A model generated the notes under the pieces. The model did no database searches. It was not told where the DNA came from and saw nothing but the letters and a program-made list of their open reading frames with translations. This document shows positions 1 through 64,000 of a stretch of DNA of 64,000 nucleotides, piece after piece. This stretch comes from a virus. The translations under genes were made by a program, and so were the position numbers. The stretch's first letter is position 1. The number at the start of each line of letters is the position of its first letter. The stretch lies in the IMG/VR virus record IMGVR_UViG_3300010885_033832, positions 31,417 through 95,416 of that record. The stretch is one strand, 5' to 3'.

Positions 1-3000
1 ATTCTAGTGCCTGCATGATCTCTTCGATTGAGGCGTTGTAGCGGTTAGCCACACCACCAGCAGAGTACTCAAGCGGTACGGACATACGACCCTCAGACAT
101 GGCTTTCCGGTACTGAGCAAGAAGCGCATATCGGTCGAAGATCTCAGCCATAGTATCGGGCGAGAGCTGGCTCTGGCCTGTGGTCGGTGCTTGGCGAGAA
201 CCTGCGCCCTTGCCTGAATCTTCTGGCTTGTCAGCAGAATCTCCGCCCATCAAGAAATCAAAACTCTTGAGGATGTCGAGTACGTCCTCTGAAGCTTTTG
301 GCGCTGGCGTCTCTTCTACTGGCTCGGCTGGAGGCTGCGCGGGCTTGCGCGGTGGACGTGGCTTACGCGGCGCTTTGGGGGGAGTAACTGTCTCAGTGGG
401 CGGAGCCACTTCTGGGGTGTCTGGCGCAACAGGCACCTCTGGAACCTCAGGAACCTCAGGTGCGTCAGCAGGCTCAGCAAAGTACGCGTTGAGCTTATCC
501 AGCTCACCATCAAACAGCGCAGCAAACTGACGACGAACTTCTGGAATAACCACTCCTGCATTCTCTTTAGCTCGGAGTCGCTTGAAGATTAATCCTTCAT
601 AGAGTCCACGCAGGTTAGTTTTACGCTTATACAGCGCCTCAATTGCTGGATCGCCGGTGGGGATCTCGAGAGACGGATTGTTGTTGCGATCAACTAAGAA
701 CTTAGCAAACCCAAGAAGCTGTTCCTCCGAGAACTTCTCCAGAATTGGGAATGGAGCATCCCCGGGAATACGTCGCCAGTCTAGTGAGTTGTCGAAGGGC
801 TCTGGGAGTGCCGGGAAGTCCTGGTAGTGAGTAGAAGTAGAAGTTGGGCTTCTCCACTGCACGCTTGGGTTCTCAAGGTTGATTCCCTCAGGCAGAGCCA
901 TCGTTGCTCGGGACGCCCGTCGTGCGCGGGAGCTGGTGCTGGCAGGTCCTGCGCCTTTCTCCTTGCCCTTTTCCTGCTCTTCGTAGGCTTCTTTGTACTG
1001 TTCAATGAAGAAGTCAGTTGGGTAGGCGGACGTGGTGGTACTCCAGATGTCGTAATCCTCGAGATCCTTTTTATCGATTCCACGTTCTTGGAGAAGATCC
1101 TCTACTGTGGCGGCGATTTCCAGGAGGCGAGCCATGTTACCAATATCCATGGCTTCTTCAGCTCGGGAGAGAGCGACATAGAGCATGTTAGCCTGTTGCA
1201 TAATCTCGTCATCTGAGAGATCACGGAGTTCGCGCTTTGGCTCACCATCTGCGTTCTTTTCAACTTCCCAGAAAGCAAAGACACTGTCACCTACCTTAAC
1301 ATTGGGGGCTTCCAGACCTTTTGCGCCGTGCACGGTCAGCAAGGCCACATCGTAGCCCAGCTCGTCAGTGTAGGGGTCGCCAGATTTAGTTCCATCAATC
1401 AATGCGCTGTACTTTGTACGAGCCGACTTGTCGACAGCGCTCATCTGGAAAACAGTTTGACCCGGACGGATTGTCTCATATTGAGCGTAGGCCACGGCGT
1501 AGAAGAGATCATCGGTAGATTCTTTGTTCTTTGCTCTACCGTCGATAAACTGACCAACTACCTCTTCGCGCGGCTTGGGCGACCCAACAGCCTTGCCGTT
1601 AGACCATAGTGTCAACATATCTTCGCCGTCAGAGCCTTCACTAACAATATATGTGCGAAGACTCTCAATGGTAGGAGTCCCCTCTTCATCAGGGGCTCCC
1701 TCGAGTCCAAAAGTAACAAGGTTTCCCGCTCCCAATGAGTACTTGAAGTCAATTAAGCCGGGTAGATTTTGCTTAAGAGAGGGTTTTTCGTTAGGACTAT
1801 TGGTTCTCTTTTTGTCCTCTTTGCCCAGATTATTTGTGTAAAACTTAGAGAACTCTCCTGGAGTAGGTTTGTCGGCTTTTTCAGCCTCACGATACGTAGA
1901 CTCAAATCCGAGGACATTGAGAGCGTCTTTACTGAGTGGGTTGTGCACCGAAGCATCTGCTTGGTACTTGAGACCACCGTCCAGGATTGATACAGTGACA
2001 ATCTTTGTGCCTTCATTGCGCTCGAAGAGAAGCTCAACAACGCCCTCACCGAGGATTACACTAGGATTGCCAGCTTTGTTAATTTTATCTGGGTCCCGGA
2101 GTACGTTTCCGTCTTCATCACGGAGGGCAAAATTGGTGGAGGTGTAGAACTGCTTGACAATCGGCTTACCACCAGCGGCCCGGAACTCAGCGTCAGTTGG
2201 CATACTGACATCGCCCATCAACTTGTCTTTGTCGAGAGCTTCAATTCTACTGCGGGCTTTGGCTGCTTCTTTGAGCAAGACATTGACTGTATCAGAGCCT
2301 GGGTACACATTTGCAATTCTCATACCCTCGAACTCTTTGTCGGTGGTGTTGAATTTAATTAATTCAAGCTCTTCCCGCAGTCTGTCTGAGATGTTTGGAT
2401 CGGCCAGCAGGTCACGCTTGGAGCGCTCGAGTCGCTGACGGAAGCCTAACAATCCAATGTTCGAACCTGTGATTCTAAGGTTTAACAGCTCGGAAGACTT
2501 TCCCTTTGTAACCGCGTACTTGAATCTGCCGGGAACGAGGGGCTCAAAGTCAAACCCATCACCATCAAGATCAGCCATCCGCTGAGGAATGTTGGGAGTT
2601 ATTAGTCCCTCATACTCTTCGACATAGTCCTTTTGTCCGGAGATCAGGTATGAAGGCTTGGGAGATACAGTCTGACGGATAAGTCGGAGCATTTCTTGAC
2701 GCCGTTCAACTGCCTTGACAACTACATCTTTCTTTATGGTTTTTCCGTCAGAAGATTTTTCTTTTACGGTTTTGGTATCATCCGAAATCATGCCAAATTC
2801 TTCGGCGACTCGGAGGAAGGCAATCACCTTGGAAGACAAGCCAGCACCACCTTTTCGGTACTTATCCATGATAGATTGCTCACCGCTAGTTCCAGGAGCG
2901 TTCAACCGAAGATCGGGGTAGTTTTGGAATACGCCCATTTCATGGTTGGCAAATGCCTCTTTACGAGACCTAGTTGTTGGTCTCATTTGCATCAAACTTA

Positions 3001-6000
3001 GAGCTTCAATGTTTGTGATGAACTCTTCACGTCGGTTGGCGTTGATTGCAACGCGACGTCCAGCAGAGGCATATGTAGGTAGGACACCTAAGAGTGCGGT
3101 GTTAGTGGCTTCGATGTGCATGTCAACTTGTTCAGTTGGCATAGAAGTGCCGCCAGCGCGCTTGATAGCCGCTTGAATTTCAGGAGTCATCTTTTTCAAA
3201 ACTTCGGGGGGAAGAATTCTAGAGAAGATTTTTCCCTTGGGTGCTTCGTCTGACTTGCCAGAGGTAGTACGAAGCGGCTCACCCATCAACCACAGTGGGA
3301 CGTTCGCCACATCAACGAGTGCCTGGGGGGAGCGGTATGTTTTGGTAAGACCATTCTTGACGTCAGCGACGCTATCTGCTTGATCGTAGAACTTGAACAT
3401 CTGGTTGACAGCACCACGGAACGCGTACAGAGCTTGTCGGTTGTCACCGACTACAACCACTTGCACAGCTAGCCCATCTTCGTTCGGCATAGCAAGCTGG
3501 TTTACTAGGTCGATTTGTGCAGCGTTAAGGTCCTGAGCTTCATCAACAAACAGAGTGTCTGCTGTGGAACCTCCAGGGACTTTTTTCACAACATTGGCAA
3601 GGCCCGATAACTGCCAAATCTTTGACAACATAGAGTTAGTGACTGGAAGCGGGGAGAAGGGCTGTCCATCGATAGCGCTAAACGCCAGCTTATTCTTGAT
3701 GGTGATAGGGACCGTTATATTTTCGTCCCACATCCTCTGTGCAATTTTGACATAGTCCCATGCAAGCGCCTCATCTTTAAGAACCTTTTTTCTTAGAGCT
3801 GAGCTCATGTGTGGGAGCAGGTGATCTAGTGTTATTTTTCTATCTGCTGTAGACGCAAATCCATTCGCAATACCGCTCATGAGGTCGCTAAAAATAATAT
3901 CAGAAGTTATTTTGTCATCTTTACTGATTACTACTTCTTCAATACCGTAAAGCTCGGTGGCCTCATAAGCAGACATAAATGAGGTGCTATCTAGTTTGGC
4001 GGACCTTCCGTCTTTGGCTCCCATCGACAAGTCGAGCTTGGCGTTGAGAGTGGCTCGTTTTGTTGCTTTGAGGTCAGAGTCAACGTAGGTTGTGTTGGGG
4101 TCGTCGAGTGTCATTTCTACCCCGAAGAAACCCAAGCTGTCCAAGGTTCGAGCCTGTACGTTGGCTCCAAATCGAGCAGCGGCTTCCTCGGCAGTGCTAC
4201 GGTTGAACGCGGCCAAGAGTATCTTGTGTTCGGGGAACATATCGGACAACAGTTTGAGCGTACTGGTTTTTCCGGTACCAGCGCGGGCGACAATCACCAT
4301 ACTCTGGTTCTGACCAAAGTCGTTGATGATCTTCAGCTGTTGCTCACTGGGGGTAATACCAGTCTGTTGGTAGACCTGCTCAGCGGTATACGTCCGGGCC
4401 TTGTAGCCACCCACTTTTCCTCGACGAATCTTGGAGAAGTTGTCAGGCTCGCCAGACTTGCTCACACGCGAGGCGGCCCCAGTACCAGTTGAATTTTGCT
4501 GATCCGACAGGGCGTCGCGGAGGCTTTGCTTCTTATCGGAGATGAAGATCATGCCAGAGTCAATCTCGGAAATGAGCGCACTCTTTTGGGCATCGCTAAT
4601 CGGGTCTTCTTCGGTGAGATCGGTTTCAGGGGAGACACGGTACCACTGGCCGTCTTCACCCTTGGCGTAGGTGTCCAAGGAGACCTGACGAGCGCCCTTA
4701 GTTGACTCTCCATCTGCGCCTGCGATTACGTCGCGGGAAATACGAGCACCTGTTGGAGCCACATCGAAGATGTCCGCCGACGTTACGCGGGTACGAGAAG
4801 CAGACTGGTTACGGTCCTGAGAAGTGACCGGACGCTCAGAGTTGGTAAGGCTCGGAGTGAAAGGAGCGCGCGAACCGCTAATCTCAGACTGACCGTCGGC
4901 TGCATCAAGAGCGTCAAACACCTCAGACGATGAATACGAACGCGTGTTGTCGGAGACTCCAGCATCGTCAGCCGCGTACCACAGTCCGTCGGATCCCCGG
5001 ACAAAGTTGTCTACTCCGTTGGATACTATATCTCCAGCAGTTGCTGAGTTGAGATCGTCAACGGTAGAGATAGACATATCAATCTCATCGGGCAGCGCTG
5101 CACCAGCGCCCTTACCTTCTTCAGCATCTTCTTGTTTAGGTGCTCGTCCTCGGTCAGGACGGCGGCCCGATGCTTCGGTAAAGGCAGCGATGACACGCTG
5201 GACGGTTTCTTGTCGTTCTTGCGCCTTAGCAATTCGCTCGCTGTACCCATTGAGGATTTCGCGCTGTTCGTCCGTCAGGTACTGCTCGTCAGGGTTGTCA
5301 AGCGAGTTGGCGTATTCGCTCTTCTCGTTGTTTAGTTCCCCGAGAAGTTCTTGGTACTCACGCCACTTACGGAGTGCCTGTTTGCGTCGACGAGCAAACT
5401 CCTCAATGGGGATACTGAGGAAGTCGCGGTAGTTAGTCGACTCTGTGTAATCTTCTTCGTCCTCGCTAGCAGCAGAAGGCCTCGATCCGTCGCCATCACT
5501 CGGCTCGGGCTCTGGTTTGCTTGGCTCGCTGGGTAGGGCACCCGGACCCTTGGGTGGTGGGTTACCTTCAAGAGGGAGGAATGGACCAGACGGTCCTCGG
5601 CCATCAGGCTGTCCGTCTTGAGAGTCGCTTTTACCCTTCTTTCCCAACTCAATGAGTGGGATAAGTCCGCCAAAGAATTCGATGTGCTTGATGTAACCAA
5701 CCATGTCGTTTTCGTCGTACATCTTGCGAATCTGGACAGAGCGCTTATACGCCCAACGATCCCAGAGTGCCCGCTCATTGGGGTCCAGTCGCTGAAGGAA
5801 CTTGTACGAGTCAGTGACAAAGTCTGAACGCTCTTTTTCGGCGCGCTGAAAGTTAGCGAAAGCTGCGGCTTTTTCAGAGGCAGAAGCATCGGGATTTTTC
5901 TGAGCTTCGCGCGCATCAAAGTAAGCACGGCGGACACGATCTTCAAGGTAGTCGATGTTTGAGATGATGTCGTCGACCTTGAGAGGCATGAACTTGGTAT

Positions 6001-9000
6001 CTTTGAATGCCTGCCATGCATTGAATACGGCTCGGGGATCGGCCCCGACCGGACCATCAGCAAAGCGATCTGCTGTAGGGGAGTAGGGGGCTCCTTCGTC
6101 GTTGACGTAGTCCCCACTCTTCATCTCTTCGTTGATGCGGTCGTCGAGATCCTTAATGGATATGTTAAGTTTTCGCTCTTCAGCAGCAATCTGGTTCTCA
6201 AGGATGGTGATACGCCCACGCCAGAAGTTGAAGTCGCGAAGCAGCTCAGTGCGGCTAATGATGCCCATTTGATCAGCGTTCTCGATCATCTTACGCACAC
6301 GGTTGTATTCGCGGTGAGCATCTTCGAGGCGACGCTGAATATCGATTAGCTTGCGGACACGCTTGTCTTGGAAGATTGGAGCGTTAAAGTCGGTACGCGA
6401 GTTGATGGGTAGTTCTTCTTCTACCAACTCAGGGTATTCATCCCACCAATTTTTCTTACCTCGGGGCTCCTTGTCGCGTGGACGTCGACCGCCACCGCCA
6501 CCGCCGCCTCCGGATCCCCCACCACCGCCGGGTCCGCCCGGACCACCAGGAGGGGGAGTCTTACCGCCAGGCTTGGCTCCTTCGCCTTGACCAGTGCCAG
6601 GTTGTTCGCCTCCTTGACCGGATTCTCCGCCTTCTTCTGGTTCAGGGTCAGGTTCAGTGTAGTCTTTTCCGTTGATAACGCCAGCCAAAAGTTTGCGACG
6701 GCGCATTATTTCTTCGATGCGACGTTTTTTCTCAGCCATCGACAGACGAGCGTCCTTGAGGCGATCCATCTCAACACCGTAGTCGTTGTAGAGGCCACGC
6801 AGAGCATCTTTTTGATTGTCGTTTAAGTTCTGGCCCAAATCCGTAAGGTCTTGATTAACTCCATCAACAAAATCAGCGTAGTTTTCAGCGTTAAGGAAGA
6901 ACTTTCTGGGTTGATCTACACCCCTATCGTCCTTTTCAGTGCCGTAAACAACCTCAACTTCACCAATCTCTTCGATGTCGTTCAGGATTTGCGTAAATGA
7001 CTCATACGCATTGAGAGCGTCCTTGAAACGCTTAATAGTTTCTTTAGCTTCGGCCTTTTCGTCTTTGTCCTGGTCCTTATCCTTATCCTGCCCAGCACCA
7101 GTATCACGCTGGCCCTGACCGCCAGAAGTGGGGGGAACTTCTTCCTCGGCACCGTCAGGAATACCGGCGTCCTGGTTGATAAACATCTGACCAGTGCCCT
7201 CCATGCGTTTGAGCTTGGAGGGGTCATAACGACGCTTCTGGATGTCGATTAGATCGGCTGCGGTATAGCTTTCAGGGAAGAATTTTCCAGTTGCTGGGTT
7301 GAGTCGTCGCCACGACGTAGTTCCGTCTTCTCGAACTTGGTAGAACTCAAAGATGTTCTTTTTGGTTTCGTCGTCCTCGTACCGAATAACTACACGCGAT
7401 CCCCGAGGAACTCCGGTTACATCTGCAATTCCCGTAACAGGGGTGAGGTTTTCTTCGTCGGTGGTGGTTGTGGTTTCATCGTCTTCGTCGCCGGGACCCT
7501 GCAGGTTGATATAGCCGTTTTCAGTCTTGGCAAAAAGCTCTTCGCTAGAGAGTCCTACAGCGTCTTCGCCGTCGGCCACATTAAACCAAAGACCGTCTCT
7601 CTTGGTGTAGAACTCGTCGTCAAGCTCAGGGTCGTTAATGCGGAAGTCAGCTTCTGCGCCCTCGACGGAGTCATTAAGTTGGTCGACACTATCAACTTCG
7701 TCGCCCAGAAAAAGCGTAATGTTGTCGTCAGTAAGTTCAGAGATAAGATCAAAAATTTCTTGGCTATCAGGAGTATCTCCAACGAGTTGTTCAATATCCT
7801 TGAGATACCCTCGGAGATCATCGCGATCTTGACGGTTTGATAGATCATCCAGACCTTCAATAGTGCTGTTGAAGTCGTCAATGAGCGAGAGTACTGCATC
7901 ACCGTCTTCTTCACCGAGCAATGCCTTGAGGCGCTCGCGTTTGAGCTTGCGAGCAATCTCTTCGTCGGAATCTTCCGTGGTGGTAGCGGTGCTGGCAGCC
8001 TTGAGCTTTTTGATGGCTGCTTCGTGAATACGAGCCAGCTTTTCAAAATTAGCTTTGTTCTCGAGGTTGTCGTCAAAACGTCCCGAATCGATGGCGGCCC
8101 TGATTTGGTCGAGTTTTGCTTGGAGAGCTTCGACGTCGTTGTTCATTTCCGCAATGAGATCGTCGACATCCTTATCGCTGAAAGCATTGGGGTCGACTTC
8201 TTCTTCGATACCGAGGAGTTTGTTGACCTGCTTCTTGATGTCTGAAAGTGCTTCTTGAGCAAGCTCCTGCACTTCAGGGTCGTCGTCAAAATCTCGCATT
8301 CGAGTTTCAACAGCCTCAACCAAAGTGTTCAGCGCCTCAATAAGGCTTTGGCGGTCTTCGTCAGAAATTTCATCCAGCTCGTCGACGTAGTCGAATAGGT
8401 CTTTCACATCACTCAACGCTGAGTCAACGTCTGGGTCTAGCAACGAGTTCTTTAGGTCATTGTATGGATCACCCGTTGAGCTGACCGCTGTCTCTTCTTC
8501 GGAGAGGTCCGCCACCTTTGAGTTGATATATCCGTTGTATACCTCGGTCGGGATAGCGACGTTGTCTTCCCGAGACTTGTTGATGGCAAAGTCAATGTCA
8601 TCGCGGTACTTGGTCAACTCGTCAACACGGTCGGGAGACAGGCTCAACTGTCCGTTGGCGTTGCGATTCAGAATGTCGTCAACTAGTTTGCGTCGCTTCT
8701 CGAGATTCTGGACATACGCTTTATTGGTCGGAGAATCAAATCCGCTAGGGGTTTTGGCGCGATCGATGGCGGCTGCCAAAAGCTTCATAACAAGTTCTGC
8801 TCGAGCTTTGCGCTCTAGAGTGTCATTGAAGACTCCATCATCGTAGTCCTTCTTGACTGCGTCATAGTCAGCCTGCATCTCATCAATAGAATTGTTGTAC
8901 TTATCAAGAATTTCTTGGATGTCATCGTCAGAAACAGCAGTAGACGTTGGTGTAGCCGGGACTGCTGGGGCTGCAGGAGCCTTTGTCGTACGAGCGGCTT

Positions 9001-12000
9001 TTTTGGCTGCATCAATTTTATCTTGCTCAACTTTGAGAGCTTGGAATGCTTCAGAGGAGAGTTTGACACCCTTATCGTTGCGGGGGAACTCTCCCTTGTA
9101 CAGGTTTGAAATGCTACCTTGATCTAGGGCAGCAGCAAGATCCTCGCCACTAGCAATTCCAGTGTCTGGGTTGTTAGCGTCGTACCAGTACCCGTCGTCG
9201 CCTCGAACTACTTCTTGGAACTTTCCGCCTCTTCGGTTGAAGAATACTCGGTCTCCGGTTTTACCATTGAGAAGGAATGCCTTTGTCGCACGCGTGAGTA
9301 CGTTGGCCTGTGGCTTAGGGGTTGCAGGAGCTGCAGGTGCTTTGGCCTCAGGCAAAGTCTCAACTGTATAAGTACGCTCCTTGAGGAACTCTGCTACTTG
9401 CTCTTCGGACGGCACAACCATGCCGTTCCAGACATTCTTTGTATTCTTCTTGAGTAGCTGTGCGCCGTTGACCTTGCCGTCTGGACCAACAGTGAGTCGC
9501 ATGGCCTGCTTGCGACCTGACTGAGGTGTGAAAATAACTGTGTTGAGTGGCAGAGTCTTGAGCTCATCAAGCGTCGTTACTTGATCCCCTACTTTGAGGG
9601 GTGCAATCTCCGGCTTGGCTGGGCCGACACGTTCGACGGTTGACTCTCGTTGGCCAAGCTGGTAGGTGATGTCCTTGTCTGAGGGGAGCACTGCTTGTTC
9701 GAGCCACTGGCCACTGTTAGTCTGTAGCTCTCCCTTAGAGACGAGGTTGTTAGGGTCATTGCTGTCACTACGCGTGTAGCGGAATGGAAGATTAGTTCCC
9801 TGTCGCAGAATGATGGTGGACCCGGCAGGAAGGTTCTTAAAATCTTTAATGGTGGCAACATTATCGCCGACCTTAGGGGTTGCAGGAGTCGCAGGAGTTT
9901 GAGCCTGCTGACGAGCTTTTAGCCAATCTCTGAGGGCCTCTGTCTTTTTTATGTACGGCTTAACTCCGTCTGTCCAACCCCAGTCCATGTCCACATCAGA
10001 GGCGTCTAAATCCTTGGTTAGTTTCTTAGCTTCGAGGAACTTGCGATTTCCTTGAATGACGAGTCCCGTGGGGATGTGATATATAACAGATTCCCCTGGA
10101 CGTCCACCAACAACACCAAGAAGACCGCTCGGAGAGATGTCTTTCTTCTTAATAACAGCAACCCCTAGGCGGAGAGATTGTCCATTTGGACCGAATTTTT
10201 CGATCTCAATGTCGCCGTTTTCTAGACGAGTAACACGGGTTGTTCCCCCATCCTCGCCGTAGGGAACAAATCGCTCTGCGGCAGTCTTTACGTCGGCAGG
10301 GGTTGCAGAAGTTGCAGGAGTTGCAGGAGTTGCAGTCTTTGCTACAGGATCCTTGAGCAATTTTTCTGGAACAACAGACTTAGCCCGGGGAGCCCCCTTG
10401 ACGGGGAGCTTGTCCGTACCCTTGACATACCTCTTGAGCAGAGTGGGCCAGACCTCAAAAGTGTAGTGAGACTGAAGTGCGGCAATCGCGTTCTGAACGT
10501 GGGTCTGGTCTGCATCTGGGCGACCCTTCCACTCATTGATTTTGTCGACAGCCTTGTAGTACTCGGCCATGTCTGGGTCAATCTCTGCCAATTTACGCAG
10601 GAATTCGACGCCAGCTGTTTTATCTTTTTGTTCCTTGGCAGCGGCAGCGCGAGCGTCCCAAAGCTTTTGCCCAAACTCAACCTTTTCGTCGTAGGACATG
10701 TTTGAGGTGTCTACGGAGAGGAGTTCGTCGGTAGCAGTGTCTGCGTCTGTCGCGGCAATCTCTTCCTCGACGATGAAAGCGTCATAAACTTCCTTGCTAA
10801 CCTCTACCTCGTGGTCTTCAGGGTCGGTTGCGGATGTTCTTTCATCTATACGAACAAAATACTTGTTAGTGTCCGGGTCAAATCTCTTAGCGTAGCCACC
10901 CTCTTTGAGAAGTTGTTCGAGTGTTAGAGCCTTACCGCTGGCTCGTCTCTCCGCTATGTTTGTGTTTAGGCGGCGAGCCAGACCAGGAGTAGCGTCAACT
11001 ATAGCTTGATCAAAAGAGCCATACTTTTTGAGATCAGGAACAGTGGCGTCGCGGGACACCAAATCAAAATCTTTAATCTCAGTAGGATTTTCGTACTTTC
11101 GTTCAAGATCTTTTCTGGGGTTATCCGTGGCAAAGGTAATAATGACGCCTCGTCGTTCGTTGTCACGTCCAATCCCAGACCAAGTGACCCCAGTTGAGAT
11201 GGATCGAACAGTTACGGGTTTTCCGTCAACTGTAACCACATCTCCAGCGCGAAGTTCTGAGAAGGGGAGCTTCTTAGGTGCATTAGTGTCGGCTGCAGGA
11301 ATCGTGGCAACGGGGGTGGATTTTACATCTTTCTTAAACTTAACCTGTTCGAAGAGATCGTCGCTTCTAAAATCATCAAGGAGCATGTCCTGCAACTCTT
11401 CGTCGTCAAGACCAAGTGCAGTAATCTCGGCGTCAGCCGCGTCCAGAAGATTGAATGCCTCTTCGCGCGTGAGGTCTTGGTTGTCCTTGGAAAGTGCGGC
11501 CTGCTGATTGATCTTGGCTTCGAGGGCTTTGAAGGCGTCGGTCTTTCGGAGGGCGAGGAGTTTGGTGGCGTCTTCATCTGAAAGCTCACGTCCGGTGACG
11601 GATTTGAAGTGCTCTTTGATCTTGGGGCGTGAGAGGTCTTTACTATCGACGTTGAAGTGCTTCTTGAAAGCGTCTTTGTAGGACTTTTGGAAGTTGTTGA
11701 CGTCGGCAATGAGGCTATCGTCGCGACCAGGAGTCTCGACGTCGGTAATATCCTCAGCGGTGACTGGGGTACCCTCTTTTACAGGAGGAACATCAGGAAC
11801 GTCTTTGCCGTAAACATCTTCGAAAGACTCAGCTGGCTTGTCGCCGTTCAGTGTGGCATAAAGCTCTTTTGCCTTTTTACCTTGACTGCGCTTGACAAGA
11901 CCCTCAATGATACTACTTACGGTCTTCTTGACGCGGTTATCGTATTCTTCTTTAGTCTCTCCTGGGCGCGCCCTGAGGTTGAATTTAGCACTAGTCGCTA

Positions 12001-13246
12001 GGTTTTTAGCAAGAGTCAATGTATATCCGTAGTCTTGCTCGAGAAATTTTTGATCGGCGAGTTTGCCAAACTTTTCTTGGTTGGCCGCTGCGGCTGCTTC
12101 GCGCTCTTCCTTGGTCATAGGGGGGGAAATTGGCGTCTGGAATCCGACTGACCGCTCCCGAGCGGGGGATTTTTTAGGCTTTTCTACAATCTCGCCATCT
12201 TCAGTAATATCGACAACATCTTCTTCATCTTGATTTTTAATGTCTTTATTAGATGGCTCTTCAGGCGTGACTACTTCTGGCTCTACTTTTGTATCTTCTT
12301 GGGCTTTTGTTTCTTTGTACTGAGCGCGAGTAGCATCAATCTTCTGCTGGAGGGCGGCGTCTTTCTTGTCGAAGTCTTTGTCCATGGGGTCGAGGTCTTG
12401 TTGCTTACCCTCGAGGGCAACAATCTCGTCAGCGAGTTGTGCTGAGGTCTTTTCGGTCGGCTTCTTAGCTGCAGCACCCTTACCCTTGGCAGTGCCGCTT
12501 GAGAGAGCGTCCCGGAGGGCACCCTTGGCACGGTTCTGCATGGCCGCGGCTTCTTCTTTAGACTCGGGGACCTTCTCGCCAGCCTCTTCAATGAGGGTGC
12601 GGTTGACCGTGGCAATAGCGTCTACCCAGTCGTCAGCCTCGTAACTCTCTCCGGTAAGTTTGTCTTTGATGAGGAACTTGCCCTCAGACGTAGTTGTGAC
12701 GTCGAAGTCGCCACCCTCAGTTTCGTAGTGACGGTTGCCATCCGAATTAGTTCCGAGGTCTTTCCACCCAAGGGGGACGTCGCGACGAGTGATGCTGGAA
12801 AGATCAGGAGTAGCGGTCGTTACCCGAGCTCCAGCAGGAGTCTTGACTCCGGCACGCTGAAGTGCTTCGGTGGAGAGTTCGGCCTCAACCTCAGAGGTTG
12901 CGCTGACGTCGACGTCATAGAATCCAGAGCGGATCCCAGCTTCTCGAGCCTGCTTGGGGTTGACGTAAATTTCAATGTTCTTGTCACCAGAACCAGGCTG
13001 GGTGACAGTACCTGTGATACGAACGGGCTTGGCGTTACCGTTCTTGTCGCGACCGAGAAGAGCAAACAAACGACGAAGGGCGCGCTTGAGGCCTCCACCC
13101 ATATAAATCCACTGACCACCGTTTTCTCCGCCTGGGTCACGGAGCTGTCGACGGGCTCGAAGTGAGAGGGCTAGGCGGGAGTTACCACCTGCTGCGATGA
13201 GCGCCTCAATCTCGTTGAAGTCGTCGAAGTCGTTATTGTCCGTCAC
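1..13246 (-). CDS. Giant (>4,415 aa) polyvalent, probably virion-associated protein with internal UvrD/Rep SF1 helicase; gene runs off the left edge
   Basis: GTG at 13246 with GGAGA SD. The frame reads as protein at both ends (MTDNNDFDDFNEIEALIAAGG... to ...YNASIEEIMQALE at base 2), and the ORF track lists no stop-bounded ORF in this frame. Helicase motifs: ARAGTGKTS (~4262-4290), VDEAQD (~3531-3548), GDNRQALYAFRG, TYRS, TVHGAKGLE (~1311-1337), LYVALSRA (~1160-1185). Confidence 0.92.
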   Translation of the reverse strand, partial: MTDNNDFDDFNEIEALIAAGGNSRLALSLRARRQLRDPGGENGGQWIYMGGGLKRALRRLFALLGRDKNGNAKPVRITGTVTQPGSGDKNIEIYVNPKQAREAGIRSGFYDVDVSATSEVEAELSTEALQRAGVKTPAGARVTTATPDLSSITRRDVPLGWKDLGTNSDGNRHYETEGGDFDVTTTSEGKFLIKDKLTGESYEADDWVDAIATVNRTLIEEAGEKVPESKEEAAAMQNRAKGALRDALSSGTAKGKGAAAKKPTEKTSAQLADEIVALEGKQQDLDPMDKDFDKKDAALQQKIDATRAQYKETKAQEDTKVEPEVVTPEEPSNKDIKNQDEEDVVDITEDGEIVEKPKKSPARERSVGFQTPISPPMTKEEREAAAAANQEKFGKLADQKFLEQDYGYTLTLAKNLATSAKFNLRARPGETKEEYDNRVKKTVSSIIEGLVKRSQGKKAKELYATLNGDKPAESFEDVYGKDVPDVPPVKEGTPVTAEDITDVETPGRDDSLIADVNNFQKSYKDAFKKHFNVDSKDLSRPKIKEHFKSVTGRELSDEDATKLLALRKTDAFKALEAKINQQAALSKDNQDLTREEAFNLLDAADAEITALGLDDEELQDMLLDDFRSDDLFEQVKFKKDVKSTPVATIPAADTNAPKKLPFSELRAGDVVTVDGKPVTVRSISTGVTWSGIGRDNERRGVIITFATDNPRKDLERKYENPTEIKDFDLVSRDATVPDLKKYGSFDQAIVDATPGLARRLNTNIAERRASGKALTLEQLLKEGGYAKRFDPDTNKYFVRIDERTSATDPEDHEVEVSKEVYDAFIVEEEIAATDADTATDELLSVDTSNMSYDEKVEFGQKLWDARAAAAKEQKDKTAGVEFLRKLAEIDPDMAEYYKAVDKINEWKGRPDADQTHVQNAIAALQSHYTFEVWPTLLKRYVKGTDKLPVKGAPRAKSVVPEKLLKDPVAKTATPATPATSATPADVKTAAERFVPYGEDGGTTRVTRLENGDIEIEKFGPNGQSLRLGVAVIKKKDISPSGLLGVVGGRPGESVIYHIPTGLVIQGNRKFLEAKKLTKDLDASDVDMDWGWTDGVKPYIKKTEALRDWLKARQQAQTPATPATPKVGDNVATIKDFKNLPAGSTIILRQGTNLPFRYTRSDSNDPNNLVSKGELQTNSGQWLEQAVLPSDKDITYQLGQRESTVERVGPAKPEIAPLKVGDQVTTLDELKTLPLNTVIFTPQSGRKQAMRLTVGPDGKVNGAQLLKKNTKNVWNGMVVPSEEQVAEFLKERTYTVETLPEAKAPAAPATPKPQANVLTRATKAFLLNGKTGDRVFFNRRGGKFQEVVRGDDGYWYDANNPDTGIASGEDLAAALDQGSISNLYKGEFPRNDKGVKLSSEAFQALKVEQDKIDAAKKAARTTKAPAAPAVPATPTSTAVSDDDIQEILDKYNNSIDEMQADYDAVKKDYDDGVFNDTLERKARAELVMKLLAAAIDRAKTPSGFDSPTNKAYVQNLEKRRKLVDDILNRNANGQLSLSPDRVDELTKYRDDIDFAINKSREDNVAIPTEVYNGYINSKVADLSEEETAVSSTGDPYNDLKNSLLDPDVDSALSDVKDLFDYVDELDEISDEDRQSLIEALNTLVEAVETRMRDFDDDPEVQELAQEALSDIKKQVNKLLGIEEEVDPNAFSDKDVDDLIAEMNNDVEALQAKLDQIRAAIDSGRFDDNLENKANFEKLARIHEAAIKKLKAASTATTTEDSDEEIARKLKRERLKALLGEEDGDAVLSLIDDFNSTIEGLDDLSNRQDRDDLRGYLKDIEQLVGDTPDSQEIFDLISELTDDNITLFLGDEVDSVDQLNDSVEGAEADFRINDPELDDEFYTKRDGLWFNVADGEDAVGLSSEELFAKTENGYINLQGPGDEDDETTTTTDEENLTPVTGIADVTGVPRGSRVVIRYEDDETKKNIFEFYQVREDGTTSWRRLNPATGKFFPESYTAADLIDIQKRRYDPSKLKRMEGTGQMFINQDAGIPDGAEEEVPPTSGGQGQRDTGAGQDKDKDQDKDEKAEAKETIKRFKDALNAYESFTQILNDIEEIGEVEVVYGTEKDDRGVDQPRKFFLNAENYADFVDGVNQDLTDLGQNLNDNQKDALRGLYNDYGVEMDRLKDARLSMAEKKRRIEEIMRRRKLLAGVINGKDYTEPDPEPEEGGESGQGGEQPGTGQGEGAKPGGKTPPPGGPGGPGGGGGSGGGGGGGGRRPRDKEPRGKKNWWDEYPELVEEELPINSRTDFNAPIFQDKRVRKLIDIQRRLEDAHREYNRVRKMIENADQMGIISRTELLRDFNFWRGRITILENQIAAEERKLNISIKDLDDRINEEMKSGDYVNDEGAPYSPTADRFADGPVGADPRAVFNAWQAFKDTKFMPLKVDDIISNIDYLEDRVRRAYFDAREAQKNPDASASEKAAAFANFQRAEKERSDFVTDSYKFLQRLDPNERALWDRWAYKRSVQIRKMYDENDMVGYIKHIEFFGGLIPLIELGKKGKSDSQDGQPDGRGPSGPFLPLEGNPPPKGPGALPSEPSKPEPEPSDGDGSRPSAASEDEEDYTESTNYRDFLSIPIEEFARRRKQALRKWREYQELLGELNNEKSEYANSLDNPDEQYLTDEQREILNGYSERIAKAQERQETVQRVIAAFTEASGRRPDRGRAPKQEDAEEGKGAGAALPDEIDMSISTVDDLNSATAGDIVSNGVDNFVRGSDGLWYAADDAGVSDNTRSYSSSEVFDALDAADGQSEISGSRAPFTPSLTNSERPVTSQDRNQSASRTRVTSADIFDVAPTGARISRDVIAGADGESTKGARQVSLDTYAKGEDGQWYRVSPETDLTEEDPISDAQKSALISEIDSGMIFISDKKQSLRDALSDQQNSTGTGAASRVSKSGEPDNFSKIRRGKVGGYKARTYTAEQVYQQTGITPSEQQLKIINDFGQNQSMVIVARAGTGKTSTLKLLSDMFPEHKILLAAFNRSTAEEAAARFGANVQARTLDSLGFFGVEMTLDDPNTTYVDSDLKATKRATLNAKLDLSMGAKDGRSAKLDSTSFMSAYEATELYGIEEVVISKDDKITSDIIFSDLMSGIANGFASTADRKITLDHLLPHMSSALRKKVLKDEALAWDYVKIAQRMWDENITVPITIKNKLAFSAIDGQPFSPLPVTNSMLSKIWQLSGLANVVKKVPGGSTADTLFVDEAQDLNAAQIDLVNQLAMPNEDGLAVQVVVVGDNRQALYAFRGAVNQMFKFYDQADSVADVKNGLTKTYRSPQALVDVANVPLWLMGEPLRTTSGKSDEAPKGKIFSRILPPEVLKKMTPEIQAAIKRAGGTSMPTEQVDMHIEATNTALLGVLPTYASAGRRVAINANRREEFITNIEALSLMQMRPTTRSRKEAFANHEMGVFQNYPDLRLNAPGTSGEQSIMDKYRKGGAGLSSKVIAFLRVAEEFGMISDDTKTVKEKSSDGKTIKKDVVVKAVERRQEMLRLIRQTVSPKPSYLISGQKDYVEEYEGLITPNIPQRMADLDGDGFDFEPLVPGRFKYAVTKGKSSELLNLRITGSNIGLLGFRQRLERSKRDLLADPNISDRLREELELIKFNTTDKEFEGMRIANVYPGSDTVNVLLKEAAKARSRIEALDKDKLMGDVSMPTDAEFRAAGGKPIVKQFYTSTNFALRDEDGNVLRDPDKINKAGNPSVILGEGVVELLFERNEGTKIVTVSILDGGLKYQADASVHNPLSKDALNVLGFESTYREAEKADKPTPGEFSKFYTNNLGKEDKKRTNSPNEKPSLKQNLPGLIDFKYSLGAGNLVTFGLEGAPDEEGTPTIESLRTYIVSEGSDGEDMLTLWSNGKAVGSPKPREEVVGQFIDGRAKNKESTDDLFYAVAYAQYETIRPGQTVFQMSAVDKSARTKYSALIDGTKSGDPYTDELGYDVALLTVHGAKGLEAPNVKVGDSVFAFWEVEKNADGEPKRELRDLSDDEIMQQANMLYVALSRAEEAMDIGNMARLLEIAATVEDLLQERGIDKKDLEDYDIWSTTTSAYPTDFFIEQYKEAYEEQEKGKEKGAGPASTSSRARRASRATMALPEGINLENPSVQWRSPTSTSTHYQDFPALPEPFDNSLDWRRIPGDAPFPILEKFSEEQLLGFAKFLVDRNNNPSLEIPTGDPAIEALYKRKTNLRGLYEGLIFKRLRAKENAGVVIPEVRRQFAALFDGELDKLNAYFAEPADAPEVPEVPEVPVAPDTPEVAPPTETVTPPKAPRKPRPPRKPAQPPAEPVEETPAPKASEDVLDILKSFDFLMGGDSADKPEDSGKGAGSRQAPTTGQSQLSPDTMAEIFDRYALLAQYRKAMSEGRMSVPLEYSAGGVANRYNASIEEIMQALE

Positions 13247-13326
13247 AAAATCTCCAATGCGGATCTGGCTAGCAGAGCGTAGGTCTTAGAACTATTTTAC
13301 ACTAATAATGGTGTCTAGTGTTGAGT

Positions 13327-13494
13327 CTACTTGTTCTTGCGTTCGGCTATTTTCTTGAGCAGGCCACGTCGGATGTACTCCGCCTCGTGCGCCAAAGAAC
13401 CTCGGGATCCAGCAACAATGAGGTCGGACTCGGGGACCTGTGACAGGTCCTCATCGTCTCCAGGGAACAAGTTGTCAACAATTTCTTTAGCCAT
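13327..13494 (-). CDS. Small hypothetical protein, 55 aa (MAKEIVDNLFPGDDEDL...)
   Basis: Fills the gap between genes; TAGGAT -10 lies 6 nt upstream of the ATG (leaderless). Confidence 0.7.
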   Translation of the reverse strand: MAKEIVDNLFPGDDEDLSQVPESDLIVAGSRGSLAHEAEYIRRGLLKKIAERKNK

Positions 13495-13523
13495 GTGTCT
13501 ATCCTATCTAACTTTGTCTCAGA

Positions 13524-15005
13524 CTAGAAAACGTACTTCTCAATAAAGTCGCGGAGGGCGTCGGGGATTCGAGAGTCAATGCCAGCGCCAGAGAACTTTT
13601 CCATGAATACCTGAGCAAAAAGTTCGGCAAACGCTTCGTACGGGTTAGTCATTCCATACTCGCTGAGCGCGGCCAAGATCCATGGGTTAGCCTGAATGAG
13701 TTTGGCTAGTCGAGCTGAAAACTGAGCTGCGTCTTCGCGTTCTCCGTTGAAGTCGACCTCTTCTGTTACACCCTCAGGGGAGTCGCCAAAGTCGATGACG
13801 TGCCCCCACTCATGGTTGATCACATACTCAACAAATCGGTCTACCCCACCTGAGTAAGCAGCCATCATCTGCCATGCCTGATCACCGCGCTGTGCTTTTA
13901 GACGTTGTCTATCAAAGAACCTGTCAAGACGGTCTTGCGCGGCAATGTTGTCAGGGAGGAGGACCGACGCGTCAACAATGATTGACCTCGTGGCTTTGTC
14001 GTAAGTTGGTTCACCATTTTGATCTAAATACGAGACTGTGGAGCTTCGAGCATACCCAGTGTAATTATCGTTGTCTGTATCATCAGGAATTCGATTAGCC
14101 AAAATAGTTACTTCAACAAGTCCTCCAGTGTCCTTGGTGTTATCACGAAGCTTTTGAATATTCTTGAGGAAAGAGTCAATCTTATTGGGGTGCGCCCTAA
14201 ATTCTTTACTGATTGCAACGGTAACATTGCCTAGCCGATAAAGATCGACATTCTCGTAGGCTTCAGCCTGTTTCGCAATAAAATCTTGCTGAATATCGAG
14301 GATATCCTTGCGAAGACGATCCTCCCACCCCGGACCATCAGCTTTGTAGCTATCGATGATGCTAGCGCTACTAGGGTCACTGATAAATCGATCATATTGC
14401 CTACTCGCAACGCGCCCAGCAATCTCATCAAGATAGGACGAGGCCGATACATTTTCCCAGCCGTCGATATCTACGCGGGGGAGAGACCGAGCACTCCCAG
14501 CATCTCGCGCCATAGAAGACCCGGGAGTGACGTCGGGACTTTGATATCGCTGGGTGTAGTCGTCGTCAATGATGATTTCTATACCATCGTCGTCTTCGCC
14601 CATCTGAGAGGCAGCACCCTTACCCATGTCGGAGAGATTAGGGATGTTGCTAAGATCGGTGGGAGGCTTGGATTTGATTCCCAGTTTACGAAGAGTGCTT
14701 TCGGGAATAATGGCACTGGCTTGAGTAAGATTTTTAGAATCAGCGAGGTAGTCTCCGCCGGGGACGTCGCCACCGTTCTTAGCATCGACGCGGACAACGG
14801 CTTGGGTCGGCGACGTGATTTTGACAATCTTGCCAACACCACTACCAATTTTTCCATTAGCAAGGCGTGCAAAGAAGCGGACTAAACCGCCCATGTAAAT
14901 CCACTGGCCTTCTGCATCTCGCAGTTGCCACTTCCAGTTGTCGTTTCCTTGGAAGGCGGCAGATACTAGTGAGTCAATGTCTCCATCGTTACTCTGTGGT
15001 GCCAT
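13524..15005 (-). CDS. Virion/head-associated protein with C-terminal zincin metallopeptidase
   Basis: HEWGH...SEYGMTNPYEAFAELF zincin signature; N-terminal QLRDxxGQWIYMGG motif shared with the giant ORF. Confidence 0.75.
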   Translation of the reverse strand: MAPQSNDGDIDSLVSAAFQGNDNWKWQLRDAEGQWIYMGGLVRFFARLANGKIGSGVGKIVKITSPTQAVVRVDAKNGGDVPGGDYLADSKNLTQASAIIPESTLRKLGIKSKPPTDLSNIPNLSDMGKGAASQMGEDDDGIEIIIDDDYTQRYQSPDVTPGSSMARDAGSARSLPRVDIDGWENVSASSYLDEIAGRVASRQYDRFISDPSSASIIDSYKADGPGWEDRLRKDILDIQQDFIAKQAEAYENVDLYRLGNVTVAISKEFRAHPNKIDSFLKNIQKLRDNTKDTGGLVEVTILANRIPDDTDNDNYTGYARSSTVSYLDQNGEPTYDKATRSIIVDASVLLPDNIAAQDRLDRFFDRQRLKAQRGDQAWQMMAAYSGGVDRFVEYVINHEWGHVIDFGDSPEGVTEEVDFNGEREDAAQFSARLAKLIQANPWILAALSEYGMTNPYEAFAELFAQVFMEKFSGAGIDSRIPDALRDFIEKYVF

Positions 15006-15699
15006 CGTACTTGTCCATTAGCGTCAGACCATCTGCGTCATCGAGGTCTGGGTCAAGAGCGGACGTTGGTGTCCACCGAGGTTTGTCGATGCGGTCAAGG
15101 TCGTTGGCTAAACGCTGTTCAGCGTTAGCCTCAATCTCAAGTAACTGCTGGACATACTGAGGGTCGTCTTCAGGATCGTCCACCTCATCTTGCTGGGCTA
15201 TTTCTGCAGCAGCAACAATGACCGAGTCTGCCAAGTCAACAAGGTAGGCGTAACTCACGCCTTGGTCCATGATGGCGTAGTTGTTGAACTCACGCTCAAG
15301 GCTTCGTGGCTGAGCACAGATTGATGCAATAAGGGCATCTTCGATAGATGCAGGAGCCTGCGTCGAGAGGTATTCAGCAAGAGCAGCGCGGGGCTGAGCG
15401 TCGGGGCGTCGAGGGTGTCCGTCAGGGAGGAGTTCCGTGTAGGAGGTGAGGACGTTGCTGTGGATGTTCTCCGCGTCGGAGATGTAGTTCATGACCTCGC
15501 GGAATGCCTGGGCGTCTCCGTATCCTTGGTAGCGCTCGTTGGCGTAAATGTAGGACAAGACCTCGTGATCGATATAAACCCGACTCTTGTCAGCAACCTC
15601 AAAGGCAGATGCGAGAAGAGGGTCTACCGCTGGTGCGGGGAGAGACTTCTTAGCGCGGAGAGGCTCTTCGTCGTAGGAATCAATGATGTCTTGGAACAT
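14989..15699 (-). CDS. Acidic hypothetical head-region protein
   Basis: 236-aa ORF, leaderless TAGAAT promoter, ELLPDGHP motif. Confidence 0.75.
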   Translation of the reverse strand: MFQDIIDSYDEEPLRAKKSLPAPAVDPLLASAFEVADKSRVYIDHEVLSYIYANERYQGYGDAQAFREVMNYISDAENIHSNVLTSYTELLPDGHPRRPDAQPRAALAEYLSTQAPASIEDALIASICAQPRSLEREFNNYAIMDQGVSYAYLVDLADSVIVAAAEIAQQDEVDDPEDDPQYVQQLLEIEANAEQRLANDLDRIDKPRWTPTSALDPDLDDADGLTLMDKYDGTTE

Positions 15700-15708
15700 G
15701 GTGCGATT

Positions 15709-16146
15709 CTACCTCTCGGTCTTGTACGGAAGCAAATCAGCGTCGGGCGATTCGTAAGTCTGGGTCGCCAAGCTAGTTACGCGGGAGAAGGGGTCGTCAC
15801 CTTCGGAGACAGCGCGGAGCCACGTGGCCCGAAGGGCGGGGACAATCTCGTGCCCGAGTCCCGAGTATTCTGCCAAAGAGAACAGCGCATGCTCAGGGGA
15901 GGAGTATTCCTCCTCAGGAAGGATGGTCGTGAAGGACGGAACCTCGGGAAGTTCATAAATAGGAATGTAGTTGTCCGAAACCGCATACTGAGCCGCTTCT
16001 CGAGGGGTGAACCCTGACGCCGTAACCGCGTAGCGGTAGCGGGCACGTACATCAAGTGGGTCGAGGTTCTTTTCGTCAGCGGTCTTGTGGAGGAGTGACT
16101 CCACCTCAACCGAGAACATGAGTGGACGCTCTGGATACTGGTTCAT
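15709..16146 (-). CDS. Hypothetical head-region protein (ends DADLLP)
   Basis: ATG just after the portal stop with GAGG SD; 145 aa. Confidence 0.75.
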   Translation of the reverse strand: MNQYPERPLMFSVEVESLLHKTADEKNLDPLDVRARYRYAVTASGFTPREAAQYAVSDNYIPIYELPEVPSFTTILPEEEYSSPEHALFSLAEYSGLGHEIVPALRATWLRAVSEGDDPFSRVTSLATQTYESPDADLLPYKTER

Positions 16147-16147
16147 A

Positions 16148-17779
16148 TTAGACCTCGGGTTCTGCAAGTGGGACAGGAGGAAGTGCCTCAGGTGGTGCTT
16201 CACCTGGGTTTACGGGTGTGGGTCCGGGAGCGCCGAGAGGCTGACCTGCGAGAGCCTGTTGGACCTCGGGTGGGATCGGAGCGGGGTTGTTAGCCTGTGC
16301 GCCCTGACGGATTGTCTCCATAACCTCGGGTGCGAACGCCGAGAGCATGGCTTCGGTGAGTTCGGGCGTGATAACGGCGCGAGACTGAAGCAGGCGGAGC
16401 GTAAGTTCAGTTGGCGTGGGTGCATCGGCGTCGGAGAAGCCGTGGGCACGTCGCCACGTCTGGTACGAGATCGCCATGTTGCTAAATCCAGCATCTGCAT
16501 CAGCCGCGCGGTCGTTTCGAGTCGAAACTTCGGCGGGGTCATACCAAACTACAACGCGAGAGATCTCTTCGTCGATGAACCCGAGGCTTTTGAGGTAGGG
16601 GCGGAGGTAGACAACGGTCAACGCGTCAGACAGGAGCAACATGATGGGTTCGATGTGTGCCTTGTAGAGGCTTTCATCAATTTGGACGGCGTTGGAGTAC
16701 TTGACGTTGGCAAGACCAGTAACGGTGTCCTTAGGAACGTCGAGGCCCTGCAAGATACGCTCCAAAACTCGGTCTGAACGCTGAGCGAGGGCTGGGTCAA
16801 AGGAACGCTCAAACTTAAACTGCTTAATCTTGTCGGCAAGCTCGGCTGGGCCGCGAATAATGAGTGGCACGACGGCGCTCGCAGAGGATTCGTCCGAGAT
16901 CGGAGTCGTCATGGCGTCAACGAGTTGATCTTCGAAGTCGTCCTCCTGCTCCTCAGGCAAAATGTTGGTTCCTTGCTCGTCATCGTCCGAGTAGGGGTAG
17001 TCAGCATCGGCAGAAGCGGCCAAAGAGAGGCCGTCGGGGAGGTAGAGTGCTCCGGCGTTGAGGCGCGAGCGTGCTGTAGCGCGGAAGGTGCGGTTCAAGA
17101 GGAGAAGTTCGGCGCACAGGTCGAGGACACCGCGCATTGAAGAGTCTGGCTCGTCCGAGAAGCGGGGGTGAGCTCGCCAAATGCGTCCGACGAAGGCTGA
17201 CTTAGAGATAGGGATAGAATCTCCTGCTGGTGAGTCGCGTCGCTGGAGGATGGAGTAGTTTCCACGTGCGTCCATGACTAATTCGTCGGTGGAACGGATA
17301 TCCCAGCTCTCAAGGAGGCCAGAACCAATCATTTCGGGACGCTGGACGAGGTAGCACTCGCCTGTGACGCAGAGATTGAGAGCAGCGTCGCGCAAGAGGC
17401 CAGCCTGACCACCAAAGGTTGAGCTGAGGCGAGCAAGACCACGTTCTGCAGCCTCCGCCATACCGTCGGGGATCATATCGGACGAACGAGCGTTGACTGG
17501 AGTCTCGGCGGGGTTCTCAATAACGGCTGCGTAGAGCTTGATTCGGGAAACGATAGACGCAACGAGGTTGAAGGCATACTTGACTTCACCAATAGCGTCG
17601 TAGTATTCCCACGCCTCTTGTTGCCACTGCGTTCCGCCCGATGCCTTGCGACGTTTGAAGGCTTCGCCCTCGGCTTTGTCGTCGAGACGCATGCGAGTAG
17701 CAGCAGCGGTCAGTCCTCGGGGGGCTGCGTAGGGGGCAGCGGTGAAGGGGATGCCCGAGTCCTTGCGAAAAACGCCCAC
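16148..17779 (-). CDS. Portal protein
   Basis: 543 aa; WQQEAWEYYDAIGEVKY...IWRAHPRF...SSMRGVLD resembles actinophage portals; lies in the terminase neighbourhood. Confidence 0.85.
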   Translation of the reverse strand: MGVFRKDSGIPFTAAPYAAPRGLTAAATRMRLDDKAEGEAFKRRKASGGTQWQQEAWEYYDAIGEVKYAFNLVASIVSRIKLYAAVIENPAETPVNARSSDMIPDGMAEAAERGLARLSSTFGGQAGLLRDAALNLCVTGECYLVQRPEMIGSGLLESWDIRSTDELVMDARGNYSILQRRDSPAGDSIPISKSAFVGRIWRAHPRFSDEPDSSMRGVLDLCAELLLLNRTFRATARSRLNAGALYLPDGLSLAASADADYPYSDDDEQGTNILPEEQEDDFEDQLVDAMTTPISDESSASAVVPLIIRGPAELADKIKQFKFERSFDPALAQRSDRVLERILQGLDVPKDTVTGLANVKYSNAVQIDESLYKAHIEPIMLLLSDALTVVYLRPYLKSLGFIDEEISRVVVWYDPAEVSTRNDRAADADAGFSNMAISYQTWRRAHGFSDADAPTPTELTLRLLQSRAVITPELTEAMLSAFAPEVMETIRQGAQANNPAPIPPEVQQALAGQPLGAPGPTPVNPGEAPPEALPPVPLAEPEV

Positions 17780-17781
17780 GC

Positions 17782-18078
17782 TTACGTCCTATCTAGAAAA
17801 TCAGAGATAATTCCCGTCACAGCAGAGAGTGCGAGCACCACGCAGACAGGGAAAAATATGGTTGGTATAAGTATACAACCGATTACAATAAGTGAGGCCG
17901 TCCAAATGGACGTGCACCAGTTGCAGGTGAGGAGGTACCCGAGTTGAGTGTTCGGGGGGAACCGCTTCCAGATTCGATCCCGAATGGGCGCGGAAATTTG
18001 GTCGGTTGTGATGATCCGCGCGAGGCGGAAGGTTGCCAAGGTGAGGGTCAGGAGAATTATGGGGTCTGTGAAACTCAT
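17782..18078 (-). CDS. DUF1360-like membrane protein
   Basis: LATFRLARIITTD...YLLTCNWCTSIW plus TM helices; typical position next to portal. Confidence 0.75.
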   Translation of the reverse strand: MSFTDPIILLTLTLATFRLARIITTDQISAPIRDRIWKRFPPNTQLGYLLTCNWCTSIWTASLIVIGCILIPTIFFPVCVVLALSAVTGIISDFLDRT

Positions 18079-18419
18079 GCGAGAGCCTTGTAGGGGTTCC
18101 ATGAGCGGAGGCGCGACCCACAACCACAACTCGAGGTGATGTGGAAGGCGATTTGACGCCCTCCTCGAGTCTGGATGCGATGGAGGCCTCGACGTTCGGC
18201 GTCGCGGATGTAGAGTCCGGGGTCGTACTCTTCTTTGAACACAACTTGAGGCCCGCCCGGCCCGTCCTGCGCCATGATGATGTGCGTAGGAGTGACAATG
18301 ATACGGACAGCCGTGATGTCATGCCTTTCCGCGACAGAGAAGTCAAAGGTGTTGAGGGGCTGATCGGTGGCTGGGCGGAGGATGGCCTCGGCGGGAAACA
18401 GGTCTTGGAGGATTTTCAC
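18075..18419 (-). CDS. Hypothetical protein with C-terminal CGCG motif
   Basis: 114 aa, overlapping start/stop with neighbours. Confidence 0.7.
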   Translation of the reverse strand: MKILQDLFPAEAILRPATDQPLNTFDFSVAERHDITAVRIIVTPTHIIMAQDGPGGPQVVFKEEYDPGLYIRDAERRGLHRIQTRGGRQIAFHITSSCGCGSRLRSWNPYKALA

Positions 18420-18907
18420 TAGTTCTTGATCCTTTTGTACATTGCGCGGTAGGAAACCTTGGCCGCGTCGGCTAGTTCTTGAATCTTAACGCCATTTTCA
18501 TAGAGAGAGACAACAAGAATAGTGAGTTGCTGATTCGCGAGGGCGTAAGGGTGGTTGAGGGCGTGACGCGAACGGAAAAGTCGGGCTTGTTGGGAAAGGT
18601 ACAAGATGGTTGACAGGTCGGTCGGGTTGACACCAGGCGAGGGAAGTCGACGATTGACGTACTCGGAGAGGTGTGGGATGGGGATTGGGGTGGTATCCGT
18701 GGTTAGAGTGAGGGTTTCGTGGATCCAGTAGTGAAGAGCGCTTCTCGAACGTCGAGCGTGGCGGGGGAGGGCTTCTTGGATGGAGCGAAGAGTCCATCCT
18801 GCATTGAAGAGATCGCGTACTCGTTCGCGGAGGTGTTGAGGGGCGAGATCGTACAGGTAGACGGATTCACATTCGGGGAGGTGCTGTCCACGGGCTGACT
18901 TTCTCAT
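18419..18907 (-). CDS. Tandem helix-turn-helix DNA-binding protein
   Basis: GWTLRSIQEAL and LYENGVKIQELADAAKVSY HTH-like segments; leaderless TAAAAT promoter. Confidence 0.65.
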   Translation of the reverse strand: MRKSARGQHLPECESVYLYDLAPQHLRERVRDLFNAGWTLRSIQEALPRHARRSRSALHYWIHETLTLTTDTTPIPIPHLSEYVNRRLPSPGVNPTDLSTILYLSQQARLFRSRHALNHPYALANQQLTILVVSLYENGVKIQELADAAKVSYRAMYKRIKN

Positions 18908-18919
18908 GGTTTCATTTTA

Positions 18920-19697
18920 CGCCATATGTTCAGGACGGATAAAACTGAACAGAAGACGATGTTTTAGTACCTTTACGATAAATGCTTTTGGCCGGAGAGA
19001 CGGATACGCGCTATTTTCGGGCCTTCGCGAAACGTTTCCAAAACACCGACGCCCCCCTTGCGCCACGTCGCCAAGTGTGGTAGGGGGTCAGTCTTTTCTA
19101 GAATGGTCGACCCCCTCCCCCTCCCCTGCCAATCATCATGTCGTGCCTGTCGACGACGACGAGGTCGAGGTGGTCATGATGCCTGACCTTGATGACAGGG
19201 GGGGTGGGGGTAGGGGCTGGCTAAGTCACCACCTAGTCAACGAGGTTGAGTCACCACCTGCCCACGCCCACCACCATCGAGCATGCCTAACATCACTTGA
19301 TGAGTGTGACAGTCACGAGGGGGCTGGGCTAGGTGATAGACATCAAGGCTAGTCGACTAGGCTACCTGCCTCGACGATGCCTCGAGGTGACCCTGACCAC
19401 GACCCTGCCCAGCCTGCCAGCCCGACCACCCTGCCAGCCCACCCTGCCAGATAGGCTAGCCGCATGACCTTGATGGTCGATACATATTGTCAGGGACCAT
19501 GACCACTACACGAGAACACGTCGAGAGATGCATCGAGGCAGGGGGGTGGATGCATCGACAGGTATGCACATCAAGGTTGATGGACTCGACTCGACCATGC
19601 TCACCCGACCGACCATCGAGGGGATGCCCCTAGGTACCCATCACCTCGAGGTACATCACCTAGGTAGGACGGCGTAAAAGGCTCACCGCAAGGGGTG
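18920..19697. other. ~780 bp non-coding, low-complexity region; candidate packaging/terminus site
   Basis: No credible ORF; A/T-tract segment, then a C-tract, then a segment lacking A/T tracts and rich in TCGA/CTAG with CCTGCCAG repeats. Confidence 0.4.
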
Positions 19698-21494
19698 TCA
19701 GCGACTCGTGCCAGCGGTGGTCAGAGCCTTAGCCGCAAGGCGACCCACGACCTCGACGACGTTGACGACTGACCCATTCCCGAGGGGTACGAATTCAGCT
19801 GACCCTCGAGTGCAGAACGCCTTAGCCTTGGACAGGCCATAGTCTCCAGCACCTAGCCATAGCACGCCCACCCCGGCGCGAGCGGCCTGAGCCAACCGCG
19901 CATCGACGGCCTTGAGCTGGTCGAGGCGGTACTGCCCATCGGACACGATCACGAGTAAGCGAGCACCCTTGCCCTCGGTCAGGGTCAGCCCACCATCGAG
20001 CGCGAGGAACGCCTTGTCGAACTCCTCGGTCGAGTCGGGGGCAGTGTAGACCTGCACCTCGTTCAGGTGTTGTCCAGGCTTGAGCGTCGAGAACACGGAC
20101 GACCCATAGTAGACCATGGCCACTCGCCCCTGAACTCGGCGTACTGCTTCGGATAGCACCCACGCAGTTGAGGCCATCGACTTCATCGCCGAGCCCATCG
20201 AGCCACTGACATCGACCATCACCCCAATGGTCAGGGGTGGGTTGTCAACATGACGATGCTGGACTCGATTCCATGGCTCGACGTCGACCATCATCCCACG
20301 TGCACGTTGCGCCTGCCCCTGTACGAGAGCACGAGTTCGGAGTCGTCCAGGTGGTAGTCGACTGGCTGACTCGGTGCGAACGCGGTCACGATAACGGGCC
20401 TTCTCGAGTTGACGTGCGAGGAGTACTGCTGCCTGTCGTTCTTGAGCGTTGGGGGCACGGGTCTCAACGAGCTTGGACGAGGTCGAGCTACCCCTGACCA
20501 CGGACTTGACACCAGCCTGAAACACCTCGCGAGCCATCGTCTTGGCCTGTGCACGCTCGTTGGCCTTGGCCCTGTTCTCGACCGACCTCTCATCGTACTC
20601 AGCCATCTTGGCCTGCCTGCCTGCCTCGGACTCGACAGCCATCGTGACAGTGAATCCATCCTCGCCTAGTGCATCGAGCATCTCGCCCAACTGCTTGGAC
20701 GTGAGGATCATGCCCTCCTTGCCCGACTGACCCTGACGTTCAGCCTCAGTGGTGATGATCGTGTTCCAGTCTCGCGCGAGGTCGATCATCCCATCGACAT
20801 CACCATGTGAGGTGACAGCGAACTTGGACCATACGCGAGACAGTGCATCGACGACCTCGTCCGACAGGACACGTCCCACGAATGCGCGGACGTTGACCAC
20901 GTCCTCGTCGAGGAGGATGCCCACGTCACGTCGCCCGAGGATGAGCGTTGCCATCTTGGCAGCCTGCCTGACCTTGGGGATGTCATCGTCGACGCCCACC
21001 TTGAGGTCGGACATTACGATGCCCATCGCCGATGCTCGGAGCATGATCTGATTCTCTGGGTACTCCAGAACACCTCGTGCCTCGATACGTACCTCCTCGA
21101 GGACGACCATTGCATCCCATACACCAGCCTCGTGCTTGAGGCGTTCTTGGGTCGCCTCGAGTGGCCACAACGAGTATCGTGCATGACACGCCTCGTGGAA
21201 GATTGCCCCTGTCGCCTTGGCATTCTCGAGCTGGACCACACGACGTGTGAAGTCACCAATCACCTCGGGGTTGCCATGGTCGAACGCGATGTCGGAGTTG
21301 ACCTCGATCTCGGACGTGGCAGGGTTGTACGCTGCGGGGGCACCATGGTCCATGCCTACCCATGGGCCGACGAATACAGTGAGGTCACCACGACCTGACC
21401 ACTCGTTGACCATCGACCCAATCGAGGCACCGACCTTGAGCCACTTGGATGATGTGGTGCGACGTGCAACGACGCTGTGCCCGAAGTGTGTCAT
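19698..21494 (-). CDS. VWA-domain protein with N-terminal HExxH metallopeptidase-like domain (CobT/NorD-like MoxR partner)
   Basis: HEACH...LEEVRIE; MIDAS motif DVSGSM...ST...SDG; adjacent to AAA gene. Confidence 0.85.
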   Translation of the reverse strand: MTHFGHSVVARRTTSSKWLKVGASIGSMVNEWSGRGDLTVFVGPWVGMDHGAPAAYNPATSEIEVNSDIAFDHGNPEVIGDFTRRVVQLENAKATGAIFHEACHARYSLWPLEATQERLKHEAGVWDAMVVLEEVRIEARGVLEYPENQIMLRASAMGIVMSDLKVGVDDDIPKVRQAAKMATLILGRRDVGILLDEDVVNVRAFVGRVLSDEVVDALSRVWSKFAVTSHGDVDGMIDLARDWNTIITTEAERQGQSGKEGMILTSKQLGEMLDALGEDGFTVTMAVESEAGRQAKMAEYDERSVENRAKANERAQAKTMAREVFQAGVKSVVRGSSTSSKLVETRAPNAQERQAAVLLARQLEKARYRDRVRTESASRLPPGRLRTRALVQGQAQRARGMMVDVEPWNRVQHRHVDNPPLTIGVMVDVSGSMGSAMKSMASTAWVLSEAVRRVQGRVAMVYYGSSVFSTLKPGQHLNEVQVYTAPDSTEEFDKAFLALDGGLTLTEGKGARLLVIVSDGQYRLDQLKAVDARLAQAARAGVGVLWLGAGDYGLSKAKAFCTRGSAEFVPLGNGSVVNVVEVVGRLAAKALTTAGTSR

Positions 21495-21502
21495 GCCCGG
21501 CC

Positions 21503-22576
21503 TCAGATACGCGAGGGGAGCATGGACTCACCAAAAGCACGACTGAAGACATCGGACACTACAGGTCGGTCCATCTCAGGCGCGGAGGCCAACAGGTTCT
21601 GAATCGCGAATCGTGCCCCGAACTTCTCGGTCACATCCCTGAATGCCAGGAGCTCACGGAGCTGTGGAGCCCACGACACGTCGCCTGACTCGAGGCGCTT
21701 GTTGAGGTTCTGGGCCGCGGTCACTGCGAGGCGTTCGACGCCCAGCTTCTTGGCCAGTGCCCAGTCCGTCGTCATCTCAGTCTGGATTGCGAATCGAGAC
21801 AGCAACGCCTCGGACAGGTTGACACCTGGGGCGTGGGGATTCGTCGCGGCCACGATGAAGAATCCAGCCTGAGCCTTGACGGTCCCGCGTTCAGGGTTGG
21901 CAGTGACGGTGTACTCGCGACGACCATCCATCAGGCCATAGACCACGGACAGGACCTTGGGGTCGATGAGGCCGACCTCGTCGATGAGAAGGACCTTGCC
22001 CTCCTCGGCTGCCTTGATGAGCGGGCCGTCGACCCACGAGAATCCATCGGGGGTCTGGATGTATCCGCCAACGAGGTCGGACACCTCGGTGTCGCCCGAG
22101 CCCAAGATCGTGTACAGATTCGTCCCGAACGCGGCCTCGACCAGCGCGGTCTTGCCTGTGCCGGGCGGGCCATAGAACAACGAGTACAGCCCTGACTCAC
22201 GTGCCTCGCGAAGGACATCGACGTCGACGTGCTCGCCCCACTTGCGCGTGTAGTACTTCTCTCCGTTGGGCCGGAGGAACGACTCGTCTTCGGTTGCGTT
22301 CGGGAGCATCTTCTTCTCTTCTAAGGACTTGGGAGGAATCATGGCTTTCGAGGGGGTCGAGCCATTCTGACCGCGACCACGTGCTCGTGAGGACGGCGTT
22401 GAGTATGCCTCGAAGTTGCCCGTGAGCATGTCGACGTCGGCCCACTTCGAGTCTACCTCACTGAGTAGGGCCGAGACGAGGATGTATGAGATCTCCTCAG
22501 GCAGGTGGATGTCCTTGCCATAGTGATCGGCCAGTCTCTTGTTGATCTTGAATGGTGATGTGCTGTACGTAGGCAT
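21503..22576 (-). CDS. MoxR/CbbQ/CobS-family AAA+ ATPase
   Basis: GPPGTGKT, LLIDE, AATNP, ALLSRF. Confidence 0.9.
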   Translation of the reverse strand: MPTYSTSPFKINKRLADHYGKDIHLPEEISYILVSALLSEVDSKWADVDMLTGNFEAYSTPSSRARGRGQNGSTPSKAMIPPKSLEEKKMLPNATEDESFLRPNGEKYYTRKWGEHVDVDVLREARESGLYSLFYGPPGTGKTALVEAAFGTNLYTILGSGDTEVSDLVGGYIQTPDGFSWVDGPLIKAAEEGKVLLIDEVGLIDPKVLSVVYGLMDGRREYTVTANPERGTVKAQAGFFIVAATNPHAPGVNLSEALLSRFAIQTEMTTDWALAKKLGVERLAVTAAQNLNKRLESGDVSWAPQLRELLAFRDVTEKFGARFAIQNLLASAPEMDRPVVSDVFSRAFGESMLPSRI

Positions 22577-22578
22577 GG

Positions 22579-23211
22579 CTAGACTGCACTCCCCGTTGTC
22601 AGCAGTGCAGGGATCGACTTGCCTATGGGCTCGGTCACGGACTCAGGGAATCCGGCGTCACGACGGACACGCTCGAGACGTCGGAGCAGGGCCGATGGGG
22701 TCTGCTTGCTATACGCCTCGCGAGCATCGGTGTCGGTCACCTCGATGTACAACGGCTTCTGGATCGCGTACACCTCGGGCTTGCCCATCATCGCACCGAG
22801 CCAGTCCATGATGTACTCGTACGCGTTGGAGTCCATGACTTCGGACACCACCTCTTGGACATCGAGGAGACGATCGAAGACGAGGCTCTGCTGCTCGATT
22901 CGGGTCATGTAGTGCATCTTCGGGGCGGTGACACTGCCAGCGCTATGCACGACGCCGCCCGAGCTCGAGAACGTTTCATTACGGACTGAGCCATGAATCG
23001 CAGCGAATCGCCAACGGGCTCGAGGATTGGTCGGGGCGGTAGAGCGGTGGAAGATCGACGGCCACTTCCACTCCCGAGTGGTCACGTCGCGGTGGGGTGG
23101 CATCACCAGCACCTGACGGGTGTAGACCTCGGTCCCATTCCCAGCGATGGGTCGGGCCTCAAGGTACAGTGCGAATCGTTTCGGTGGGGCTTTAGTGGTG
23201 ACGACAGCCAT
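22579..23211 (-). CDS. Hypothetical protein, first gene of the AAA-VWA operon
   Basis: 210 aa; GAAAGGA SD; TTGACG-N16-TATAGT promoter upstream. Confidence 0.75.
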   Translation of the reverse strand: MAVVTTKAPPKRFALYLEARPIAGNGTEVYTRQVLVMPPHRDVTTREWKWPSIFHRSTAPTNPRARWRFAAIHGSVRNETFSSSGGVVHSAGSVTAPKMHYMTRIEQQSLVFDRLLDVQEVVSEVMDSNAYEYIMDWLGAMMGKPEVYAIQKPLYIEVTDTDAREAYSKQTPSALLRRLERVRRDAGFPESVTEPIGKSIPALLTTGSAV

Positions 23212-23241
23212 CAGAGTCCTTTCGTGGAGACGTAAGACTCA

Positions 23242-23472
23242 CTATACGCCCATGGCCTCCAGCGTCAAGCTAAGACACGCTGAGCACGAGATCTGCACAT
23301 CACCATCGTCGGCCATCACGGCCCATCTCTCGGTGCCTTGAGCATCCTGACACCCAGCGCAGGCAATACTTCTACCCTCGTCGACGATGCCTGACTTCTC
23401 AACGGCGTCGAGGTCACAGCGAAGTCCGGCGTCGAACTTGACGACCTCGAACGCGCGTACGGTCATGCTCAT
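23242..23472 (-). CDS. Small protein with two CxxC pairs
   Basis: ATGA overlap with terL stop; CAGC...CSAC. Confidence 0.6.
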   Translation of the reverse strand: MSMTVRAFEVVKFDAGLRCDLDAVEKSGIVDEGRSIACAGCQDAQGTERWAVMADDGDVQISCSACLSLTLEAMGV

Positions 23473-24887
23473 CGGACCCTGAACTTCGATCCGCCAGCAC
23501 CCTGCTGACCGATGCCGGGCAGGGTGAATCGGCGACCTGCTGGTGACTTGGCTGATAGCCCACCACCGAGGAATCCAGCGGGTGGCTTGATGAGCAACGC
23601 GGTCAGTGCATGCACGAGGGCGTCGACGCGGTCGGGGGACTTGCCCTCGCCAGGGATCCACGACATCATCTGGGACTCGAGCTGAGGGAACACGCCCACG
23701 TGGTGGACACGGCCCTGCTCATACGCGAGGGTGATCGGCTCAGCGCGGAGTGCCTTGCCATACTTGGAGTGCACCTCGAGGACCTTGATCGTGGGGTCGA
23801 TTGTGTGGATGGCGTTCTTGACGAGCGCCCCACCCTGATTGACCTCGGCGACAACGGGGCATCCCCACTTCTTGGCCGCGGCGACAACGGCCTGTGCCCA
23901 CACGGTGGGGGACCCGAGGATAGATGTATCCTCGAGTACCCATGACTGACGCTTATACAAGTCTCGTTCGCCCGTTGAGCCTACCACGACGATGCCACAC
24001 TCGTCCTTGGGGCTCTCGGCGACGGATGGGTCGACACCGATCACGCGCAGTGGCATCTGTGGCGGGTAGGCACCCTGTCGATAGTTGTCGATGATGTCTT
24101 CGGTCCAGAGCGCACCATCAACGGAGTCGAGCATCTCACCATAGAGCTCTTGAGCGGCGAGGGAAGTACCACCATAGACACCGAGCATGGTATCGAGGTA
24201 CGCGCTCGACAGGTTCCCGGCGTTGTCCATCGTCGATCCGCGAGTGACACGGACGCGGTTGGGGTGTTCCTCGGATTCCTTGAGAAGTTCGCGGAGCATG
24301 GCCACGCGCTTCGGTGTGGTCGTGATCATGATCTTGGGGACGGCTCCGAGACGCGTAGCGATACGGAGGTTCTGCCACGCGGTCAGTCCCGAGTCGTCGG
24401 GCATCTGTCGCCAAGCGGCGGCCTCGTCGGCGAGTGACGCGTGGAACTGTGGACCACGGAGAAGGTTGGGTTCGTCGGCGGAGAACGTCGTCGCGATGGT
24501 TCCGTTGGGCCACGTCAGTCGTCGCTTCGACGGCTCGTACAGTGGCATCTCACTCGGTGGTGAGATCGACATAATCCCTGACTGTCCTTCGACCACAACG
24601 TCGCGGGCGTCGGCGGCTGTACGGGCAACGATGGCGATACGCTTCGGCCCTGTCTTACTGATGTCGCGGGCTTGCTCTCTGAGCCACTCGGCTCCGGTCC
24701 GGGTCTTACCCCAACCACGACCCGCGAGGGCAATCCAGATGTTCCAGTCACCATCCGGCGCGTGTTGTTCGGGGCGACCCCAGAACGACCAATCCCACAG
24801 CAGACCCTCGGGGTCCATACCTGCCATCATCCGAGCGCGATCGTCGGGGGATAGCTCAGCGATTACCTGCGCGAGTGACTTCGACAT
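23469..24887 (-). CDS. terL: Terminase large subunit
   Basis: AGRGWGKT Walker A, LRGPQFH..LADEAA, TTTPK, IGVDPS nuclease, SPDRVDALV. Confidence 0.95.
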   Translation of the reverse strand: MSKSLAQVIAELSPDDRARMMAGMDPEGLLWDWSFWGRPEQHAPDGDWNIWIALAGRGWGKTRTGAEWLREQARDISKTGPKRIAIVARTAADARDVVVEGQSGIMSISPPSEMPLYEPSKRRLTWPNGTIATTFSADEPNLLRGPQFHASLADEAAAWRQMPDDSGLTAWQNLRIATRLGAVPKIMITTTPKRVAMLRELLKESEEHPNRVRVTRGSTMDNAGNLSSAYLDTMLGVYGGTSLAAQELYGEMLDSVDGALWTEDIIDNYRQGAYPPQMPLRVIGVDPSVAESPKDECGIVVVGSTGERDLYKRQSWVLEDTSILGSPTVWAQAVVAAAKKWGCPVVAEVNQGGALVKNAIHTIDPTIKVLEVHSKYGKALRAEPITLAYEQGRVHHVGVFPQLESQMMSWIPGEGKSPDRVDALVHALTALLIKPPAGFLGGGLSAKSPAGRRFTLPGIGQQGAGGSKFRVR

Positions 24888-24910
24888 GACACAATCCTAC
24901 CTAAAGGTTG

Positions 24911-24934
24911 GACCCCCTAGAAAACTAGGGGGTC
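24911..24934. terminator. Hairpin terminator after thioredoxin
   Basis: GACCCCCTAG-AAAA-CTAGGGGGTC perfect stem. Confidence 0.7.
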
Positions 24935-24957
24935 CCGACGGCGACGACAGCAGGGCG

Positions 24958-25278
24958 TTATACGAGGTAGTCCGATAGGTCAGACTCGAGGGCTGGGCGT
25001 GGCTTCGCGCCGACAATTGTCTTGACGACTTCTCCGCCAACGAACACCTTCATCGTCGGAATCGAGACAACACCATACGCGGTGGGTGTCTCGGGATCCT
25101 CTTCGATGTTCAGCTTCACGATTGTAAGGCTGGGGTATTCATCGGCGATAGCGTCAAGTACTGGACCAACGGCGCGGCAGGGGCCACACCATTCAGCCCA
25201 GAAGTCAACGAGGACCGGACCCTCGGCGCTGAGCACATCGGCGTCGAAGGTCGAGTCGGTTGTTTTTCCAGCGGGCAC
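24958..25278 (-). CDS. trxA: Thioredoxin
   Basis: VLVDFWAEWCGPC...SIPT. Confidence 0.97.
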   Translation of the reverse strand: MPAGKTTDSTFDADVLSAEGPVLVDFWAEWCGPCRAVGPVLDAIADEYPSLTIVKLNIEEDPETPTAYGVVSIPTMKVFVGGEVVKTIVGAKPRPALESDLSDYLV

Positions 25279-25652
25279 TACACAACCACCTTGACGGTGT
25301 TGTCACCCTTGAAGATAGCCTTGAGTGTATCGGCGTTGAGGACGTCGGTCACCTCGAGTCGGTTCTTCGACTGGAACTGCTGAACGGCGATCTGGGTACC
25401 GTTCTGGTAGACACCGGGCTTGTCCCCAATTACGGACACGAACTCAAGTTCGCGGAGGCGACGCTGAAGTTCGGTGACGCTGGTGGACTCGCGCTGGTGC
25501 AGTGGGTTCTGCAGAATCGCAGCGAGCACAACCTGAACGGCGGTGCTCGGTGCTTCGACAGACGCGGGGGCAGACGGCGCAGCGGGCTTGGACGGAGTCG
25601 AGGCGGGCTCGAAGGGTTCGGGGACGATGGAGTCGATGTTGTTATCAGTCAT
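25278..25652 (-). CDS. Peptidoglycan-binding-domain protein
   Basis: VTELQRRLRELEF...GVYQNGTQIAVQQFQSKNRL resembles PG_binding_1. Confidence 0.7.
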   Translation of the reverse strand: MTDNNIDSIVPEPFEPASTPSKPAAPSAPASVEAPSTAVQVVLAAILQNPLHQRESTSVTELQRRLRELEFVSVIGDKPGVYQNGTQIAVQQFQSKNRLEVTDVLNADTLKAIFKGDNTVKVVV

Positions 25653-25672
25653 GGAATTCATTCTACCGAAGG

Positions 25673-25858
25673 TTACTCACCCTTACTCGAGAGGACGGCG
25701 AGCGCCACCGCGGCCAGTCCTAGAGCTTGGATAGTAGCGAACGGATTACCGAGATCGACGGCGACGACTATCGCAGCGACGGCGAGCGCCAGCGCGACGA
25801 CAGGTAGCCAGTTGGTGTTGCTGATGATGAAACGGATTCGTCGGAGTAGTTGATTCAT
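25673..25858 (-). CDS. Small two-TM membrane protein
   Basis: Two hydrophobic helices; leaderless TAGGAT promoter. Confidence 0.65.
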   Translation of the reverse strand: MNQLLRRIRFIISNTNWLPVVALALAVAAIVVAVDLGNPFATIQALGLAAVALAVLSSKGE

Positions 25859-25870
25859 ACCGAAATCCTA

Positions 25871-26050
25871 TCACGACTCTTCATCGCGGATCGTGGCCCG
25901 GAGATCGTCGGCGCGAGTACGTCGGCGCTTCGTGCGCTTGTCGGCATGCGTTCCCCACGCGTTCGATTGGGCGCGCTCGGCGTCTGCCCGTGCCTTGTCT
26001 GGATTCGCAGCGGGCACGTAACGGCGTGGCTTCTTGTCGTCGGCGCTCAT
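25871..26050 (-). CDS. Small basic protein (HADKRTKRRRTR)
   Basis: TACAAT 6 nt upstream of ATG; 59 aa. Confidence 0.7.
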   Translation of the reverse strand: MSADDKKPRRYVPAANPDKARADAERAQSNAWGTHADKRTKRRRTRADDLRATIRDEES

Positions 26051-26293
26051 CCCCCCATTGTACCGCGAGCGCCGGAGTCCCGTCAACGGCGCTCAGCGCC
26101 TCTCTGACGGCGTAACGCGTTCCGGCCACTACGACAGACGGCCTGCCGGAGTGACGCGTCTAACGACGGCGCAGAGCGTCGGCGAGCGCCTAACGGCGTC
26201 GGCGTCCGGCGTCCGCGATCGCAGCGCAACGGCGAGCGCCGACCAACGGCGAAACGCCCAACCGTTTCCACTCGGCTGGGCGTTTCGTCGGCG

Positions 26294-26509
26294 CTAGTTG
26301 TTCGGGTCGAATTCTTCGACGTGGCGGACGTTGCAGACTTCGCAGTCGTCGACGATGGCGAGCGCCTTACCGTCGGCGAAGTACTGGAACGTGGCGGGCT
26401 GGTTGTGGAGCGTGGTGTCGTCGTTGTCCCAGCCACAGGCTCGGAATCCAAACTCTCCCTCGTTCTCGGCGACGCACCCGTTTGGGTCGGTGTCGTAGTA
26501 TCCGCTCAT
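26294..26509 (-). CDS. Cassette gene, acidic Cys-containing 71 aa
   Basis: GAAAGGAAACACA-ATG; own promoter and terminator. Confidence 0.8.
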   Translation of the reverse strand: MSGYYDTDPNGCVAENEGEFGFRACGWDNDDTTLHNQPATFQYFADGKALAIVDDCEVCNVRHVEEFDPNN

Positions 26510-26721
26510 TGTGTTTCCTTTCGTCGCGGTCGGCGTTTCCTCCCGCGTAATCAGTCTATCGGCGGGCACCGACATGTAATAGCCTCCCCTCCCCGACTGT
26601 GGCCGGAATCAGGCCGGCCATCGATGGCCACAACGTCACGACGACGAGCGCCGAAGTCGCCGCGGACAGTCGACGCAGACGACGAAACGCCTACCCTTTC
26701 GGGTAGGCGTTTCGGAGGGAC

Positions 26722-26967
26722 TCACGCCTGAGGGTAGGCGCGAGTGGACAGGCTCTCGGTGCTCTGAGCGAGTCGGGCAAACGTCTTCGCGAGACGGTAC
26801 AGTGCGTCTCCGACGACGACGCGGACGCGGTACTCGGCGTCGACCTTCGGCGTGAAGGGGTAATCCTCCGTGATGGTCGCAACGATGTCGGCATAGCACG
26901 TCGCGCAGACTGCGTCGTACGCTCCGTCGGCGAAGTTGGCAGAGCAAAGGCGCTCGTCGTGGTACAT
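26722..26967 (-). CDS. Cassette gene, 81 aa
   Basis: GAAAGGA SD; cassette architecture. Confidence 0.8.
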   Translation of the reverse strand: MYHDERLCSANFADGAYDAVCATCYADIVATITEDYPFTPKVDAEYRVRVVVGDALYRLAKTFARLAQSTESLSTRAYPQA

Positions 26968-27114
26968 GGTCGATTCCTTTCGGTTGGGGAGGCGTGTTCC
27001 TCCGTGACTCCACTCTATTGGCGAGCGCCGACATGTAACGGTATCCCCTCCCCATCGGCGAGCGCCGCACAACGACAAACAGCCTCCCCGAAGGGAGGCT
27101 GTCGGTCGTCCAAG

Positions 27115-27309
27115 TCAGGCGAAGTCGGGGAGGTGATACTTTGCGGCGAGAGCGGATTCCATTGCTTGGAGCGAGGCGATGGACTCGGCGATGTGGTCGC
27201 GCATATCTCCGACCTCGTTCGCTTTCCACAGCACCATCGCGTCGGTGAGTGACGCGGCGGCGGCCGCGTAGTTTGACAGCACAGCGCTGTCGGTAGCGTC
27301 GTACAACAT
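27115..27309 (-). CDS. Cassette gene, helical 64 aa
   Basis: GAAGGAG SD; cassette architecture. Confidence 0.8.
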   Translation of the reverse strand: MLYDATDSAVLSNYAAAAASLTDAMVLWKANEVGDMRDHIAESIASLQAMESALAAKYHLPDFA

Positions 27310-27420
27310 GGTGACTCCTTCGATTCGGGAGGCGTGTTCCTCCGTGATATCAGACTACGGCACGGCACGGACAAACAACAACCTCCCCTCCCCGAATCGG
27401 GAGGAGAGGTTGTCGGCGCG

Positions 27421-27615
27421 TCAGAGGATTATCGGCTCAACGACTAGGCGCGTTTCGTTCAGCGCACCGCAACCGCACCGATACCATTGCGCGATTCGAC
27501 CATCGGTGCGCCAGATGATATGAATGGTCGGGTGTTCGTGACCGACTCGGCATCGTGGGCAACGGTGATTCAGCGGGGAACGGCGTTCCTCCGTCTGGAT
27601 GATATCGTCTAACAT
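27421..27615 (-). CDS. Cassette gene, zinc-ribbon 64 aa
   Basis: CPRC...CGCG; GAAAGGA SD. Confidence 0.75.
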   Translation of the reverse strand: MLDDIIQTEERRSPLNHRCPRCRVGHEHPTIHIIWRTDGRIAQWYRCGCGALNETRLVVEPIIL

Positions 27616-27712
27616 TCGGGATTCCTTTCGTTCGTGATTCCAGACTACGGCCGCAACGGCATAGACGGCGATAGCCCCCCTGACGGTGTGTCAGAGGGGC
27701 TACCGTATGGCG

Positions 27713-27949
27713 TTACGCTTGGCGAGCGTATCGGGCAACCGCATCGGCAATTCGCGTACCGATGTAGTCGGGCGTGAGCATCGAACGGCGAGGCGCGCGT
27801 GCTTGGGCGAACCGTCCAGAGGTGTTGCCGACCTCGTGAACGATGACAACATAATCGCTACGCGAGATGTTGCCGAGGTAGCGGAGTAGGTACTCCGCAC
27901 CCTCGTAGGTGAACGGCGTGAGGGTGCCGCGTTTGAGTGTGATGGACAT
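27713..27949 (-). CDS. Cassette gene, 78 aa
   Basis: AAAGGAGG SD. Confidence 0.8.
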   Translation of the reverse strand: MSITLKRGTLTPFTYEGAEYLLRYLGNISRSDYVVIVHEVGNTSGRFAQARAPRRSMLTPDYIGTRIADAVARYARQA

Positions 27950-28040
27950 TGTGTCCTCCTTTCGTTTTCAGACTACGGCATACCCCCGACACGAAACAAC
28001 CAACCCCCACCGCATAGGCGGTGAGGGTTGGCGTTTGGCG

Positions 28041-28271
28041 TTACCGCGAGCGCCGAAGACTACGGCGGTACACTTCTTCCCCGACATTCCAACTGAGTAG
28101 GGCAGAGGCGACAACGATACAACCGACAACCATAACGCGGTCGAATGTAGCGTTGTAGGACAGTCCCGACATCTCGGCGGAACGGGCGAGGCTATCGGCG
28201 GTAAGCGCGGTGACAACCGCAACCGCATACAGCCCCAGCGCCATAAGGGCGCGGAATCGACGAATGGACAT
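28041..28271 (-). CDS. Cassette gene, two-TM membrane protein
   Basis: GAAAGGAG SD; two hydrophobic segments. Confidence 0.75.
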   Translation of the reverse strand: MSIRRFRALMALGLYAVAVVTALTADSLARSAEMSGLSYNATFDRVMVVGCIVVASALLSWNVGEEVYRRSLRRSR

Positions 28272-28374
28272 TCCATTCTCCTTTCGTTGGTGATATCAGA
28301 TTACAACGGCGAGCGCCGAAACGGCAACAACCCCCCACCGCATAAGCGATAGGGGGTTGTCGGCGGCGACTACT

Positions 28375-28479
28375 TCATCGGTTGAAGACGAAGTCGAGGT
28401 CGTGCGTGTGGTACGCAATTCCCTCGGTGTCGCGAGTACCGCACTCGGGGCACGGGTCGGTGAGGTCACCAGTAGCCAT
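28375..28479 (-). CDS. Cassette microprotein, 34 aa (CPEC, HTH residues)
   Basis: AAGGAGG SD; cassette architecture. Confidence 0.65.
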   Translation of the reverse strand: MATGDLTDPCPECGTRDTEGIAYHTHDLDFVFNR

Positions 28480-28601
28480 AAGAGTCACCTCCTTGGGGCA
28501 ACGGCGTGGGGCGTGTCCCCCACGCCGACAACGATACGCGGCCCCACGCCGACAACGCAACAACCCCCCACGCCGATTGGCGTGAGGGGCTGTTGGTGGC
28601 G

Positions 28602-29003
28602 TTACTCGGCGGTGGCTTCGGCGGTAACGGGGGCGTTCGCGTTGGACACTACAACGCGCTTGGCTTCAGCGGTACACCAGAACAGGTCGTGACCGAGCGT
28701 TTCCGCTTCGATTTCGACATTCGTTCCCGTGCGGTCGTCGGTCTGCCAATCGCGAACGCGCAAGCGACCGACGACTACGATACGGTCGCCCTTGTTCAGC
28801 GACGCCATTGAGTTCACGGCGAGAGCGCGGAACGCCGTGACCGTGTACCAATTGGTCGAAGCGTCAAGCCACTTTTCAGTAGCCTTGTCGTATCGTCGCT
28901 GTGACGACGCGAGGCGGAATGAAGTGATGGGCAGACCTTCTGCCGTCACGATATGGCGTGGTGTCGTGGCGATAAGCCCCGTCACCGTGAGCGTGTCGCT
29001 CAT
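28602..29003 (-). CDS. ssb: Single-stranded DNA-binding protein (actinobacterial SsbB-like, no acidic tail)
   Basis: ITSFRLASSQRRYD...TNWYTVTAFRALA...LNKGDRIVVVGRLRVRDW...EIEAETLGHDL. Confidence 0.93.
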   Translation of the reverse strand: MSDTLTVTGLIATTPRHIVTAEGLPITSFRLASSQRRYDKATEKWLDASTNWYTVTAFRALAVNSMASLNKGDRIVVVGRLRVRDWQTDDRTGTNVEIEAETLGHDLFWCTAEAKRVVVSNANAPVTAEATAE

Positions 29004-29116
29004 GTGATTCTCCCTTGCTTGTGTGAGCCGTGTTGCCCACACCTCAACGATAGCGCGGCCACACCCGACAACGCAACAACCCCCCCACCGCATAAGCGAT
29101 AGGGGGTTGTCGGCGG

Positions 29117-29296
29117 TTAGACAGGTTCGTTGTTGATTGTTCCGTTGGCGCAGGCTTGGTTGTATTCCTCAACTAGTCGCGTTGCGTTGTCCACTACGAT
29201 AAAGTTCGCACCTACTCCCTCACCGAAGATACCCTCTTCGGTAATCGCGCGAGTGATGAGCGTGTGGGCTTGTTTCAGGATTTCGTAATCCGTCAT
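29117..29296 (-). CDS. Cassette gene, 59 aa (MTDYEILKQAH...)
   Basis: GAAAGGA SD; below the track length cutoff. Confidence 0.75.
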   Translation of the reverse strand: MTDYEILKQAHTLITRAITEEGIFGEGVGANFIVVDNATRLVEEYNQACANGTINNEPV

Positions 29297-29364
29297 TTCG
29301 TTCCTTTCGTTCGGTTGAGAGTGTAGCGCGCCACCGTGTTCCCAACGGTGGCGCGCCGTGTCAC

Positions 29365-29547
29365 CTATTCGGTGACGGTGGCGTTCGCCGTGTTATCGGC
29401 GTTAGCCGTAGAGAGCTTTTCGATTTGGGCGTTGATTTCGCCCAACCGCATAGCGTTCTCCACCATCAACTCTGCCACCGTGTTTCGCATTTCTTTTAGG
29501 GTGGCGATTGAGTTTTCCAGAAACTCAATCTGTTCTTGCTTGTCCAT
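29365..29547 (-). CDS. Cassette gene, coiled-coil 60 aa
   Basis: GAAAGG SD; heptad pattern. Confidence 0.75.
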   Translation of the reverse strand: MDKQEQIEFLENSIATLKEMRNTVAELMVENAMRLGEINAQIEKLSTANADNTANATVTE

Positions 29548-29655
29548 TGGACACCTTTCGATTAGCGGGGCGTGTTCCCCACATTCACAACGATACGCCG
29601 AACGCCGAACAAACGCCAACACCCCCCACCTTTCGGCGGGGGGTGTCGCGTTCCG

Positions 29656-29781
29656 TTATTTCAGTTTGTCCAAGATTGCCATTATCTCGGCGCGTTGTGC
29701 TTCGGGCAACGCTTCGATTCGTTCCGCAGCGTCGGGGACGAAAAGGCTATCCAAATCGTCGGGGTTAGTCCAGTCGAACAT
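29656..29781 (-). CDS. Cassette microprotein, 41 aa
   Basis: GAAAGGAAACA-ATG. Confidence 0.75.
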   Translation of the reverse strand: MFDWTNPDDLDSLFVPDAAERIEALPEAQRAEIMAILDKLK

Positions 29782-29886
29782 TGTTTCCTTTCGGGGGCGG
29801 TTCCCCCATACCGCAAAGGTAGCACCGGCATCGGCCAGAACGCAAACACCCCCCACACCGTTAGGCGTAGGGGGCGTTCGTTCGCG

Positions 29887-30069
29887 TTACTTGTTCTTGG
29901 ACTTGGTGAACGGTGAGTGGTTCATCGCGTAGATGTATTGGCGTTGACGGCGATTGAACCGTGGGCGGTGCTTGAGCAGATAGAACCAGTTGATCGTGAA
30001 TAGCGTGACGGCGATACCCGTCACGAAACTCGCGACAACCGTCACGATGAATATCGTGTCGTTGGACAT
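29887..30069 (-). CDS. Single-TM membrane protein, 60 aa
   Basis: N-terminal TM helix and basic tail; GAGGG SD. Confidence 0.7.
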   Translation of the reverse strand: MSNDTIFIVTVVASFVTGIAVTLFTINWFYLLKHRPRFNRRQRQYIYAMNHSPFTKSKNK

Positions 30070-30134
30070 TGTTTCCCTCTCGTGAGAGTTGGGAACGGTG
30101 TGACCCTCTCGCGAGAGCCACACCGTTCGATGGA

Positions 30135-30422
30135 CTAGGGGAGGCGAACCGAAGTCACCGAAGCGACATTGGTGAACTCGCCTTTGGATACCGCTTCCGC
30201 GATAGCAGGGTACGCCGAGAGAATGGATTTGGTGTCCGTTGTCTTGCGTTCGGTGACGGTTACGCGAGCGATTGTCTGCCCTTTGTATTCCACCGTTCCC
30301 TCGCCGACCGCGCCGATGATGAGCGCGCGGAGCGTTTCACTCTGCTTGGTGAGTGTGTCGATTTCCGCCTTGAGAGCGCGGAACTCGGCGACCGCGTCAG
30401 CGACCTTTTTGGTTACGACCAT
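30135..30422 (-). CDS. Coiled-coil/beta protein resembling the C-terminal part of YqaJ-type exonucleases or Gam-like proteins; paralog of 43441-43734
   Basis: KAEIDTLTKQSETLRALII...YKGQTIA...DTKSILSAYPAI. Confidence 0.65.
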   Translation of the reverse strand: MVVTKKVADAVAEFRALKAEIDTLTKQSETLRALIIGAVGEGTVEYKGQTIARVTVTERKTTDTKSILSAYPAIAEAVSKGEFTNVASVTSVRLP

Positions 30423-30534
30423 TGTCGTGTCCTTTCGTTGGGAGAGGGCGTGTCCCTCTCGTGATTCCACTCTACGCGGCCACACCCGACAAACGCAAAC
30501 ACCCCCCACCTTTCGGTGGAGGGTGTTCGTGGCG

Positions 30535-30789
30535 TTAGCCGATGTAGCGAGCGTAAACGGTAACGCGCTTACTGCGGTTGGAGTTCTTGCGCGAAGTCGC
30601 TTCAAACGACCCAGCAGGGGTGAATCCAATCAAGATACCTCGCTTGATTGACACCACATAACTTGCTGGTGCGTTGTCGCTAACGACGGCCCATTCTCCT
30701 GGATTTGCTTTGAGGGCTTTAGCAATCGCCCCGTACTTACCTGTTTGCACAGCGCGCTTCGGCGGTGCTTCCCAGCGGATTTTTACCAC
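30535..30789 (-). CDS. Conserved actinophage small protein (NPGEWA...VYARYIG)
   Basis: AAAGGAGA SD; motif familiar from actinophage hypotheticals. Confidence 0.8.
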   Translation of the reverse strand: MVKIRWEAPPKRAVQTGKYGAIAKALKANPGEWAVVSDNAPASYVVSIKRGILIGFTPAGSFEATSRKNSNRSKRVTVYARYIG

Positions 30790-30897
30790 GTCTCTCCTTT
30801 GCGAGGGGCGTGTCCCCTCTCGGTTCTACTTTACGACCAGAGCGAACACAACGCAAACAACCCCCCCACCCGATAGGGCAGGGGGGCGCGGTTGGGG

Positions 30898-30990
30898 CTA
30901 GTACCCGAACACCCACTCACCTTTGTGTTCGCAGGTGAAGAGCGCACCGCACTCGTCGCACGGCACTAGCACAATCTCTTCGTTGTCCAT
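30898..30990 (-). CDS. Cassette microprotein, 30 aa (CDEC..C.H)
   Basis: AAAGGAGA SD; own promoter and terminator. Confidence 0.65.
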   Translation of the reverse strand: MDNEEIVLVPCDECGALFTCEHKGEWVFGY

Positions 30991-31100
30991 CGGTTCTCCT
31001 TTGTTGGCAGGGCGTGTTCCCCACATCTCCACCGTACGCGATCGTGGGGCGAACCGACAAACACCCCCCACCCTTTCGGGTGAGGGGCGTTCGGTTCAGG

Positions 31101-31589
31101 CTACCAACTTGCTCGGTAGGTGAAGTCACAATCGGCGAGTGACTTGTTGGCGAGTATCTGCGAGAGTTCGTCACGAGTGGTTTCCAAGTCCTTCCAGTAC
31201 CACTCGTCAATCTCGGTCGAACCGAAGAAGAAGCCAGCCTGTGGTGGCAGGTGTTCTTCCGCGATTGCCGTTCGGTTTGCTTCGCTCGCGCCGAGAATGA
31301 TGTCGCACAGGTTTCGCAACGCTTCCAAGCCGTCACGCGGTACGCCGATTTCTTGGCACTCGTCAAGCCCATCAGCGAAGTTGCTCACGAACCATTGGTG
31401 AATGGCGTTCGCTTTCCGCCAATACATTACCGTCACAGCGAGGGTCGCAGACGGCGAGTATTCGGGCAGTATCGCAGGGTCGAACCCTGCCGTTTCCAGC
31501 ACACTCGCAAACTGCTCGCGGTCTGCTTCGGGTCGGTGTTCCCAACCCGATAGGTACTTCTCGGCAGATAGATACATATCCAGTCCCAT
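31101..31589 (-). CDS. Conserved phage protein (MGLDMY...YWRKANAIHQWF family)
   Basis: Recognisable widespread phage motif; AAAGGA SD. Confidence 0.85.
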   Translation of the reverse strand: MGLDMYLSAEKYLSGWEHRPEADREQFASVLETAGFDPAILPEYSPSATLAVTVMYWRKANAIHQWFVSNFADGLDECQEIGVPRDGLEALRNLCDIILGASEANRTAIAEEHLPPQAGFFFGSTEIDEWYWKDLETTRDELSQILANKSLADCDFTYRASW

Positions 31590-31698
31590 TATGTTTCCTT
31601 TGCTTGGTGTGAACCGTGTTGCTCACATTTCCAAACTACGGCACCGGCGGCCACAACGCAAACAACCCCCCACCGTGAGGTGAGGGGTTGCTCGGCGG

Positions 31699-31905
31699 TC
31701 ACTCGTATTGAGCGTGGATTACATCCCAGCAGGGGAAGCAGTACGGCTCTCCGTTGTCGCGGTGAGTTTTCTTACCACAGGCATCACAGGGAACTTTCCC
31801 CTCTCCACCGTCATAGCACGAATAGCAGGTGTAACCGTCTTCTTCGAGAATGTCCTCGTCGAGTTGGTCGCAGGTACAGGTCGGGTTGTTCGGGTTCTTT
31901 TTCAT
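31699..31905 (-). CDS. Cys-rich zinc-finger protein, 68 aa
   Basis: Four Cys pairs; TGATG coupling. Confidence 0.7.
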   Translation of the reverse strand: MKKNPNNPTCTCDQLDEDILEEDGYTCYSCYDGGEGKVPCDACGKKTHRDNGEPYCFPCWDVIHAQYE

Positions 31906-32033
31906 CAGTTCCCCTCGCAATCGTGTCCGTAGGACAGTTCCTGCTCGTCAACCTCGTTGGTCGGGTCGAACACTCGCGAGCATTCGACACACTTGAGCAG
32001 AAGTCCTGCTCGCGTAATGGTGAGTTCCATCAT
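31905..32033 (-). CDS. Zinc-finger microprotein, 42 aa (CVEC...GHDCE)
   Basis: GAAAGGA SD. Confidence 0.7.
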   Translation of the reverse strand: MMELTITRAGLLLKCVECSRVFDPTNEVDEQELSYGHDCEGN

Positions 32034-32096
32034 CTCGGTTCCTTTCAGGGGCGGTTCCCCTCTACTTCCAATCTACGCGATCGGGGCGCAAACGCA

Positions 32097-32191
32097 AAGT
32101 ACCCCCCGAGCGAAAGGGATAACTCTCGGGGGGCGTTTCTTTGTGTGTGGCGTTACCGTCAAGGGGTAAACACGATTCCCTGACAACCACT
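32097..32191 (-). ncRNA. Candidate ~95-nt sRNA filling a gene-less cassette
   Basis: TGnTAGCCT -10 at 32198-32203; no SD or ORF; hairpin with G.U pairs and loop AAUCGUGUUUAC; terminator 32100-32134. Confidence 0.6.
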
Positions 32192-32275
32192 CCGTCTAGG
32201 CTACCACACCGTGACGCGCGCAAAATACCAAAACAACGAACCCCCCTACCGAAGTAGAGGGGTTCGCGGTGACCG

Positions 32276-32590
32276 TCAGACGGTGAGGTTGCTTGCTTGG
32301 ATTTCAGCGAGCGAGCGCGGTTCCCAGTAGAGGTCGCGTTCGACCATCATTCCCATCGGACCGACCACGCCTGAGAGTTCCGAGAGCGAGAAGTATCCCA
32401 ACTCCATCTCGAAGCCGTTGACCAGACCGAAGAACTGGTCTTCGCCATCGAACTCGGTTGCGTACCAAGTCCAGTTCGCCCAGGGGGTGAAGTACTTGAC
32501 CGTAGCCATCGTTTCCTCAAGCGACTTGTTCTCGTTCGTGTAGAGCGGTGGAAGTGCTGCGCGCACCTCGTCGTTCATCAGTTCCATCAT
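32276..32590 (-). CDS. DUF2958-family protein
   Basis: LPPLY...VKYFTPWANWTWYATEFDGED.FFGLV.GFE.ELGYFSLSEL...GP.G..VERDLY. Confidence 0.88.
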   Translation of the reverse strand: MMELMNDEVRAALPPLYTNENKSLEETMATVKYFTPWANWTWYATEFDGEDQFFGLVNGFEMELGYFSLSELSGVVGPMGMMVERDLYWEPRSLAEIQASNLTV

Positions 32591-32692
32591 TTCCTTTCGG
32601 GGAGAGTGTTTCTCTCCACACTTCGACTCTACGCGCCGACCTCGCAAAACGCAAACAACCCCCCTACCGAAGTAGGGGGGCGTTCGGGGGGA

Positions 32693-32818
32693 CTAGTCCT
32701 CGTCGCGACAATCCCAGCAGAGCCAAGAACCGAGGTTGTCGAACGCGTCGATGGGGTCACCGTCGTCGTATGCGCCACATTCGTCGCACACTATTTCGGC
32801 ATAAGGACTGATAGCCAT
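32693..32818 (-). CDS. Acidic zinc-finger microprotein, 41 aa
   Basis: CDEC...CWDC; GAAAGGA SD. Confidence 0.75.
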   Translation of the reverse strand: MAISPYAEIVCDECGAYDDGDPIDAFDNLGSWLCWDCRDED

Positions 32819-33046
32819 TGTGTTCCTTTCGGGGGGAGCGTTTCTCCCCACGCTTCTACAATACGACTCCGGCATCCGTAACGCAACGAACCCCCACCCG
32901 AAGGTGGGGGACTCGTCAGCGGTCGCGGTACTGCCAGTAGGTGTATAGAGTCCCGACGATGAAAGCGATCACATTCGGGAGGACGATTAGAACGAATATC
33001 AGCACTGAAGAAAAAAGGGGGAGCAGTTTCCCACTCCCCCAACCGA

Positions 33047-33370
33047 CTAGGCGTTAGCAGTTTCGCGCACGTTGACAGGGAACCACTGGTCGGCAACGAC
33101 CTCAACGAACGTGCCAGACCCTTCATCGTGTTCCCAGTCGCGGACCGTGACCGAACCGATGACCGTGATGTGGTCACCTCGGCGAACCGTTGCGATGATG
33201 TCGTACGCCATTTGGTCGAACGCCGTGAACGTGTAGTAGTTCCACTGGTCACCGCGCTCGTCGCGCTTCGTGCTGATTCGGAATGACGTAATCGCCGTTC
33301 CCTCGCTGGTCACCACTTGGCGTGGTGTTGTGGCAACAAGTGCGTTGCCGAGAATAATCGTGTCCGACAT
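33047..33370 (-). CDS. ssb: Second, shorter SSB paralog (OB fold only)
   Basis: ATTPRQVVTSEG.AITSFRI...NYYTFTAFD.MA...GDHITVIGSVTVRDW. Confidence 0.85.
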   Translation of the reverse strand: MSDTIILGNALVATTPRQVVTSEGTAITSFRISTKRDERGDQWNYYTFTAFDQMAYDIIATVRRGDHITVIGSVTVRDWEHDEGSGTFVEVVADQWFPVNVRETANA

Positions 33371-33456
33371 TCTGTCCTTTCCTGTGGCAGGCGTTTCCTC
33401 CCACACTTTGACACTACGCGAAAAAGGGGAGAGGCGCGAGCCTCCCCCCTCCGACA

Positions 33457-33579
33457 CTACTTGTCGAATCGCCAATCCTCGTCTGTGTCGTAGACGGCTT
33501 CCTCGGTTTCGTCCTCTGGGTCGTCTGGCGGAGTGTAGTACGCCCGCTCCGCGCGACCCTGGTCGCTGAAATATCCCAT
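33457..33579 (-). CDS. Highly acidic microprotein, 40 aa (MGYFSDQG...DEDWRFDK)
   Basis: GAAAGGA SD; cassette architecture. Confidence 0.65.
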   Translation of the reverse strand: MGYFSDQGRAERAYYTPPDDPEDETEEAVYDTDEDWRFDK

Positions 33580-33683
33580 TTCATTTTCCTTTCGGGGAGG
33601 GATTTCCTCCACACCTCAACCGTACACCCGACCCCGGACACGAAACAACCTCCCCCACCCGAGGGTGAGGGATGCTGTCGGGA

Positions 33684-34115
33684 TTACTCCCAGATGTTTC
33701 CGTCTGCTCCGTATTCCTCCCAAAGTACTTGGGCTTGAGCAATCGCTTCGTCGAGTTCGTGGAAGACCTCGCTAAACGATTCGTCTCCGTCACGGAGCGA
33801 GACAACCTCGAACCACGAATTGTTGATCCAATCGAAGTATTCCGCACCCTTGGCTTCCCATTCGGCAAGGTCGGCGTCCGTCTTGATACCGAATGACTCA
33901 AGGTCGTCCGTGTAGCGCAACACCTCGTAGTCCGAGAGTAGAGCCTTGCGAGCGTGAATCCGCATCTCTCCGTTGCGATAGACGCGGAACCGAGGTGTCG
34001 TGAAGTCGGCCCACACCAATTCCCAATCGTGAGTCCAAGTGTGGAAAGCCGAGTCCTGTCGAGCCGAGTCCGGCTCCAGAGGGAGGCTCACGCCTCCCTC
34101 CTTCGCCTGGCTCAT
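33684..34115 (-). CDS. Acidic Trp-rich hypothetical protein
   Basis: 143 aa; ATGA coupling. Confidence 0.8.
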   Translation of the reverse strand: MSQAKEGGVSLPLEPDSARQDSAFHTWTHDWELVWADFTTPRFRVYRNGEMRIHARKALLSDYEVLRYTDDLESFGIKTDADLAEWEAKGAEYFDWINNSWFEVVSLRDGDESFSEVFHELDEAIAQAQVLWEEYGADGNIWE

Positions 34116-34522
34116 TCGGATTCCTCGATGTCGCGGAGGTAGCCGACCTTGAACATCGCGCCCATCGGCTCGTCGTGCGAGTATCGGGTGCAGGTCAGGT
34201 TGCCCGACTCAGGGTCGTACTCGAAGTCAAGGCGGTACTGCCCATTGATTGCGAGCGTGTCAACGATGGTGCCGACCTTACAGATGGCGTGTCCCGAAAC
34301 TCGGTCCCAATTCATCGCCTCGCTCCAGATGACGATGTCCTCGGTGTTGGTGATTCCGTGACGACTCGTCCATTCGGGGAGAAAGTTCTCGCTGTAGTCC
34401 TCTTGGTTGTCGTCCCAGCACCCGTGACAATCATCGCTCGGTGTGGATTTGTCGGTCACTTCGTCGTACACCTCACAGGTACACTCGGTCGTGACGACGG
34501 CTTTCATAATTGTGTTGGTCAT
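34112..34522 (-). CDS. Acidic hypothetical protein (RYSHDEPMG)
   Basis: 136 aa; GAAAGGA SD. Confidence 0.8.
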   Translation of the reverse strand: MTNTIMKAVVTTECTCEVYDEVTDKSTPSDDCHGCWDDNQEDYSENFLPEWTSRHGITNTEDIVIWSEAMNWDRVSGHAICKVGTIVDTLAINGQYRLDFEYDPESGNLTCTRYSHDEPMGAMFKVGYLRDIEESE

Positions 34523-34548
34523 AACTTTCCTTTCCGCAGGGAATCTCC

Positions 34549-34824
34549 CTACACCTCAACACTACGCTTCGACCTAACTGTGGTCAAGTACCCCTCCCAC
34601 TCGTTCGTCAGGTGCCCAGCGGAGATGAGTATGTCCCCAACCGTGAGTCCGAGTCCCTTGGCGAGTAGCGCGAGGTAGTCACTCGACACCTCTTTCTTTC
34701 CGTGCTCGACCTCAGAGATGTAGGCGTTCGATACTCCCGAGGCTCGGGCGAGCTCGAGTCCGGTCATACCGAGATCGTGTCGGCGTGCGTAGATCGTGTA
34801 CCCAATGGCAGCGCGTGATTTCAT
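34549..34824 (-). CDS. XRE-family HTH regulator, ClgR-like
   Basis: ELARASGVSNAYISEVEHGKKEVSSDYL resembles ClgR YLSEVERGxKExSSE. Confidence 0.85.
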   Translation of the reverse strand: MKSRAAIGYTIYARRHDLGMTGLELARASGVSNAYISEVEHGKKEVSSDYLALLAKGLGLTVGDILISAGHLTNEWEGYLTTVRSKRSVEV

Positions 34825-34882
34825 GTCGTTCCTTTCGTGAACGGAGCGAAGCGCACCCCCGAAAGGGTGCGCTCCGTCTTGG

Positions 34883-35209
34883 TCAGTCTTCCTCGTCCTC
34901 GTCAAAGCCCTGAGGAATGAGGTCGCAGAACCCATCGTTCGGGTTCTCGTGGTTGGTGTAGACAGCGTTCACGAACCGAAGGCCGCACGACTCCTCGTAC
35001 CACTCCTTCACCTTTTCCAGCATGGCGTATGAGTCCATGTCGCTCGCCGAGATGAGAGGGTCGTAGCCGTACTCCGCCATTTGCTTCATCTGCTCCTCGT
35101 CCATCAAGATATAAATCTTGTGGCAGGTGTCGAACGCGATGCCACTAGCCTCCGAGAGTGCCGACTCAACAGCACCCCAGCCAGTCTGACCTTTGAGTTT
35201 CAGTTTCAT
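34883..35209 (-). CDS. Conserved phage protein (IAFDTCHKIY...SCGLRF)
   Basis: 108 aa; GAAAGG SD. Confidence 0.8.
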   Translation of the reverse strand: MKLKLKGQTGWGAVESALSEASGIAFDTCHKIYILMDEEQMKQMAEYGYDPLISASDMDSYAMLEKVKEWYEESCGLRFVNAVYTNHENPNDGFCDLIPQGFDEDEED

Positions 35210-35308
35210 TATGTGCCTTTCCGTGGCAGACCATCTGCCCACAACATCACTCTACGCCGACAGCGAAACCAACGCAAGTAGGGGGTCACCGAAGTGACCC
35301 CCCATTGC

Positions 35309-35629
35309 CTAGCGATTGGTGCGTGACCGAACGAACGCGTCAGCGTGTTGAGCGAACTGCGAACCGAGGTCCGAGAACGAGCGGTCAAGACCCGACCCCG
35401 TAGATTCGGTGTCAATGAACGCGAGGAGCGTGACACGAGCAAGTGCTTGGTGCAACTCGTCGTAGTACTCGTACCAGTCGTTCGCTACTCCGTCACTCCA
35501 AGCGAGGAGGTATTGCGACCGACCCGTTCCCGTGTCCTTCTCAACGAACGAGATCGTGACCTGCGTTCCGATGAACAACTCGGACAGGTCAATCCTGCGA
35601 GCGGTGACTACTGTGTCGAAGTCCGACAT
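35309..35629 (-). CDS. Cassette gene, 106 aa
   Basis: GAAAGGA SD. Confidence 0.8.
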   Translation of the reverse strand: MSDFDTVVTARRIDLSELFIGTQVTISFVEKDTGTGRSQYLLAWSDGVANDWYEYYDELHQALARVTLLAFIDTESTGSGLDRSFSDLGSQFAQHADAFVRSRTNR

Positions 35630-35721
35630 AGTGATCCTTTCCGTAGGGAGCGTTTCCCCCCACACCTCAACGATACGCAAAAAAGGAGGAGAGGTCAACG
35701 ACCCCTCCTCCTCTCTTGCGG

Positions 35722-36165
35722 TTAGACCGAAGCGTTCTCGGTCACCGCCATTGCTTCCTGCCAGATACACAGGTTGGTTTCCAGACGGTCACCGAACACG
35801 CGAACCCAGTCCGCGAGGTCAACCGTTTCCTCGGTCACGAATGTCTGGAGCATATTGACGTGGAGGTCAACGGGGTGAGCGTACGAGAACCCGTTGCTTG
35901 ACCAGACGGGGACGGTCACGATTCGACTGTCCTCGTCACTCCGCCAACCGACTCCCTCGGTTCCGATGATGGCGACCCGGGGCTTCCTCCACGAGTCCGT
36001 GTCCTTGAGCGTGACGAAGACCAGCGGTTCGACCTCGCACTTCTCAAGCCCATCGAACTTGCCGTAGGTCAGTTCGAGGATTTTGTGGATGTGCTTGGTC
36101 AACGCCTCGCTGTCCACCTTGTGGGCAATGCAGCCTTTCCTGCGGGATTCATACCTGTCGTTCAT
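35722..36165 (-). CDS. Cassette gene, 147 aa
   Basis: GAAAGGAACACA-ATG. Confidence 0.8.
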   Translation of the reverse strand: MNDRYESRRKGCIAHKVDSEALTKHIHKILELTYGKFDGLEKCEVEPLVFVTLKDTDSWRKPRVAIIGTEGVGWRSDEDSRIVTVPVWSSNGFSYAHPVDLHVNMLQTFVTEETVDLADWVRVFGDRLETNLCIWQEAMAVTENASV

Positions 36166-36250
36166 TGTGTTCCTTTCGGTGGCCGACCCTCGGCCACATT
36201 CCCAAACTACGCGAGAAAGGGGAGAGGTGCAAGCACCCCTCCCCAATCGG

Positions 36251-36745
36251 TCACACGAAGTCGCTGACCGTGTCGCGTTCGCGAGAGACCTTGTAGTCCT
36301 CGTCCGAGTAGAAGTCTTTCGACTGTACCCACTCGTCACGCGCGGTTGACTCTCCGTACTGCTCAACCAACTCCGAAGCGTCAATCTCGTGGTCGTAGGA
36401 AACACCGTCAATCTCAAACTCAACATTGACGTAGCCCATTTCAGAGACCAGTTCGTCCCACATTTCCGAGATGTAATCGGAAGCGAGAATCGGACGAAGC
36501 GTTCCGTACTTCATCATCACGCCGACCTCGTTCTCCCACTCACCGACCTTGTAGTTCTCGAACAACTCCTCGTCTGTGTCGTAGTAGAGGGCGTGTCCGT
36601 CCTGAAGCGCGTTGGCCGCGACCAAGAATCGCGCCCACTTCTGCTCCGTGGTTTCCTCCTCCAACGGAACGCCATTGACACTCACGGCAGTTGCGTTGTC
36701 GAAGCGGTGTTCTTGACCGTCTGCGGTCGAGACAATAACCAGCAT
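36251..36745 (-). CDS. Very acidic cassette protein, 164 aa
   Basis: GAAAGGA SD; D/E-rich. Confidence 0.82.
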   Translation of the reverse strand: MLVIVSTADGQEHRFDNATAVSVNGVPLEEETTEQKWARFLVAANALQDGHALYYDTDEELFENYKVGEWENEVGVMMKYGTLRPILASDYISEMWDELVSEMGYVNVEFEIDGVSYDHEIDASELVEQYGESTARDEWVQSKDFYSDEDYKVSRERDTVSDFV

Positions 36746-36839
36746 TGCTTCCTTTCCGTGGCAGAACCGTTCTGCTCACATTCCCAAACTACGACAAAAG
36801 GGAGGAGGTCGCAATGACCCCCTCCCCTCGTGTCGCTTC

Positions 36840-37166
36840 TTACGCGAAGACCCGACCGGCAATCCCCAGTGCTTCGACCACACGGCTCACGGCGAAGAGC
36901 GAGTCTCCCCCGATGTGCCATTCGTAGAGTTCGTCCATTTCTGGCGCACCGTCTTCGTATCGCTTCCAGTCGTACAGCGTTACTCGAGTACCGTCCTCGA
37001 ACAGCAAGTCCCACTCGGTCGTAACCTTGCTTCCCGAGTCGTTCCCTAGAGAGATGGTTGGTGATCCAAACACCGTCTCGATGTGTTCACGAGTTGTCTC
37101 GATGTACCCTTGCAGACTCGTTCCGTTTGCACCCGAGTCGTTCTCGGATAGTGTCATAAATTTCAC
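36840..37166 (-). CDS. Conserved phage protein (TSLQGYI...LYDWK...EWHIGG)
   Basis: Recognisable phage motif; GAAAGGA SD. Confidence 0.8.
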   Translation of the reverse strand: MKFMTLSENDSGANGTSLQGYIETTREHIETVFGSPTISLGNDSGSKVTTEWDLLFEDGTRVTLYDWKRYEDGAPEMDELYEWHIGGDSLFAVSRVVEALGIAGRVFA

Positions 37167-37220
37167 TGCTTGTTGTCCTTTCGGTTGGTGGTGAGGGGAG
37201 GCCGCAACCTCCCCTCGCCG

Positions 37221-37457
37221 TTACTCGTTTCGTTCGCGAATGAGCGTGAACTCAAACTCGTCCGTGTCCTTGTCGAACGCCCGTTGGAACTCGGCTTCGT
37301 CTTGGAAGTAGAACCAAATCATATTGTCGAAACTCTCGTCCTCCACCATTTTCTCGTAGAGGTCGGGGTCGTTCAGTATGACCACTTGCGCTTCTGTATC
37401 TCCTGGCACGACTTCATCTTTCCAGATGTAGTCAACCCACGTTACTCGTTCAGCCAT
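37221..37457 (-). CDS. Acidic cassette protein, 78 aa
   Basis: AAAGGAAACACA-ATG. Confidence 0.78.
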   Translation of the reverse strand: MAERVTWVDYIWKDEVVPGDTEAQVVILNDPDLYEKMVEDESFDNMIWFYFQDEAEFQRAFDKDTDEFEFTLIRERNE

Positions 37458-37533
37458 TGTGTTTCCTTTCGTTGTGGCAATCCAAGTCAACCACGAAAGG
37501 GGGGAGAGGTCAACGACCCCTCCCCCCTGACCG

Positions 37534-37938
37534 CTAGTAACTAGCGTGTGGAACTACCTCACCGAGATACTTGGCAACATCATAGATGTCCTCAAGCGAG
37601 ATGTGCTTGGACTCACCCTTGTTGTTGTACGCGCTGGCGAACCCTTGGAAGTATCGGTGCTTTTCCGAACCGACTTCCATAATGATTGCTACCCAATCAT
37701 CCGCGAGGTGCTTGATGAACAAGTCCTCCCAGATGATGACGGTGTCCTCGTCTGTCTCCTCGTTGTAGGTCGTGGAGGGCAGACCACCCTCGTCTGTGTC
37801 GAGGAATCCGAACAGCACTTGTCCGTCTTGCTCCTGCGAAATCATCTCGACAGGGTAGTTCATAATGTCCTCGCGGAATGCTTCAGGGTCTTTGACCGCG
37901 AAGTAGTTGGTACGGACCTTGCCGTAGTAGTTCGCCAT
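37534..37938 (-). CDS. Conserved hypothetical protein (MANYY...RTNYFAVKD...EVGSEK.RY)
   Basis: 134 aa; TAATG coupling. Confidence 0.82.
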   Translation of the reverse strand: MANYYGKVRTNYFAVKDPEAFREDIMNYPVEMISQEQDGQVLFGFLDTDEGGLPSTTYNEETDEDTVIIWEDLFIKHLADDWVAIIMEVGSEKHRYFQGFASAYNNKGESKHISLEDIYDVAKYLGEVVPHASY

Positions 37939-38108
37939 TACTCGCTCACCTGCTCGACAATGTTTTCCATTGTGAACTCGCCACCCTGAACAAAGAAGTC
38001 ATCCGAAATCATCTCGTCAAACATCTTTTCCGCTTCCTCGATACTGGCCGCTTCGACCGTGGCTTCGAGGTTCTTGATGAGTGTGGCGTATGCCGTGTAC
38101 TTTTTCAT
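37938..38108 (-). CDS. Small protein with VEAxSxEEA (DpnD/PcfM-like) motif
   Basis: 56 aa; GAAAGGA SD. Confidence 0.72.
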   Translation of the reverse strand: MKKYTAYATLIKNLEATVEAASIEEAEKMFDEMISDDFFVQGGEFTMENIVEQVSE

Positions 38109-38199
38109 TCTGTTCCTTTCCGATCGCGTGACCATCACCCGACCTGTTTCCAAACTACGGCAAAGAGGGAGGAGACGATAGTCTCCCCCCTCCTGTCCG

Positions 38200-38832
38200 T
38201 TACTTCGTGGCGAGTTCGATTGACTTGGGGCAATCGGCGTACCAGCATTCGGGGTCAGTCTCGACCTCGCAGTAGCACTCGCGGTCACGCTTCTGGTAGT
38301 CGGCGTGGCTGTTGGGGATGTCGTACTCCTCGTCCACGATTACCTCACCGTCCTTGAGCGTGAGTTCTCCACCCCAGCCCTGCTCCTCCTCGTACCACCA
38401 CGACATTTCGAGGTGCGGATACTGCTCGGCAAGGGCAGCGACCACGCCACGCGGATAATCCCACGGAGTCTGGAATGTGATTCGGATTTGGTTGTCCTCG
38501 TCCTCGAACTCGATGTCTCCGTCACCAGCGTCCCACTTACAACCCCAGTTGTCGGAGTTCCACGAGTACCAGTTGGTGTCGGTGTTCCCGACCTGCTCGC
38601 CGTTTACAACGCCCCTGCGACCAAAGTAATCGTCCAACTTGTCGGCTGGCGGAGCAATGATGTTCCAGAACGAGAAGCCACCCTCGTTCAGTTTGATTTC
38701 GCCTGTCGGCTCGAAGCCGTCATAGACCATTTCAGGTCGGGGCATTTCCATCTCGCGGAGGAACGATTGGAGTTCCATTTTGTCTCCGCTGGGCGCGGTG
38801 ACGGTCACGCTGTTGTAGACCCAGTTAGGCAT
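38200..38832 (-). CDS. YubB/DUF1281 ferredoxin-like-domain protein
   Basis: MPNWVYN...WYSWNSDNWGCKWD...FQTPWDYP...WYEEEQG. Confidence 0.82.
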   Translation of the reverse strand: MPNWVYNSVTVTAPSGDKMELQSFLREMEMPRPEMVYDGFEPTGEIKLNEGGFSFWNIIAPPADKLDDYFGRRGVVNGEQVGNTDTNWYSWNSDNWGCKWDAGDGDIEFEDEDNQIRITFQTPWDYPRGVVAALAEQYPHLEMSWWYEEEQGWGGELTLKDGEVIVDEEYDIPNSHADYQKRDRECYCEVETDPECWYADCPKSIELATK

Positions 38833-38918
38833 ACTGCTTCCTTTCATCGGGTAGCCAAGTGGCTACATTACAACAATAAACGAAACCCCCCTCCGAGTCA
38901 AGGGAGGGGGGTCGCGTT

Positions 38919-39209
38919 TTATCTGATGGGTTGTATTCGGTAAGCGACCTGTTCGCTCATCTTGGCAGCGAGGAACATCTTGTCGGTTACTTCGGGGAGA
39001 GGCTCGTCTCCCCACCAGTCCTGCTTGTCCACATCAAAGTAGTCGAGCAGGTAGGAGACCATTTCCTCGGAGTAGTCGGAGGTGTATAGCAGGCACTCCT
39101 TGGTGTCGGTCTTGGCGGTCAGGGGCGATTGGAAGAATCCACGCGCAATCCGATTCACATCAGATTCCCAGATTAGTTCCGCTTCGAGAGCGGTGGTTTC
39201 ACTCCACAT
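38919..39209 (-). CDS. Hypothetical protein, 96 aa
   Basis: GGAGG SD; overlaps upstream gene. Confidence 0.72.
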   Translation of the reverse strand: MWSETTALEAELIWESDVNRIARGFFQSPLTAKTDTKECLLYTSDYSEEMVSYLLDYFDVDKQDWWGDEPLPEVTDKMFLAAKMSEQVAYRIQPIR

Positions 39210-39345
39210 CAGTGACCTCCAAGAGCATTGTCTCGGTTTCGATTTCTTTGTACTCCCCCTGACCAATGAGGTTCTGCGCTTCTTCGAGCGTCTCGGCGAT
39301 GACCTCGACTCGTTCCCCTGTGAGGAATGTGTATGTCTTTGGCAT
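39199..39345 (-). CDS. Small protein with VIAETLEEA motif, 48 aa
   Basis: GAAAGGA SD; same motif as 37938-38108. Confidence 0.7.
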   Translation of the reverse strand: MPKTYTFLTGERVEVIAETLEEAQNLIGQGEYKEIETETMLLEVTDVE

Positions 39346-39434
39346 AATGTCCTTTCCGTGAGGAGACCGTCTCCCCACGCTTCCAAACTACACAACAAGA
39401 GGGAGGAGCACAATGCTCCCCCCTCCGTGTGTTG

Positions 39435-39815
39435 TTACTGTGGGCAGACCACCTTGACATTGGCGATGTGCTGGGCGAGAGCAGGTCGCTCGGAGTCCGA
39501 GGCTTCCTCAATCAAAGCCCAGTCGGCTTCATCCCAGTTACTGGTGTCCACCAGTTTGATTCCCTTGGCTACTCCGTACGAACCATCCTCGGCGAAGTAG
39601 GTCGTGGTAGCGACCGGCTGGGTCAGAGTGGCGAGTCGCTGGTTGATGATGTAGTCGAGTTGTTCTTCCTCGTCTCCATCAGGCCGCACCCATTCCTGCT
39701 CCTCGTCATCGAACCACGCCCGTTCGTGAAACTTGGCCATCAACGATTCATCGTCAAGCCAGAAGCCGTCATCGCTCGGATCGTAGTAGACCACGAAGTG
39801 GATTTGCTTGGTCAT
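39435..39815 (-). CDS. Acidic cassette protein, 126 aa
   Basis: GAAAGGA SD. Confidence 0.8.
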   Translation of the reverse strand: MTKQIHFVVYYDPSDDGFWLDDESLMAKFHERAWFDDEEQEWVRPDGDEEEQLDYIINQRLATLTQPVATTTYFAEDGSYGVAKGIKLVDTSNWDEADWALIEEASDSERPALAQHIANVKVVCPQ

Positions 39816-39905
39816 TCTGTTCCTTTCGGTTGGTGTGCCGGGTGGCACGATTCCATCGTACGCCGAAAAGGGAGGAGGCGTTAGCCTCCCCCCTCTCGGT
39901 GTGGG

Positions 39906-40607
39906 TTACTCCCGACCCAACATCTCGATAATGTCGGCAACGGAGGTAATCAGGTTCGCACCACGCTTGATGAGTTCGTGAGTGCCAGCGGAAGTTCCCG
40001 AAGTAATCGGGCCAGGAACTGCTCCGACCTTTGCTCGACGCTTTTTGAGCGCGTGTTTCGCGACGTTGATGGAGCCACTGCGGTAGCCAGCCTCGATAAC
40101 CACGACAGCAACCGAGAGGTTCGCCATCAACTTGCTCCGCTTCAAGAATCGTTCGCGAGTCGGAGCCGTTTTCGGAGGCGACTCCGAGAGCAGGAGTCCC
40201 GTCATCGCGACTCGGCGGAACAGTTCCGAGTGACCCGATGGGTACGCGGAGTCGAGTCCCCCAACAGCGACAACGATGGTGTTCCCACCACACGCCAGAG
40301 TGGCGCGAGTAGCCATTCCGTCAATGCCGTACGCTCCGCCAGTGATGGTGGTGTAGCCACGCGAGACGAGGCCAGCCGCGAAGTCCATCGCGACGTGTTC
40401 GCCGTAGCCCGTTGAGGCACGTGCGCCCGTGAGGGTCACGGCGTTGTTGAGGTCGGAGAGCAGGTCGAGGTTCCCCAAGTACCAGAGGTCGGGAGCCTTG
40501 TCACCAAGTCGCCTCTTGAGAAGCAGAGGGTATCGCTCGTCGGTGACGGGCAGGAACCCGATGACTTCGTGTGGGACTACGACGTTCTCTTGTTCGGTAT
40601 CTATCAT
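39906..40607 (-). CDS. dprA: DprA/Smf DNA-processing protein (Rossmann core only)
   Basis: GARASTGYG...TGGAYGID...GGLDSAYPSGH...SESPP...EAGYRSGS...VGAVPGPITS. Confidence 0.95.
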   Translation of the reverse strand: MIDTEQENVVVPHEVIGFLPVTDERYPLLLKRRLGDKAPDLWYLGNLDLLSDLNNAVTLTGARASTGYGEHVAMDFAAGLVSRGYTTITGGAYGIDGMATRATLACGGNTIVVAVGGLDSAYPSGHSELFRRVAMTGLLLSESPPKTAPTRERFLKRSKLMANLSVAVVVIEAGYRSGSINVAKHALKKRRAKVGAVPGPITSGTSAGTHELIKRGANLITSVADIIEMLGRE

Positions 40608-40692
40608 TGTGTTTCCTTTCGGTTGAGTGACGGGTGTCACAATTCCACATTACACAAGAAAAGAGGGGAGCGCAAGGCTCCCCTCCCTCTCG

Positions 40693-41415
40693 TTACTTCT
40701 TGCTGGCGGAGAATACGATGTCCGCCTTGTTGAATACGCACAGACCACAGCGTACGCAGGCACTACCCTCGTTGGAGATTAGGGGCAATGCTCCCTTGTT
40801 CTCTGGACACTTGGCACCGGGTCGGCCAGTAATCTGCTTGATTACCGATTGACCCTGCTCGAAGTTGTCCGCGAGATACGCGAGACGGATCCCATACTCC
40901 TCGCGGAGCGCGATCGCGGTGTCGAGGTTCGCGCTGTCCGCCGAGAAGTACAGCGACAGATTCGGAATGTCGCGGAGGATAATCGCGCTGTCCTCGGTTC
41001 GGGTGTAGACCCAAAACTGAACATCGGGATGATTCTCGACCACGCGCTTCCACGCGTAGGTGTAGGCGTCGTTAAAGAAATCGCCGTCCCAGTGGATACG
41101 GAACAGTTTGTCCGCGCCTCGCTTGTCGCTGTCCTTCTCAAAGTCCGTCACCATGCCGTCAAGCAGGGCGTACATCGTGTCGAGGTCAGCGTTGCGGAGC
41201 AGGTTCCAGTTGTGAACCAGCACCTCGCGTACTCCCTTGTAAATCTTTTCGAGCTTCCCGGCGTAGCAGATAATCTCGCAGACCGAGGTTGCTCCCGGGC
41301 AAGAGAATGGCTTCCCCGAGGGCAGACCGAATGTGTTGGCGATTGCTGGCGTCTTACCCGAGGGCATGACAGCGTTCGTCACCTTGCGGTCTTTAGAGCG
41401 TTTGAGCGTGTCCAT
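40693..41415 (-). CDS. GP88-family protein (mycobacteriophage gp88-like, Cys motif)
   Basis: FGLPSGKPFSCPGATSVCEIICYAG...FRIHWDGDFF...FWVYTR...CVRCGLC. Confidence 0.82.
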   Translation of the reverse strand: MDTLKRSKDRKVTNAVMPSGKTPAIANTFGLPSGKPFSCPGATSVCEIICYAGKLEKIYKGVREVLVHNWNLLRNADLDTMYALLDGMVTDFEKDSDKRGADKLFRIHWDGDFFNDAYTYAWKRVVENHPDVQFWVYTRTEDSAIILRDIPNLSLYFSADSANLDTAIALREEYGIRLAYLADNFEQGQSVIKQITGRPGAKCPENKGALPLISNEGSACVRCGLCVFNKADIVFSASKK

Positions 41416-41503
41416 AATGTCTCCTTTCGTTGGACAGTCTCAACGATACGCGGTGTAATAAAAAAGCGCAAGGAGGGGGTCTCCCCCCTCCCTGCGTTGT
41501 CGG

Positions 41504-42094
41504 TCAGTAGTGGAAGTCCACTGGCACGAGGAACCATTGGTCGGCACTCTCGCTGTCCTCCATGTCCTTGAGGAGGTAGCGCATTTCCGTGACACCGTTG
41601 GTGATGTCATAGAAGTAGGTGTCGGGCAACCAATACTCGGCAGCCATGCGCGAGAGATACCCGAACTGGTACATCGTTGAGAGCGGGTCGTACGGGAACT
41701 CGGTCGAATCACTCAGCGAGTACGCGAGGTACTCCTCAACCCGTTCCTCGAACGATTTCCCGTCCTGCTCGTTGCGGAGTTTGATTTCCTCGAGACGGCG
41801 ACGCATTTCGGTAGCGCGTGATTCGAGGCACTCGCGGATTGTCTTGGAGAACTTCTTGGGGTCTTCCGAGAAAGCGATCACATTCATCGTGTCGAACACA
41901 TAAGCGTCAGTGTTCTGGAAGAACCGACCACCACCGACAACGAACCAGTCGTACCAGTCCGCGTAAGGCCGCTCGTCTCCCGAGAGAGTGTTGTTGACCT
42001 CATGGGCCGCGCTCTCTTTGGCCTCGTCCATGTCAATGCCGTTCTCGCCAATGGTCTCGTTGCTCTTGACGGCAACCCAATGTAAAGTGTGCAT
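41504..42094 (-). CDS. Conserved phage protein (WYDWFVVGGGRF...VDFH)
   Basis: 196 aa; GAAAGGA SD. Confidence 0.8.
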   Translation of the reverse strand: MHTLHWVAVKSNETIGENGIDMDEAKESAAHEVNNTLSGDERPYADWYDWFVVGGGRFFQNTDAYVFDTMNVIAFSEDPKKFSKTIRECLESRATEMRRRLEEIKLRNEQDGKSFEERVEEYLAYSLSDSTEFPYDPLSTMYQFGYLSRMAAEYWLPDTYFYDITNGVTEMRYLLKDMEDSESADQWFLVPVDFHY

Positions 42095-42186
42095 GCTGTC
42101 TATCCTTTCCGTGGTCGGAGTTTCCGGCCACACTCTGACATTACACAAAGAAAGAGGAGGGCGCAAGCCCCCCTCCTCCTGTGTTG

Positions 42187-42609
42187 CTACGCCTCGAAGA
42201 CTACTCGACCCTCGTAGATTCCGTGCGGTGTCCACTTCCAAATCTCGCCGTCCTCGCCACGCCAGATGATGTAGCACGACACATCCACGAGGTCGCGAAT
42301 GGCGTTGATGAACTGTGACTCGTCACCAATCTTGCTGTCGTATCCGTGGACATTGAGACCGCCGTCCTCCTGAATCATGCAGTCGAACCCGAGGAGTTCG
42401 AGAACCTCCTGTGCCGAGGACACAGTCTGGTCGTAGTCGGTGGGCATCCACGAGAACCACTTCTCGTTCTCCTCACCACTTGACCATCGGCCTCCACCCT
42501 TGATTGCGTTCGGGTCGTGGTTGAGTGCCTTGAACCGCTCGAGAGCCTTGTCAAGGTTGTGTGCCGGAATCACAAAGTTCGATTCCTGAATGTTGATGTA
42601 GTAACCCAT
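42187..42609 (-). CDS. Conserved phage protein (MGY...WRGEDGEIW)
   Basis: 140 aa; GAAAGGA SD. Confidence 0.82.
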   Translation of the reverse strand: MGYYINIQESNFVIPAHNLDKALERFKALNHDPNAIKGGGRWSSGEENEKWFSWMPTDYDQTVSSAQEVLELLGFDCMIQEDGGLNVHGYDSKIGDESQFINAIRDLVDVSCYIIWRGEDGEIWKWTPHGIYEGRVVFEA

Positions 42610-42692
42610 CGGTTCCTTTCCGTGAGCAGACCTTGCTCACACTTTGAGTTTAGGACGGAAGCGAGGGGAGTGCAATGCACCCCCCTCCTCCG

Positions 42693-43070
42693 TTACTTGT
42701 GGACGCTCTCGTTCCCACAGCAGGAGCAGTAGGACTCGTGTTCGACATGGTCACAGCAGTCGTGCTTGTCCCATGTCCACTCCCCACCACCGATTGCGTA
42801 GACCCGAGTACCGTTCTTGTTCAGGTATCCCTGATACTCGATCCGTGCTTCGCTCGGGTCGCGGTCAGGCTCAACGACCCAGACTGTATCGGTCTGGGCG
42901 TTGTACCCAAACTGGTTGTAGTACTCACCAGCCATCAGCATTTGGAATACATCGTTGACCACTTGGGTCAGCGTGAACTCGGGGATGACCCATCCGTTCC
43001 ACTTCCGTGAAGCGAATGAGACACACTCCGAGGCTGGCAGGTGTTCGTTGACCACGGCGTAGTTGGTCAT
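42693..43070 (-). CDS. Hypothetical protein (WNGWVIPEFT...YAIGGGEWTW)
   Basis: 125 aa; TAATG coupling. Confidence 0.8.
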   Translation of the reverse strand: MTNYAVVNEHLPASECVSFASRKWNGWVIPEFTLTQVVNDVFQMLMAGEYYNQFGYNAQTDTVWVVEPDRDPSEARIEYQGYLNKNGTRVYAIGGGEWTWDKHDCCDHVEHESYCSCCGNESVHK

Positions 43071-43333
43071 TAGTACTGACCATCCACTTCGCTTGCCACC
43101 GCGATGAACGCGGGGTCGCTCGCCTTGCGGTCTGCCACGTACTGCTGGAACTCGAAGCGAACATCGAGTGCCTTGTTGATTTGGATGAACAGGTCGCGGA
43201 GTGCGTCTGCTCGCCCCGTGTGGTAGGCCGAGTCCTCGAGGTCACCAGTCTGCATGCTGTCACGCTCTGCCATCTGCCACTCCTCCTCGAGGTTCATGAG
43301 AATCCCCGGAACGGTATTCATTTGTGTCGACAT
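43070..43333 (-). CDS. Hypothetical protein, 87 aa
   Basis: GAAAGGAG SD. Confidence 0.78.
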   Translation of the reverse strand: MSTQMNTVPGILMNLEEEWQMAERDSMQTGDLEDSAYHTGRADALRDLFIQINKALDVRFEFQQYVADRKASDPAFIAVASEVDGQY

Positions 43334-43440
43334 CTCTGTCTCCTTTCGCGCCAGACTCTCTGGCTACCTCGAGCCTACGCTCATTACACAACAAATGCAA
43401 ACACCCCCCGCCGAAGCGAGGGGTGTCTGTTGGCGAAAGC

Positions 43441-43734
43441 CTACTGCTTGGCAGTGAGGATTTCGAGGCGGAGGGAGTGCGAGACCTTCTGAACCTTCTC
43501 GAAGATTGCAGGCCACTTCGCCTTGAGGAGGTCGCTGTCAACCAGAGTGCGCGGAACGCTCTTGGTCTTGGCAACTGCCTTGCCACGGTAGGTGGCTACC
43601 TCTGCCCCACCCATTGCATCGAGGATGCGAGTGCGGAGATCGGTGTCCTCCTTGTCGAGAGCGTTCTTCTGCTCCCGGACTTCAGCAAGTCGCTGAAGGT
43701 CGGCAACGATTGTGCCGGGTACGGATGTTTCCAT
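43441..43734 (-). CDS. Paralog of 30135-30422 (YqaJ C-terminal/Gam-like)
   Basis: EQKNALDKEDTDLRTRILDAMG...YRGKAVA...VDSDLLKAKWPAIF. Confidence 0.7.
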   Translation of the reverse strand: METSVPGTIVADLQRLAEVREQKNALDKEDTDLRTRILDAMGGAEVATYRGKAVAKTKSVPRTLVDSDLLKAKWPAIFEKVQKVSHSLRLEILTAKQ

Positions 43735-43828
43735 CGTGTCTATCCTTTCGTGACCCTACTTGGTTTCGGGTACAGTTCCACTGTACGCGAAACGACCCCC
43801 CCTCGCAAGTAGGGGGGGTCTGATTCGG

Positions 43829-44332
43829 CTAGAAGCCAGTGAGTTCGGCTTCGAGGTTCTCGATGTCGATGTTGAAGTGAGCGTCATTGATGTGCTCAAT
43901 CACATCTCCGAGGAGCGTGCGCTCGTTCTCTTGGAGTCCGTCTTTTTCCAACTGGAGGTTGACGTACCCGGCGAGGTCTTCGAGGTTCTGGTGTAGGTAC
44001 GAGATGGTCTCGAGAAACACAGTCGAGTGCTCGGGGTCAGGGAAGAACGTCTTGACGAGTTGCTCGACCTGAAGTCCGATTGCGAATCGCATGAGCGAGA
44101 TCGGGTTGTCGTACTCCGAGAAGTCGCGTTCCTCCATCTCCTCGTGCGTAACCACCGGGTATTCGAACTCGGTGTAGAGGGCGAACAGGTCATGGTTCGA
44201 CCAGTTGCGGAGTTCGTCCGCAATGAGTTGCAGCAGGAGGTTACCCTCGAAGGTCTGGCCAGCTTTTTCCTTGGCCTCCTTGCGCTTGATGACTGTGTCC
44301 ATCAGGGCGGAGGAGTGGTGCGTTCCTTGCAT
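43829..44332 (-). CDS. Acidic helical protein, 167 aa
   Basis: GAAAGGA SD. Confidence 0.78.
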   Translation of the reverse strand: MQGTHHSSALMDTVIKRKEAKEKAGQTFEGNLLLQLIADELRNWSNHDLFALYTEFEYPVVTHEEMEERDFSEYDNPISLMRFAIGLQVEQLVKTFFPDPEHSTVFLETISYLHQNLEDLAGYVNLQLEKDGLQENERTLLGDVIEHINDAHFNIDIENLEAELTGF

Positions 44333-44427
44333 AATGATTCCTTTCAGGTTGTAGGTGGATGTCACCCAATATCAATTTACAGAAAAGACCCCCCGAAGTC
44401 AAGCCGGGGGGCCCCTCTGTGTCAAGA

Positions 44428-44760
44428 CTATCCGTAGATGATGTCTCCGTAGACTGCGACCTGCAAAATTCCGCTCGAGGTGCAGAGGTCTTGGTCTTGC
44501 CAATCCCAACCACCCGAGCAGTGGCTGTAGTTCTTGTCGAGGCAGAACTGGTATGCCTTGAGCAAGTCCTCGATACCGAGTTCCTTGCGGACTTTCAATC
44601 CCTCGTTCTCAGGATCCTCGCCCGCGATTGTGAAGCGACCGAGTTTTTCCCAGGTGGCGTCTCCGTGATACTTGATGGTGACCCAGCAGGAGTCGAATTC
44701 CCATCCGCCTCCCATCGTCTCAGACCAGAAGTCCTCGTACTCGTCTTGTGTGATTTCCAT
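44428..44760 (-). CDS. Conserved phage protein (C-terminal ILQVAVYGDIIYG)
   Basis: 110 aa; widespread C-terminal motif. Confidence 0.8.
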   Translation of the reverse strand: MEITQDEYEDFWSETMGGGWEFDSCWVTIKYHGDATWEKLGRFTIAGEDPENEGLKVRKELGIEDLLKAYQFCLDKNYSHCSGGWDWQDQDLCTSSGILQVAVYGDIIYG

Positions 44761-45047
44761 TAGTTGTCCTCTCCGAACAGTCGCTGGCGTGCCGTCTTGG
44801 AACTGGCATCGCTGATGGGAACGTATGACCCGACAAAGCCGAATCCTCCGCCGTTGCCTTCCTCGTCCTTGGACAGGATAAAGAAAGTGTTGTCGTTGAA
44901 CAGGAACACGGGGGAGTGGTCGTAATCGCCCCACATGAAGTCCTCGCGTTCTTGAGCAGTGAGGTCGCGCACACCGATGATGGTTTTGTTCATCAGCGTT
45001 GCGAACTCGGTTTTGTAGAACTCGGTATAGCGTTCAGTGTCTGACAT
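44760..45047 (-). CDS. Conserved phage protein (SKDEEGNGGG motif)
   Basis: 95 aa; GAAAGGAAACACC-ATG; first cassette of the array. Confidence 0.8.
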   Translation of the reverse strand: MSDTERYTEFYKTEFATLMNKTIIGVRDLTAQEREDFMWGDYDHSPVFLFNDNTFFILSKDEEGNGGGFGFVGSYVPISDASSKTARQRLFGEDN

Positions 45048-45145
45048 GGTGTTTCCTTTCGAGGGCGTCTCCCTCCTATTACCAACATAAAGGAACCCCC
45101 TACCTGGTGTCAAGTAGGGGGTCCCCGTTGCGCGTCGTTCGGCTT

Positions 45146-45397
45146 TTATTCTCCAGAGATGGAATTTGGGGGAGTGTCCATCCACTGTGTTGCTGAATCG
45201 AACAATCGGTATTGAACTTTGGTGGTTCCATCCGGATCAACCTGGATCAAGCGGAGGTGCACTTTGTTTTTCCACGGATCGAAAAAGAACACCGTCGACT
45301 CGGGACCTTCGTACTGCCAAGCCATCGTCATGAGCAGCTTGTTCTCTTTGATCACCGCATCCTGCTCCGGAGTAGTGATGATGATGTGCTTAGCCAT
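45146..45397 (-). CDS. Hypothetical protein, 83 aa
   Basis: Coupled to upstream ORF. Confidence 0.65.
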   Translation of the reverse strand: MAKHIIITTPEQDAVIKENKLLMTMAWQYEGPESTVFFFDPWKNKVHLRLIQVDPDGTTKVQYRLFDSATQWMDTPPNSISGE

Positions 45398-45578
45398 TGA
45401 GACTCGTTGTTACCTTCCGCTTATGCTTCCAGTCCTTGGTTACATGGAACTGGCCGATATGTTCGTCGCACGGGTAGGCCCGTACTGATTTCGAGGCAAG
45501 CTGGCCAACCAGGGCTTTGCGTGCATCTTTCTTTGAGGAGTAGAGCGTCTTGTCGTGCTCTTCACATTTCTTAGTCAA
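45390..45578 (-). CDS. Small basic Zn-binding-type phage protein (RAYPCDEHIGQFHVT)
   Basis: Resembles the RxYxCxxCxxWHLT family. Confidence 0.65.
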   Translation of the reverse strand: MTKKCEEHDKTLYSSKKDARKALVGQLASKSVRAYPCDEHIGQFHVTKDWKHKRKVTTSLNG

Positions 45579-45640
45579 TTTTACCGTCTTTCGTTGGAGT
45601 TGTTTTGGCCGCGGATGCGGTTGCGGGGAATATTACACCA

Positions 45641-46459
45641 TCACTCAGCGGAATCAAAACTTTTCGGAATCCCGGGCGTGTCGTAACTTCCGAGATACTT
45701 CAATGTAGAAAGTGTAGGATCACCCGTTGCATTCACCAAGCCCATTCGTTCTCGCTGGAACTTCGCGAGCGCCGATCGAGTCTTGGCATCGAAGACGCCG
45801 CGGTCCGCTTGCTCTAGCCCGGCAACATCAGCACGCGAGAGCTCGACCTGGATCAGCTCGACACTGCGGGCGATCTTCGGGGATCGAGCAGCAGCCGCTG
45901 GAGTTGTACAGGTTCGGATCTCGCCGACGCGGACTAGCGGCAGCTTTGACTTAAGATCAGATCGCTGCTCACTTTCTACATTCTTTAATGTGGAAAGTGG
46001 GATCGGATCTGGCCGCACAAATGTGAGTACATCGTACTTGTGCCGGATCCGTTCATACACACCGTTGGGATCTTGCGGCGCTCGCAGGTTAGGCGTAGCG
46101 ACGTTGGCCTCGATCGCCGAGAACCGTCGGTGTTGTTTCCAGTGTGCGACTTCGGAGACAACCCCAATGTGCGGAGCTCCCATCGGATCGACCCCGAAGC
46201 TGTAGAAGACAAGGTCCCCTCGCCGAGGAGTCCTCACCGTTTGACCCCAAGCAAGGTAGTGGCCGAGAGCTGCAACCGTGTGAGTGTGGGAGACCGGGAG
46301 CTGTAAACCGTTGTCGAGGAATATTACATCAATAAACGATCCGTTCCAGGCGTGCCCATCCCAGCCGACTCGCCGACCGAAGACCGAGATATTTCCGTGG
46401 GTGCAGGTGTAGCCGAGATACTTCGAGGCAAGATCAGCGAGGTTGTCTTTAGTCTTCAC
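45641..46459 (-). CDS. CHAP-like domain plus peptidoglycan-binding domain; catalytic Cys apparently replaced by Asn
   Basis: YLGY...AWNGSF...PRRGDLVFY...HIGVV...IEAN; C-terminal GVFDAKTRSALAKFQ. Confidence 0.75.
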   Translation of the reverse strand: MKTKDNLADLASKYLGYTCTHGNISVFGRRVGWDGHAWNGSFIDVIFLDNGLQLPVSHTHTVAALGHYLAWGQTVRTPRRGDLVFYSFGVDPMGAPHIGVVSEVAHWKQHRRFSAIEANVATPNLRAPQDPNGVYERIRHKYDVLTFVRPDPIPLSTLKNVESEQRSDLKSKLPLVRVGEIRTCTTPAAAARSPKIARSVELIQVELSRADVAGLEQADRGVFDAKTRSALAKFQRERMGLVNATGDPTLSTLKYLGSYDTPGIPKSFDSAE

Positions 46460-46545
46460 CGTCCGTCATCCCTTCCTCGACACGCCGGACAATCCGATCG
46501 GTATCCATTGCCAACTGTACCAGTCGAATGTACTCTTCGCGGGTA

Positions 46546-47472
46546 CTAGTCTTTCCTACGCTCGTCTCGATGCTCGACCTCAACTCGGTCAGCATCGTCA
46601 GTAGTTCCTTCTTCACTATCAATCACCTCCGCCTCGAGTTCGGGGAGCGGCGACGAGGTGACGTTGATCAGCAGCGTCTTCAACCGTTCTTGTAATATGT
46701 CAGCAGCGGGCCGGACATCGATCGCGACATTCTGATCGATCTCGAATCCGCCGCGCACGCCAGCTCGATCGAGGAGCTCCGTCGCAGCTTTGAGCTTGAC
46801 GGGTTCCGACTCGGCAGACTCGAGGAGAGCTTCGAGGACCTCGACTGCTCGGGGAGCCGACTGCATCACCCGAAGGCGAGCAGCGTGGATCGCGCCCTGC
46901 GTATCGATCCTCACACTCGGGAGGTGCGTGGTGCAGAGACCGTCATCATCCCGGCGTCCCGATGTCCACTTGAGGCAGCGGATCGAGTCGGACTTGATGA
47001 AGCGACACCGTTGAGGTGGGCCGCCCAGTGAGGGCATGCCCTTGAAGTCGACATCCTCTTCTCGCCGCTTGCGAAGCCGGAGCCAGGTCTTGTTCGCCTG
47101 CAGCACCCACGGGGGTACGATGAGGTCGGCCCGTTCCTCAACGAGGAGTTCTTCCTCGGTGAGGTAGTCGGAGTTGCGATCTCGAGGATCGGCGAGGATC
47201 GGTTCGAACTTGTCGATCAGTGAGACGCGAGCTTCTGTCATAGACTCGGGAGCGATGGCCCGAAGGTACGGAGTGAAGGAGCCGCGTTCGTCGACGATGA
47301 TCTGATATTGCATCCGACTGACCCGGAGAATCTTTCGGTTCTCCATGGTGTCGTGGCAAACGCCTCGATCAACTTCGTCGATGCCGAGGATCGTCAAGTC
47401 GGGGCGAAGATCGACAGGGGTGTCGTCAGTATCGCGATAACCCGAACCGTCGGTTGGTTCTAGGTCAGTCAT
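46546..47472 (-). CDS. Probable terminase small subunit-like protein
   Basis: RC..IKSD..RC...LCTTH Zn motif, then APRAVEVLEALL...VKLKAATELLDRAG, as seen in actinophage TerS-like proteins. Confidence 0.5.
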   Translation of the reverse strand: MTDLEPTDGSGYRDTDDTPVDLRPDLTILGIDEVDRGVCHDTMENRKILRVSRMQYQIIVDERGSFTPYLRAIAPESMTEARVSLIDKFEPILADPRDRNSDYLTEEELLVEERADLIVPPWVLQANKTWLRLRKRREEDVDFKGMPSLGGPPQRCRFIKSDSIRCLKWTSGRRDDDGLCTTHLPSVRIDTQGAIHAARLRVMQSAPRAVEVLEALLESAESEPVKLKAATELLDRAGVRGGFEIDQNVAIDVRPAADILQERLKTLLINVTSSPLPELEAEVIDSEEGTTDDADRVEVEHRDERRKD

Positions 47473-47563
47473 GGGGCCTCCGAAGAAAAAATGGCGTGAG
47501 TTGCGAGATCGCAGCCTCCTGACCTAGTTTACCCCATTTTTATACACTATCTTAGAAGGTTGC

Positions 47564-47755
47564 CTATTTCTCGTTCTTATGTTCACTTAGACAGCATGGA
47601 CACTTATGCGTGTCACCGTCCGTTGAGGATACATAGTGGCCGATGCATGTCGAGTGTTGACCCGACATACACCAACCAAACTCGACAGCGTCAGTGATTT
47701 CTACCCCAGTCGGGGGAACGATATCACTCCGAGTCGTCGTCTTCCGAGTCACCAT
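47564..47755 (-). CDS. Small Cys/His protein (FGWCMSGQHSTC...CPC)
   Basis: Operon-coupled ORF. Confidence 0.65.
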   Translation of the reverse strand: MVTRKTTTRSDIVPPTGVEITDAVEFGWCMSGQHSTCIGHYVSSTDGDTHKCPCCLSEHKNEK

Positions 47756-48218
47756 CTTCGCCAATCACCGTCCCATTCTCCAACTCGATGCCGTCCAGCA
47801 AATCGGTCGGCAACCCAACAGACTCGAGGACTTCTTTCATCTTGGTCTTGGTTTCTTCAATCTTCTGGGCGAGGTTCTTCTTGGAGCGTTCTTCCTCAGC
47901 CTTAGTCGACAAGACGTGCCACTGCGAGACAACCTCGAGGGCTTCAGCGAATGATAGCTCCTCGAAACGCTGACGGTCCGTCTCATCTACGATGCACTTC
48001 TTGAGGAGGCGAATAGCCGCAATCATGGCCGCAGGGCCGTGCACCTTTTCGCCGAACATCTTGCTGACATCATCAACGGACATCGACATAAAGTTGACTG
48101 CTTCCCCCCGGAAGGTTTCGGTGGACAATCCAACAATGTTCCACCGTCCGTTCATTTCATCTTCCCACGAGGAAAAGATGTCTCCTGCCTCACTCATTCC
48201 CATTCCCTGGTTCTTCAC
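47724..48218 (-). CDS. Hypothetical protein
   Basis: 164-aa ORF in operon. Confidence 0.7.
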   Translation of the reverse strand: MKNQGMGMSEAGDIFSSWEDEMNGRWNIVGLSTETFRGEAVNFMSMSVDDVSKMFGEKVHGPAAMIAAIRLLKKCIVDETDRQRFEELSFAEALEVVSQWHVLSTKAEEERSKKNLAQKIEETKTKMKEVLESVGLPTDLLDGIELENGTVIGEDGDSEDDDSE

Positions 48219-48564
48219 CTAAGTCTCCTTCTAATCCGAGTACATCCTCCACGTCTCGAACTAGATAGTACGAGATGGGGACGTAGTTGTAAAACTGCTT
48301 GTCCCAGTCTGGCTTAACGATGTAGCCGAACTTCATCGCAATCAAATCGATTTGCGGAAGGAGGTCAGCCGGGACTGCCACATCTATGGGAACAGTACCA
48401 GAGACAGACGAGACGCGCAACTTCTCGACAAGTCCACCAATGAAGTGTCCTGCAGCGAAGTCAGCGTCTGCGTACTTCCCGCCTTGCGATTCGATGCAGA
48501 TAATCATGAACTCACGATTAGCCCAGTCAGGTCTCCACGGTCCGCCCAAAGAATTATTTTCCAT
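48190..48564 (-). CDS. Hypothetical protein
   Basis: 124-aa ORF in operon. Confidence 0.7.
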   Translation of the reverse strand: MENNSLGGPWRPDWANREFMIICIESQGGKYADADFAAGHFIGGLVEKLRVSSVSGTVPIDVAVPADLLPQIDLIAMKFGYIVKPDWDKQFYNYVPISYYLVRDVEDVLGLEGDLGEEPGNGNE

Positions 48565-49072
48565 CTCGGTACCTCATCTCGATCTCGCAGGTTCCGCAAA
48601 TCAATGTGAACCGTCCGGTGTAATCCTCGGAGCGAGACAGCCTGAGCAGGATTTCTCCATCAGCCCCAACCATCCGCACGTGCACATCGGTATCCCCGAG
48701 GAAGGGCCGACTGCAGGAAGCAACGTCGCAACGACTTGAAAGCCACGCATAGCTCAACCCTTTCTCCCTAAGACGATGTAGTCCCCAATCTAGCCCAGTG
48801 AGGTACCGTCCGTCTTGATATACCTTGATGCCCTTTTCCATGGTCTTGAGGCCGCCAGTCCACGCAGCACCTCGACCGCCGATGCGAACATCAAGTAGCC
48901 GAACGACAGCGCGATCTCCACCAGTGCAATAGCAACGAATTCCCGTAGAGGGTTGGCATCGAGCGTACTCAGTCCCGACCATGTGGTGTGTACCTAGTGA
49001 GTGCCCACAGATACAAATAAGCGTTCGGTCCGTCTTACTAGAACTAGACACGTGCTTTAGCGCGAGCGCCAC
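48554..49072 (-). CDS. Zn-finger protein (CICGH...H...C..CYC)
   Basis: Cys/His pattern shared with 49044-49619. Confidence 0.7.
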   Translation of the reverse strand: MALALKHVSSSSKTDRTLICICGHSLGTHHMVGTEYARCQPSTGIRCYCTGGDRAVVRLLDVRIGGRGAAWTGGLKTMEKGIKVYQDGRYLTGLDWGLHRLREKGLSYAWLSSRCDVASCSRPFLGDTDVHVRMVGADGEILLRLSRSEDYTGRFTLICGTCEIEMRYRDGK

Positions 49073-49619
49073 TCAGAAACTCAATCCCGTGTTCAAAGAC
49101 ACCTCGAGCACACGACTCACACATCACGCGTGAATACGCAGCAATGTCACCGTCGGACACTCGAATCCAGTGACGATCAAATGCCATAACGAATACAGGG
49201 GATTGACCCTTCTCGTCGACGAACCCAGTCGGTCCGGCACACGAGTCACAGGCAACAGCGCCTGTCTCGACAGTGTGGATCCACTCGACCATTTCTCCAG
49301 CACCTAGTGCCGCAGCTACTCCCTTGCTCAAAGAGTGGTTCATTCCATACCCCGGCTCTGCAGTCTTGTGCAGGAAGCGTCGAAGGTTCGATGTACGAAG
49401 TACCGCCCGTGTTTCTTTACAGCCACAGACGATCCGTCCGGGGGAGCAGGCAACGTAGCCTGAAGCAACATCTGTGTGGTGGTACTTCATAGAGTGCCCA
49501 CACGCACAAACATCCCTCGACCCTCGACCCATTTTCTCCGCGCGCTCTTTCATCTCGCGGAGATATTCTTGGGCCTCAGGTGACGTTGGCGATATCGCCG
49601 AGAATTCAATGTCAGTCAT
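49044..49619 (-). CDS. Zn-finger protein (CACGH...H...C..CGC)
   Basis: Leaderless TATGAT promoter; multiple CxxC. Confidence 0.75.
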   Translation of the reverse strand: MTDIEFSAISPTSPEAQEYLREMKERAEKMGRGSRDVCACGHSMKYHHTDVASGYVACSPGRIVCGCKETRAVLRTSNLRRFLHKTAEPGYGMNHSLSKGVAAALGAGEMVEWIHTVETGAVACDSCAGPTGFVDEKGQSPVFVMAFDRHWIRVSDGDIAAYSRVMCESCARGVFEHGIEFLSGARAKARV

Positions 49620-49639
49620 AGCCCCATCATAACACACTA

Positions 49640-50030
49640 TGTCTACCTACCACTTATGTTTACTTATGTCTGAGGAGTCTGAGATGACGAGGAGTCAACT
49701 TATTTTCTCTCTATGTGCACGATGGCGCATACGCGTTAAGGAGAAACTAAGTTTACTTGATGTGACAATCTACTCGTCAGACATAAGTGGTAAAACTCCC
49801 GCCTAAACAAAGGGCCCACTATCTCCTACTATGTCAATCAACCAACACCATAAGCAAGGATCCACCCAACTAAAGCGCAAGGAGTCAACTAAATTTATAT
49901 ATTGAGCACATGGAAATCGACCTTGACAATCAATTTTTGGCCACCCCAGCCAAGTAAGTCTGCATAAGTCGACACGGTCCGTTCCTCAGACTCGTCAGAC
50001 ATAAGACGAAAAACAGCCTCCCTCACGAAG
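49640..50030. repeat. AT-richer non-coding region with nested inverted and direct repeats; candidate replication origin
   Basis: CTTATGTCTGAGGAGTCTGAG (49663-49683) is inverted at 49985-50005 and partly at 49772-49787; inner inverted repeat 49693-49757. Confidence 0.6.
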
Positions 50031-50032
50031 GA

Positions 50033-50644
50033 CTATTTAGTGATGAAATTTGACCTTCGGTGCCACTCATAGCCCCCAACATTCTTCGTCAGCCACGGCA
50101 GCGGATCGAAGAAAGTTCCGCCTCGAACAATTCCAAAGTGTAAATGCGGCCCCGAAGATCCTCCCGAAGAGCCACCCAATCCCACGACATCCCACGACGA
50201 AACGACGTCCCCAACCTCAACCGTCCGTTCAGATAGATGTCCGTACCAAAAGTCCAGTCCCCTACCAGGCGATCCAGCACCACCTCGAACGACGACCAAC
50301 CAGCCATATGGCCACTGCCACCCGGAGAAAATAACGTCACCGTCCGTCACAGAGTAGATGCGATCTCCAGTCTCTAGCGCCACATCGATGCCTCGATGCC
50401 CACGACCAGCGCCCCACCTATCATTCAGTTCCCACTTCCAAGGATCTACAGGGAGCACAACCTCAGGCGGCCTTTCAATGTATAAAAACCAATGTAAAGC
50501 GCCATGATCAACGATTTCATAGATAGCCAGATCAACTTTCACCGGAGGCGAAGGAGCCACGACTATAGGACTATTCTGTGCGCCGACAATAAGAACCCCC
50601 AACGCAATAGCGCAGAGGGCCACCGTCCGTCTCGACAGTTCCAT
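50033..50644 (-). CDS. M23 metallopeptidase with N-terminal signal/TM
   Basis: HRGID...YGHL...GPHLHF. Confidence 0.92.
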   Translation of the reverse strand: MELSRRTVALCAIALGVLIVGAQNSPIVVAPSPPVKVDLAIYEIVDHGALHWFLYIERPPEVVLPVDPWKWELNDRWGAGRGHRGIDVALETGDRIYSVTDGDVIFSGWQWPYGWLVVVRGGAGSPGRGLDFWYGHLSERTVEVGDVVSSWDVVGLGGSSGGSSGPHLHFGIVRGGTFFDPLPWLTKNVGGYEWHRRSNFITK

Positions 50645-50711
50645 ACTCTATTTTACCAGCAATAAGAAACCCCCTCCCAGCCGAAGCTAGAAGGGGGTGG
50701 GTGCTAAGAGC

Positions 50712-51074
50712 CTAAGAAGACAACGTAGCGCAAACGTGGCATGGTCCGCCATCTTCTGATGCAGACGGTCCGCTACCCCAACCACTGTGATATCCGGTGT
50801 CGTAGTCATAAAAAAGAGGGACAGGGAATGTGCGGTGATCTTTTAGAGCGTCTCTCGGATCCAAATGATACTCGGACAGGATAGCAACATCTTGAATCGC
50901 TGCCCACGGAATGATGCGAGGTTGCATAGTTCCACCGGATCGATCGACAACGGTCATCTCCAAGACAATTCCGACAAGATCGGAGGACTCTATGACATCC
51001 CTCAGGACTTTCCCATTGTTGAGAGTGATTTGCGCCGCTTGCTTGTGCACAATATCTTGAATGTGTTCTTTCAC
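50712..51074 (-). CDS. Hypothetical protein (possible Sm/Hfq-like beta fold)
   Basis: GGAG SD; IIPWAAIQDV. Confidence 0.6.
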   Translation of the reverse strand: MKEHIQDIVHKQAAQITLNNGKVLRDVIESSDLVGIVLEMTVVDRSGGTMQPRIIPWAAIQDVAILSEYHLDPRDALKDHRTFPVPLFYDYDTGYHSGWGSGPSASEDGGPCHVCATLSS

Positions 51075-51184
51075 TGTTTCTCCTATATAAGAGGTTCCCT
51101 CCGACGAATGCCGAAGTACAGATAATCTAGCACAAGAAAAGCCCCGTAGGGTGACACCTAGGAGCTTCTCTTTATTAAGTTGAG

Positions 51185-51283
51185 TTACTTACTGCCACGC
51201 GATCGCGCAGCAATAATAAACGCTATCACGAAGAATACGTTGAGCGCAAACGATGCGCCAACCAATCCACTAAACCAGTCCAC
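51185..51283 (-). CDS. 32-aa membrane peptide
   Basis: GGAGG SD; TAGTG overlap; hydrophobic. Confidence 0.55.
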   Translation of the reverse strand: MDWFSGLVGASFALNVFFVIAFIIAARSRGSK

Positions 51284-51663
51284 TAGTCACCTCCAGGTTT
51301 GATCGTTCCATCTTGTGCAAAATCTTCCCAGTCCTCGAACTCAAAGTCAATCAGCCAGTAGTGCCGTCCGTCATGTTCAATGTCGCCGACGATCTTCCCA
51401 ACTTCACCCCGATCACCTCGTCCAGCACCCTTGGCGAAGAGGACCTTGTCAAGAATCCCGAGATTGATAGCCATCAACACAGCCTCGGAGTCATCTAAAC
51501 CAGAAGGGACGGCCCATGTCCCCTCGGCCTGAATCCATTCGACATGTGTGTCTGTCTGGATAAAGACGAGGTCTGACATAGACCGTCCACTTGCTAGTTG
51601 GGTGTCGATCCACTCATCCATTGACGCCTTGCGCCGGAGGAGTCTATTCCACCATTTAATCAT
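51283..51663 (-). CDS. Hypothetical protein, 126 aa
   Basis: Leaderless TAGAAT promoter. Confidence 0.7.
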   Translation of the reverse strand: MIKWWNRLLRRKASMDEWIDTQLASGRSMSDLVFIQTDTHVEWIQAEGTWAVPSGLDDSEAVLMAINLGILDKVLFAKGAGRGDRGEVGKIVGDIEHDGRHYWLIDFEFEDWEDFAQDGTIKPGGD

Positions 51664-51682
51664 TCACTCATTCTACATCATC

Positions 51683-52270
51683 TCAACCATCAAGGCGAAT
51701 AATCTTGTAGCGCGAGTTCCAGATTTTACGGATATCAACCCGCGTACCCGGCTTCTGGGAGTCAAGGATTAGACCGTCTCCGGCCCAAAACCCAACGTGC
51801 CCTGGCATCCATACAAGATCTCCGAGTCGAGCTTTTGATTCAGGGATAGTTTCCCCAGAATACAGTTGATCCGACGCAGAGTGTTCCAGATGAATGCCGT
51901 GCTTAGCCAGCACGAACCGAGTGAATCCCGAGCAATCAAAATACTCAGGACCGACCCCAGAGTATGAGTAGGGAGTGCCAATGTAATTCAGCGCTGTGTT
52001 GAATACATCGTCTCCCCACACCATTGTGTCAAGGTCGTAGGAGTGTTTCCCAGCCTTACGAACTATGCGATATGAATTGCGTTCAATCTCTGCCATCTCT
52101 GCCTTATCGGAGGCGACGGAGATTTGTACAGTCATAGCCGTTCGAGCGGAAGGGTTCCACCAGATACTGTCACTATTTAGTAATGACCCAGGAACTACAG
52201 CATTTGCCATATTTCCGGGAATAAAACTGACCAAGACAGCCAAGGTCAGAGTTCCAAGTTTGAGGTACAC
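51683..52270 (-). CDS. NlpC/P60 peptidoglycan endopeptidase with signal peptide
   Basis: IGTPYSYSG...FDCSGFT...GDLV..PGHVG. Confidence 0.93.
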   Translation of the reverse strand: MYLKLGTLTLAVLVSFIPGNMANAVVPGSLLNSDSIWWNPSARTAMTVQISVASDKAEMAEIERNSYRIVRKAGKHSYDLDTMVWGDDVFNTALNYIGTPYSYSGVGPEYFDCSGFTRFVLAKHGIHLEHSASDQLYSGETIPESKARLGDLVWMPGHVGFWAGDGLILDSQKPGTRVDIRKIWNSRYKIIRLDG

Positions 52271-52295
52271 TTTGAACCTCCTTTATGGGTATTGA

Positions 52296-52346
52296 GGCCT
52301 AAAGCAAAAATCAGCCTTGCGACTGACTTTCTGCCTTGCTTTAGGA
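52296..52346 (-). promoter_or_regulatory. Structured 5'UTR of the NlpC/P60 gene
   Basis: CCTAAAGCAA/TTGCTTTAGG outer stem with inner GTCAGTC-GCAA-GGCTGAT hairpin. Confidence 0.5.
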
Positions 52347-52394
52347 CTTTCTTACTTGCTAAGGCTTTACTAGTTTATCATCAAACAAGGGCTA

Positions 52395-52508
52395 TTACTG
52401 CCACCGTCCGTATTTATCTCGCGGCCACACTTGGAAAAGGTGCTTTCCCTGCACCCACGCAAGCGCCGAATACCACCAGTACTTGAGCGTAAACTTCAAT
52501 TTATTCAC
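52395..52508 (-). CDS. 37-aa protein ending WPRDKYGRWQ
   Basis: GGAG SD; overlaps upstream stop. Confidence 0.55.
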   Translation of the reverse strand: MNKLKFTLKYWWYSALAWVQGKHLFQVWPRDKYGRWQ

Positions 52509-52932
52509 CGTCCGTCTCCTCTTCTTCCTTCGGCAACTCAGAATAATGGATCGCAGTTACGCCACCGTCCGTTGAGAATATCTGTGAGTTCCGGAGATTC
52601 TGCCAGAGTGGATACCCCGAAATCTCGGAGCGGTCTTCCCACTCCGCAGGATCCGCCGTCAGGGGAGCAAGGTTCTCACCCTTCATCAGTCGGTGCAGGA
52701 TATCCGCCGTCAACTCCGCCGACGATCCAGAGTGTCCAAGCTCGGCCCACTTCGCCAAGACGGAGCAGTACCAATCGATAACGCGGGGATCTTCGCCGAC
52801 GAGCTCCAGCTCGTAACGAGCGTGCATCACCGTCGGGTGTTCGAAGTTTAGCGCCGAAAGACTCTTGTTCACAGGCTTGACTCGCTTGGGGGTCGGACGG
52901 TTTTTCCGCCCCTGACCGCGTGATTTCTTCAT
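52501..52932 (-). CDS. Conserved phage protein (PLTADPAEW...WQNLRNSQIFS)
   Basis: 143 aa; AGGAG SD. Confidence 0.78.
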   Translation of the reverse strand: MKKSRGQGRKNRPTPKRVKPVNKSLSALNFEHPTVMHARYELELVGEDPRVIDWYCSVLAKWAELGHSGSSAELTADILHRLMKGENLAPLTADPAEWEDRSEISGYPLWQNLRNSQIFSTDGGVTAIHYSELPKEEEETDGE

Positions 52933-53002
52933 GACTACTCCTAGATTCTCAGGACTACTTTATCCTAAAGACAGTCTACCGCCATCGATGTAAAATAGAT
53001 GT

Positions 53003-54142
53003 ATGGATTACGACTACAATCTAGTTCCCGAAGAGCAGGAATTGGCCGACGCTCTGCGTACGATTGCCAACCGCTACGGTAAGTTCAACGACGACAACAC
53101 TGGCGTCTGGGCTGGATACACTCCCGCCTCGGAGAACGAAGACAACGCCAAGATCGGCGTCAAGTGTGGGAACTGCGTATTCTTCAACTCCCCTAACGGT
53201 TGCGAGATCATCGCCTCGGATGTAGAAGATGGCGGCCTATGCCGTTTTGCTGTCCTCCCTGATGGTGCCGTTACTGCAGCAGCTGAAGACGGAGAAACCT
53301 GTCCTCCCGCCACGAAGAGCATCCCACTCAATATCAAGAATCGCCAGAACGCAATTGACAATGTAGGTTACGGTCCGCTCAACCCCGCAGAGCCAAACGA
53401 TAAGTTCTGGCAGGACAAAGCCATGCGCTGGAACACCGACATCGAAGAAGCAAAGTCGGCCATCTGCGGAAACTGTGTCTTCTTTGATCGACGTCCACAA
53501 ACTCTTCAGTGTATTGAAGAAGGTCTTGCTCAGGGAGGTTCCGGCGATTCTGGTGCCTGGGATTCTATCGACCAGGCGGAACTTGGTTATTGCACCGCTC
53601 TCGACTTCAAATGCGCCGCCTCTCGCACCTGTAACGCATGGGCAGCTGGCGGTCCAATTACTGCCACCGCCGGATCGAAGAAGGCTCCCAAGAAAGATCA
53701 AATCAAGGGTTCAGATAAGAACAAGAAGGGCTCGGCCTCCGACGGTAAGGGCGTTACCTTCACCGCAGCCATCACCACTTCTCTTGAGAAGAAGGTCAAG
53801 GATCACAACGAGAAAGCGCCGAACGGTCGGAAGGTTACGCTCGCAAAGTTGAAGGCAGTCTACCGCCGTGGTGCCGGAGCATTCTCGACTAGCCACCGCC
53901 CCGACCAGAATCGTAACAGCTGGGCTATGGGCCGCGTCAACGCTTTCCTCTTCCTCGTCCGTTCAGGTAAGCCAAAGAACGCGAAGTACGTAACCGACAA
54001 CGACTTGCTTCCTAAGATGCACCCTCGTCACTCGACAGCCAGCACCATGACGCCACTTCTCGCCTCGATGCTTCACACCCTAAACTTTGAAGTCCCCGAC
54101 GCAGAATACGTCGAGGACCCCACAGAACCTTGGTTGTTCTAA
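53003..54142 (+). CDS. Multi-module head-associated protein: two Cys-rich (CGNCVFF) modules plus a DUF5824-like domain
   Basis: KCGNCVFF..GCEII...CRF; CGNCVFFD...GYC..LDFKCAASRTC; AVYRRGAGAFSTSHRP...WAMGRVNAFL...DNDLLP. Confidence 0.75.
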   Translation: MDYDYNLVPEEQELADALRTIANRYGKFNDDNTGVWAGYTPASENEDNAKIGVKCGNCVFFNSPNGCEIIASDVEDGGLCRFAVLPDGAVTAAAEDGETCPPATKSIPLNIKNRQNAIDNVGYGPLNPAEPNDKFWQDKAMRWNTDIEEAKSAICGNCVFFDRRPQTLQCIEEGLAQGGSGDSGAWDSIDQAELGYCTALDFKCAASRTCNAWAAGGPITATAGSKKAPKKDQIKGSDKNKKGSASDGKGVTFTAAITTSLEKKVKDHNEKAPNGRKVTLAKLKAVYRRGAGAFSTSHRPDQNRNSWAMGRVNAFLFLVRSGKPKNAKYVTDNDLLPKMHPRHSTASTMTPLLASMLHTLNFEVPDAEYVEDPTEPWLF

Positions 54143-54330
54143 GAAACTAAGATCCAGATCAAGAGACCCACAATAATTAGTTGGTTCCCCAGCAAGACTA
54201 GTGATGTCCACTTCCAGACATTGCGCCACGACTCGGTGACAGATTTCTCTCGCGCTAGCGCACGAGCGGCCCGCTCAGCGAGCGTTGTCTCCCCGGTGCT
54301 ACTTCCGGTGCTTCCAATGTTGACGGCCAT
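54139..54330 (-). CDS. Small C-terminal TM protein
   Basis: GGAGG SD; hydrophobic tail. Confidence 0.65.
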   Translation of the reverse strand: MAVNIGSTGSSTGETTLAERAARALAREKSVTESWRNVWKWTSLVLLGNQLIIVGLLIWILVS

Positions 54331-55412
54331 TATCGACCTCCCGCGAACTGCTTGAGTATGCGGAGTGGGTCAATAAACCGTCCGTCCCACTTGAGTCCAA
54401 AGTGCAGGTGCGCCCCAGTTGATACCCCGGAGTCTCCAACCTTTCCAATGGTCTGTCCCACCACAACTTCATCTCCAACAGAAACTGTTGCAGATCCTGG
54501 AATCATGTGTCCGTAGATTGTCTCGATGTGCTTACCGTCAGAAATAATGACAGTGTACCCAAGCTCACCATCGTAACCAACTAAAGTTACAGTGCCAGCA
54601 ATGGCTGCACTAACCTTGGTTCCGTATCCAGGAGCGAAGTCAATTCCTTGATGGTTGCTAGAGCACGCAGCACAGGGTGCAGTCCTATACCCAAAGTAGG
54701 ATGAAATATCTGCATTGCCAACTGGGTAGATCATATCTGGGAAGTAGAAGCCAGACCCAGGTTCTAGGTCGTTGTAGGCTTGGACGTTACTGGCAGTAAT
54801 CGATTGAGTCTCCTGCTTACCAGAACCCAAAAACATTACCTCAGGACCACAAAAAGCACTGCCGGCGTGTGCTGGAGAGCTAGCCAGGAGAACAGTTGAC
54901 GCCGCGGCCAGCACTGCATACTTCTTTGAACGATTAGCCGCTCTCTTACTCCAACTCTGAAGTAGCCCCAGACTCCTAGATAAACTAGTTGGACCGGGAA
55001 CCTGCTCCTCAGATAAAACAATCTCTGTTACTGGAGATGGATCTGTCTCGACTACATCCACAACTTCTTTAGGCTTCCTACGGAAAACCCCATAGATATC
55101 GTCCTTGAAGTCTTCAACAAGCTTTGCCACAATGTGATCATCAGGAAAGTTGACAAAAGGCTTATCAATGATGTCAAGAACTCGATTGCGCTCAAACTTA
55201 GCCACTTCGTGGTGGTTGCCAATTCCTTCTACATGCTCAAGACATTCTGCTTGATACTGCATAAGGCCGCGCTCGTTACCCACGACGCGGATGTAGTTGT
55301 CTCTACTCCGCTTGAGAACGTACGCAACTCGGTTCCTTTGCGAGATACCTGAGTTCAGCACCCACCTACTGCGAAGGCTTTCAAGTTGTTTTTTCTGTAA
55401 GTTAGTAGTCAC
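54330..55412 (-). CDS. M23 metallopeptidase with long N-terminal region and internal TM/signal
   Basis: HQGIDF...YGHM...STGAHLHF. Confidence 0.9.
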   Translation of the reverse strand: MTTNLQKKQLESLRSRWVLNSGISQRNRVAYVLKRSRDNYIRVVGNERGLMQYQAECLEHVEGIGNHHEVAKFERNRVLDIIDKPFVNFPDDHIVAKLVEDFKDDIYGVFRRKPKEVVDVVETDPSPVTEIVLSEEQVPGPTSLSRSLGLLQSWSKRAANRSKKYAVLAAASTVLLASSPAHAGSAFCGPEVMFLGSGKQETQSITASNVQAYNDLEPGSGFYFPDMIYPVGNADISSYFGYRTAPCAACSSNHQGIDFAPGYGTKVSAAIAGTVTLVGYDGELGYTVIISDGKHIETIYGHMIPGSATVSVGDEVVVGQTIGKVGDSGVSTGAHLHFGLKWDGRFIDPLRILKQFAGGR

Positions 55413-55681
55413 TCGTCCCACTCCTGTTTCATTTCGGTCACTTCCTCCGACCATGTCGGAGACAGACTATCTTGACCCTCTGTAATGCGCTCGATGTTCC
55501 GGCACGTCAAACAGTATGTCGGGTGCACCCACTTGTTGTCAAGTGAGTTCCAGACTTCTTGGTGCTCCATCAGATCAATAATCCGTCGACGTTCGGCGCT
55601 ACGCCCCAATTCTGAGCCAGCGCCGTGCGCCTTGAGCTCGATGTTGAAGACTTCTTCTTCTTGGAATATGCGCCTAATCAT
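55409..55681 (-). CDS. ERxRI-family small protein 1
   Basis: AERRRIIDLME...CLTCRNIERI. Confidence 0.7.
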   Translation of the reverse strand: MIRRIFQEEEVFNIELKAHGAGSELGRSAERRRIIDLMEHQEVWNSLDNKWVHPTYCLTCRNIERITEGQDSLSPTWSEEVTEMKQEWDE

Positions 55682-55871
55682 CAGTGCTCCCCCCGATACG
55701 TGCAATGTTTCTACACGTCACACACTGCTCCGACTGATGCGCCCCAAAGAAGTCTTTGGCGGAGCGAGCATCCTCGTGCTCAAGCAATGCAAGAATTCTA
55801 TTGCGCTCGTCCCACGCACCTTTTACGTAGAGGTCGAACTCTCCCTCGGTTTTGAAGTCGTCTGTGTTCAT
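55674..55871 (-). CDS. ERxRI-family small protein 2
   Basis: DERNRILALLE...CVTCRNIARI. Confidence 0.72.
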   Translation of the reverse strand: MNTDDFKTEGEFDLYVKGAWDERNRILALLEHEDARSAKDFFGAHQSEQCVTCRNIARIGGSTDD

Positions 55872-56041
55872 TTGTTCTCTCCCTCGATAAGCGCAACAAC
55901 CCGACCCACAACACCCATGTCGTAGTAGTCCTCACCAAACTCTTGCTTCAGCAGTGCAATAATCCGCGCACGCTCTGCCTCTCGGCCCTGCTCGACAGCA
56001 GACTGAATGTCCTGAATACTAAATGGTGCGTGGTGTGTCAT
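55868..56041 (-). CDS. ERxRI-family small protein 3
   Basis: AERARIIALLK...IEGENK. Confidence 0.72.
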   Translation of the reverse strand: MTHHAPFSIQDIQSAVEQGREAERARIIALLKQEFGEDYYDMGVVGRVVALIEGENK

Positions 56042-56256
56042 TTGTTCTCTCCCTTGGCTAGTGCAATCTTGACCATAGCAAGCGCCGACTGAAAGCCAGC
56101 ATCCCACTCTCTGTTCTCCGCAGCACCCTCAACCTCGACAGAGAAACGAGATAACTCAAGGTATTCCTCAAGAATACGGATGATGCGTTCACGCTCCTGC
56201 TGTGCGCCCGTCCGTAAATCCTTCTGGCGCAATGGGGACAGCTTCTTCTCGCTCAT
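56038..56256 (-). CDS. ERxRI-family small protein 4
   Basis: QERERIIRILE...AKGENK. Confidence 0.72.
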   Translation of the reverse strand: MSEKKLSPLRQKDLRTGAQQERERIIRILEEYLELSRFSVEVEGAAENREWDAGFQSALAMVKIALAKGENK

Positions 56257-56456
56257 CCGTCGTATCCGTATGCGGAGTCTTCGTCAGTCTTGCTGTATTC
56301 GCAGACATTGCAGATCGTGGTGATGATTGCGTGGTTGCGACCAACCACCTCCACCCACTCAGAGGTTGCGGTGAACTGCCCGCAGTCCGGGCACTCCCAC
56401 TCTCCATCTTGGTAGCCACCCTCGTCTGAGGGATCAATCGGTGCTTCAACGCTCAT
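56253..56456 (-). CDS. Acidic zinc-ribbon protein
   Basis: CPDC...CNVC; AAAGGAG SD. Confidence 0.7.
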   Translation of the reverse strand: MSVEAPIDPSDEGGYQDGEWECPDCGQFTATSEWVEVVGRNHAIITTICNVCEYSKTDEDSAYGYDG

Positions 56457-56907
56457 GGTGGTGCGCTCCTTTTCGGTTTCCAATTCGCTCAATCTCTTGA
56501 GCAATTTTCTTGGCGTGCTCGTTCTCAGGTTCAGTCACAAGGAAGTCAGCAATCAACTGCCCAACCGACGGCTGGAACAACTCTATATATTGTCCGTCCT
56601 CACACCACAGCGTGATGATGGACCCATTATTTATGTGGCCGTCCGGCATCTCTGGAGTTCGGCGCAAGGAATACAAAAACATACTCAATCGCATCCCAAC
56701 ACCATCCCCCAGCGCCTCACGGAAACTTTTGCTTCCACCGACAAACAGCCAGTAGAACGCACTCTTGATTCGCTTAGACCAAGTGTCCCCATCATCCGAT
56801 CGATGAATATCAAGAATGAGATTGTTGTTGTCCACAAACTCCCACTGCTCTCGGTCGAATATGTCGTAGGCACGGATGAGCTCGTGCGCTTTCATCCGCT
56901 TAGCCAT
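56446..56907 (-). CDS. Hypothetical protein
   Basis: Operon-coupled, 153 aa. Confidence 0.7.
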   Translation of the reverse strand: MAKRMKAHELIRAYDIFDREQWEFVDNNNLILDIHRSDDGDTWSKRIKSAFYWLFVGGSKSFREALGDGVGMRLSMFLYSLRRTPEMPDGHINNGSIITLWCEDGQYIELFQPSVGQLIADFLVTEPENEHAKKIAQEIERIGNRKGAHHHER

Positions 56908-57121
56908 TTTCAACCTTTCGCCATCCGTCGGCGATCATGTTGTCAACGACCGACTTGAGCATGTACTCAGTTAGTCCATCTGGATCATTACCAGTCTGAA
57001 CCCACGCCATCCCGGCAGCGAAGTAAGCATCGCGTGCGAGAAGGTAGGCGCGATTGCGCGTGTTTACATGAACCGAGGCAACAAGTGCCTCAAAGTCCTC
57101 TGGTGTTTTTTTCTTTGCCAT
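56900..57121 (-). CDS. Hypothetical protein
   Basis: Leaderless TATCTT promoter. Confidence 0.7.
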   Translation of the reverse strand: MAKKKTPEDFEALVASVHVNTRNRAYLLARDAYFAAGMAWVQTGNDPDGLTEYMLKSVVDNMIADGWRKVENG

Positions 57122-57138
57122 GCGACAAAGATAACACG

Positions 57139-57399
57139 CTACTCCGTGTCGCGCAAGTTCTTAAGGTACTCAAGCCATGCAGTGTGGGCCTCAATGTCCT
57201 GCTCGACCTCAGCAATCATGTCGTCAAGACTCTCCGCCGAGGTCCACTCAAACGTCCAGACAGCATTGATTCCCTCAACGCCGTCTTCAGGGGCGTACTC
57301 GTAGACTCGGTTGCGAGCCCCATATAAGAGGTCCCACTCCCCGCGAAGAACAATCTTCCGCTTCGAGGTACCTTCTATCTTCTTACGACTACTTCGCAT
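57139..57399 (-). CDS. Hypothetical protein
   Basis: Operon-coupled, 86 aa. Confidence 0.7.
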   Translation of the reverse strand: MRSSRKKIEGTSKRKIVLRGEWDLLYGARNRVYEYAPEDGVEGINAVWTFEWTSAESLDDMIAEVEQDIEAHTAWLEYLKNLRDTE

Positions 57400-57589
57400 T
57401 ATTGGCTGCCTTCCTAGCCTTGCGCGCGCGGACTTCTTTCCACGACGTTGGATCAGGTTCTCCAGTTATATGGAGTTGATACTTATAGTGAGTCCAACCC
57501 CAGAGGTAGATAACCGGACTAAGTATAACTAGAGACACTACTACTATGACCACATACAGATATGACCATATCTTCCCTAGAAATTGCAC
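57389..57589 (-). CDS. Small TM protein
   Basis: N-terminal hydrophobic helix. Confidence 0.62.
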   Translation of the reverse strand: MQFLGKIWSYLYVVIVVVSLVILSPVIYLWGWTHYKYQLHITGEPDPTSWKEVRARKARKAANNAK

Positions 57590-57591
57590 TA

Positions 57592-58221
57592 CTAACTTTC
57601 TACCTTCTTGAAGGCCAGGCGCGAGATTTCTTCCGAAGCCGCAAGCACAGCGATGGGAGCCGACGCCGTAATAGCTACACCGACCCAGAGTCGGTAGTCA
57701 CCAGCGCCAACGCCAGTTGTGCTCAGGTAGTCAAGCGTGTGGGCCACGTTGGCCGCCACGGAGATACCAGCAAAGGCAAAAAGCCACAGCACGGTTCGCC
57801 ATGTACCCTCCCCACGTGCTTTGAATACAAAGAGTGAGATTGTGTAGGCCAAGATCGCTGCGTCAATAAACAGAGCGGGGACCCACTGAAGAACCTCAGG
57901 GAGTCCGGTGTATTGGGAGATGTCCCAGATACCCGAGAATGAAACAACGAAGGATGAGACCATCAGGAGGAATACCAAGATTACGGCCAGCCACAGAGTT
58001 CCACGCGAGTCCGGGTTGATACGAGCTCCTGAGCCCGACTTACCGCCTCGACTACGATTCTCTGATCGCGTCAGTCTGGTATATGACTGTACGGACTCAG
58101 GGGGAGTGGGGAGTGCTCCTCCCCTCGAGGGGTCCACAATGTTTGCGTATCCCGATGGTGGCGCTGGCGGATCTACAATTACGCCCTCGTCATCAAACAC
58201 TACTTCGTTACGTGCTGCCAT
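57592..58221 (-). CDS. DUF2637-like four-TM membrane protein
   Basis: SFVVSF..I.DI...WVPALFIDAAI...SVAANVAH...APIAVLA..E. Confidence 0.75.
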   Translation of the reverse strand: MAARNEVVFDDEGVIVDPPAPPSGYANIVDPSRGGALPTPPESVQSYTRLTRSENRSRGGKSGSGARINPDSRGTLWLAVILVFLLMVSSFVVSFSGIWDISQYTGLPEVLQWVPALFIDAAILAYTISLFVFKARGEGTWRTVLWLFAFAGISVAANVAHTLDYLSTTGVGAGDYRLWVGVAITASAPIAVLAASEEISRLAFKKVES

Positions 58222-58314
58222 TTTTTACCTCCATGGAGTGTCTCGATTTGCATTTTTATTCAACAAGTGTTATCTTTTTCATTACAAGGACATCCACTAC
58301 ACAAAGGAGAACCA

Positions 58315-58812
58315 ATGTCCCGAACAAAAATCCGCTCCAAGGAGCAGGATGGTCTCGTAGAGACCTATACCAATAGTATCACGCAGTTGATGCCTCTGGC
58401 ATCCAAGGCACGAGGACCACGCACCGGAACCTCCATTGAGCAAAAAGCCTCAGACGAGTTCAGCAATCTCGTCCTGGAGTACATCAAGCTGGGTGGTATG
58501 CTTCAGGATCTTGCCGACAGCCTTGGTGTGAGTTACCACACGCTCCGCCGTCGCGCTAAGAACGCAGCAACCCCCGCCCACCGCGCTCCGAACTCAAAGC
58601 GTACCTCGGACGAGTACACCGCTGCCATCCAGCGCCTCAACTTGGCGAAGCAGATGTCCACCGTTGACTACCACGAACAGATCCTCCGCGAGTACGAGGA
58701 CGGGTTCTCCATGAACCGTATGGCCAAGTTGATGGGAGTCTCGTCTCCGTATCCTCTGTACTACGGACTCCAGACTGCTCGCGAGCGCCGCGCGTCCGGA
58801 GCGAAGAAGTGA
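58315..58812 (+). CDS. Tandem HTH DNA-binding protein
   Basis: AAAGGAG SD; LQDLADSLGVSYHTLRRR and FSMNRMAKLMGVS. Confidence 0.75.
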   Translation: MSRTKIRSKEQDGLVETYTNSITQLMPLASKARGPRTGTSIEQKASDEFSNLVLEYIKLGGMLQDLADSLGVSYHTLRRRAKNAATPAHRAPNSKRTSDEYTAAIQRLNLAKQMSTVDYHEQILREYEDGFSMNRMAKLMGVSSPYPLYYGLQTARERRASGAKK

Positions 58813-58832
58813 CGCAATTCACAGCAACGATA

Positions 58833-58860
58833 ATCCCCCTAGCATATGCACTAGGGGGAT
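58833..58860. terminator. Hairpin between convergent genes
   Basis: ATCCCCCTAG...CTAGGGGGAT. Confidence 0.7.
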
Positions 58861-58962
58861 ATGTCGTTGGCATGCGTGCTGTCACATTTTTGCCAACATT
58901 CCTGCCTGTCTTTGCGCTCTGCGCTTTATTTGCAGTTCAGGATTTAAACCGCTGGTACGAGG

Positions 58963-59274
58963 CTACGATCGTCGTCGAACTCGAAGTGGGAGAGACACAG
59001 TACTAGCTCCGCCCGCACGCTTAATTGCTCTGCGTTCACGCTCCGTGGTCCCTCCCCAGATTCCTCCCTCGTTCTTTTCCATAGCCCACTCGAAACATTC
59101 ATAGAGCCGTGGGCATCCCGAGTTACAGATTGCTTGTGCGGCCGCCGTCTTTAATTTTATCTGTGGGTCGTCTTGATCCGGGGTAAATATGTCTTTATCT
59201 TCTCCCTGAAGTTCAGCGCAGAACGCTCCAGTTAGGTTGGGCATGTTGGTGAAAATTTCACTATCAGAGGTCAT
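58963..59274 (-). CDS. whiB: WhiB-family transcription factor
   Basis: C...AICNSGCP...EC...GIWGGTTERERR. Confidence 0.92.
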   Translation of the reverse strand: MTSDSEIFTNMPNLTGAFCAELQGEDKDIFTPDQDDPQIKLKTAAAQAICNSGCPRLYECFEWAMEKNEGGIWGGTTERERRAIKRAGGASTVSLPLRVRRRS

Positions 59275-59342
59275 ACCTGAACCTTATCTGGGATTGATTG
59301 CTGTGTCAAATCACCTCCGCATCCCCGCCGTACAATGGAGAT

Positions 59343-59567
59343 GTGAACGTATCCATCGTGAAGGTCACCGCCAACAACTTGTGCGATTCTCCTTCATGTG
59401 GGGCCCCGTCCAGCGTAAAAGTGCTGATGTCAATGGGGCCCCTTTTCTTTTGTGGCCACCACTTCACAGCCAATGAGTTTTCCCTCCGTACGCAAAGTAC
59501 GCTCGTGTCGATCACCGACGAGAGGGACATAGATGTCGCGGAGTTAACTCCCGCCGACAGGGAGTAG
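59343..59567 (+). CDS. Conserved actinobacterial Zn-binding small protein (CD..SCGA...LFFCGHH)
   Basis: Motif recognisable; leaderless TACAAT promoter. Confidence 0.72.
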   Translation: MNVSIVKVTANNLCDSPSCGAPSSVKVLMSMGPLFFCGHHFTANEFSLRTQSTLVSITDERDIDVAELTPADRE

Positions 59568-59693
59568 TTCGCTACCACTCCTACCACCGCCAGAAGGCCC
59601 AGTAGTTCTCCCGCTGCTGGGCCTTCACTTTTAATTTTTGAATGTAGAAAGTGCGAATCTAGAGTGTAATAATTACACATAGATAGATGCCAG

Positions 59694-59741
59694 ACACAAT
59701 TTGTTCGGGTGCTGAACGCCGTGCTACACTATATCTACGCG
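59694..59741 (+). promoter_or_regulatory. Possible degenerate tandem NrdR boxes
   Basis: ACACAATTTGTTCGGG and ACACTATATCTACGCG start 32 bp apart upstream of the nrd operon. Confidence 0.35.
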
Positions 59742-59800
59742 TCGCCCAAAATGTCAGGAAAACGCTTTTCTCGCTACTACACAGAAGAAGGAGATGGCCA

Positions 59801-59887
59801 ATGGCCCCTCAAAATAAAGATAATGTCGATGGCTATTACGTCCCGCAGGACCCAATGGATCTCCTGCAGTGTGACTCCTGCCAGTAG
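59801..59887 (+). CDS. 28-aa peptide resembling the NrdA C-terminal redox tail (PQDPMDLLQCDSCQ)
   Basis: AAGGAGA SD; terminal CxxCQ; directly upstream of an nrdA that lacks C-terminal cysteines. Confidence 0.8.
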   Translation: MAPQNKDNVDGYYVPQDPMDLLQCDSCQ

Positions 59888-59975
59888 TTCACGACTAACC
59901 CCGCGACAACCCGGGCCCCTGCGATAGAGTAGAGGCACCGGGTTTTCTCTCCCTACACAACGAAGAAAGACTGCA

Positions 59976-62900
59976 ATGAACATCAACGTCACCAAGCGTG
60001 ATGGCCGCCAAGAGCCATTCGACGCCAACAAGATCAACCTCGCTATCGAGCGGAATACCCGAGAAGTTCTCGCGGGAACCCCTGACGAGGATCGCATCAC
60101 TGAGTTTGTCACTCAGATTGCCACCGAGCTCTCCCTCACACTTTTCAATGGCATCACGACCGAACAGCTCGACGAAGCCGTCATCCAGGTTGCTCTGCAG
60201 AATGTCAAGGACGATCCAATCTACGATCAGATTGCATCCCGTCTTCTTCTCGGCACTATATATAAGAAGGTATTCAAGGGAGCGCCTGACTTCTTCAGTC
60301 TTCAGAATGCACACGAGTCATTCTTCCCCCACAACATCCGACGCGGAGTTGAGGAAGGTCTGTACGATGCTCGATTTACTGAGGTCTACGATCTTGATCG
60401 TCTTGCTTTTGTGCTTGACCCAGAGCGGGATAAGCTTCTCAAGTACACCGGACTCGTCACCCTCCGCAATCGCTATGGCATTACCGCCCGCGACGGACAG
60501 TTGCTCGAGACTCCCCAAATGTTTTGGATGCGCGTGGCGATGGGGCTCTCGCTAAACGAGGAGAAGCCTAACGAGTCAGCCATTCTCTTCTACGAGAAAA
60601 TGTCGAAGCTCGAGTACCTCGGTGCTGGATCAACTCTGGTCAACGCTGGAACATCGTACCCACAGCTGTCCAACTGCTTCGTCCTCGAAATGCAGGATGA
60701 CATCGAGCACATCGCCAAGACCGTCCGCGACGTCATGTGGCTTACTAAAGGTACGGGAGGTATCGGCCTGTCCGTTACCAAGCTCCGCGCCCAGGGTAGC
60801 CCAATCCGATCCAACAACACGTACTCGACCGGACCGATTCCGTTCATGCACACCATCGACTCGGTCCTCCGCGCAATTAGCCGTGGAGGAAAGAAGTTCG
60901 GGGCGCTCGCGTTCTATATGGAGAACTGGCACCTCGACTTCCCTGAGTTCCTTGAACTCCGCAACAACTCCGGCGACCCCTACCGTCGTACCCGCACCGC
61001 CAATACGGCTGTCTGGATTTCCGACGAGTTCATGAAGCGAGTCCAGAATGACCAAGACTGGTACCTCTTTGACCCTCTCGAAGTTGCTGACCTCAACGAG
61101 CTGTACGGCTCAGAGTTCTCCGCGCGCTACGCTCAGTACATCGAAGATGCAGAGGCTGGAAAGCTCCACCACTTCCAGAAAATCTCGGCCAAGGAACAGT
61201 TCCGCCAGATCCTTATCACTCTGCAGGCTAGTTCACACCCGTGGTTGACGTGGAAAGACACGATCAACCTTCGCGCGCTCAACAACAACACCGGTACGAT
61301 TCACTCGTCCAACCTCTGCGTCGCCCCCGAAACCCTCATCCTGACCGACAAGGGACACCTCCCTATTGGGCCGCTTGAGGGCAAGAAGGTAAATGTCTGG
61401 AACGGCGAGGAGTTCTCTACCGTTGAAATTAAGAAGACGGGCGAGGACCAAGAGCTCATCACCGTTACGCTCGACAGCGGAACCGAACTCGAGTGCACCC
61501 CGTACCACAAGTTCTACCGCGAGAACCGCAACGGAAAGATTGAAGAAGTTCGCGCTGGTGACCTCAAGTCTGGCGACAAGTTGATCCGTCGTCAGTTCCC
61601 CATCATTGAAGGTGGTACTAAAGAGATTAGCGGTAACCTTGCTTACACGCACGGTTACTACCTCGGAGCCGAGAAGTTCCACCGCGAGGCAAAGGTCAAC
61701 ACCACTTCGCGTCAAGCGTTCTTCTCGTACCGTCACGTCTTGCTCAAGGAGATAAAGTACAAGTCGGCTGACTCGCTGAACGTCGTGTTCCCCGACGAAA
61801 TGCCTCAGAAGGACTTTGCTCCGACCGCCAACCACACCCTCAAGGATCGCCTTGCATGGTTGGCTGGAATCTTCGACGCTGGACTCGAGAAGCGTAAGAG
61901 CCGTATGGGAGTCCTCCCAATTTGGAGCCTTTACTCGGACGATGCTGACTTCCTTGTCCGCGTCAAGTATGTTCTTCAGACGCTTGGTGCTGATGCCAAG
62001 ATTAAGAAGAACAATGACGACATGACCAAGCGCGGTAACTCGATGCGAATCACGTACCCCACGCTGTCAGCTCTGGTTGAACTCGGCCTCCCCATCAAGC
62101 GCGTCGAACTTCCTACTCTTCCCATCAAGCGTCGCTGGCTCCGCAACCCACAGGTTGTGTCGGTCAAGAGCAATGGTCGCATCTCGGACACCTTCTGCTT
62201 CACGGAGCCCCTGAAGCACATGGGAGTCTTCAATGGAATCCTCACCGGACAGTGCACCGAAATAACGCTCCCACAGGATCGAGATAACACTTCTGTCTGC
62301 AACCTTGCCTCCATCAACCTCCCTCGTCACTTGACGGCAGACAACAAGATCAACCTTGAGAAGTTGCAAGAGAGTGTCCGTCTCGCAGTTCGCCACCTCG
62401 ACAACCTGATTGACATCACCGTTTCCAGTGTTGATGAGGCAGACAACTCCAACAGCCAGAACCGCGCAATCGGACTTGGTGTGATGGGACTTACCGATGT
62501 CTTTGAGCGCATGGGAATTGCCTACGACTCAGAGCGTGCCCACGAAATCACCGACAACATTGTTGAGTTTGTTTCGTACTACGCAATCGACGAATCGACT
62601 GAGTTGGCACAAGAGCGTGGCTCTTATCCCAACTTTGAAGGCTCTGGCTGGTCCAAGGGAGTGGTTCCTATCGACACCATCAAGACAACGGAAGCCGACC
62701 GCGACTACGTCATTGACGTACCGCTGACGGCTGAGATGGACTGGGACTACATGAGGGAGAAGGTCAAGGAAGGTATACGCAACGCGACCCTCATGGCCAT
62801 CGCACCGACGGCATCGATCGGTCTCGTCGCGGGAACGACCCCGGGTCTCGACCCTCAGTTCTCACAGATCTTCTCGCGCTCTACCTCCAACGGTAAGTTC

Positions 62901-63338
62901 CTTGAGGTCAACGTAAACTTGGTCAACGAACTCAAGGGTCTCGGACTCTGGGAAGACGTCAAGGATGAAATCCTGCGTTCACAGGGTGACATCCAGAACA
63001 TTGAATCAATCCCCGACTCGGTCAAGGCGGTCTACAAGACTTCCTTCCAGCTCTCGCCTTACGCGTTCCTCAAGGTCGCAGCACGGGCGCAAAAATGGAT
63101 CGACCAGGCCATCAGCCGCAACATGTACCTCGAGACCCGAGACATCGACGAGATGGAAGAAATCTACACTTACGCATGGCAAGCGGGCGTCAAGACGACG
63201 TACTACTTGCACACTAAACCACGTCACACCGCCGAGCAATCAACGGTGAAGGTCAACAAGGCTGAAGCAATTTCTGCCGCCACTACACCCGAATCAGGTG
63301 CCCCTCGTAAGGGCTTCGGATTCAAGTCAGCTAACTAA
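59976..63338 (+). CDS. nrdA: Class I ribonucleotide reductase alpha subunit with ATP cone and intein
   Basis: VTKRDGRQEPFD ATP cone; QLSNCF; SSNL[intein]CTEI; VCNLAS; AIAPTAS; GVKTTYYL. Confidence 0.97.
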   Translation: MNINVTKRDGRQEPFDANKINLAIERNTREVLAGTPDEDRITEFVTQIATELSLTLFNGITTEQLDEAVIQVALQNVKDDPIYDQIASRLLLGTIYKKVFKGAPDFFSLQNAHESFFPHNIRRGVEEGLYDARFTEVYDLDRLAFVLDPERDKLLKYTGLVTLRNRYGITARDGQLLETPQMFWMRVAMGLSLNEEKPNESAILFYEKMSKLEYLGAGSTLVNAGTSYPQLSNCFVLEMQDDIEHIAKTVRDVMWLTKGTGGIGLSVTKLRAQGSPIRSNNTYSTGPIPFMHTIDSVLRAISRGGKKFGALAFYMENWHLDFPEFLELRNNSGDPYRRTRTANTAVWISDEFMKRVQNDQDWYLFDPLEVADLNELYGSEFSARYAQYIEDAEAGKLHHFQKISAKEQFRQILITLQASSHPWLTWKDTINLRALNNNTGTIHSSNLCVAPETLILTDKGHLPIGPLEGKKVNVWNGEEFSTVEIKKTGEDQELITVTLDSGTELECTPYHKFYRENRNGKIEEVRAGDLKSGDKLIRRQFPIIEGGTKEISGNLAYTHGYYLGAEKFHREAKVNTTSRQAFFSYRHVLLKEIKYKSADSLNVVFPDEMPQKDFAPTANHTLKDRLAWLAGIFDAGLEKRKSRMGVLPIWSLYSDDADFLVRVKYVLQTLGADAKIKKNNDDMTKRGNSMRITYPTLSALVELGLPIKRVELPTLPIKRRWLRNPQVVSVKSNGRISDTFCFTEPLKHMGVFNGILTGQCTEITLPQDRDNTSVCNLASINLPRHLTADNKINLEKLQESVRLAVRHLDNLIDITVSSVDEADNSNSQNRAIGLGVMGLTDVFERMGIAYDSERAHEITDNIVEFVSYYAIDESTELAQERGSYPNFEGSGWSKGVVPIDTIKTTEADRDYVIDVPLTAEMDWDYMREKVKEGIRNATLMAIAPTASIGLVAGTTPGLDPQFSQIFSRSTSNGKFLEVNVNLVNELKGLGLWEDVKDEILRSQGDIQNIESIPDSVKAVYKTSFQLSPYAFLKVAARAQKWIDQAISRNMYLETRDIDEMEEIYTYAWQAGVKTTYYLHTKPRHTAEQSTVKVNKAEAISAATTPESGAPRKGFGFKSAN
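61317..62252 (+). mobile_element. 312-aa intein with LAGLIDADG-like endonuclease, ending in Gln
   Basis: CVAPETLILT start; LECTPYHKF block B; WLAGIFDAG; GVFNGILTGQ/C end at the active-site Cys. Confidence 0.93.
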
Positions 63339-63356
63339 CAGAAAGAAGGTACCCCC

Positions 63357-64000
63357 GTGGGCATCCTCGGAACCGGAATCCAAGATGGACTCCTCCTCAA
63401 ACCCGTTCGATACCAGTGGGCGATGGACCTGTACAACCAGGCCGTTGCGAACACATGGTTCCCCAATGAAATCCAGCTCGGTGAAGATATCGCCGACTTC
63501 AAGAAGATGACGGACGAAGAACAGCAAGCAATCACGTTCCTCATGTCGTTCTTCAACCCCTCGGAACTGATCGTCAACAAGGCACTTGCCTTTGGCGTCT
63601 ACCCGTACCTCAACGCTGCGGAGGCGCACTTGTATCTCGCCAAGCAGATGTGGGAAGAAGCAAACCACTGCATGTCGTTCGAGTACATCCTCGAGACGTT
63701 CCCCGTAGATCGTGAAAAAATCTACGCTCAGCACGTTGATCACCCGGCAATCGCTGCCAAGGAAGAGTTTGAGGTCAAGTTCATCAAGCGAATGGCCGAG
63801 CGCAGCCTCGACATCACCACCACCGAGGGCAAGCAGGACTTCGTTCGCAACCTCGTTGCGTACTCGGTCATCATGGAAGGTATCTGGTTCTACACCGGGT
63901 TCATGGTCGCCTTGTCGTTCCGCCAGCGCAACCTGCTCCGCAACTTCGGTTCGCTCGTTGACTGGATTGTTCGTGACGAGTCGCTCCACCTCAAGTTCGG
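63357..64000 (+). CDS. nrdB: RNR beta subunit, class Ic (R2c) type; partial
   Basis: WFPNEI...FFNPSELIVN...EEANHCMSF...MEGIWFYTGF...RDESLH. Confidence 0.93.
   Translation, partial: MGILGTGIQDGLLLKPVRYQWAMDLYNQAVANTWFPNEIQLGEDIADFKKMTDEEQQAITFLMSFFNPSELIVNKALAFGVYPYLNAAEAHLYLAKQMWEEANHCMSFEYILETFPVDREKIYAQHVDHPAIAAKEEFEVKFIKRMAERSLDITTTEGKQDFVRNLVAYSVIMEGIWFYTGFMVALSFRQRNLLRNFGSLVDWIVRDESLHLKF

Follow-up and report, generated by a model that had tools for sequence, protein, structure and literature searches.

A probable hyperplastic region of insulated small-gene cassettes with shared regulatory modules in an actinobacterial siphovirus

Why a phage should set what look like a terminator, a promoter and a ribosome site between most genes of a long co-oriented series, and how such a series changes its content, are the questions raised by a gene array in the window analyzed here, a stretch of 64,000 nucleotides from the IMG/VR record IMGVR_UViG_3300010885_033832. 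The source of the array is an uncultured freshwater phage of actinobacteria.

Gene calling placed 47 genes on the minus strand, from 45047 to 26294, between the endolysin and the large terminase (Table 1). Their products are 30-240 aa long (median 95 aa), and nine of the genes overlap the preceding gene or are translationally coupled to it. The first-pass annotation had described an array of about 48 genes in about 35 self-contained cassettes, which was confirmed with 47 genes and 35 gene-bearing units. Its further statement, that each unit carries a terminator hairpin, a promoter, a leader hairpin and a Shine-Dalgarno sequence (SD), held for most units but not for all: four spacers (37220-37167, 34882-34825, 30134-30070 and 29364-29297) have a hairpin and an SD without a promoter, the second of them inside the single four-gene unit; three proximal modules have no leader hairpin; the module at 37457 lacks TANNNT; and one cassette is without a gene. 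In the flanks, the 308-aa protein weakly resembles the terminase small subunit of Microbacterium phage Cece, and the downstream promoter, TTGACG-18-TACAAT, lies 6 nt upstream of the ATG and is apparently leaderless.

Table 1. Features of the array and its flanks (window positions)
Feature	Position	Strand	Description
Upstream flank	45641..47472	-	308-aa protein (47472-46546) and endolysin (46459-45641)
Array	26294..45126	-	35 gene-bearing promoter units and 1 gene-less unit; 47 co-oriented small genes
Type A modules (distal half)	33371..45126	-	purine-run/pyrimidine-run terminator hairpin, -35 hexamer in loop
Type B modules (proximal half)	26510..33683	-	hairpin ACCCCCC...GGGGGGT, TGTTTGCGTT, 16-18 nt, cGTAGnnTGGAA
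RAAC(A)CG-loop leader hairpins	26525..35664	-	about 17 modules; loop conserved, stems differ
97-aa protein	43441..43734	-	resembles C-terminal part of RecE-like phrog_434
Skipped stretch	41482..42680	-	two cassettes; weaker joint, 21 nt on one side, only the two sides read
GP88-family protein	40693..41415	-	240 aa; >590 relatives in viral contigs
DprA-like protein	39906..40607	-	233 aa
Regulatory module	39341..39436	-	whole module missing in G001, where the flanking genes are translationally coupled
Api92-like DUF1281_C domain protein	38200..38832	-	210 aa
Skipped stretch	37459..38111	-	two genes and one module; lake variant X4, only the two sides of the joint read
Deleted cassette	35252..35674	-	106-aa gene and half of each neighbouring module; clean deletion, lake variant
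Longest unit	33684..35209	-	one promoter, four genes: 108, 91 (HTH_3), 136 and 135 aa
Second SSB-fold protein	33370-33047	-	107 aa
DUF2958 protein	32276..32587	-	103 aa
Gene-less cassette	32090..32275	-	terminator, TGn-TAGCCT -10-like box, about 100 nt, terminator
SSB-fold protein	28602..29003	-	133 aa
Downstream flank	23469..26086	-	promoter, four tightly packed genes, large terminase (24887-23469)

A GAAAGGA ribosome site and a TTGCGT-N16-18-TANNNT promoter had been named as the recurrent signals of the array, and both were borne out by counts against expectation. GAAAGGA-N3-9-ATG occurs 33 times where 1.13 matches were expected, only on the minus strand between 23.2 and 45.1 kb, and across the whole 95-kb contig GAAAGGA is found 33 times on the array strand within the array region and twice on the opposite strand. 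The exact promoter pattern occurs 10 times (0.60 expected), only on the minus strand between 28.5 and 35.3 kb; with a looser -35 (TTGCGN or TTGACN; spacing 16-18 nt), a -35 and TANNNT are found together in 29 spacers, where the end of the -10 box lies 20-51 nt from the ATG. An alignment of 33 modules shows no variation at the T, A and T of TANNNT, which are flanked by g...gg, and the words GGAA/TGTG downstream of the -10 box are conserved. TANNNT promoters, the actinobacterial sigma-A consensus, are typical of C. glutamicum and mycobacteria, and the predicted -10 box of the array fits this consensus.

The modules group into repeat families with 60-90% identity. In type A, the -35 hexamer is TTGCGN, TTGACN or TTGCAC, and the 17-nt spacer before TANNNT is formed by the 3' arm of the terminator and its T-tract (for example, 42186-42095, 38918-38833 and 35721-35630); with the -35 in the loop and the 3' arm and T-tract as the spacer, terminator and promoter are thus superimposed. 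In type B, the -35 follows directly after the stem (for example, 32692-32588 and 30534-30423).

A hairpin of -20 to -36 kcal/mol opens 40 of the 41 spacers of at least 40 nt, 0-10 nt past the stop codon, whereas 60 same-strand coding windows used as controls had a mean of -12.4 and a best value of -19.4 kcal/mol, all weaker than each spacer hairpin. A consensus scan gave 44 terminator-like sites where 18.3 +/- 4.2 were expected. The T-tracts behind the spacer hairpins are short and interrupted, and read-through is therefore likely. Leader hairpins start 5-8 nt past the -10 box; their dG averages -10.2 (mean z -2.2) and reaches -5 or below in 30 of 32 modules. Their loops are variable in the distal half, and the conserved RAAC(A)CG loop is also found on cargo specific to G001, a close relative.

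Comparison with relatives indicated both conservation of the modules and turnover of their cargo. G001 has 38 of the 47 array genes, and its own cargo is framed by array-type modules. Identity to G001 is 0.90 for the modules and 0.80 for third codon positions, and the modules are therefore constrained. The two phages differ by a single indel confined to a module and by several confined to genes, and the modules that border a diverged segment at 39816-38935 are 94-99% identical. In G006 (TerL 71%), 14 homologs of array genes are all co-oriented and permuted, with one of 13 adjacencies kept; the -35 lies in the loop there too, with the promoter TTGACA-N17-TAtAcT. The endolysin-array-TerL layout is kept in DSL-LC01, G002 and G004, and more distant relatives (TerL 55-70%) have 0-6 of the 47 array genes in common. 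DSL-LC01 (an Actinomycetia phage, OQ999401; PMC10611076) and the large Microbacterium phages Cece, Big4, Zooman, Pumpernickel and A3Wally, with TerL 55-67% identical, share the succession of endolysin, tens of small co-oriented genes and large terminase, but their promoter words differ and 0-2 of the 47 cargo genes are held in common. DSL-LC01 carries repeated modules of a promoter and a ACGACGAAAGGAC SD behind GC hairpins; it differs in its extended -10, TGTTATAAT, with palindromic flanks (GATTCT...AGAATC around the -10 box). DSL-LC01 and G002 each have their own repeated promoter word, and in both an extended -10, TGnTATAAT, stands at the same place as the array promoters. An invariant gene order among relatives, which the first-pass annotation took as a sign against its reading, was not observed, as relatives gain, lose, replace and reorder cassettes. 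The gene gain and loss and the breakpoints in modules that it looked for among relatives were found, but several G001 indel breakpoints coincide exactly with the start codon of a translationally coupled gene, outside the modules.

An alternative hypothesis is that the region is transcribed as a few long operons, in which the hairpins serve to process or stabilize RNA (3' protection, RNase sites), the TANNNT boxes mostly have weak activity or none, and the modules act mainly on mRNA stability and translation through the SD and leader hairpin. The canonical 17-18 nt spacing between -35 and -10 in 29 modules, the excess of the exact pattern and the promoters that G006, DSL-LC01 and G002 keep at the same place make this explanation unlikely. 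The RNA contigs are more ambiguous: they come from one run, are short, cannot show transcript starts or ends and may contain DNA; none crosses a promoter-bearing module, which is weak evidence against long operons, and one spans the promoter-less hairpin at 30134-30070, which would agree with them, as would the weak T-tracts and the four spacers without promoters. A further point in favor of long operons is that actinophages have start-associated repeats with inverted repeats that are not promoters. These SAS and extended SAS (ESAS) occur at 10-20 scattered sites in cluster K mycobacteriophages, roughly half of the SAS being preceded by an imperfect inverted repeat whose spacer varies, and a role in mRNA stability and translation has been proposed (PMC3203893). 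Like the array modules, they lie just upstream of starts, include the ribosome site, are one-stranded and are conserved with the gene family. However, they are not described as promoter or terminator composites, whereas the inverted repeat here is a leader hairpin between the -10 box and the SD, inside a full terminator-promoter module.

TGTCSG-N10-TANNNT, present in the four terminase-proximal promoters (five occurrences against 0.65 expected), is an arrangement of the RecA-NDp/PafBC type, and the long promoter words peculiar to each lineage (GATTCT...AGAATC in DSL-LC01, GGAA/TGTG here) exceed the needs of sigma-A. Both features could mean that transcription from these promoters depends on an apparatus modified or encoded by the phage, or, in the proximal class, on a host stress regulator, so that the array would be middle-phase or conditional and not immediate-early. 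We consider this doubtful, as the core hexamers and their spacing match the housekeeping sigma factor, and no gene for a sigma factor or an RNA polymerase was recognized in the window, on a contig that is only about 56% complete.

The gene-less cassette is a candidate small RNA, judging from its sequence: its part of about 100 nt has a hairpin with CGUGUU in the loop, identical in G001 and with a fold z of -1.7. It is conceivable, though improbable, that this loop kisses the RAAC(A)CG leader loops of about 15 proximal cassettes, which would form a co-switching set, and that the -35 in the terminator loop couples termination to the next initiation. If the small-RNA reading is true, a whole set of insulated genes would be switched off or on together.

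Natural variants in lake metagenomes record cassette loss directly. The clean deletion was read in run X4 on one 2474-nt contig, contiguous across the joint, and its crossover (35674->35252) lies inside GCGTA of both -10 regions. Breakpoints of the further cassette skips lie in the SD, in the G-run of the hairpin and in the leader hairpin, and depth is lower over the deleted and skipped cassettes; those of 37459..38111 fall in the GAAAGGAA(A)CA SD stretch of two modules, and those of 41482..42680, over which X4 depth falls, in the GGAGGGGGG arm of two terminator hairpins. One backward joint, from 31057 to 29848, was found in run X9 (contigs only). The proposal that the array is reshuffled without an integrase is thus supported by whole-cassette deletions, by crossovers in four sub-elements of the module (-10 box, SD, hairpin G-run and leader hairpin) and by the cassette turnover in relatives. 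Identical stretches common to modules are 5-20 nt long, so that recombination would need very short homology; selection would leave surviving breakpoints at gene borders under any mechanism, and no phage recombination genes were found on the 56%-complete contig. That the modules are selfish mobile elements (MITE-like or homing-associated) spread through the spacers, with a secondary regulatory look, is very improbable: one module alone is present or absent between two genes and the modules form repeat families, but they are strictly one-stranded and always run from stop to start with a fixed SD-ATG distance, terminal inverted repeats and target duplications are absent, no transposase or homing nuclease is found in the array, and four different internal crossover positions are expected for homology and not for a defined element end.

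Taken as a whole, the anatomy and statistics of the array, the conservation of its modules, the cassette indels, the variant crossovers and the reordering and turnover are probably explained by a hyperplastic region of a lytic-type actinobacterial siphovirus, composed of insulated cassettes with shared modules as recombination points. The array would be an insertion that separates the small-terminase/endolysin genes from the large terminase. From the signals in the modules we infer both terminator and promoter activity: as RNA, the GC hairpin and T-rich tract would end the upstream transcript, and as DNA, a host sigma-A-type promoter (-35 TTGCGT or TTGACN, 17-18 nt, gTAnnnTgg) would start the next one. 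The stem-loop about 5-8 nt past the -10 box would open this transcript, most likely as a 5'-terminal stabilizer and in the proximal half possibly also as a recognition site, and would be followed by an extended actinobacterial SD (cGAAAGGAa) and, 4-9 nt on, the ATG. Because the short conserved sub-elements and their order are common to all cassettes, in-register homologous recombination between modules could remove cassettes, as in the natural variants, leave the neighbours undisturbed and need no site-specific recombinase; the same process may also insert, replace and move cassettes.

This principle would be that of the PeSLs (promoter-early stem-loops) of the hyperplastic regions of the T4-type phages RB49/phi1, T4/PST and KVP40/nt-1 (PMC2839356, PMC4122927). 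In both cases a composite terminator-promoter module lies between stop and start, with a G-run/C-run stem-loop just upstream of a host sigma-70-type promoter, and the SD and start codon form the 3' end of the element (GAAAGGA-N3-9-ATG here). Both are concentrated where small ORFans cluster, have a lineage-specific promoter consensus, differ between relatives by cassette insertion, deletion and replacement, and have their crossovers in the stem region or in the stretch from the -10 box to the ATG. The differences are that the array belongs to a siphovirus unrelated to T4 with an actinobacterial host, that its promoter is GC-rich and actinobacterial (TTGCGT, TANNNT), that the -35 lies inside the terminator loop in half of the modules and not after it, that a 5' leader hairpin with a conserved loop is added, and that the AT-rich upstream element of PeSLs is absent; moreover, mini-circles and promoter and terminator activity have been shown for PeSLs, whereas the promoters and terminators of the array are predicted from sequence. 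The first-pass comparison with PeSLs is supported by the hairpin-promoter-SD composites, the variable small-gene region and the crossovers within modules. As the relatives are actinobacterial siphoviruses and not T4-type myoviruses (a tape measure and a major tail protein are found in DSL-LC01), the array is a PeSL analogue and not a member of the T4 lineage, the PeSL-type cassette being a functional class and not a sequence family. Of the ten papers ranked highest in a whole-word full-text search for 'PeSL' with actinophage terms, none contains the word.

The array also resembles the host-takeover module of Bacillus phage SPO1 and the T5 pre-early/early regions, in which about two dozen small genes form numerous short operons, each driven by a strong early promoter of host type and closed by a terminator. 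However, those regions occupy terminal repeats or the end that is injected first, whereas the array sits between endolysin and large terminase. Host shut-off functions of those regions were reportedly demonstrated by experiment, for SPO1 by Stewart and colleagues in 1998.

When 30 of the cargo proteins were scanned against Pfam and 20 against PHROGs, most received no function. Those recognized were two SSBs, DprA, GP88, DUF2958, an Api92-like protein, an HTH protein and two RecE-C-terminus-like paralogs (the second at 30422-30135, with a third copy in G001). Among the matches of these scanned proteins there was no established anti-defence family, and a literature search found no tie of DUF2958 or DUF1281 to counter-defence or host shut-off. 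These results lend no direct support to the anti-host/anti-defence library proposed in the first-pass annotation. The host-type, sigma-A-like promoters suggest that the array may be expressed early, and the cargo may serve host takeover or counter-defence.

Our analyses indicate that the PeSL principle, in which shared regulatory joints keep small genes insulated and double as recombination points, is not confined to T4-type phages, and it appears to shape a large and widespread clade of freshwater and soil actinophages using GC-rich actinobacterial signals. The cassette deletion junctions in lake metagenomes provide direct population-level evidence of reshuffling. The modules offer a compact natural collection of candidate parts for Actinobacteria (promoters, terminators, 5' leaders and SDs), and the approximately 50 insulated, rapidly exchanged genes are where host-interaction functions of these phages should be sought.

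The small genes lying between the endolysin and large terminase (TerL) genes form an array that is real, highly non-random and functional-looking. SD-guided ORF calling gave 47 genes of 30-240 aa (median 95), all on the minus strand from 45047 to 26294, nine of which are translationally coupled to or overlap the preceding gene. When three extra proximal promoters (28271, 27949 and 27615) and a gene-less unit are counted, the array comprises 35 gene-bearing units and one empty unit, a close match to the approximately 35 cassettes of the first-pass annotation. Its description of each unit as fully equipped with terminator hairpin, promoter, leader hairpin and SD holds for most units, the exceptions being four promoter-less spacers with a hairpin and SD, a unit of four genes, three modules that lack the leader hairpin and one that lacks TANNNT.

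Within the window there are 33 matches to GAAAGGA-N3-9-ATG (1.13 expected), every one on the minus strand between 23.2 and 45.1 kb, and on the minus strand of the whole contig the heptamer itself is restricted to the array stretch. Exact TTGCGT-N16-18-TANNNT sites number 10 against an expectation of 0.60; they too are confined to the minus strand and fall within 28.5-35.3 kb. More generally, 29 spacers contain a -35 box (TTGCGN or TTGACN), a spacing of 16-18 nt (mostly 17) and TANNNT, with a nearly constant 32-46 nt between the end of the -10 box and the ATG. TANNNT keeps its T, A and T without exception across the 33 aligned modules, and the consensus runs from cgCGTAnnnTgGAAnTGTG through a hairpin to CACCGAAAGGAAnCAnnATG. 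The G before and GG after the -10 box, the weak or variable -35 box and the extended SD fit actinobacterial housekeeping promoters and ribosome sites.

The modules also contain hairpins. A stop-proximal hairpin of -20 to -36 kcal/mol lies 0-10 nt past the stop codon in 40 of the 41 spacers of at least 40 nt, and all 40 beat the best of 60 same-strand coding windows (-19.4 kcal/mol); a terminator consensus scan returned 44 sites against 18.3 +/- 4.2 expected. In 30 of 32 modules the leader hairpin (mean -10.2 kcal/mol, mean z-score -2.2) begins 5-8 nt past the -10 box, a start that is at or adjoining the expected 5' end of the transcript. RNAalifold predicted zero pairs on the MAFFT alignment of 33 modules, because the module hairpins do not align by sequence; they were therefore scored module by module, and the test of own-arm versus cross-arm pairing, being partly circular, is descriptive only. 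Between the window phage and G001, a close relative with a 99% identical TerL, spacer identity is 0.90 versus 0.89, 0.92 and 0.80 at codon positions 1, 2 and 3, which puts the constraint on the modules at about the level of non-synonymous sites. RNA contigs from the single metatranscriptome run, X24 (180-480 nt, inside single cassettes), may reflect DNA carry-over and cannot reveal transcript ends, and were left out of the support for module activity.

Two module types were distinguished, one distal (endolysin side) and one proximal (TerL side). In the distal type A, the loop hexamers read TTGCGC, TTGACC, TTGACT, TTGCAC and similar, and the 3' arm plus T-tract form the 17-nt spacer to the -10 box; thus, the predicted termination and initiation signals are superimposed within approximately 50 nt. 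In the proximal type B, TGTTTGCGTT follows the hairpin, so that the -35 box stands directly after the stem, and the leader hairpins all have RAAC(A)CG-type loops on stems that differ. In the four promoters nearest TerL, TGTCSG-N10-TANNNT replaces the TTG -35 box (5 occurrences versus 0.65 expected); promoters of this form cluster beside TerL, resemble the actinobacterial RecA-NDp/PafBC-type promoter and are also found on G001-specific cassettes. The first hairpin of the gene-less cassette is the same in G001 over approximately 64 nt, with a fold z-score of only -1.7, and its hairpin loop contains CGUGUU, which is complementary to the AACACG loops found on proximal leader hairpins. Among the sigma-70-like promoters of the region the best is TTGACG-18-TACAAT, which shows 97% conservation in G001 and heads a tightly packed operon running into TerL; it ends 6 nt before the ATG, so the predicted transcript looks leaderless.

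Coordinates (window positions) of array elements, cargo domains and neighbouring features
Feature	Position	Strand	Remark
Type A modules, distal half	45.1-33.4 kb	-	purine-run/pyrimidine-run terminator hairpin, -35 hexamer in loop
Type B modules, proximal half	33.7-26.5 kb	-	ACCCCCC...GGGGGGT hairpin, then TGTTTGCGTT
TGTCSG-N10-TANNNT promoters	26553-26574, 27012-27033, 27352-27373, 27970-27991, 33619-33640	-	pattern count
Gene-less cassette	32090-32275	-	between two terminators
TTGACG-18-TACAAT promoter	26050-26086	-	
G001 indel	43065		63-aa gene, between two coupled genes
G001 indel	39816		small gene, between SD and ATG
G001 indel	38108		56-aa gene
G001 indel	31905		68-aa gene
G001 indel	39209		96-aa gene
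GP88	41415	-	Pfam
DprA	40607	-	Pfam
Api92-like DUF1281_C domain	38832	-	Pfam
SSB-fold proteins (two)	33370, 29003	-	Pfam
DUF2958	32587	-	Pfam
HTH_3 protein	34824	-	Pfam
TerL	24887-23469	-	
AAA_5 ATPase and vWA/CobT-like pair	19698-22576	-	
4438-aa giant ORF	1-13285	-	runs on into the contig (genome 44701-31385)
Ribonucleotide reductase large subunit	59976-63338	+	

The proposal that such cassettes are reshuffled without an integrase was supported by both comparative and population data. Compared with the window, G001 shows insertions and deletions of whole genes, each placed precisely at a start codon. The window has one complete 96-nt module (39436-39341) that G001 lacks, and in G001 the genes on either side are coupled. 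A diverged segment (39816-38935) with 62-73% identity to G001 is flanked by modules at 94-99% identity, and most of the stretch from 29.3 to 26.1 kb has been replaced. Genes found only in G001 sit between modules of the type seen in the window array, AACACG leader loops included. In the more distant G006 (TerL identity 71%), 14 homologs of array genes, all co-oriented, lie between the endolysin and TerL in the order 8, 1, 5, 6, 12, 3, 2, 4, 11, 7, 9, 13, 10, 14 relative to the window phage, keeping 1 of 13 adjacencies. Two of the cargo genes, those for GP88 and a 162-aa protein, occur with other neighbours in hundreds of viral contigs of 34-58% GC; they are adjacent in 21 of 80 loci and 10 kb apart in the window.

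Lake metagenome contigs, among them those of runs X4 and X9, were aligned to the array. A 2474-nt contig of X4 is contiguous over a 421-nt deletion (35674 to 35252) that removes exactly one cassette, with the crossover within GCGTA of two neighbouring -10 regions. Two further skips in X4, in which other letters may lie between the sides, have their breakpoints in GAAAGGAA(A)CA (651 nt, 38111 to 37459) and in the GGAGGGGGG hairpin arm (1197 nt, 42680 to 41482); the latter joint has only 21 nt on one side, and X4 depth falls over those cassettes. In X9, one joint (31004 to 29309) falls in the SD region and another (27339 to 26987) in the leader hairpin. A 5001-nt joint (31066 to 26064, 20 nt on one side) and other short-sided joints were treated as unreliable. 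The in-register -10 to -10 junction of X4 is of the kind expected from module-mediated recombination, and so are its SD-to-SD breakpoints if that skip, too, is clean. The location of breakpoints in four different sub-elements favours short-homology recombination over a site-specific enzyme, although breakpoint location alone is no proof of mechanism, as selection keeps only breakpoints at gene borders. Integron-like site-specific recombination was rejected on the grounds that there is no integrase and that the crossovers fall at four different module positions. A prophage-moron reading was likewise rejected, as neither an integrase nor a repressor was seen in the window and 36 tandem units lie between packaging genes.

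The source contig (95,416 nt, CheckV completeness estimate 56%; the window covers its bases 31417-95416) is of freshwater origin, parts of it being found in runs from 20 or more studies, almost all with a freshwater or lake metagenome label. Its TerL shares 67% identity with the TerL of Actinomycetia phage DSL-LC01 (Dishui Lake), 55-59% with those of the Microbacterium phages Cece, Big4, Zooman, Pumpernickel and A3Wally (genomes of approximately 190 kb) and approximately 45% with those of Gordonia GMA2-type and Arthrobacter Mimi-type phages. The group is siphoviral, given the tape measure and major tail protein genes of DSL-LC01. The array has a G + C content of approximately 57%, and a megablast search with it against 50,697 phage records gave zero matches. 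No tRNAs were found in the window, and none of the RecA-like, nuclease, helicase or polymerase genes of DSL-LC01 turned up in a search of the contig; the replication module lies outside this contig. Downstream of the portal lies a giant ORF, and a 3290-aa ORF occupies the matching position in DSL-LC01. The ribonucleotide reductase large subunit is split by an intein with a LAGLIDADG domain. The TerL of G001 carries an in-frame insertion of approximately 372 aa (848-aa open frame; site equivalent to window 24707), absent from the window phage and probably an intein; the TerL proteins of Cece and Big4 likewise match in two pieces.

Among the relatives, the array layout is kept and the cargo is not. 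DSL-LC01 shows the endolysin, approximately 50 small co-oriented genes and TerL, and most of its array genes are preceded by a GC hairpin, by GATTCTAAAGATGTTATAATAGAATCA (an extended -10 word whose flanks are palindromic) and by ACGACGAAAGGACAA-ATG. At 9600-30000 of that genome, the extended -10 box of the array promoter lies within the inverted repeat GATTCT...AGAATC, a possible operator through which a common repressor would act on the entire array. In G002, ccTGATATAATtatcc is repeated 13 times ahead of similar SDs, and the G006 promoter reads gACTTGACAa-N17-gCTAtAcT, its -35 often in a hairpin loop as in the window array. In Cece, terS and endolysin are followed by approximately 38 small genes in forward orientation, a reversed block and terL. 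Conservation is 40-70% for TerL, portal and the AAA/vWA pair; the number of cargo genes, out of 47, with a homolog is 38 in G001, 2 in G002, 6 in G004 (86% complete) and 2 in the complete DSL-LC01 genome, and zero in G003, G005 and the first 25 kb (1-25000) of the Cece record. The AAA_5 and vWA/CobT-like pair follows TerL here and lies inside or heads the small-gene array in DSL-LC01, G002, G004 and G006; its position differs, and therefore larger blocks also move around the array.

PHROGs adds to the Pfam domains of the cargo only families of unknown function and two paralogs that resemble a RecE-like family in its C-terminal part. Neither database gave an anti-defence annotation or identified a host-takeover or counter-defence protein among the cargo, and a literature search on DUF2958/DUF1281 in leading regions found nothing relevant. 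The SPO1 host-takeover module has an operon layout like that of the window array. The putative early anti-host role of the array is plausible, and its cargo can be hypothesized to include host-takeover and counter-defence proteins.

The closest known system is the promoter-early stem-loop (PeSL) of T4-type phages, in which a stem-loop, often polyG/polyC, stands beside an early promoter of sigma-70 type, an SD and an ATG; these elements occur densely in hyperplastic regions, have measured promoter and terminator activities, have their crossovers in the interval from -10 box to ATG, and have been detected as excised mini-circles (PMC2839356, PMC4122927). The window array has all of the sequence-level PeSL features, which bears out the analogy first drawn. 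However, it belongs to another phage lineage with hosts of another phylum, and it differs in its GC-rich promoter type, in the -35 box inside the terminator loop, in an added 5' leader hairpin and in having no AT-rich upstream element. The SAS/ESAS elements of cluster K mycobacteriophages resemble the window modules only in the part comprising the SD and inverted repeat (PMC3203893). None of the ten best-ranked matches to a literature search on PeSLs in actinophages contains the word 'PeSL'. The array is thus a PeSL-like region of shuffling cassettes, carried by a clade of actinobacterial siphoviruses and of a kind known from T4-type phages.

Follow-up and report, generated by a model that had tools for sequence, protein, structure and literature searches.

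The cassette array and its leader hairpins

The stretch analysed here (the window, 64,000 nucleotides) lies on a 95-kb contig of an uncultured freshwater actinobacterial phage with about 40 cassettes of small early-type genes, of which some 30 begin with an RNA hairpin and 10 do without. The genes are mostly one per cassette, each with its own promoter and terminator, and the order within a unit is terminator, host-type promoter, hairpin, GAAAGGA ribosome site and ATG. The -35 is carried in the loop or T-run of each cassette's intrinsic terminator, and the -10 is of the host sigma-A type (TAnnnT), with the predicted start site 7 nt further on. The leader hairpin has a stem of 5-10 bp, G-rich in its 5′ arm and C-rich in its 3′ arm, and a linker of 0-9 nt separates its end from the core of the GAAAGGA Shine-Dalgarno sequence. 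It has no T-run; a strong, separate terminator stands upstream of every promoter. Pfam and PHROGs searches with about 30 array proteins matched two SSB-like proteins, an HTH regulator, DprA, GP88 and DUF1281_C.

Scanning for a -10 (TAnnnT), 2-10 nt, a hairpin, a ribosome site and a start codon found 30 hairpin units on the minus strand (26,967-45,047) versus 2 over the full window on the plus strand. Over the 95-kb contig, the same scan counted 39 units along the gene strand against 2 on the opposite one. The elements are listed below; z is the folding z-score and L007 the close relative discussed in the next section.

26988-27003, minus strand: hairpin GGAGG-AACACG-CCTCC; gene start 26967; -10 TAGAGT at 27012-27017
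27328-27343, minus strand: hairpin GGAGG-AACACG-CCTCC; gene start 27309; model R1 30.3 bits
27615-28300, minus strand: three hairpin-less cassettes, plan otherwise the same; gene starts 27615, 27949 and 28271; z +0.5, -0.6 and +0.2
28504-28523, minus strand: hairpin CGGCGTGGGG/CCCCACGCCG, loop GACACG; gene start 28479; stem extendable to 10 bp; R1 22.2 bits
29021-29042, minus strand: hairpin GTGTGGGC-AACACG-GCTCACAC; SSB-like gene, start 29003; z -3.3; identical in L007
29565-29582, minus strand: hairpin GTGGGG-AACACG-CCCCGC; gene start 29547
29792-29808, minus strand: hairpin GGGGG-AACCG-CCCCC; gene start 29781
30442-30460, minus strand: hairpin GAGAGGG-ACACG-CCCTCTC; gene start 30422; z -2.7; identical in L007
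30803-30819, minus strand: hairpin GAGGGG-ACACG-CCCCTC; gene start 30789 (GTG); identical in L007
31007-31024, minus strand: hairpin GTGGGG-AACACG-CCCTGC; gene start 30990
31608-31627, minus strand: hairpin TGTGAGC-AACACG-GTTCACA; gene start 31589; one G.U pair, G-C in L007
32047-32061, minus strand: hairpin AGGGG-AACCG-CCCCT; gene start 32033; identical in L007
32089-32215, minus strand: gene-less cassette, candidate small RNA; -10-like TAGCCT, then two stem-loops
32598-32620, minus strand: hairpin GGAGAG-AAACA-CTCTCC; gene start 32587
32830-32852, minus strand: hairpin GGGGAG-AAACG-CTCCCC; gene start 32818
33383-33405, minus strand: hairpin TGTGGGAGG-AAACG-CCTGCCACA; SSB-like gene, start 33370; z -2.9; identical in L007
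33593-33613, minus strand: hairpin GGAGG-AAATC-CCTCC; gene start 33579
34535-34553, minus strand: hairpin TAGGGA-GAT-TCCCTG; gene start 34522
35222-35246, minus strand: hairpin GGGCAGA-TGG-TCTGCC; gene start 35209
35642-35664, minus strand: hairpin GTGGGGGG-AAACG-CTCCCTAC; gene start 35629; three changes in L007, one of them G.U to G-C
36179-45075, minus strand: 12 more hairpins with unrelated loops, unchanged in position relative to the -10 and the ribosome site (36179-36197, 36761-36775, 38122-38144, 38851-38866, 39357-39379, 39835-39848, 40627-40640, 42110-42132, 42621-42641, 43350-43364, 44352-44368, 45061-45075)

The repeated leader hairpin of the original prediction is real, and all six stems quoted for it were located on the minus strand; that given as GTGAGC/GTTCAC is the inner part of TGTGAGC/GTTCACA at 31608-31627. 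The AACACG loop ascribed to these stems is present in most of them, the exceptions being GACACG at 28504-28523 and the 5-nt loop ACACG at 30442-30460. As was also proposed, the loop drifts to AACCG, AAACG and AAACA, as well as to AAATC, at the positions listed, and above ~36 kb the hairpin stays with unrelated loops (GGG, CGG, TGG, ACTT, ACCC). At least 17 distinct loop sequences are found across the hairpin array. In the three hairpin-less cassettes at 27615-28300, the leader consists of the -10, a GGAATCAC-like stretch and aacGAAAGGA.

Conservation, covariation and cassette mobility

We compared 15 orthologous units with those of one close relative (L007, ~88% identical). The hairpin is the best-conserved part of the unit, with 5/272 positions changed (arms 3/204, loops 2/68), against 118/600 third codon positions (Fisher p = 3e-15 for the whole hairpin). 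Terminator hairpins are changed at 41/464 positions; their stems (32/394) differ from the leader arms with p = 7e-4, and their loops (9/70) from the leader loops with p = 0.055. The remaining parts of the unit gave 7/90 for the -10 hexamer, 16/90 for the discriminator and 27/227 for the linker plus Shine-Dalgarno, and divergence from L007 amounts to 8-20% in flanking leader, terminator and third-codon positions. Judged from these substitution counts, purifying selection on the individual hairpins is very strong.

The covariation noticed within the genome was confirmed. Among the 17 AACACG-loop hairpins there are 21 double-sided changes, compared with 7.3 ± 2.2 after shuffling (0/500 shuffles reach 21) and at most 7 in slid controls. 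Paired cells make up 80.5% versus 63.9% in shuffled alignments, and of the 5 pairs that RNAalifold retains, 4 show compensatory changes. Covariation between paralogues is no proof of selection by itself, since the copies are related and a hairpin may arise already perfect through inverted duplication. The selection originally deduced from it is supported, mainly by the near-invariance of the hairpins in L007. G makes up 64% of the 5′ arm and C 60% of the 3′ arm, and internal G.U pairs outnumber A.C mismatches (13 versus 3, p = 0.02); this strict strand polarity and G.U excess argue for a single-stranded sense molecule.

In more distant relatives the cassette plan is common and the hairpin mostly absent, so that the hairpin is an add-on to a plan that works without it. 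Relatives with a 70%-identical terminase, and most cassettes of the Actinomycetia phage DSL-LC01 (OQ999401), follow the same plan with an unstructured A/C-rich leader, as do the three hairpin-less cassettes of the present array. DSL-LC01 also has a long small-gene array beside the terminase, a giant protein and head genes, and shares the leader skeleton of -10, GAATCA, A/C-rich stretch, aacgacGAAAGGAcaa and ATG. However, its promoter is TCTAAAG-N4-TATAAT, only 3-4 of its ~28 leaders have a hairpin, and the AACACG family is absent.

Similar cassettes are the promoter-early stem-loop (PeSL) modules of the T4-type phages RB49/phi1, PST and nt-1 (PMC2839356, PMC4122927). Both systems are arrays of small orphan genes in which one compact module joins a promoter of host type and a G-run/C-run stem-loop to the Shine-Dalgarno sequence and start codon; in both, terminator and promoter are fused, and cassettes are gained or lost between close relatives with the joints in the repeated module. 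The phage studied here is unrelated to T4, and its host phylum is Actinobacteria. The PeSL stem-loop is a terminator/attenuator mostly located in or upstream of the promoter (PMC2839356, PMC4122927), whereas each module here has two stem-loops, a separate terminator and an extra hairpin in the first 15-25 nt of the predicted transcript, the latter being the more conserved. Mini-circles and terminator assays are available for PeSL, while the present array is known from its sequence.

A DNA-level role of this kind, with the leader hairpin as attenuator, recombination or template-switch hotspot or by-product of inverted duplication in a mobile regulatory cassette, appears very unlikely. The RB49/phi1 stem-loops are likewise polyG...polyC, sometimes downstream of the -10, and act as terminators and crossover hosts (PMC2839356). 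Metagenomic relatives have cassette-sized joints at the leader and promoter repeats: one joint (35252 to 35674) removes one cassette, and another (26987 to 27339) carries an ACACG loop on a new stem. That hairpins arise easily is suggested by their sporadic presence in relatives whose leaders are otherwise unstructured. Yet termination is already provided by the separate strong terminator before each promoter, the leader hairpin having no T-run, and variable stems lower homology instead of supplying it. The strict strand polarity points to sense RNA, as does the surplus of G.U pairs over A.C mismatches, and the very strong purifying selection on each hairpin opposes a by-product.

Position of the hairpin in the predicted transcript

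In 29/30 units, pairing begins between -2 and +2 relative to the predicted +1; counting from the -10, position 6 is a pyrimidine and position 7 a purine, each in 28/30 units. When ten predicted 5′ UTRs were folded, the hairpin stood at the extreme 5′ end. The Shine-Dalgarno and AUG were unpaired in 9/10 centroid structures; the one exception has a two-pair helix reaching the first Shine-Dalgarno bases. For 40 cassette leaders picked by gene call alone, the mean folding z-score was -1.38, whereas windows within the coding sequences of those genes averaged -0.21 (Mann-Whitney p = 1e-5); single-leader values are modest (mean -1.4) because the stems are short. Every match of a covariance model of the AACACG hairpin with E < 0.01 is on the gene strand and within the array. 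The sole RNA run with relatives of this DNA consists of low-depth contigs and displays no starts.

Our best reading, held with about as much confidence as doubt, is that about 30 short phage mRNAs, most of them monocistronic, carry the hairpins as 5′-terminal stem-loops that protect these messages. The first transcribed base would lie within or adjoining the stem, so that the mRNA would have no exposed single-stranded 5′ end. RNase E and RNase J, which degrade mRNA in Actinobacteria in a 5′-end-dependent manner, need such an end; for the host we assume the RNase set of Actinobacteria in general. A second effect would be to hold the ribosome site unpaired. With both, the job of the hairpin would most likely be a raised and standardised message lifetime and translatability. 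An optional hairpin is what one would expect of a tuning role, and not of a component of the promoter or ribosome site. Of the three functions originally suggested (sRNA target, boxB-like protein site and 5′-end stabiliser), the stabiliser agrees best with the geometry, the hairpin starting at the predicted +1; the sRNA target gains a candidate partner (see below).

5′-terminal stem-loops stabilise the ompA, papA, aprE and T7 gene 10 mRNAs (PMC3997798; PMC6146998 reference 43). The E. coli ompA/papA, B. subtilis aprE and T7 gene 10 leaders share with the present ones a short stable hairpin with 0-2 unpaired nt at the 5′ end (here predicted), a strong ribosome site close behind and a free stem sequence. 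The T7 gene 10 mRNA is, in addition, a phage message between 5′ and 3′ hairpins. The known stabilisers are single genes with measured half-lives, compared with about 30 copies in one array read from DNA here, and they are not known to have a conserved loop or constant arm polarity.

Some observations count against a structural cap. A cap should allow loop changes, yet the loops are conserved like the stems. The constant polarity of the arms (G-rich 5′, C-rich 3′) is needless for a stabiliser. Finally, 10 of ~40 cassettes, and most cassettes of the relatives, manage without the hairpin.

An RNA operator in the manner of boxB/N, the MS2 coat protein or T4 RegA is unlikely. In this view the A/C-rich loop, presented on a G/C stem, would be recognised by a protein of phage or host that regulates translation, decay or antitermination of the cassette set. 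Constant arm polarity, only 2/68 changed positions in orthologous loops and the invariance of AACACG in 17 copies with varying stems would all suit such a protein, but the array has at least 17 loop sequences, the loops are unlike GNRA pentaloops, and no RNA-binding domain was detected in the ~30 array proteins by Pfam or PHROGs. Like the leaders, the lambda nut boxB/N system belongs to a phage early region and has a small promoter-proximal hairpin whose purine/A-rich loop is conserved while its G/C stem varies. In contrast, the loops here are 5-6 nt long, A/C-rich and not GNRA-like, and the two nut sites of lambda serve long operons, whereas the ~30 copies here each have their own promoter and terminator. 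Antitermination is needless for expression, since each gene has its own promoter. As to a boxB-like site, the aligned leaders as read displayed neither a boxA-like element beside the hairpins nor a GNRA-type pentaloop, and the ~30 array proteins included no candidate such as an N-like protein.

A candidate small RNA at 32,089-32,215

The element at 32,089-32,215 is the only cassette of the array with a promoter-like -10, a hairpin 7 nt on and a terminator, yet no open reading frame. Folding predicts two stem-loops whose loops are unusually large (z -2.5 for the window, -3.7 for L007). Stem-loop 1 has a 13-nt loop including CGUGUUU, complementary to the AACACG/ACACG/AAACA leader loops, and stem-loop 2, the terminator, has a 12-13-nt loop including CCUUUCG, complementary to the CGAAAGG ribosome site. 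From the letters, the two complementary loops suggest a trans-acting RNA, maybe controlling one cassette subset.

It is thus possible, though doubtful, that an RNA of ~100 nt from this element binds the leader hairpins, loop 1 kissing the leader loops and the terminator loop pairing with CGAAAGG; such docking would supplement the protective role rather than replace it. It would account for loops conserved as well as stems, and one RNA could then jointly silence 10-14 cassettes or change their stability. Of the leader loops, 10/30 in the window and 13/31 in L007 have 5 nt or more matching loop 1, a result that random 13-mers equal with P of about 0.0003-0.003; the match of loop 2 to the ribosome-site region has a P of about 0.003. 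These values belong to an element found post hoc, by seeking the loop complement, and at least 16 leader hairpins have loops that do not match it. Because of the order in which the two complementary motifs occur, they could not form a single continuous antiparallel duplex and would need two separate loop contacts, each of only 6-7 bp. The promoter is weak, its best -35-like sequence (TTGCGC) being just 14 nt from the -10, and the low-depth RNA run has zero depth over the element.

Loop-loop kissing underlies antisense control by ColE1 RNA I/RNA II and, at two sites, by OxyS on fhlA. The candidate resembles these systems in its two large loops, each complementary to a separate exposed target site; it differs in being a predicted partner with many targets rather than one, and in the 6-7 bp per contact. 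Only one relative carries the element, and there it is identical, leaving no partner co-variation to compare. The identity to L007 covers 62 nt (promoter-like site plus stem-loop 1) between flanks that differ by ~13-15% (P about 2e-4), and the single L007 change in loop 2 falls outside CCUUUCG.

Cassette anatomy and position of the leader hairpin

From about 26 to 45 kb the genes are encoded by the minus strand, and the leader hairpins were therefore read on that strand. All the stems and loops quoted in the original prediction are present there as described, with two small exceptions: GACACG is the loop of the copy at 28.5 kb, and in the copies at 30.4 and 30.8 kb the loop is ACACG, of 5 nt. 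When the pattern "-10 TAnnnT, 2-10 nt, hairpin, ribosome site, start codon" was scanned for mechanically, the minus strand yielded 30 units (26,967-45,047) and the plus strand, over the whole window, 2. Over the whole contig, the counts were 39 units on the gene strand versus 2 on the other. For 40 cassettes picked by gene call only, the 40 nt before the ribosome site had a mean folding z of -1.38 against dinucleotide shuffles, compared with -0.21 for coding windows of the same 40 genes (p = 1e-5 for the difference).

In the 5' to 3' direction of the minus strand, the cassette begins with a long G/C terminator hairpin and a -35-like TTGnnn. Next come a 17-18-nt spacer, the sequence cG-TAnnnT, a discriminator that is short and of GGAA type, the leader hairpin, a linker of 0-9 nt, GAAAGGA, 4-6 nt and the ATG. 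The -35-like element lies inside the terminator loop in the units from 33 to 45 kb and inside the terminator T-run (TTGTTTGCGTT) in those from 27 to 33 kb. In the half of the array that lies upstream (33410-45130, minus strand), the hexamers within the loop of the preceding terminator hairpin are TTGACC, TTGCGA, TTGACT and similar, and the 17-18-nt promoter spacer is made up of the terminator 3' arm plus the T-run. At the other end of the array, the promoters of the AACACG-loop cassettes (26967-30500, minus strand) carry TGTCGG, TGTCCG or TGTTCG at a distance of 10-12 nt ahead of the -10; along the array, loop class and promoter class shift together.

As the -10 TAnnnT is given by the construction of the scan, support for the promoter was sought independently by a position-specific count. 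The T of the -35 TTG is present at the 17-18 nt spacing in 29 of the 30 units, and a G immediately precedes the -10 in 24. Counted from the -10, a pyrimidine occupies position 6 in 28/30 units and a purine position 7, also in 28/30; a pyrimidine/purine step at -1/+1 is the usual signature of a start site. A sigma-70-like early promoter is thus predicted within a short repeated intergenic module. A scan with the E. coli consensus showed no promoter enrichment (9 vs 6.0 +/- 2.9), because these cassettes combine a TAnnnT -10 with a -35 that is weak.

The first paired base of the hairpin falls between -2 and +2 of the predicted start purine in 29/30 units, so that at most a few unpaired nucleotides would precede the stem. 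G makes up 64% and C 9% of the 5' arm, C makes up 60% of the 3' arm, and the loops are A/C-rich and U-poor; at least 25 different stems occur. Folding of ten predicted 5' UTRs placed the hairpin right at the 5' end; in 9 of the 10 centroid structures, both the ribosome site and the AUG were single-stranded. The leader hairpin has no T-run of its own, a separate T-run terminator standing ahead of each promoter. In three cassettes of the array (starts 27615, 27949 and 28271), the leader is the same but for the hairpin, which is absent.

Covariation and constraint

We aligned 17 AACACG hairpins from the window and from L007, a syntenic 36-kb IMG/VR contig that is 86-91% identical, carries 32 units and is the only close relative. 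The alignment is gapless and anchored on the invariant loop. As first proposed from the sequence, the stems covary: 80.5% of cells are paired, against 63.9% after shuffling. Double-sided changes number 21, where shuffles give 7.3 +/- 2.2; none of 500 shuffles reaches 21, and slid controls stay at 7 or fewer. RNAalifold agrees. Together with the diversity of stems, this covariation indicates that pairing matters rather than stem sequence, as expected of a stabiliser. Internal G.U pairs outnumber A.C mismatches 13 to 3, which, with the strand bias, points to folding of the sense strand. In addition, a metagenomic relative has a different stem around an ACACG loop at the 27.0/27.3-kb position.

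The comparison of orthologues is the stronger argument, because paralogous hairpins are related to each other and each may have been born as a perfect inverted repeat. Substitutions between the window and L007 were counted in the 15 units with an orthologous downstream gene.

Substitutions between the window and L007 in 15 orthologous cassettes (changes/positions)
Leader hairpin, 5' arm: 1/102
Leader hairpin, 3' arm: 2/102
Leader hairpin, loop: 2/68
-10 hexamer: 7/90
Discriminator: 16/90
Linker plus Shine-Dalgarno: 27/227
Upstream promoter, 36 nt: 36/540
Terminator stems: 32/394
Terminator loops: 9/70
Codon positions 1, 2 and 3: 50, 48 and 118, each of 600

The leader hairpin has the lowest counts and is therefore the most constrained element of the cassette in this comparison. 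It differs from third codon positions with p = 3e-15, and its arms from the terminator stems with p = 7e-4 (Fisher).

Possible roles of the hairpin

The proposal with the best support, to which we give about even weight, is that the hairpin is a 5'-terminal stem-loop that blocks 5'-end-dependent RNases and keeps the ribosome site open. Such a stem-loop would leave these RNases no single-stranded entry and would hold the ribosome site accessible; together with the 3' terminator hairpin, it would yield a short message structured at both ends. Actinobacteria have both RNase E and RNase J. About 30 natural variants and the hairpin-free cassettes in one array would form an allelic series for the effect of a 5' hairpin on the fate of an mRNA, and the promoter, 5' cap, ribosome site and terminator are potential compact parts for actinobacterial synthetic biology. 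Precedents for 5'-terminal stem-loops are ompA, papA, aprE and T7 gene 10, as cited in PMC3997798 and PMC6146998. Three observations do not fit a plain cap, namely the conservation of the loop, the fixed polarity of the arms and a constraint stronger than that on the terminators. Part of the latter difference may arise because drift is tolerated less in short stems than in long ones.

CGTGTT occurs ten times on the window's minus strand, and the site at 32,174 was examined. It lies within the longest gene-free gap in the AACACG/AAAC part of the array, in the following feature.

32089-32215, minus strand (L007 9535-9645, plus strand): gene-less cassette between two terminators, with two stem-loops having loops of 12-13 nt

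The layout of this cassette is a -10-like TAGCCT, 7 nt, a hairpin beginning GTGG and then a terminator. RNAfold predicts two stem-loops whose loops are unusually large. The 13 nt of loop 1 include CGUGUUU, complementary to AAACACG, and the loop matches the AACACG, ACACG and AAACA leader loops; random 13-mer loops match equally many leader loops with P about 0.0003-0.003. Loop 2 belongs to the terminator and has 12-13 nt, among them CCUUUCG, complementary to the CGAAAGG ribosome site (P about 0.003). The exposed predicted loops of putative regulator and target are thus complementary, as in a kissing-loop interaction. Moreover, 62 nt of the cassette are identical in L007, while the flanks differ by about 13-15%, and the sole change in loop 2 leaves CCUUUCG intact. 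RNA run X24 consists of low-depth contigs of relatives at 90-95%, and its zero depth over 32,004-32,670 does not count against the candidate RNA.

These matches raise the possibility, which we consider rather unlikely, that the AACACG-type loops serve as address labels for a phage small RNA from 32,089-32,215. One of its loops would kiss the leader and the second cover the ribosome site, so that an RNA of about 100 nt would silence or re-time 10-14 monocistronic early genes together. However, this reading was found post hoc, the -35 of the cassette is poor, its two complementary motifs are not colinear antiparallel and half of the leader loops are unmatched. It is compatible with a cap role. 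Should the gene-less RNA prove real, it would offer a rare example of a whole set of early genes governed by a phage small RNA via loop-loop contacts; if the loops do act as labels, they would define a regulon in a phage of Actinobacteria.

A boxB-like protein site had also been suggested for the hairpin. The loops (AACACG, ACACG, AAACG, AACCG and others) do not resemble the GNRA-like pentaloops of the lambda nut site, and no boxA-like conserved element was seen on reading the aligned leaders. Judged on these two features, the hairpin is not a nut site. Scans with Pfam and PHROGs for an RNA-binding protein, such as an arginine-rich one like N, placed most array proteins in no Pfam family and found no RNA-binding family among about 30 of them.

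Several other candidates were discarded. The stems are far too short for RNase III sites, and the plus strand lacks the T-run of an antisense-transcription terminator. Compared with integron attC-like sites, the hairpins are much shorter, core sites are not conserved and each cassette has its own promoter. Pairing of the loop with 16S rRNA was dropped as having no basis. The mycobacterial RNase E cleavage motif, RN|CNU (PMC10641625), is absent from AACACG.

Relatives, cassette exchange and known systems

The source contig, an IMG/VR virus record, has 95,416 bases, rated about 56% complete, of which the window covers bases 31,417-95,416. A T4-type large terminase, an AAA ATPase and an M23 peptidase are encoded in the window, along with two further features.

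2-13246, minus strand: one open frame, 4,415 aa or longer, continuing past the window end
59976-63338, plus strand: ribonucleotide reductase large subunit, 1,120 aa, with an intein-splicing domain signal within the barrel domain

The intein-splicing signal scores 33.1 bits, under the Pfam gathering score of 35.8. Compared by protein, the closest named phages are Actinomycetia phage DSL-LC01, at 43% identity, and the large phages of Microbacterium and Gordonia, and the DNA runs containing the stretch are freshwater or lake metagenomes; we therefore take the virus to be an uncultured freshwater actinophage. DSL-LC01 has a 9.9-kb gene adjoining its head genes at the place equivalent to the 4,415-aa frame.

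A covariance model of the AACACG hairpin matched on the gene strand only and inside the array only, with no significant match in 1.26 Mb from 95 related IMG/VR loci. The region had no megablast match among INPHARED phages, and Rfam gave a single chance-level match for 24-48 kb (E = 0.43; 16.8 bits vs a gathering score of 88). When metagenome contigs were scanned with a 162-aa array protein, the L007 contig alone was close; the units were absent from L105 (53% identical) and from the other contigs of that scan. Protein searches yielded graded relatives (P0001-P0009) that are 97-52% identical. On the sequences searched, the AACACG family appears restricted to the window phage and L007.

More distant relatives share the cassette plan. 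DSL-LC01 has the same genome plan and leader skeleton, with leaders that are mostly unstructured and A/C-rich and a hairpin in 3-4 of about 28. In its locus (OQ999401, 30000-44000), each of about 28 small genes has in front of it TCTAAAG-N4-TATAAT-aGAATCA, a leader that is unstructured and A/C-rich and then aacgacGAAAGGAcaa, the plan of the window minus the hairpin. Relatives with terminases 66-70% identical (L186-L191) show the same cassette idea with almost no hairpins; in the 70%-terminase relatives, 2/7 leaders have a hairpin, its type being CACGG-AAACG-CCGTG. TATAAT, a long hairpin and AGGAG are used independently in a lineage of low GC (L081, L082). There, the order (L081 4200-8600 and L082 7600-12300, plus strand) is tgtgTATAATac, a 9-11-bp hairpin on CACGGG...CCCGTG with covarying variants, AGGAG and ATG. 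On this distribution, the hairpin is an optional extra on a common cassette plan, acquired repeatedly.

As a whole, the cassette is closest to the promoter-early stem-loops (PeSLs) of T4-type phages, in which a host-type promoter is joined to a polyG/polyC stem-loop and a ribosome site; PeSLs lie beside orphan genes and mediate their modular shuffling (PMC2839356, PMC4122927). The likeness extends to the adjacent G-run/C-run stem-loop (5' arm 64% G, 3' arm 60% C). Small orphan genes are likewise flanked, and close relatives differ by insertion, deletion and replacement joints. Indeed, between 26 and 29.5 kb the window and L007 form a mosaic of gains and losses, and metagenomic relatives have cassette-sized joints at leader repeats. 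Freshwater-metagenome contigs of related phages join window points 35252/35674, 26987/27339, 28359/29303 and 37459/38111, each of the four joints dropping or swapping a whole cassette at repeated promoter or leader sequences.

Unlike in PeSLs, where the stem-loop is the terminator or attenuator, a separate terminator precedes each promoter here and an extra, highly conserved hairpin lies in the transcribed leader. The carrier also differs, being of another lineage than the T4-type myoviruses. Given the nearest named relatives, DSL-LC01 and the Microbacterium and Gordonia phages, we therefore regard the cassette as an analogue of PeSLs, not a member by descent. The idea of plug-in promoter/stem-loop cassettes that shuffle small accessory genes in large phages is thereby carried over from T4-type phages, whose hosts are Gram-negative, to freshwater actinobacterial phages, a lineage unrelated to them. 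The added component would be a hairpin on the first bases of the mRNA, constrained more than the promoter -10 or the terminator.

Finally, an IMG/VR search for GGGAACACGCCC, 3-16 nt and AAAGGA returned single look-alike leaders in L089 and L091, and none of its matches was useful as a source of covariation. L089 is a GC-rich viral contig unrelated to the window. On its minus strand, around 223 and 7951, are two leaders with GATAGACTGTA..., GGGG-loop-CCCC, AAAGGAG and ATG, one with the loop AACACG. A conserved leader of about 110 nt containing GGGAACACGCCC, which may be a structured RNA unrelated to the array, occurs in 11 low-GC IMG/VR contigs (L087, L090, L092-L095, L097, L099-L101 and L103). 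In L087 and L092, where the downstream frame was read properly, it precedes a tail-fibre-like protein starting MANPT.

Follow-up and report, generated by a model that had tools for sequence, protein, structure and literature searches.

The minus strand of the window, by which is meant the whole 64-kb stretch of DNA analysed, carries an array of about 40 small-gene units between about 44400 and about 26000. Each unit has a terminator, formed by a GC hairpin and a U-rich tail, together with a promoter that is sigma-70-like and a conserved block, GA..GTGG. Downstream of these are a short leader hairpin, in which the stem is variable and the loop has 3-6 nt, an SD block of the form (C)GAAAGGA and the start codon. 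The -35 element of the array promoters is TTGCGT or TTGACN and overlaps the terminator tail or loop, and the -10 element is TAGnnT. In the upstream half of the array the -35 lies inside the terminator loop, not in the tail. The leader loops AACACG, ACACG and AACCG are all found downstream of the gene-less unit described below (window 26967-31620), and the loops AAACG, AAACA, ACCC, CGG and GGG upstream of it (window 32587-44332).

In T4-type phages, PeSL cassettes are small ORFs flanked by a terminator stem-loop and an early promoter (PMC2839356, PMC4122927). About 35-40 units of the window array have a terminator stem-loop and an early promoter between small ORFs, with indels between relatives where cassettes meet, and can be called PeSL-like; the label is an analogy only, without sequence homology to the T4-type PeSLs.

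The 95-kb IMG/VR virus record that holds the window has a completeness estimate of 56% and is recurrent in freshwater metagenomes. The portal protein has its nearest match in Actinomycetia phage DSL-LC01 (69% identity) and its next nearest in the Microbacterium phages Pumpernickel, Big4 and Cece of about 190 kb (57-63%). The host is concluded to be an actinobacterium, because nearly all of the 877 matching portal records are actinophages. No tRNA or tmRNA was found in the 64-kb window.

The gene-less unit

The gene-less unit is located at 32097-32206 on the minus strand, to which all coordinates of its elements refer. Its elements are TGgTAGCCT, which is like a -10, then a hairpin whose loop has 13 nt, then a linker rich in A and finally a strong terminator. 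With the upstream terminator included (32267-32097), the order of the elements is that of a standard cassette, minus a gene. The unit is the only one in the array without an ORF; the other long gaps are genes missed by the crude caller, or a 29-aa hydrophobic ORF. The latter (32917-33003, minus strand; VLIFVLIVLPNVIAFIVGTLYTYWQYRDR) is strongly hydrophobic, has a GTG start, lies directly 3' of a terminator and has neither an SD nor an array-type promoter.

The upstream neighbour is a DUF2958 gene (32587-32276), identified by PF11171 on homologues of its 103-aa protein. The terminator of this cassette, found with the terminator scan, has a 14-bp stem and a UUCG loop (32236..32267). Sequence and PWM show an extended -10-like element, TG-G-TAGCCT, at 32198..32206, with no in-register -35. 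In the MFE fold, hairpin 1 (32147..32190) consists of two helices, which together have 13 pairs, with a bulge of 5 nt (32156-32152) and a loop of 13 nt; 5' to 3', from 32190 to 32147, it reads GUGGUUGUCAGGG, then the loop AAUCGUGUUUACC, then CCUUGACG, the bulge and GCCAC. The loop (loop 1) is at 32165..32177, with CGUGUU at 32174-32169. It is followed by a single-stranded, A-rich linker, ACACAAAGAAAC (32135..32146), and by the terminator hairpin (32101..32134), which folds into a GC stem of 10 bp plus one isolated pair with a 10-nt loop (loop 2). The segment CCUUUCG is found in or at the edge of this loop (32111..32117). The U-rich terminator tail (32087..32100) holds the -35 of the next cassette, TTGCGT (32097-32092), of which the promoter -10 is TAGATT (32075-32070).

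An intrinsic terminator is thus combined with the lack of a translated ORF. There is no SD, and the only ORFs that cross the unit are of 37 and 53 aa and start in or next to the promoter. These are not credible, because the terminator is read through and the frame is broken by a 1-nt deletion in a close relative (see below). The fold of hairpin 1 has a lower minimum energy on the minus strand (-13.9 kcal/mol) than on the plus strand (-9.8 kcal/mol), and the helix contains 3-4 G.U pairs and no internal mismatch, with an outer extension of 5 bp. Its stability is unexceptional (z = -1.46; 16 of 200 shuffles fold equally well), and that of the terminator hairpin is exceptional (-21.4 kcal/mol, z = -3.35). 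A reading made earlier from the sequence only had described a unit with a terminator and without SD or ORF, and a minus-strand fold favoured by its G.U pairs; both descriptions are borne out by the sequence, the ORF check, the terminator z score and the folding energies. The two loops, 13 and 10 nt, are the largest in the array, against 3-6 nt in leader hairpins and 4-8 nt in those terminators that were found. An antiterminator-type pairing of the 3' arm of hairpin 1 with the 3' arm of the terminator was considered and judged to be a by-product of G-rich and C-rich arms. A search of 25000-35000 with Rfam cmscan, at E up to 10, gave no match on the gene-less unit, including the c4 and 6C families; the nearest matches were chance hits on the upstream terminator.

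The sequence-only reading had taken TGn-TAGCCT for the promoter of the unit. With a PWM of 34 array promoters the -10 hexamer scores 7.0 bits, which is inside the array range of 2.9-12.9 and makes it acceptable by itself. The -35, however, is out of register: its zone scores -14.2, against mostly 3-22 in the array, and the downstream block scores -7.7, both outside the array range. As a whole the putative promoter is the weakest of the array: each of the 34 array promoters scores higher, and so do about 110 other positions. The terminator-tail/-35 zone of the unit is placed for a -10 that would lie upstream by about 10 nt, at a position now occupied by CACGGT. The element TG-G-TAGCCT is identical in the close relative. 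One RNA run, which has 7% of the sampled words and consists of assembled contigs that are blind to small RNAs, transcript ends and strand, gave no contig over 31965-32295 and pieces on several other cassettes.

Complementarity of the two loops to the cassette leaders

The CGUGUU of loop 1 is complementary to AACACG or GACACG at all ten leader places for which such a match had been claimed. AACACG is found at 26998, 27338, 29034, 29340, 29576, 31018 and 31620, and GACACG at 28512, 30449 and 30809. One example is the AACACG loop in the leader of the gene 31589-31101 (31615..31620, minus strand); the further sites identified by complementarity, also on the minus strand, are those at 26993, 27333, 28512, 29029, 29335, 29571, 30449, 30809 and 31013. 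Nine of the ten sites are inside leader hairpin loops; the exception is the one at 29340, which lies mostly in a stem and to which the claimed loop position does not apply. In addition, GUGUUU in loop 1 is complementary to AAACAC, the spacer between SD and start, in agreement with the suggestion that the loop could pair with SD spacers. A loop-1 complement of at least 6 nt is present in 13 of 40 leaders. Loop-1 complementarity alone exceeds chance modestly (P = 0.02 with loop shuffles, P = 0.011 with natural 13-mers from the same strand of the array and P = 0.02 in an accessibility-weighted energy test).

For loop 2 the complementarity is more widespread. The CCUUUCG of the terminator loop (32117-32111) is the perfect complement of the array SD block CGAAAGG, and its complement occurs as a 7-mer in 21 of 40 leaders and as a 6-mer in 33 of 40. 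The corresponding chance values are P = 0.009 with shuffles, 0.0013-0.0019 with natural 14-mers and 0.01 in the energy test. CCTTTCG occurs twice elsewhere on the minus strand, at an arm-tail junction and around a UUCG loop, and because of these two further occurrences its prior within terminator-like contexts is nearer a few percent.

Together the two loops form a split antisense to the canonical RBS CGAAAGG(A)AACAC. Eight leaders have a loop-1 site of at least 5 nt that begins 0-4 nt after a loop-2 site, and the RBS has the form CGAAAGG(A)AACAC, CGAAAGGACACGA or CGAAAGGAUAGACACGAU. These are the leaders of the genes starting at 43734, 40607, 37457, 36165, 32818, 30422, 29781 and 26509. The order in the mRNA, loop-2 site before loop-1 site, is the antiparallel order for an RNA with loop 1 in the 5' part and loop 2 in the 3' part. 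Only 6-10 of 18,107 natural 94-nt frames with the same geometry match the split site to this extent, and when at least 6 nt are required for loop 1 there are five leaders, a number reached by 0 of the 18,107 frames. An example of the composite site is the RBS CGAAAGGAAACAC (40609..40621, minus strand), where the loop-1 site comes directly after the loop-2 site; it belongs to a cassette for a DprA-like DNA recombination-mediator (39906-40607, minus strand; PF02481, E = 2e-52). The other putative target genes are without family, and no functional theme is apparent among them.

The joint energy statistic of both loops was reached by 0 of 400 loop shuffles. Complementarity of the accessible seeds to the leaders is supported as non-random, and it is stronger than the sequence-only reading had seen. 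Pairing energies at single sites are weak, from -3 to -7 kcal/mol, and the best sums for two sites are about -10 to -12 kcal/mol. AACACG loops and CGAAAGG do not occur together above expectation (four leaders, against about five expected), and the DUF2958 leader matches the loops no better than other leaders do. A match of 8 bp between loop 1 and codons 3-5 of the membrane-protein gene 30069 was rejected, being about what chance would give. The longest antisense matches of the gene-less unit to other genes are 10-11 nt, which is the chance level, and no paralogues of the unit were found in the 95-kb record.

The reading proposed here, with a rough probability of 0.45, is that an RNA derived from a cassette pairs with the RBS regions of cassettes and lowers the translation of a subset of them. 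A former cassette would persist, minus its ORF, as a non-coding transcription unit of about 95 nt with a 5' hairpin, an A-rich linker and a terminator hairpin, and its RNA would act in trans on the cassette mRNAs of the phage itself, the two oversized loops pairing with leaders. The SD block CGAAAGG would be the partner of loop 2 (CCUUUCG), and loop 1 (CGUGUUU) would pair with the SD-adjacent spacer AAACAC or with the AACACG loop of a leader hairpin. On leaders with the canonical RBS both loops would cover about 13 contiguous bases in antiparallel orientation, so that binding of the 30S subunit would be hindered and translation lowered. The best two-site leaders would be those of the genes starting at 43734, 30422, 40607, 37457 and 26509. 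Tuning of a subset is more probable than control of the whole array because the promoter is weak. The sequence-only reading had gone further and suggested a master sRNA. A non-coding locus with the build of a small transcription unit and with non-random leader complementarity is what was found, but the master role is not sustained by a weak promoter and single-site energies of -3 to -7 kcal/mol, and one weak unit would face about 27 complementary leaders made from stronger promoters, a stoichiometry problem which counts against a regulator.

Conservation, origin and the question of a relic

One close relative, IMGVR_UViG_3300027499_000013, about 86% identical over the array and 88% in the protein-anchored searches, has the gene-less unit, and DNA contigs of two related populations cover it. 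Searches anchored on proteins gave six loci in IMG/VR and 33 in the metagenome collection, with the unit only in the close relative (several samples). Five closer relatives of the DUF2958 protein (P0001-P0005) have 84-90% identity, and at the more distant DUF2958 loci there is no synteny. In IMG/VR, searches for hairpin 1 with exact and with gapped DNA patterns led to the close relative only, and blastn of the region against 50,697 phage records gave no match. The relatives anchored on the terminase (66-70% identity) have cassette arrays with the same CGAAAGGA SD, as has DSL-LC01; these terminase-anchored relatives were found to have neither an ORF-less unit nor CCTTTCG on the sense strand. 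Nor did a covariance model built on the unit detect a homologue in 259 kb of relatives. In DSL-LC01 nearly every cassette promoter is within a near-palindrome, ATTCTAAAGATGTTATAATAGAATCA, which looks like an operator.

The unit differs from that of the close relative at six positions, of which two are in the bulge, two in the linker (2 of its 12 positions), one in the tail and one at the loop-2 base 5' of CCUUUCG (32118). The unpaired positions outside the seeds differ at 6 of 28 (21%), which equals the divergence at third codon positions of the array genes (21%). No differences were found among the 46 positions of the hairpin-1 stem (26), loop 1 (13) and CCUUUCG (7) (Fisher P = 0.002 against the rest, in what is a single pairwise comparison with one relative). 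For hairpin 1 with its loop the contrast is 0 of 39 against 6 of 28 (P = 0.004), and for the two seeds alone P = 0.03. Loop 1 and the leaders are identical in the only relative that carries the unit. An identical run of 64 nt, 32218-32154, is not rare, since 13 other runs of at least 64 nt are found in 8.2 kb of the alignment, and the promoter and leader regions are generally the best-conserved parts of the array. The partition of the substitutions within the unit speaks for constraint on structure and loops, and against the idea that an identical block was exchanged recently.

The unit is most probably descended from an ordinary cassette, because the stretch UAACGCCAC...AAAGAAAC is like a stop codon and 3' UTR followed by a decayed SD. 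The linker, in its AAAGAAAC part, resembles AAAGGAAAC minus one G, and it is preceded by UAACGCCAC, a motif seen 3' of stop codons in other cassettes. The 3' ends of the TAACGCCAC type in other cassettes are at about 28605, 30540 and 28046. A simple inverted copy of a leader was rejected as the origin, as it would put the anti-SD 5' of the anti-loop at a distance of about 10 nt; the actual order is reversed, with a spacing of 57 nt.

Turnover of cassettes is seen in the lineage. The close relative has a near-empty cassette at 6592-6815, with a promoter, an AACACG leader, an SD, ATG plus seven codons and a terminator, and at 6271-6486 a gene-free tandem of three terminator hairpins; the window has neither of them at the corresponding place. 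In contigs of the lake populations, cassettes are removed or replaced at the joints 31687/31907, 35252/35674 and 30475/31058 (219, 421 and 582 nt); one of these joints has 5 nt of sequence in common. The joints are cassette-level gains and losses of the PeSL kind. In T4-type phages, PeSL recombination deletes or moves ORFs (PMC2839356, PMC4122927), and recombination of this type explains how an ORF-less unit can arise. The T4-type system is, however, from another phage group and has other promoter sequences, and recombination between two PeSLs leaves one chimeric PeSL, whereas the window unit is a unique hairpin of its own between two terminators.

From the same origin follows the alternative that keeps the most weight, a tentative one as well, namely that the unit is an inert relic. 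An internal deletion would have removed the ORF and left a decayed promoter, an altered leader hairpin, a decayed SD, a 3' UTR and a terminator, serving at most as a second terminator or spacer now. The complementarities would be due to chance and to shared cassette sequence, such as a flipped hairpin loop and UUCG-type or arm-tail motifs. Such a history accounts for the standard cassette order of the elements, for the likeness of AAAGAAAC to AAAGGAAAC and of UAACGCCAC to post-stop sequences of other cassettes, for a -35 out of register with CACGGT at the expected -10 position, and for the weak pairing energies. It is in line with the near-empty cassette and tandem terminator remnants of the relative and with the cassette-sized gains and losses between related populations (joints 31687/31907 and 35252/35674), and PeSL cassettes of T4-type phages mediate such deletions (PMC2839356). 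It requires, on the other hand, a joint coincidence of about 1e-3 or less, in which two loops match adjacent halves of the RBS in the right order, and it leaves the enlargement of both loops unaccounted for. The neutral divergence expected of a relic was not observed in hairpin 1 (0 of 39 against 6 of 28), in an alignment where long identical runs are common; the hairpin-1 and seed positions have 0 of 46 changes, while the neighbouring unpaired positions diverge at the synonymous rate. The absence of the relative's near-empty cassette from the window suggests that relics are short-lived, and the gene-less unit is common to both phages.

In favour of a working antisense RNA are the geometry-aware complementarity, the enlarged loops, the partition of the substitutions and the actinobacterial setting. 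Against it are the weak promoter, the weak energies, the lack of an excess of AACACG/CGAAAGG co-occurrence and the presence of cassette relics in the lineage.

Other readings, known systems and parallel hairpins

Another functional RNA is improbable. The transcript could be a regulator of host mRNAs, a protein-binding RNA or part of a DUF2958 mRNA that read-through extends at its 3' end; a model for the last of these is icaR in S. aureus, which has an anti-SD in its 3' UTR. The constraint on hairpin and loops fits any such role, the weak promoter of the unit makes read-through from the upstream cassette a plausible source, and in the cultured relatives described below the oversized C/U loops belong to 3' UTRs, being part of the terminators of upstream genes. 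Against such a role, the terminator that precedes the unit is strong, with its 14-bp stem, and the DUF2958 leader is no better a match than other leaders.

Very improbable is a site at the DNA level, where three copies of T(G/C)ACGGT on the same strand (32272, 32208 and 32155, minus strand, within 118 nt) would bind a protein as an operator, an origin or a partition-like site and the RNA fold would be incidental: nowhere else in the 95-kb record are three copies clustered within 160 nt, and in DSL-LC01 (OQ999401.1) a non-coding array gap of 259 nt (17455-17713) contains TGACCGT(G/C)A five times, in both orientations and 39-52 nt apart, but the motif was chosen after both sequences were seen, the copies are degenerate, the first (TGACGGTCA, a 9-bp near-palindrome) overlaps the DUF2958 stop codon and is TAACGGTCA (TAACGGT) in the relative, the inverted repeat of hairpin 1, whose G.U pairs are mismatches in DNA, is imperfect at that level, and the gaps of the window and DSL-LC01 are not syntenic.

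To our knowledge phage-encoded small RNAs are few, almost all of them from temperate phages of enterobacteria, and we know of no phage sRNA that targets a sequence common to a whole array of the phage's own early genes. The pairing proposed for the window unit has counterparts among characterized RNAs. In E. coli, OxyS and fhlA make two short loop contacts, one of them at the SD, and give a repression that neither site gives alone. This is loop-loop pairing with a structured target and is Hfq-dependent in vivo, whereas most SD sites of the window array are unpaired, and a kissing contact in the strict sense would be made with the AACACG class only. The 6C RNA, the UCCC-loop sRNAs and RNAIII of Staphylococcus are like the unit in having two hairpins with pyrimidine-rich loop seeds against the G-rich SD, without Hfq. 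In RNAIII the loop of the terminator hairpin is itself a seed. The unit differs from the 6C and UCCC-loop RNAs in that it has no Rfam match, that only loop 2 is C/U-rich, that the seeds are 6-7 nt, that the gene is phage-borne and that the proposed targets are the phage's own genes. The 6C sRNA of Actinobacteria binds targets with its C-rich loops without chaperones, and loop-exposed C/U-rich seeds that act without Hfq are a known mode of sRNA action in this phylum (PMC6486639).

The closest working analogue is c4 of P1 and P7, a phage small RNA with two loop-exposed segments directed at RBS sites. In c4 two short loop segments pair with two nearby mRNA sites around the RBS and block translation (PMC12197685). 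The c4 RNA is processed from the transcript under its control and has one target, whereas the window unit would face many cassette leaders; the two have no homology in sequence or structure, the unit has no Rfam match and its host is an actinobacterium.

Each of the cultured Microbacterium phages Pumpernickel, Big4 and Cece has one very stable terminator-like hairpin on the sense strand of the early array (z = -7.3, -5.5 and -4.6). The hairpins are located at NC_073468.1 4262-4343 in Pumpernickel (loop UUUCUUUUCUCCUUUCU), at ON637770.1 ~12953-12997 in Big4 (loop CUUCCCUUCCUCUCUGUCU) and at OP068343.1 ~12064-12110 in Cece (loop UCUCCCCUUUCUCUCUGUUCC). Their loops are of 17-21 nt and pyrimidine-rich (C/U), and each is the best complement of the RBS regions of its own phage, with no other of about 19,000-20,000 frames from an array of roughly 20 kb equal to it at 8 nt or more; for Big4 and Cece the RBS sets come from a crude caller that demands a purine-rich upstream sequence, so base composition is part of the signal. 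Between the three phages the stems vary, but the loops stay alike in character. The gene that this hairpin terminates in Big4 and Cece is followed by two small membrane-protein genes. None of the three hairpins is a homologue of the gene-less unit of the window. The recurrence, which counts in favour of the antisense reading, suggests that display of an anti-SD in oversized terminator loops is repeated in this phage clade.

A wider claim, that a two-loop RNA of a lytic actinophage is a split antisense to the RBS shared by its roughly 40 early cassettes and gives one handle on the translation of the takeover array as part of a habit of the clade, goes beyond the subset reading and is on the present sequences rather unlikely. 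If the RNA works as proposed, it would show how an RBS common to dozens of takeover genes, each transcribed independently, lets a phage time or damp them, loop-based regulation without Hfq would extend to actinophages, and loss of the gene from a cassette would be a route for the birth of an sRNA. The hairpins of the cultured Microbacterium phages make the idea testable at the bench although the window phage is uncultured.

Two large genes are found in the window outside the array. One is an open frame on the minus strand (2-13246) that exceeds 4,415 aa and continues beyond the end of the window; a helicase domain of the UvrD/REP type covers residues from about 2968 to 3285, and UvrD_C gives weak signals near 3965-4032. 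On the plus strand, 59976-63338 encodes a ribonucleotide reductase large subunit of 1,120 aa, of which residues 1-455 and 730-1086 match the family profiles; the unmatched middle part of about 275 residues is possibly an intein or an inserted domain.
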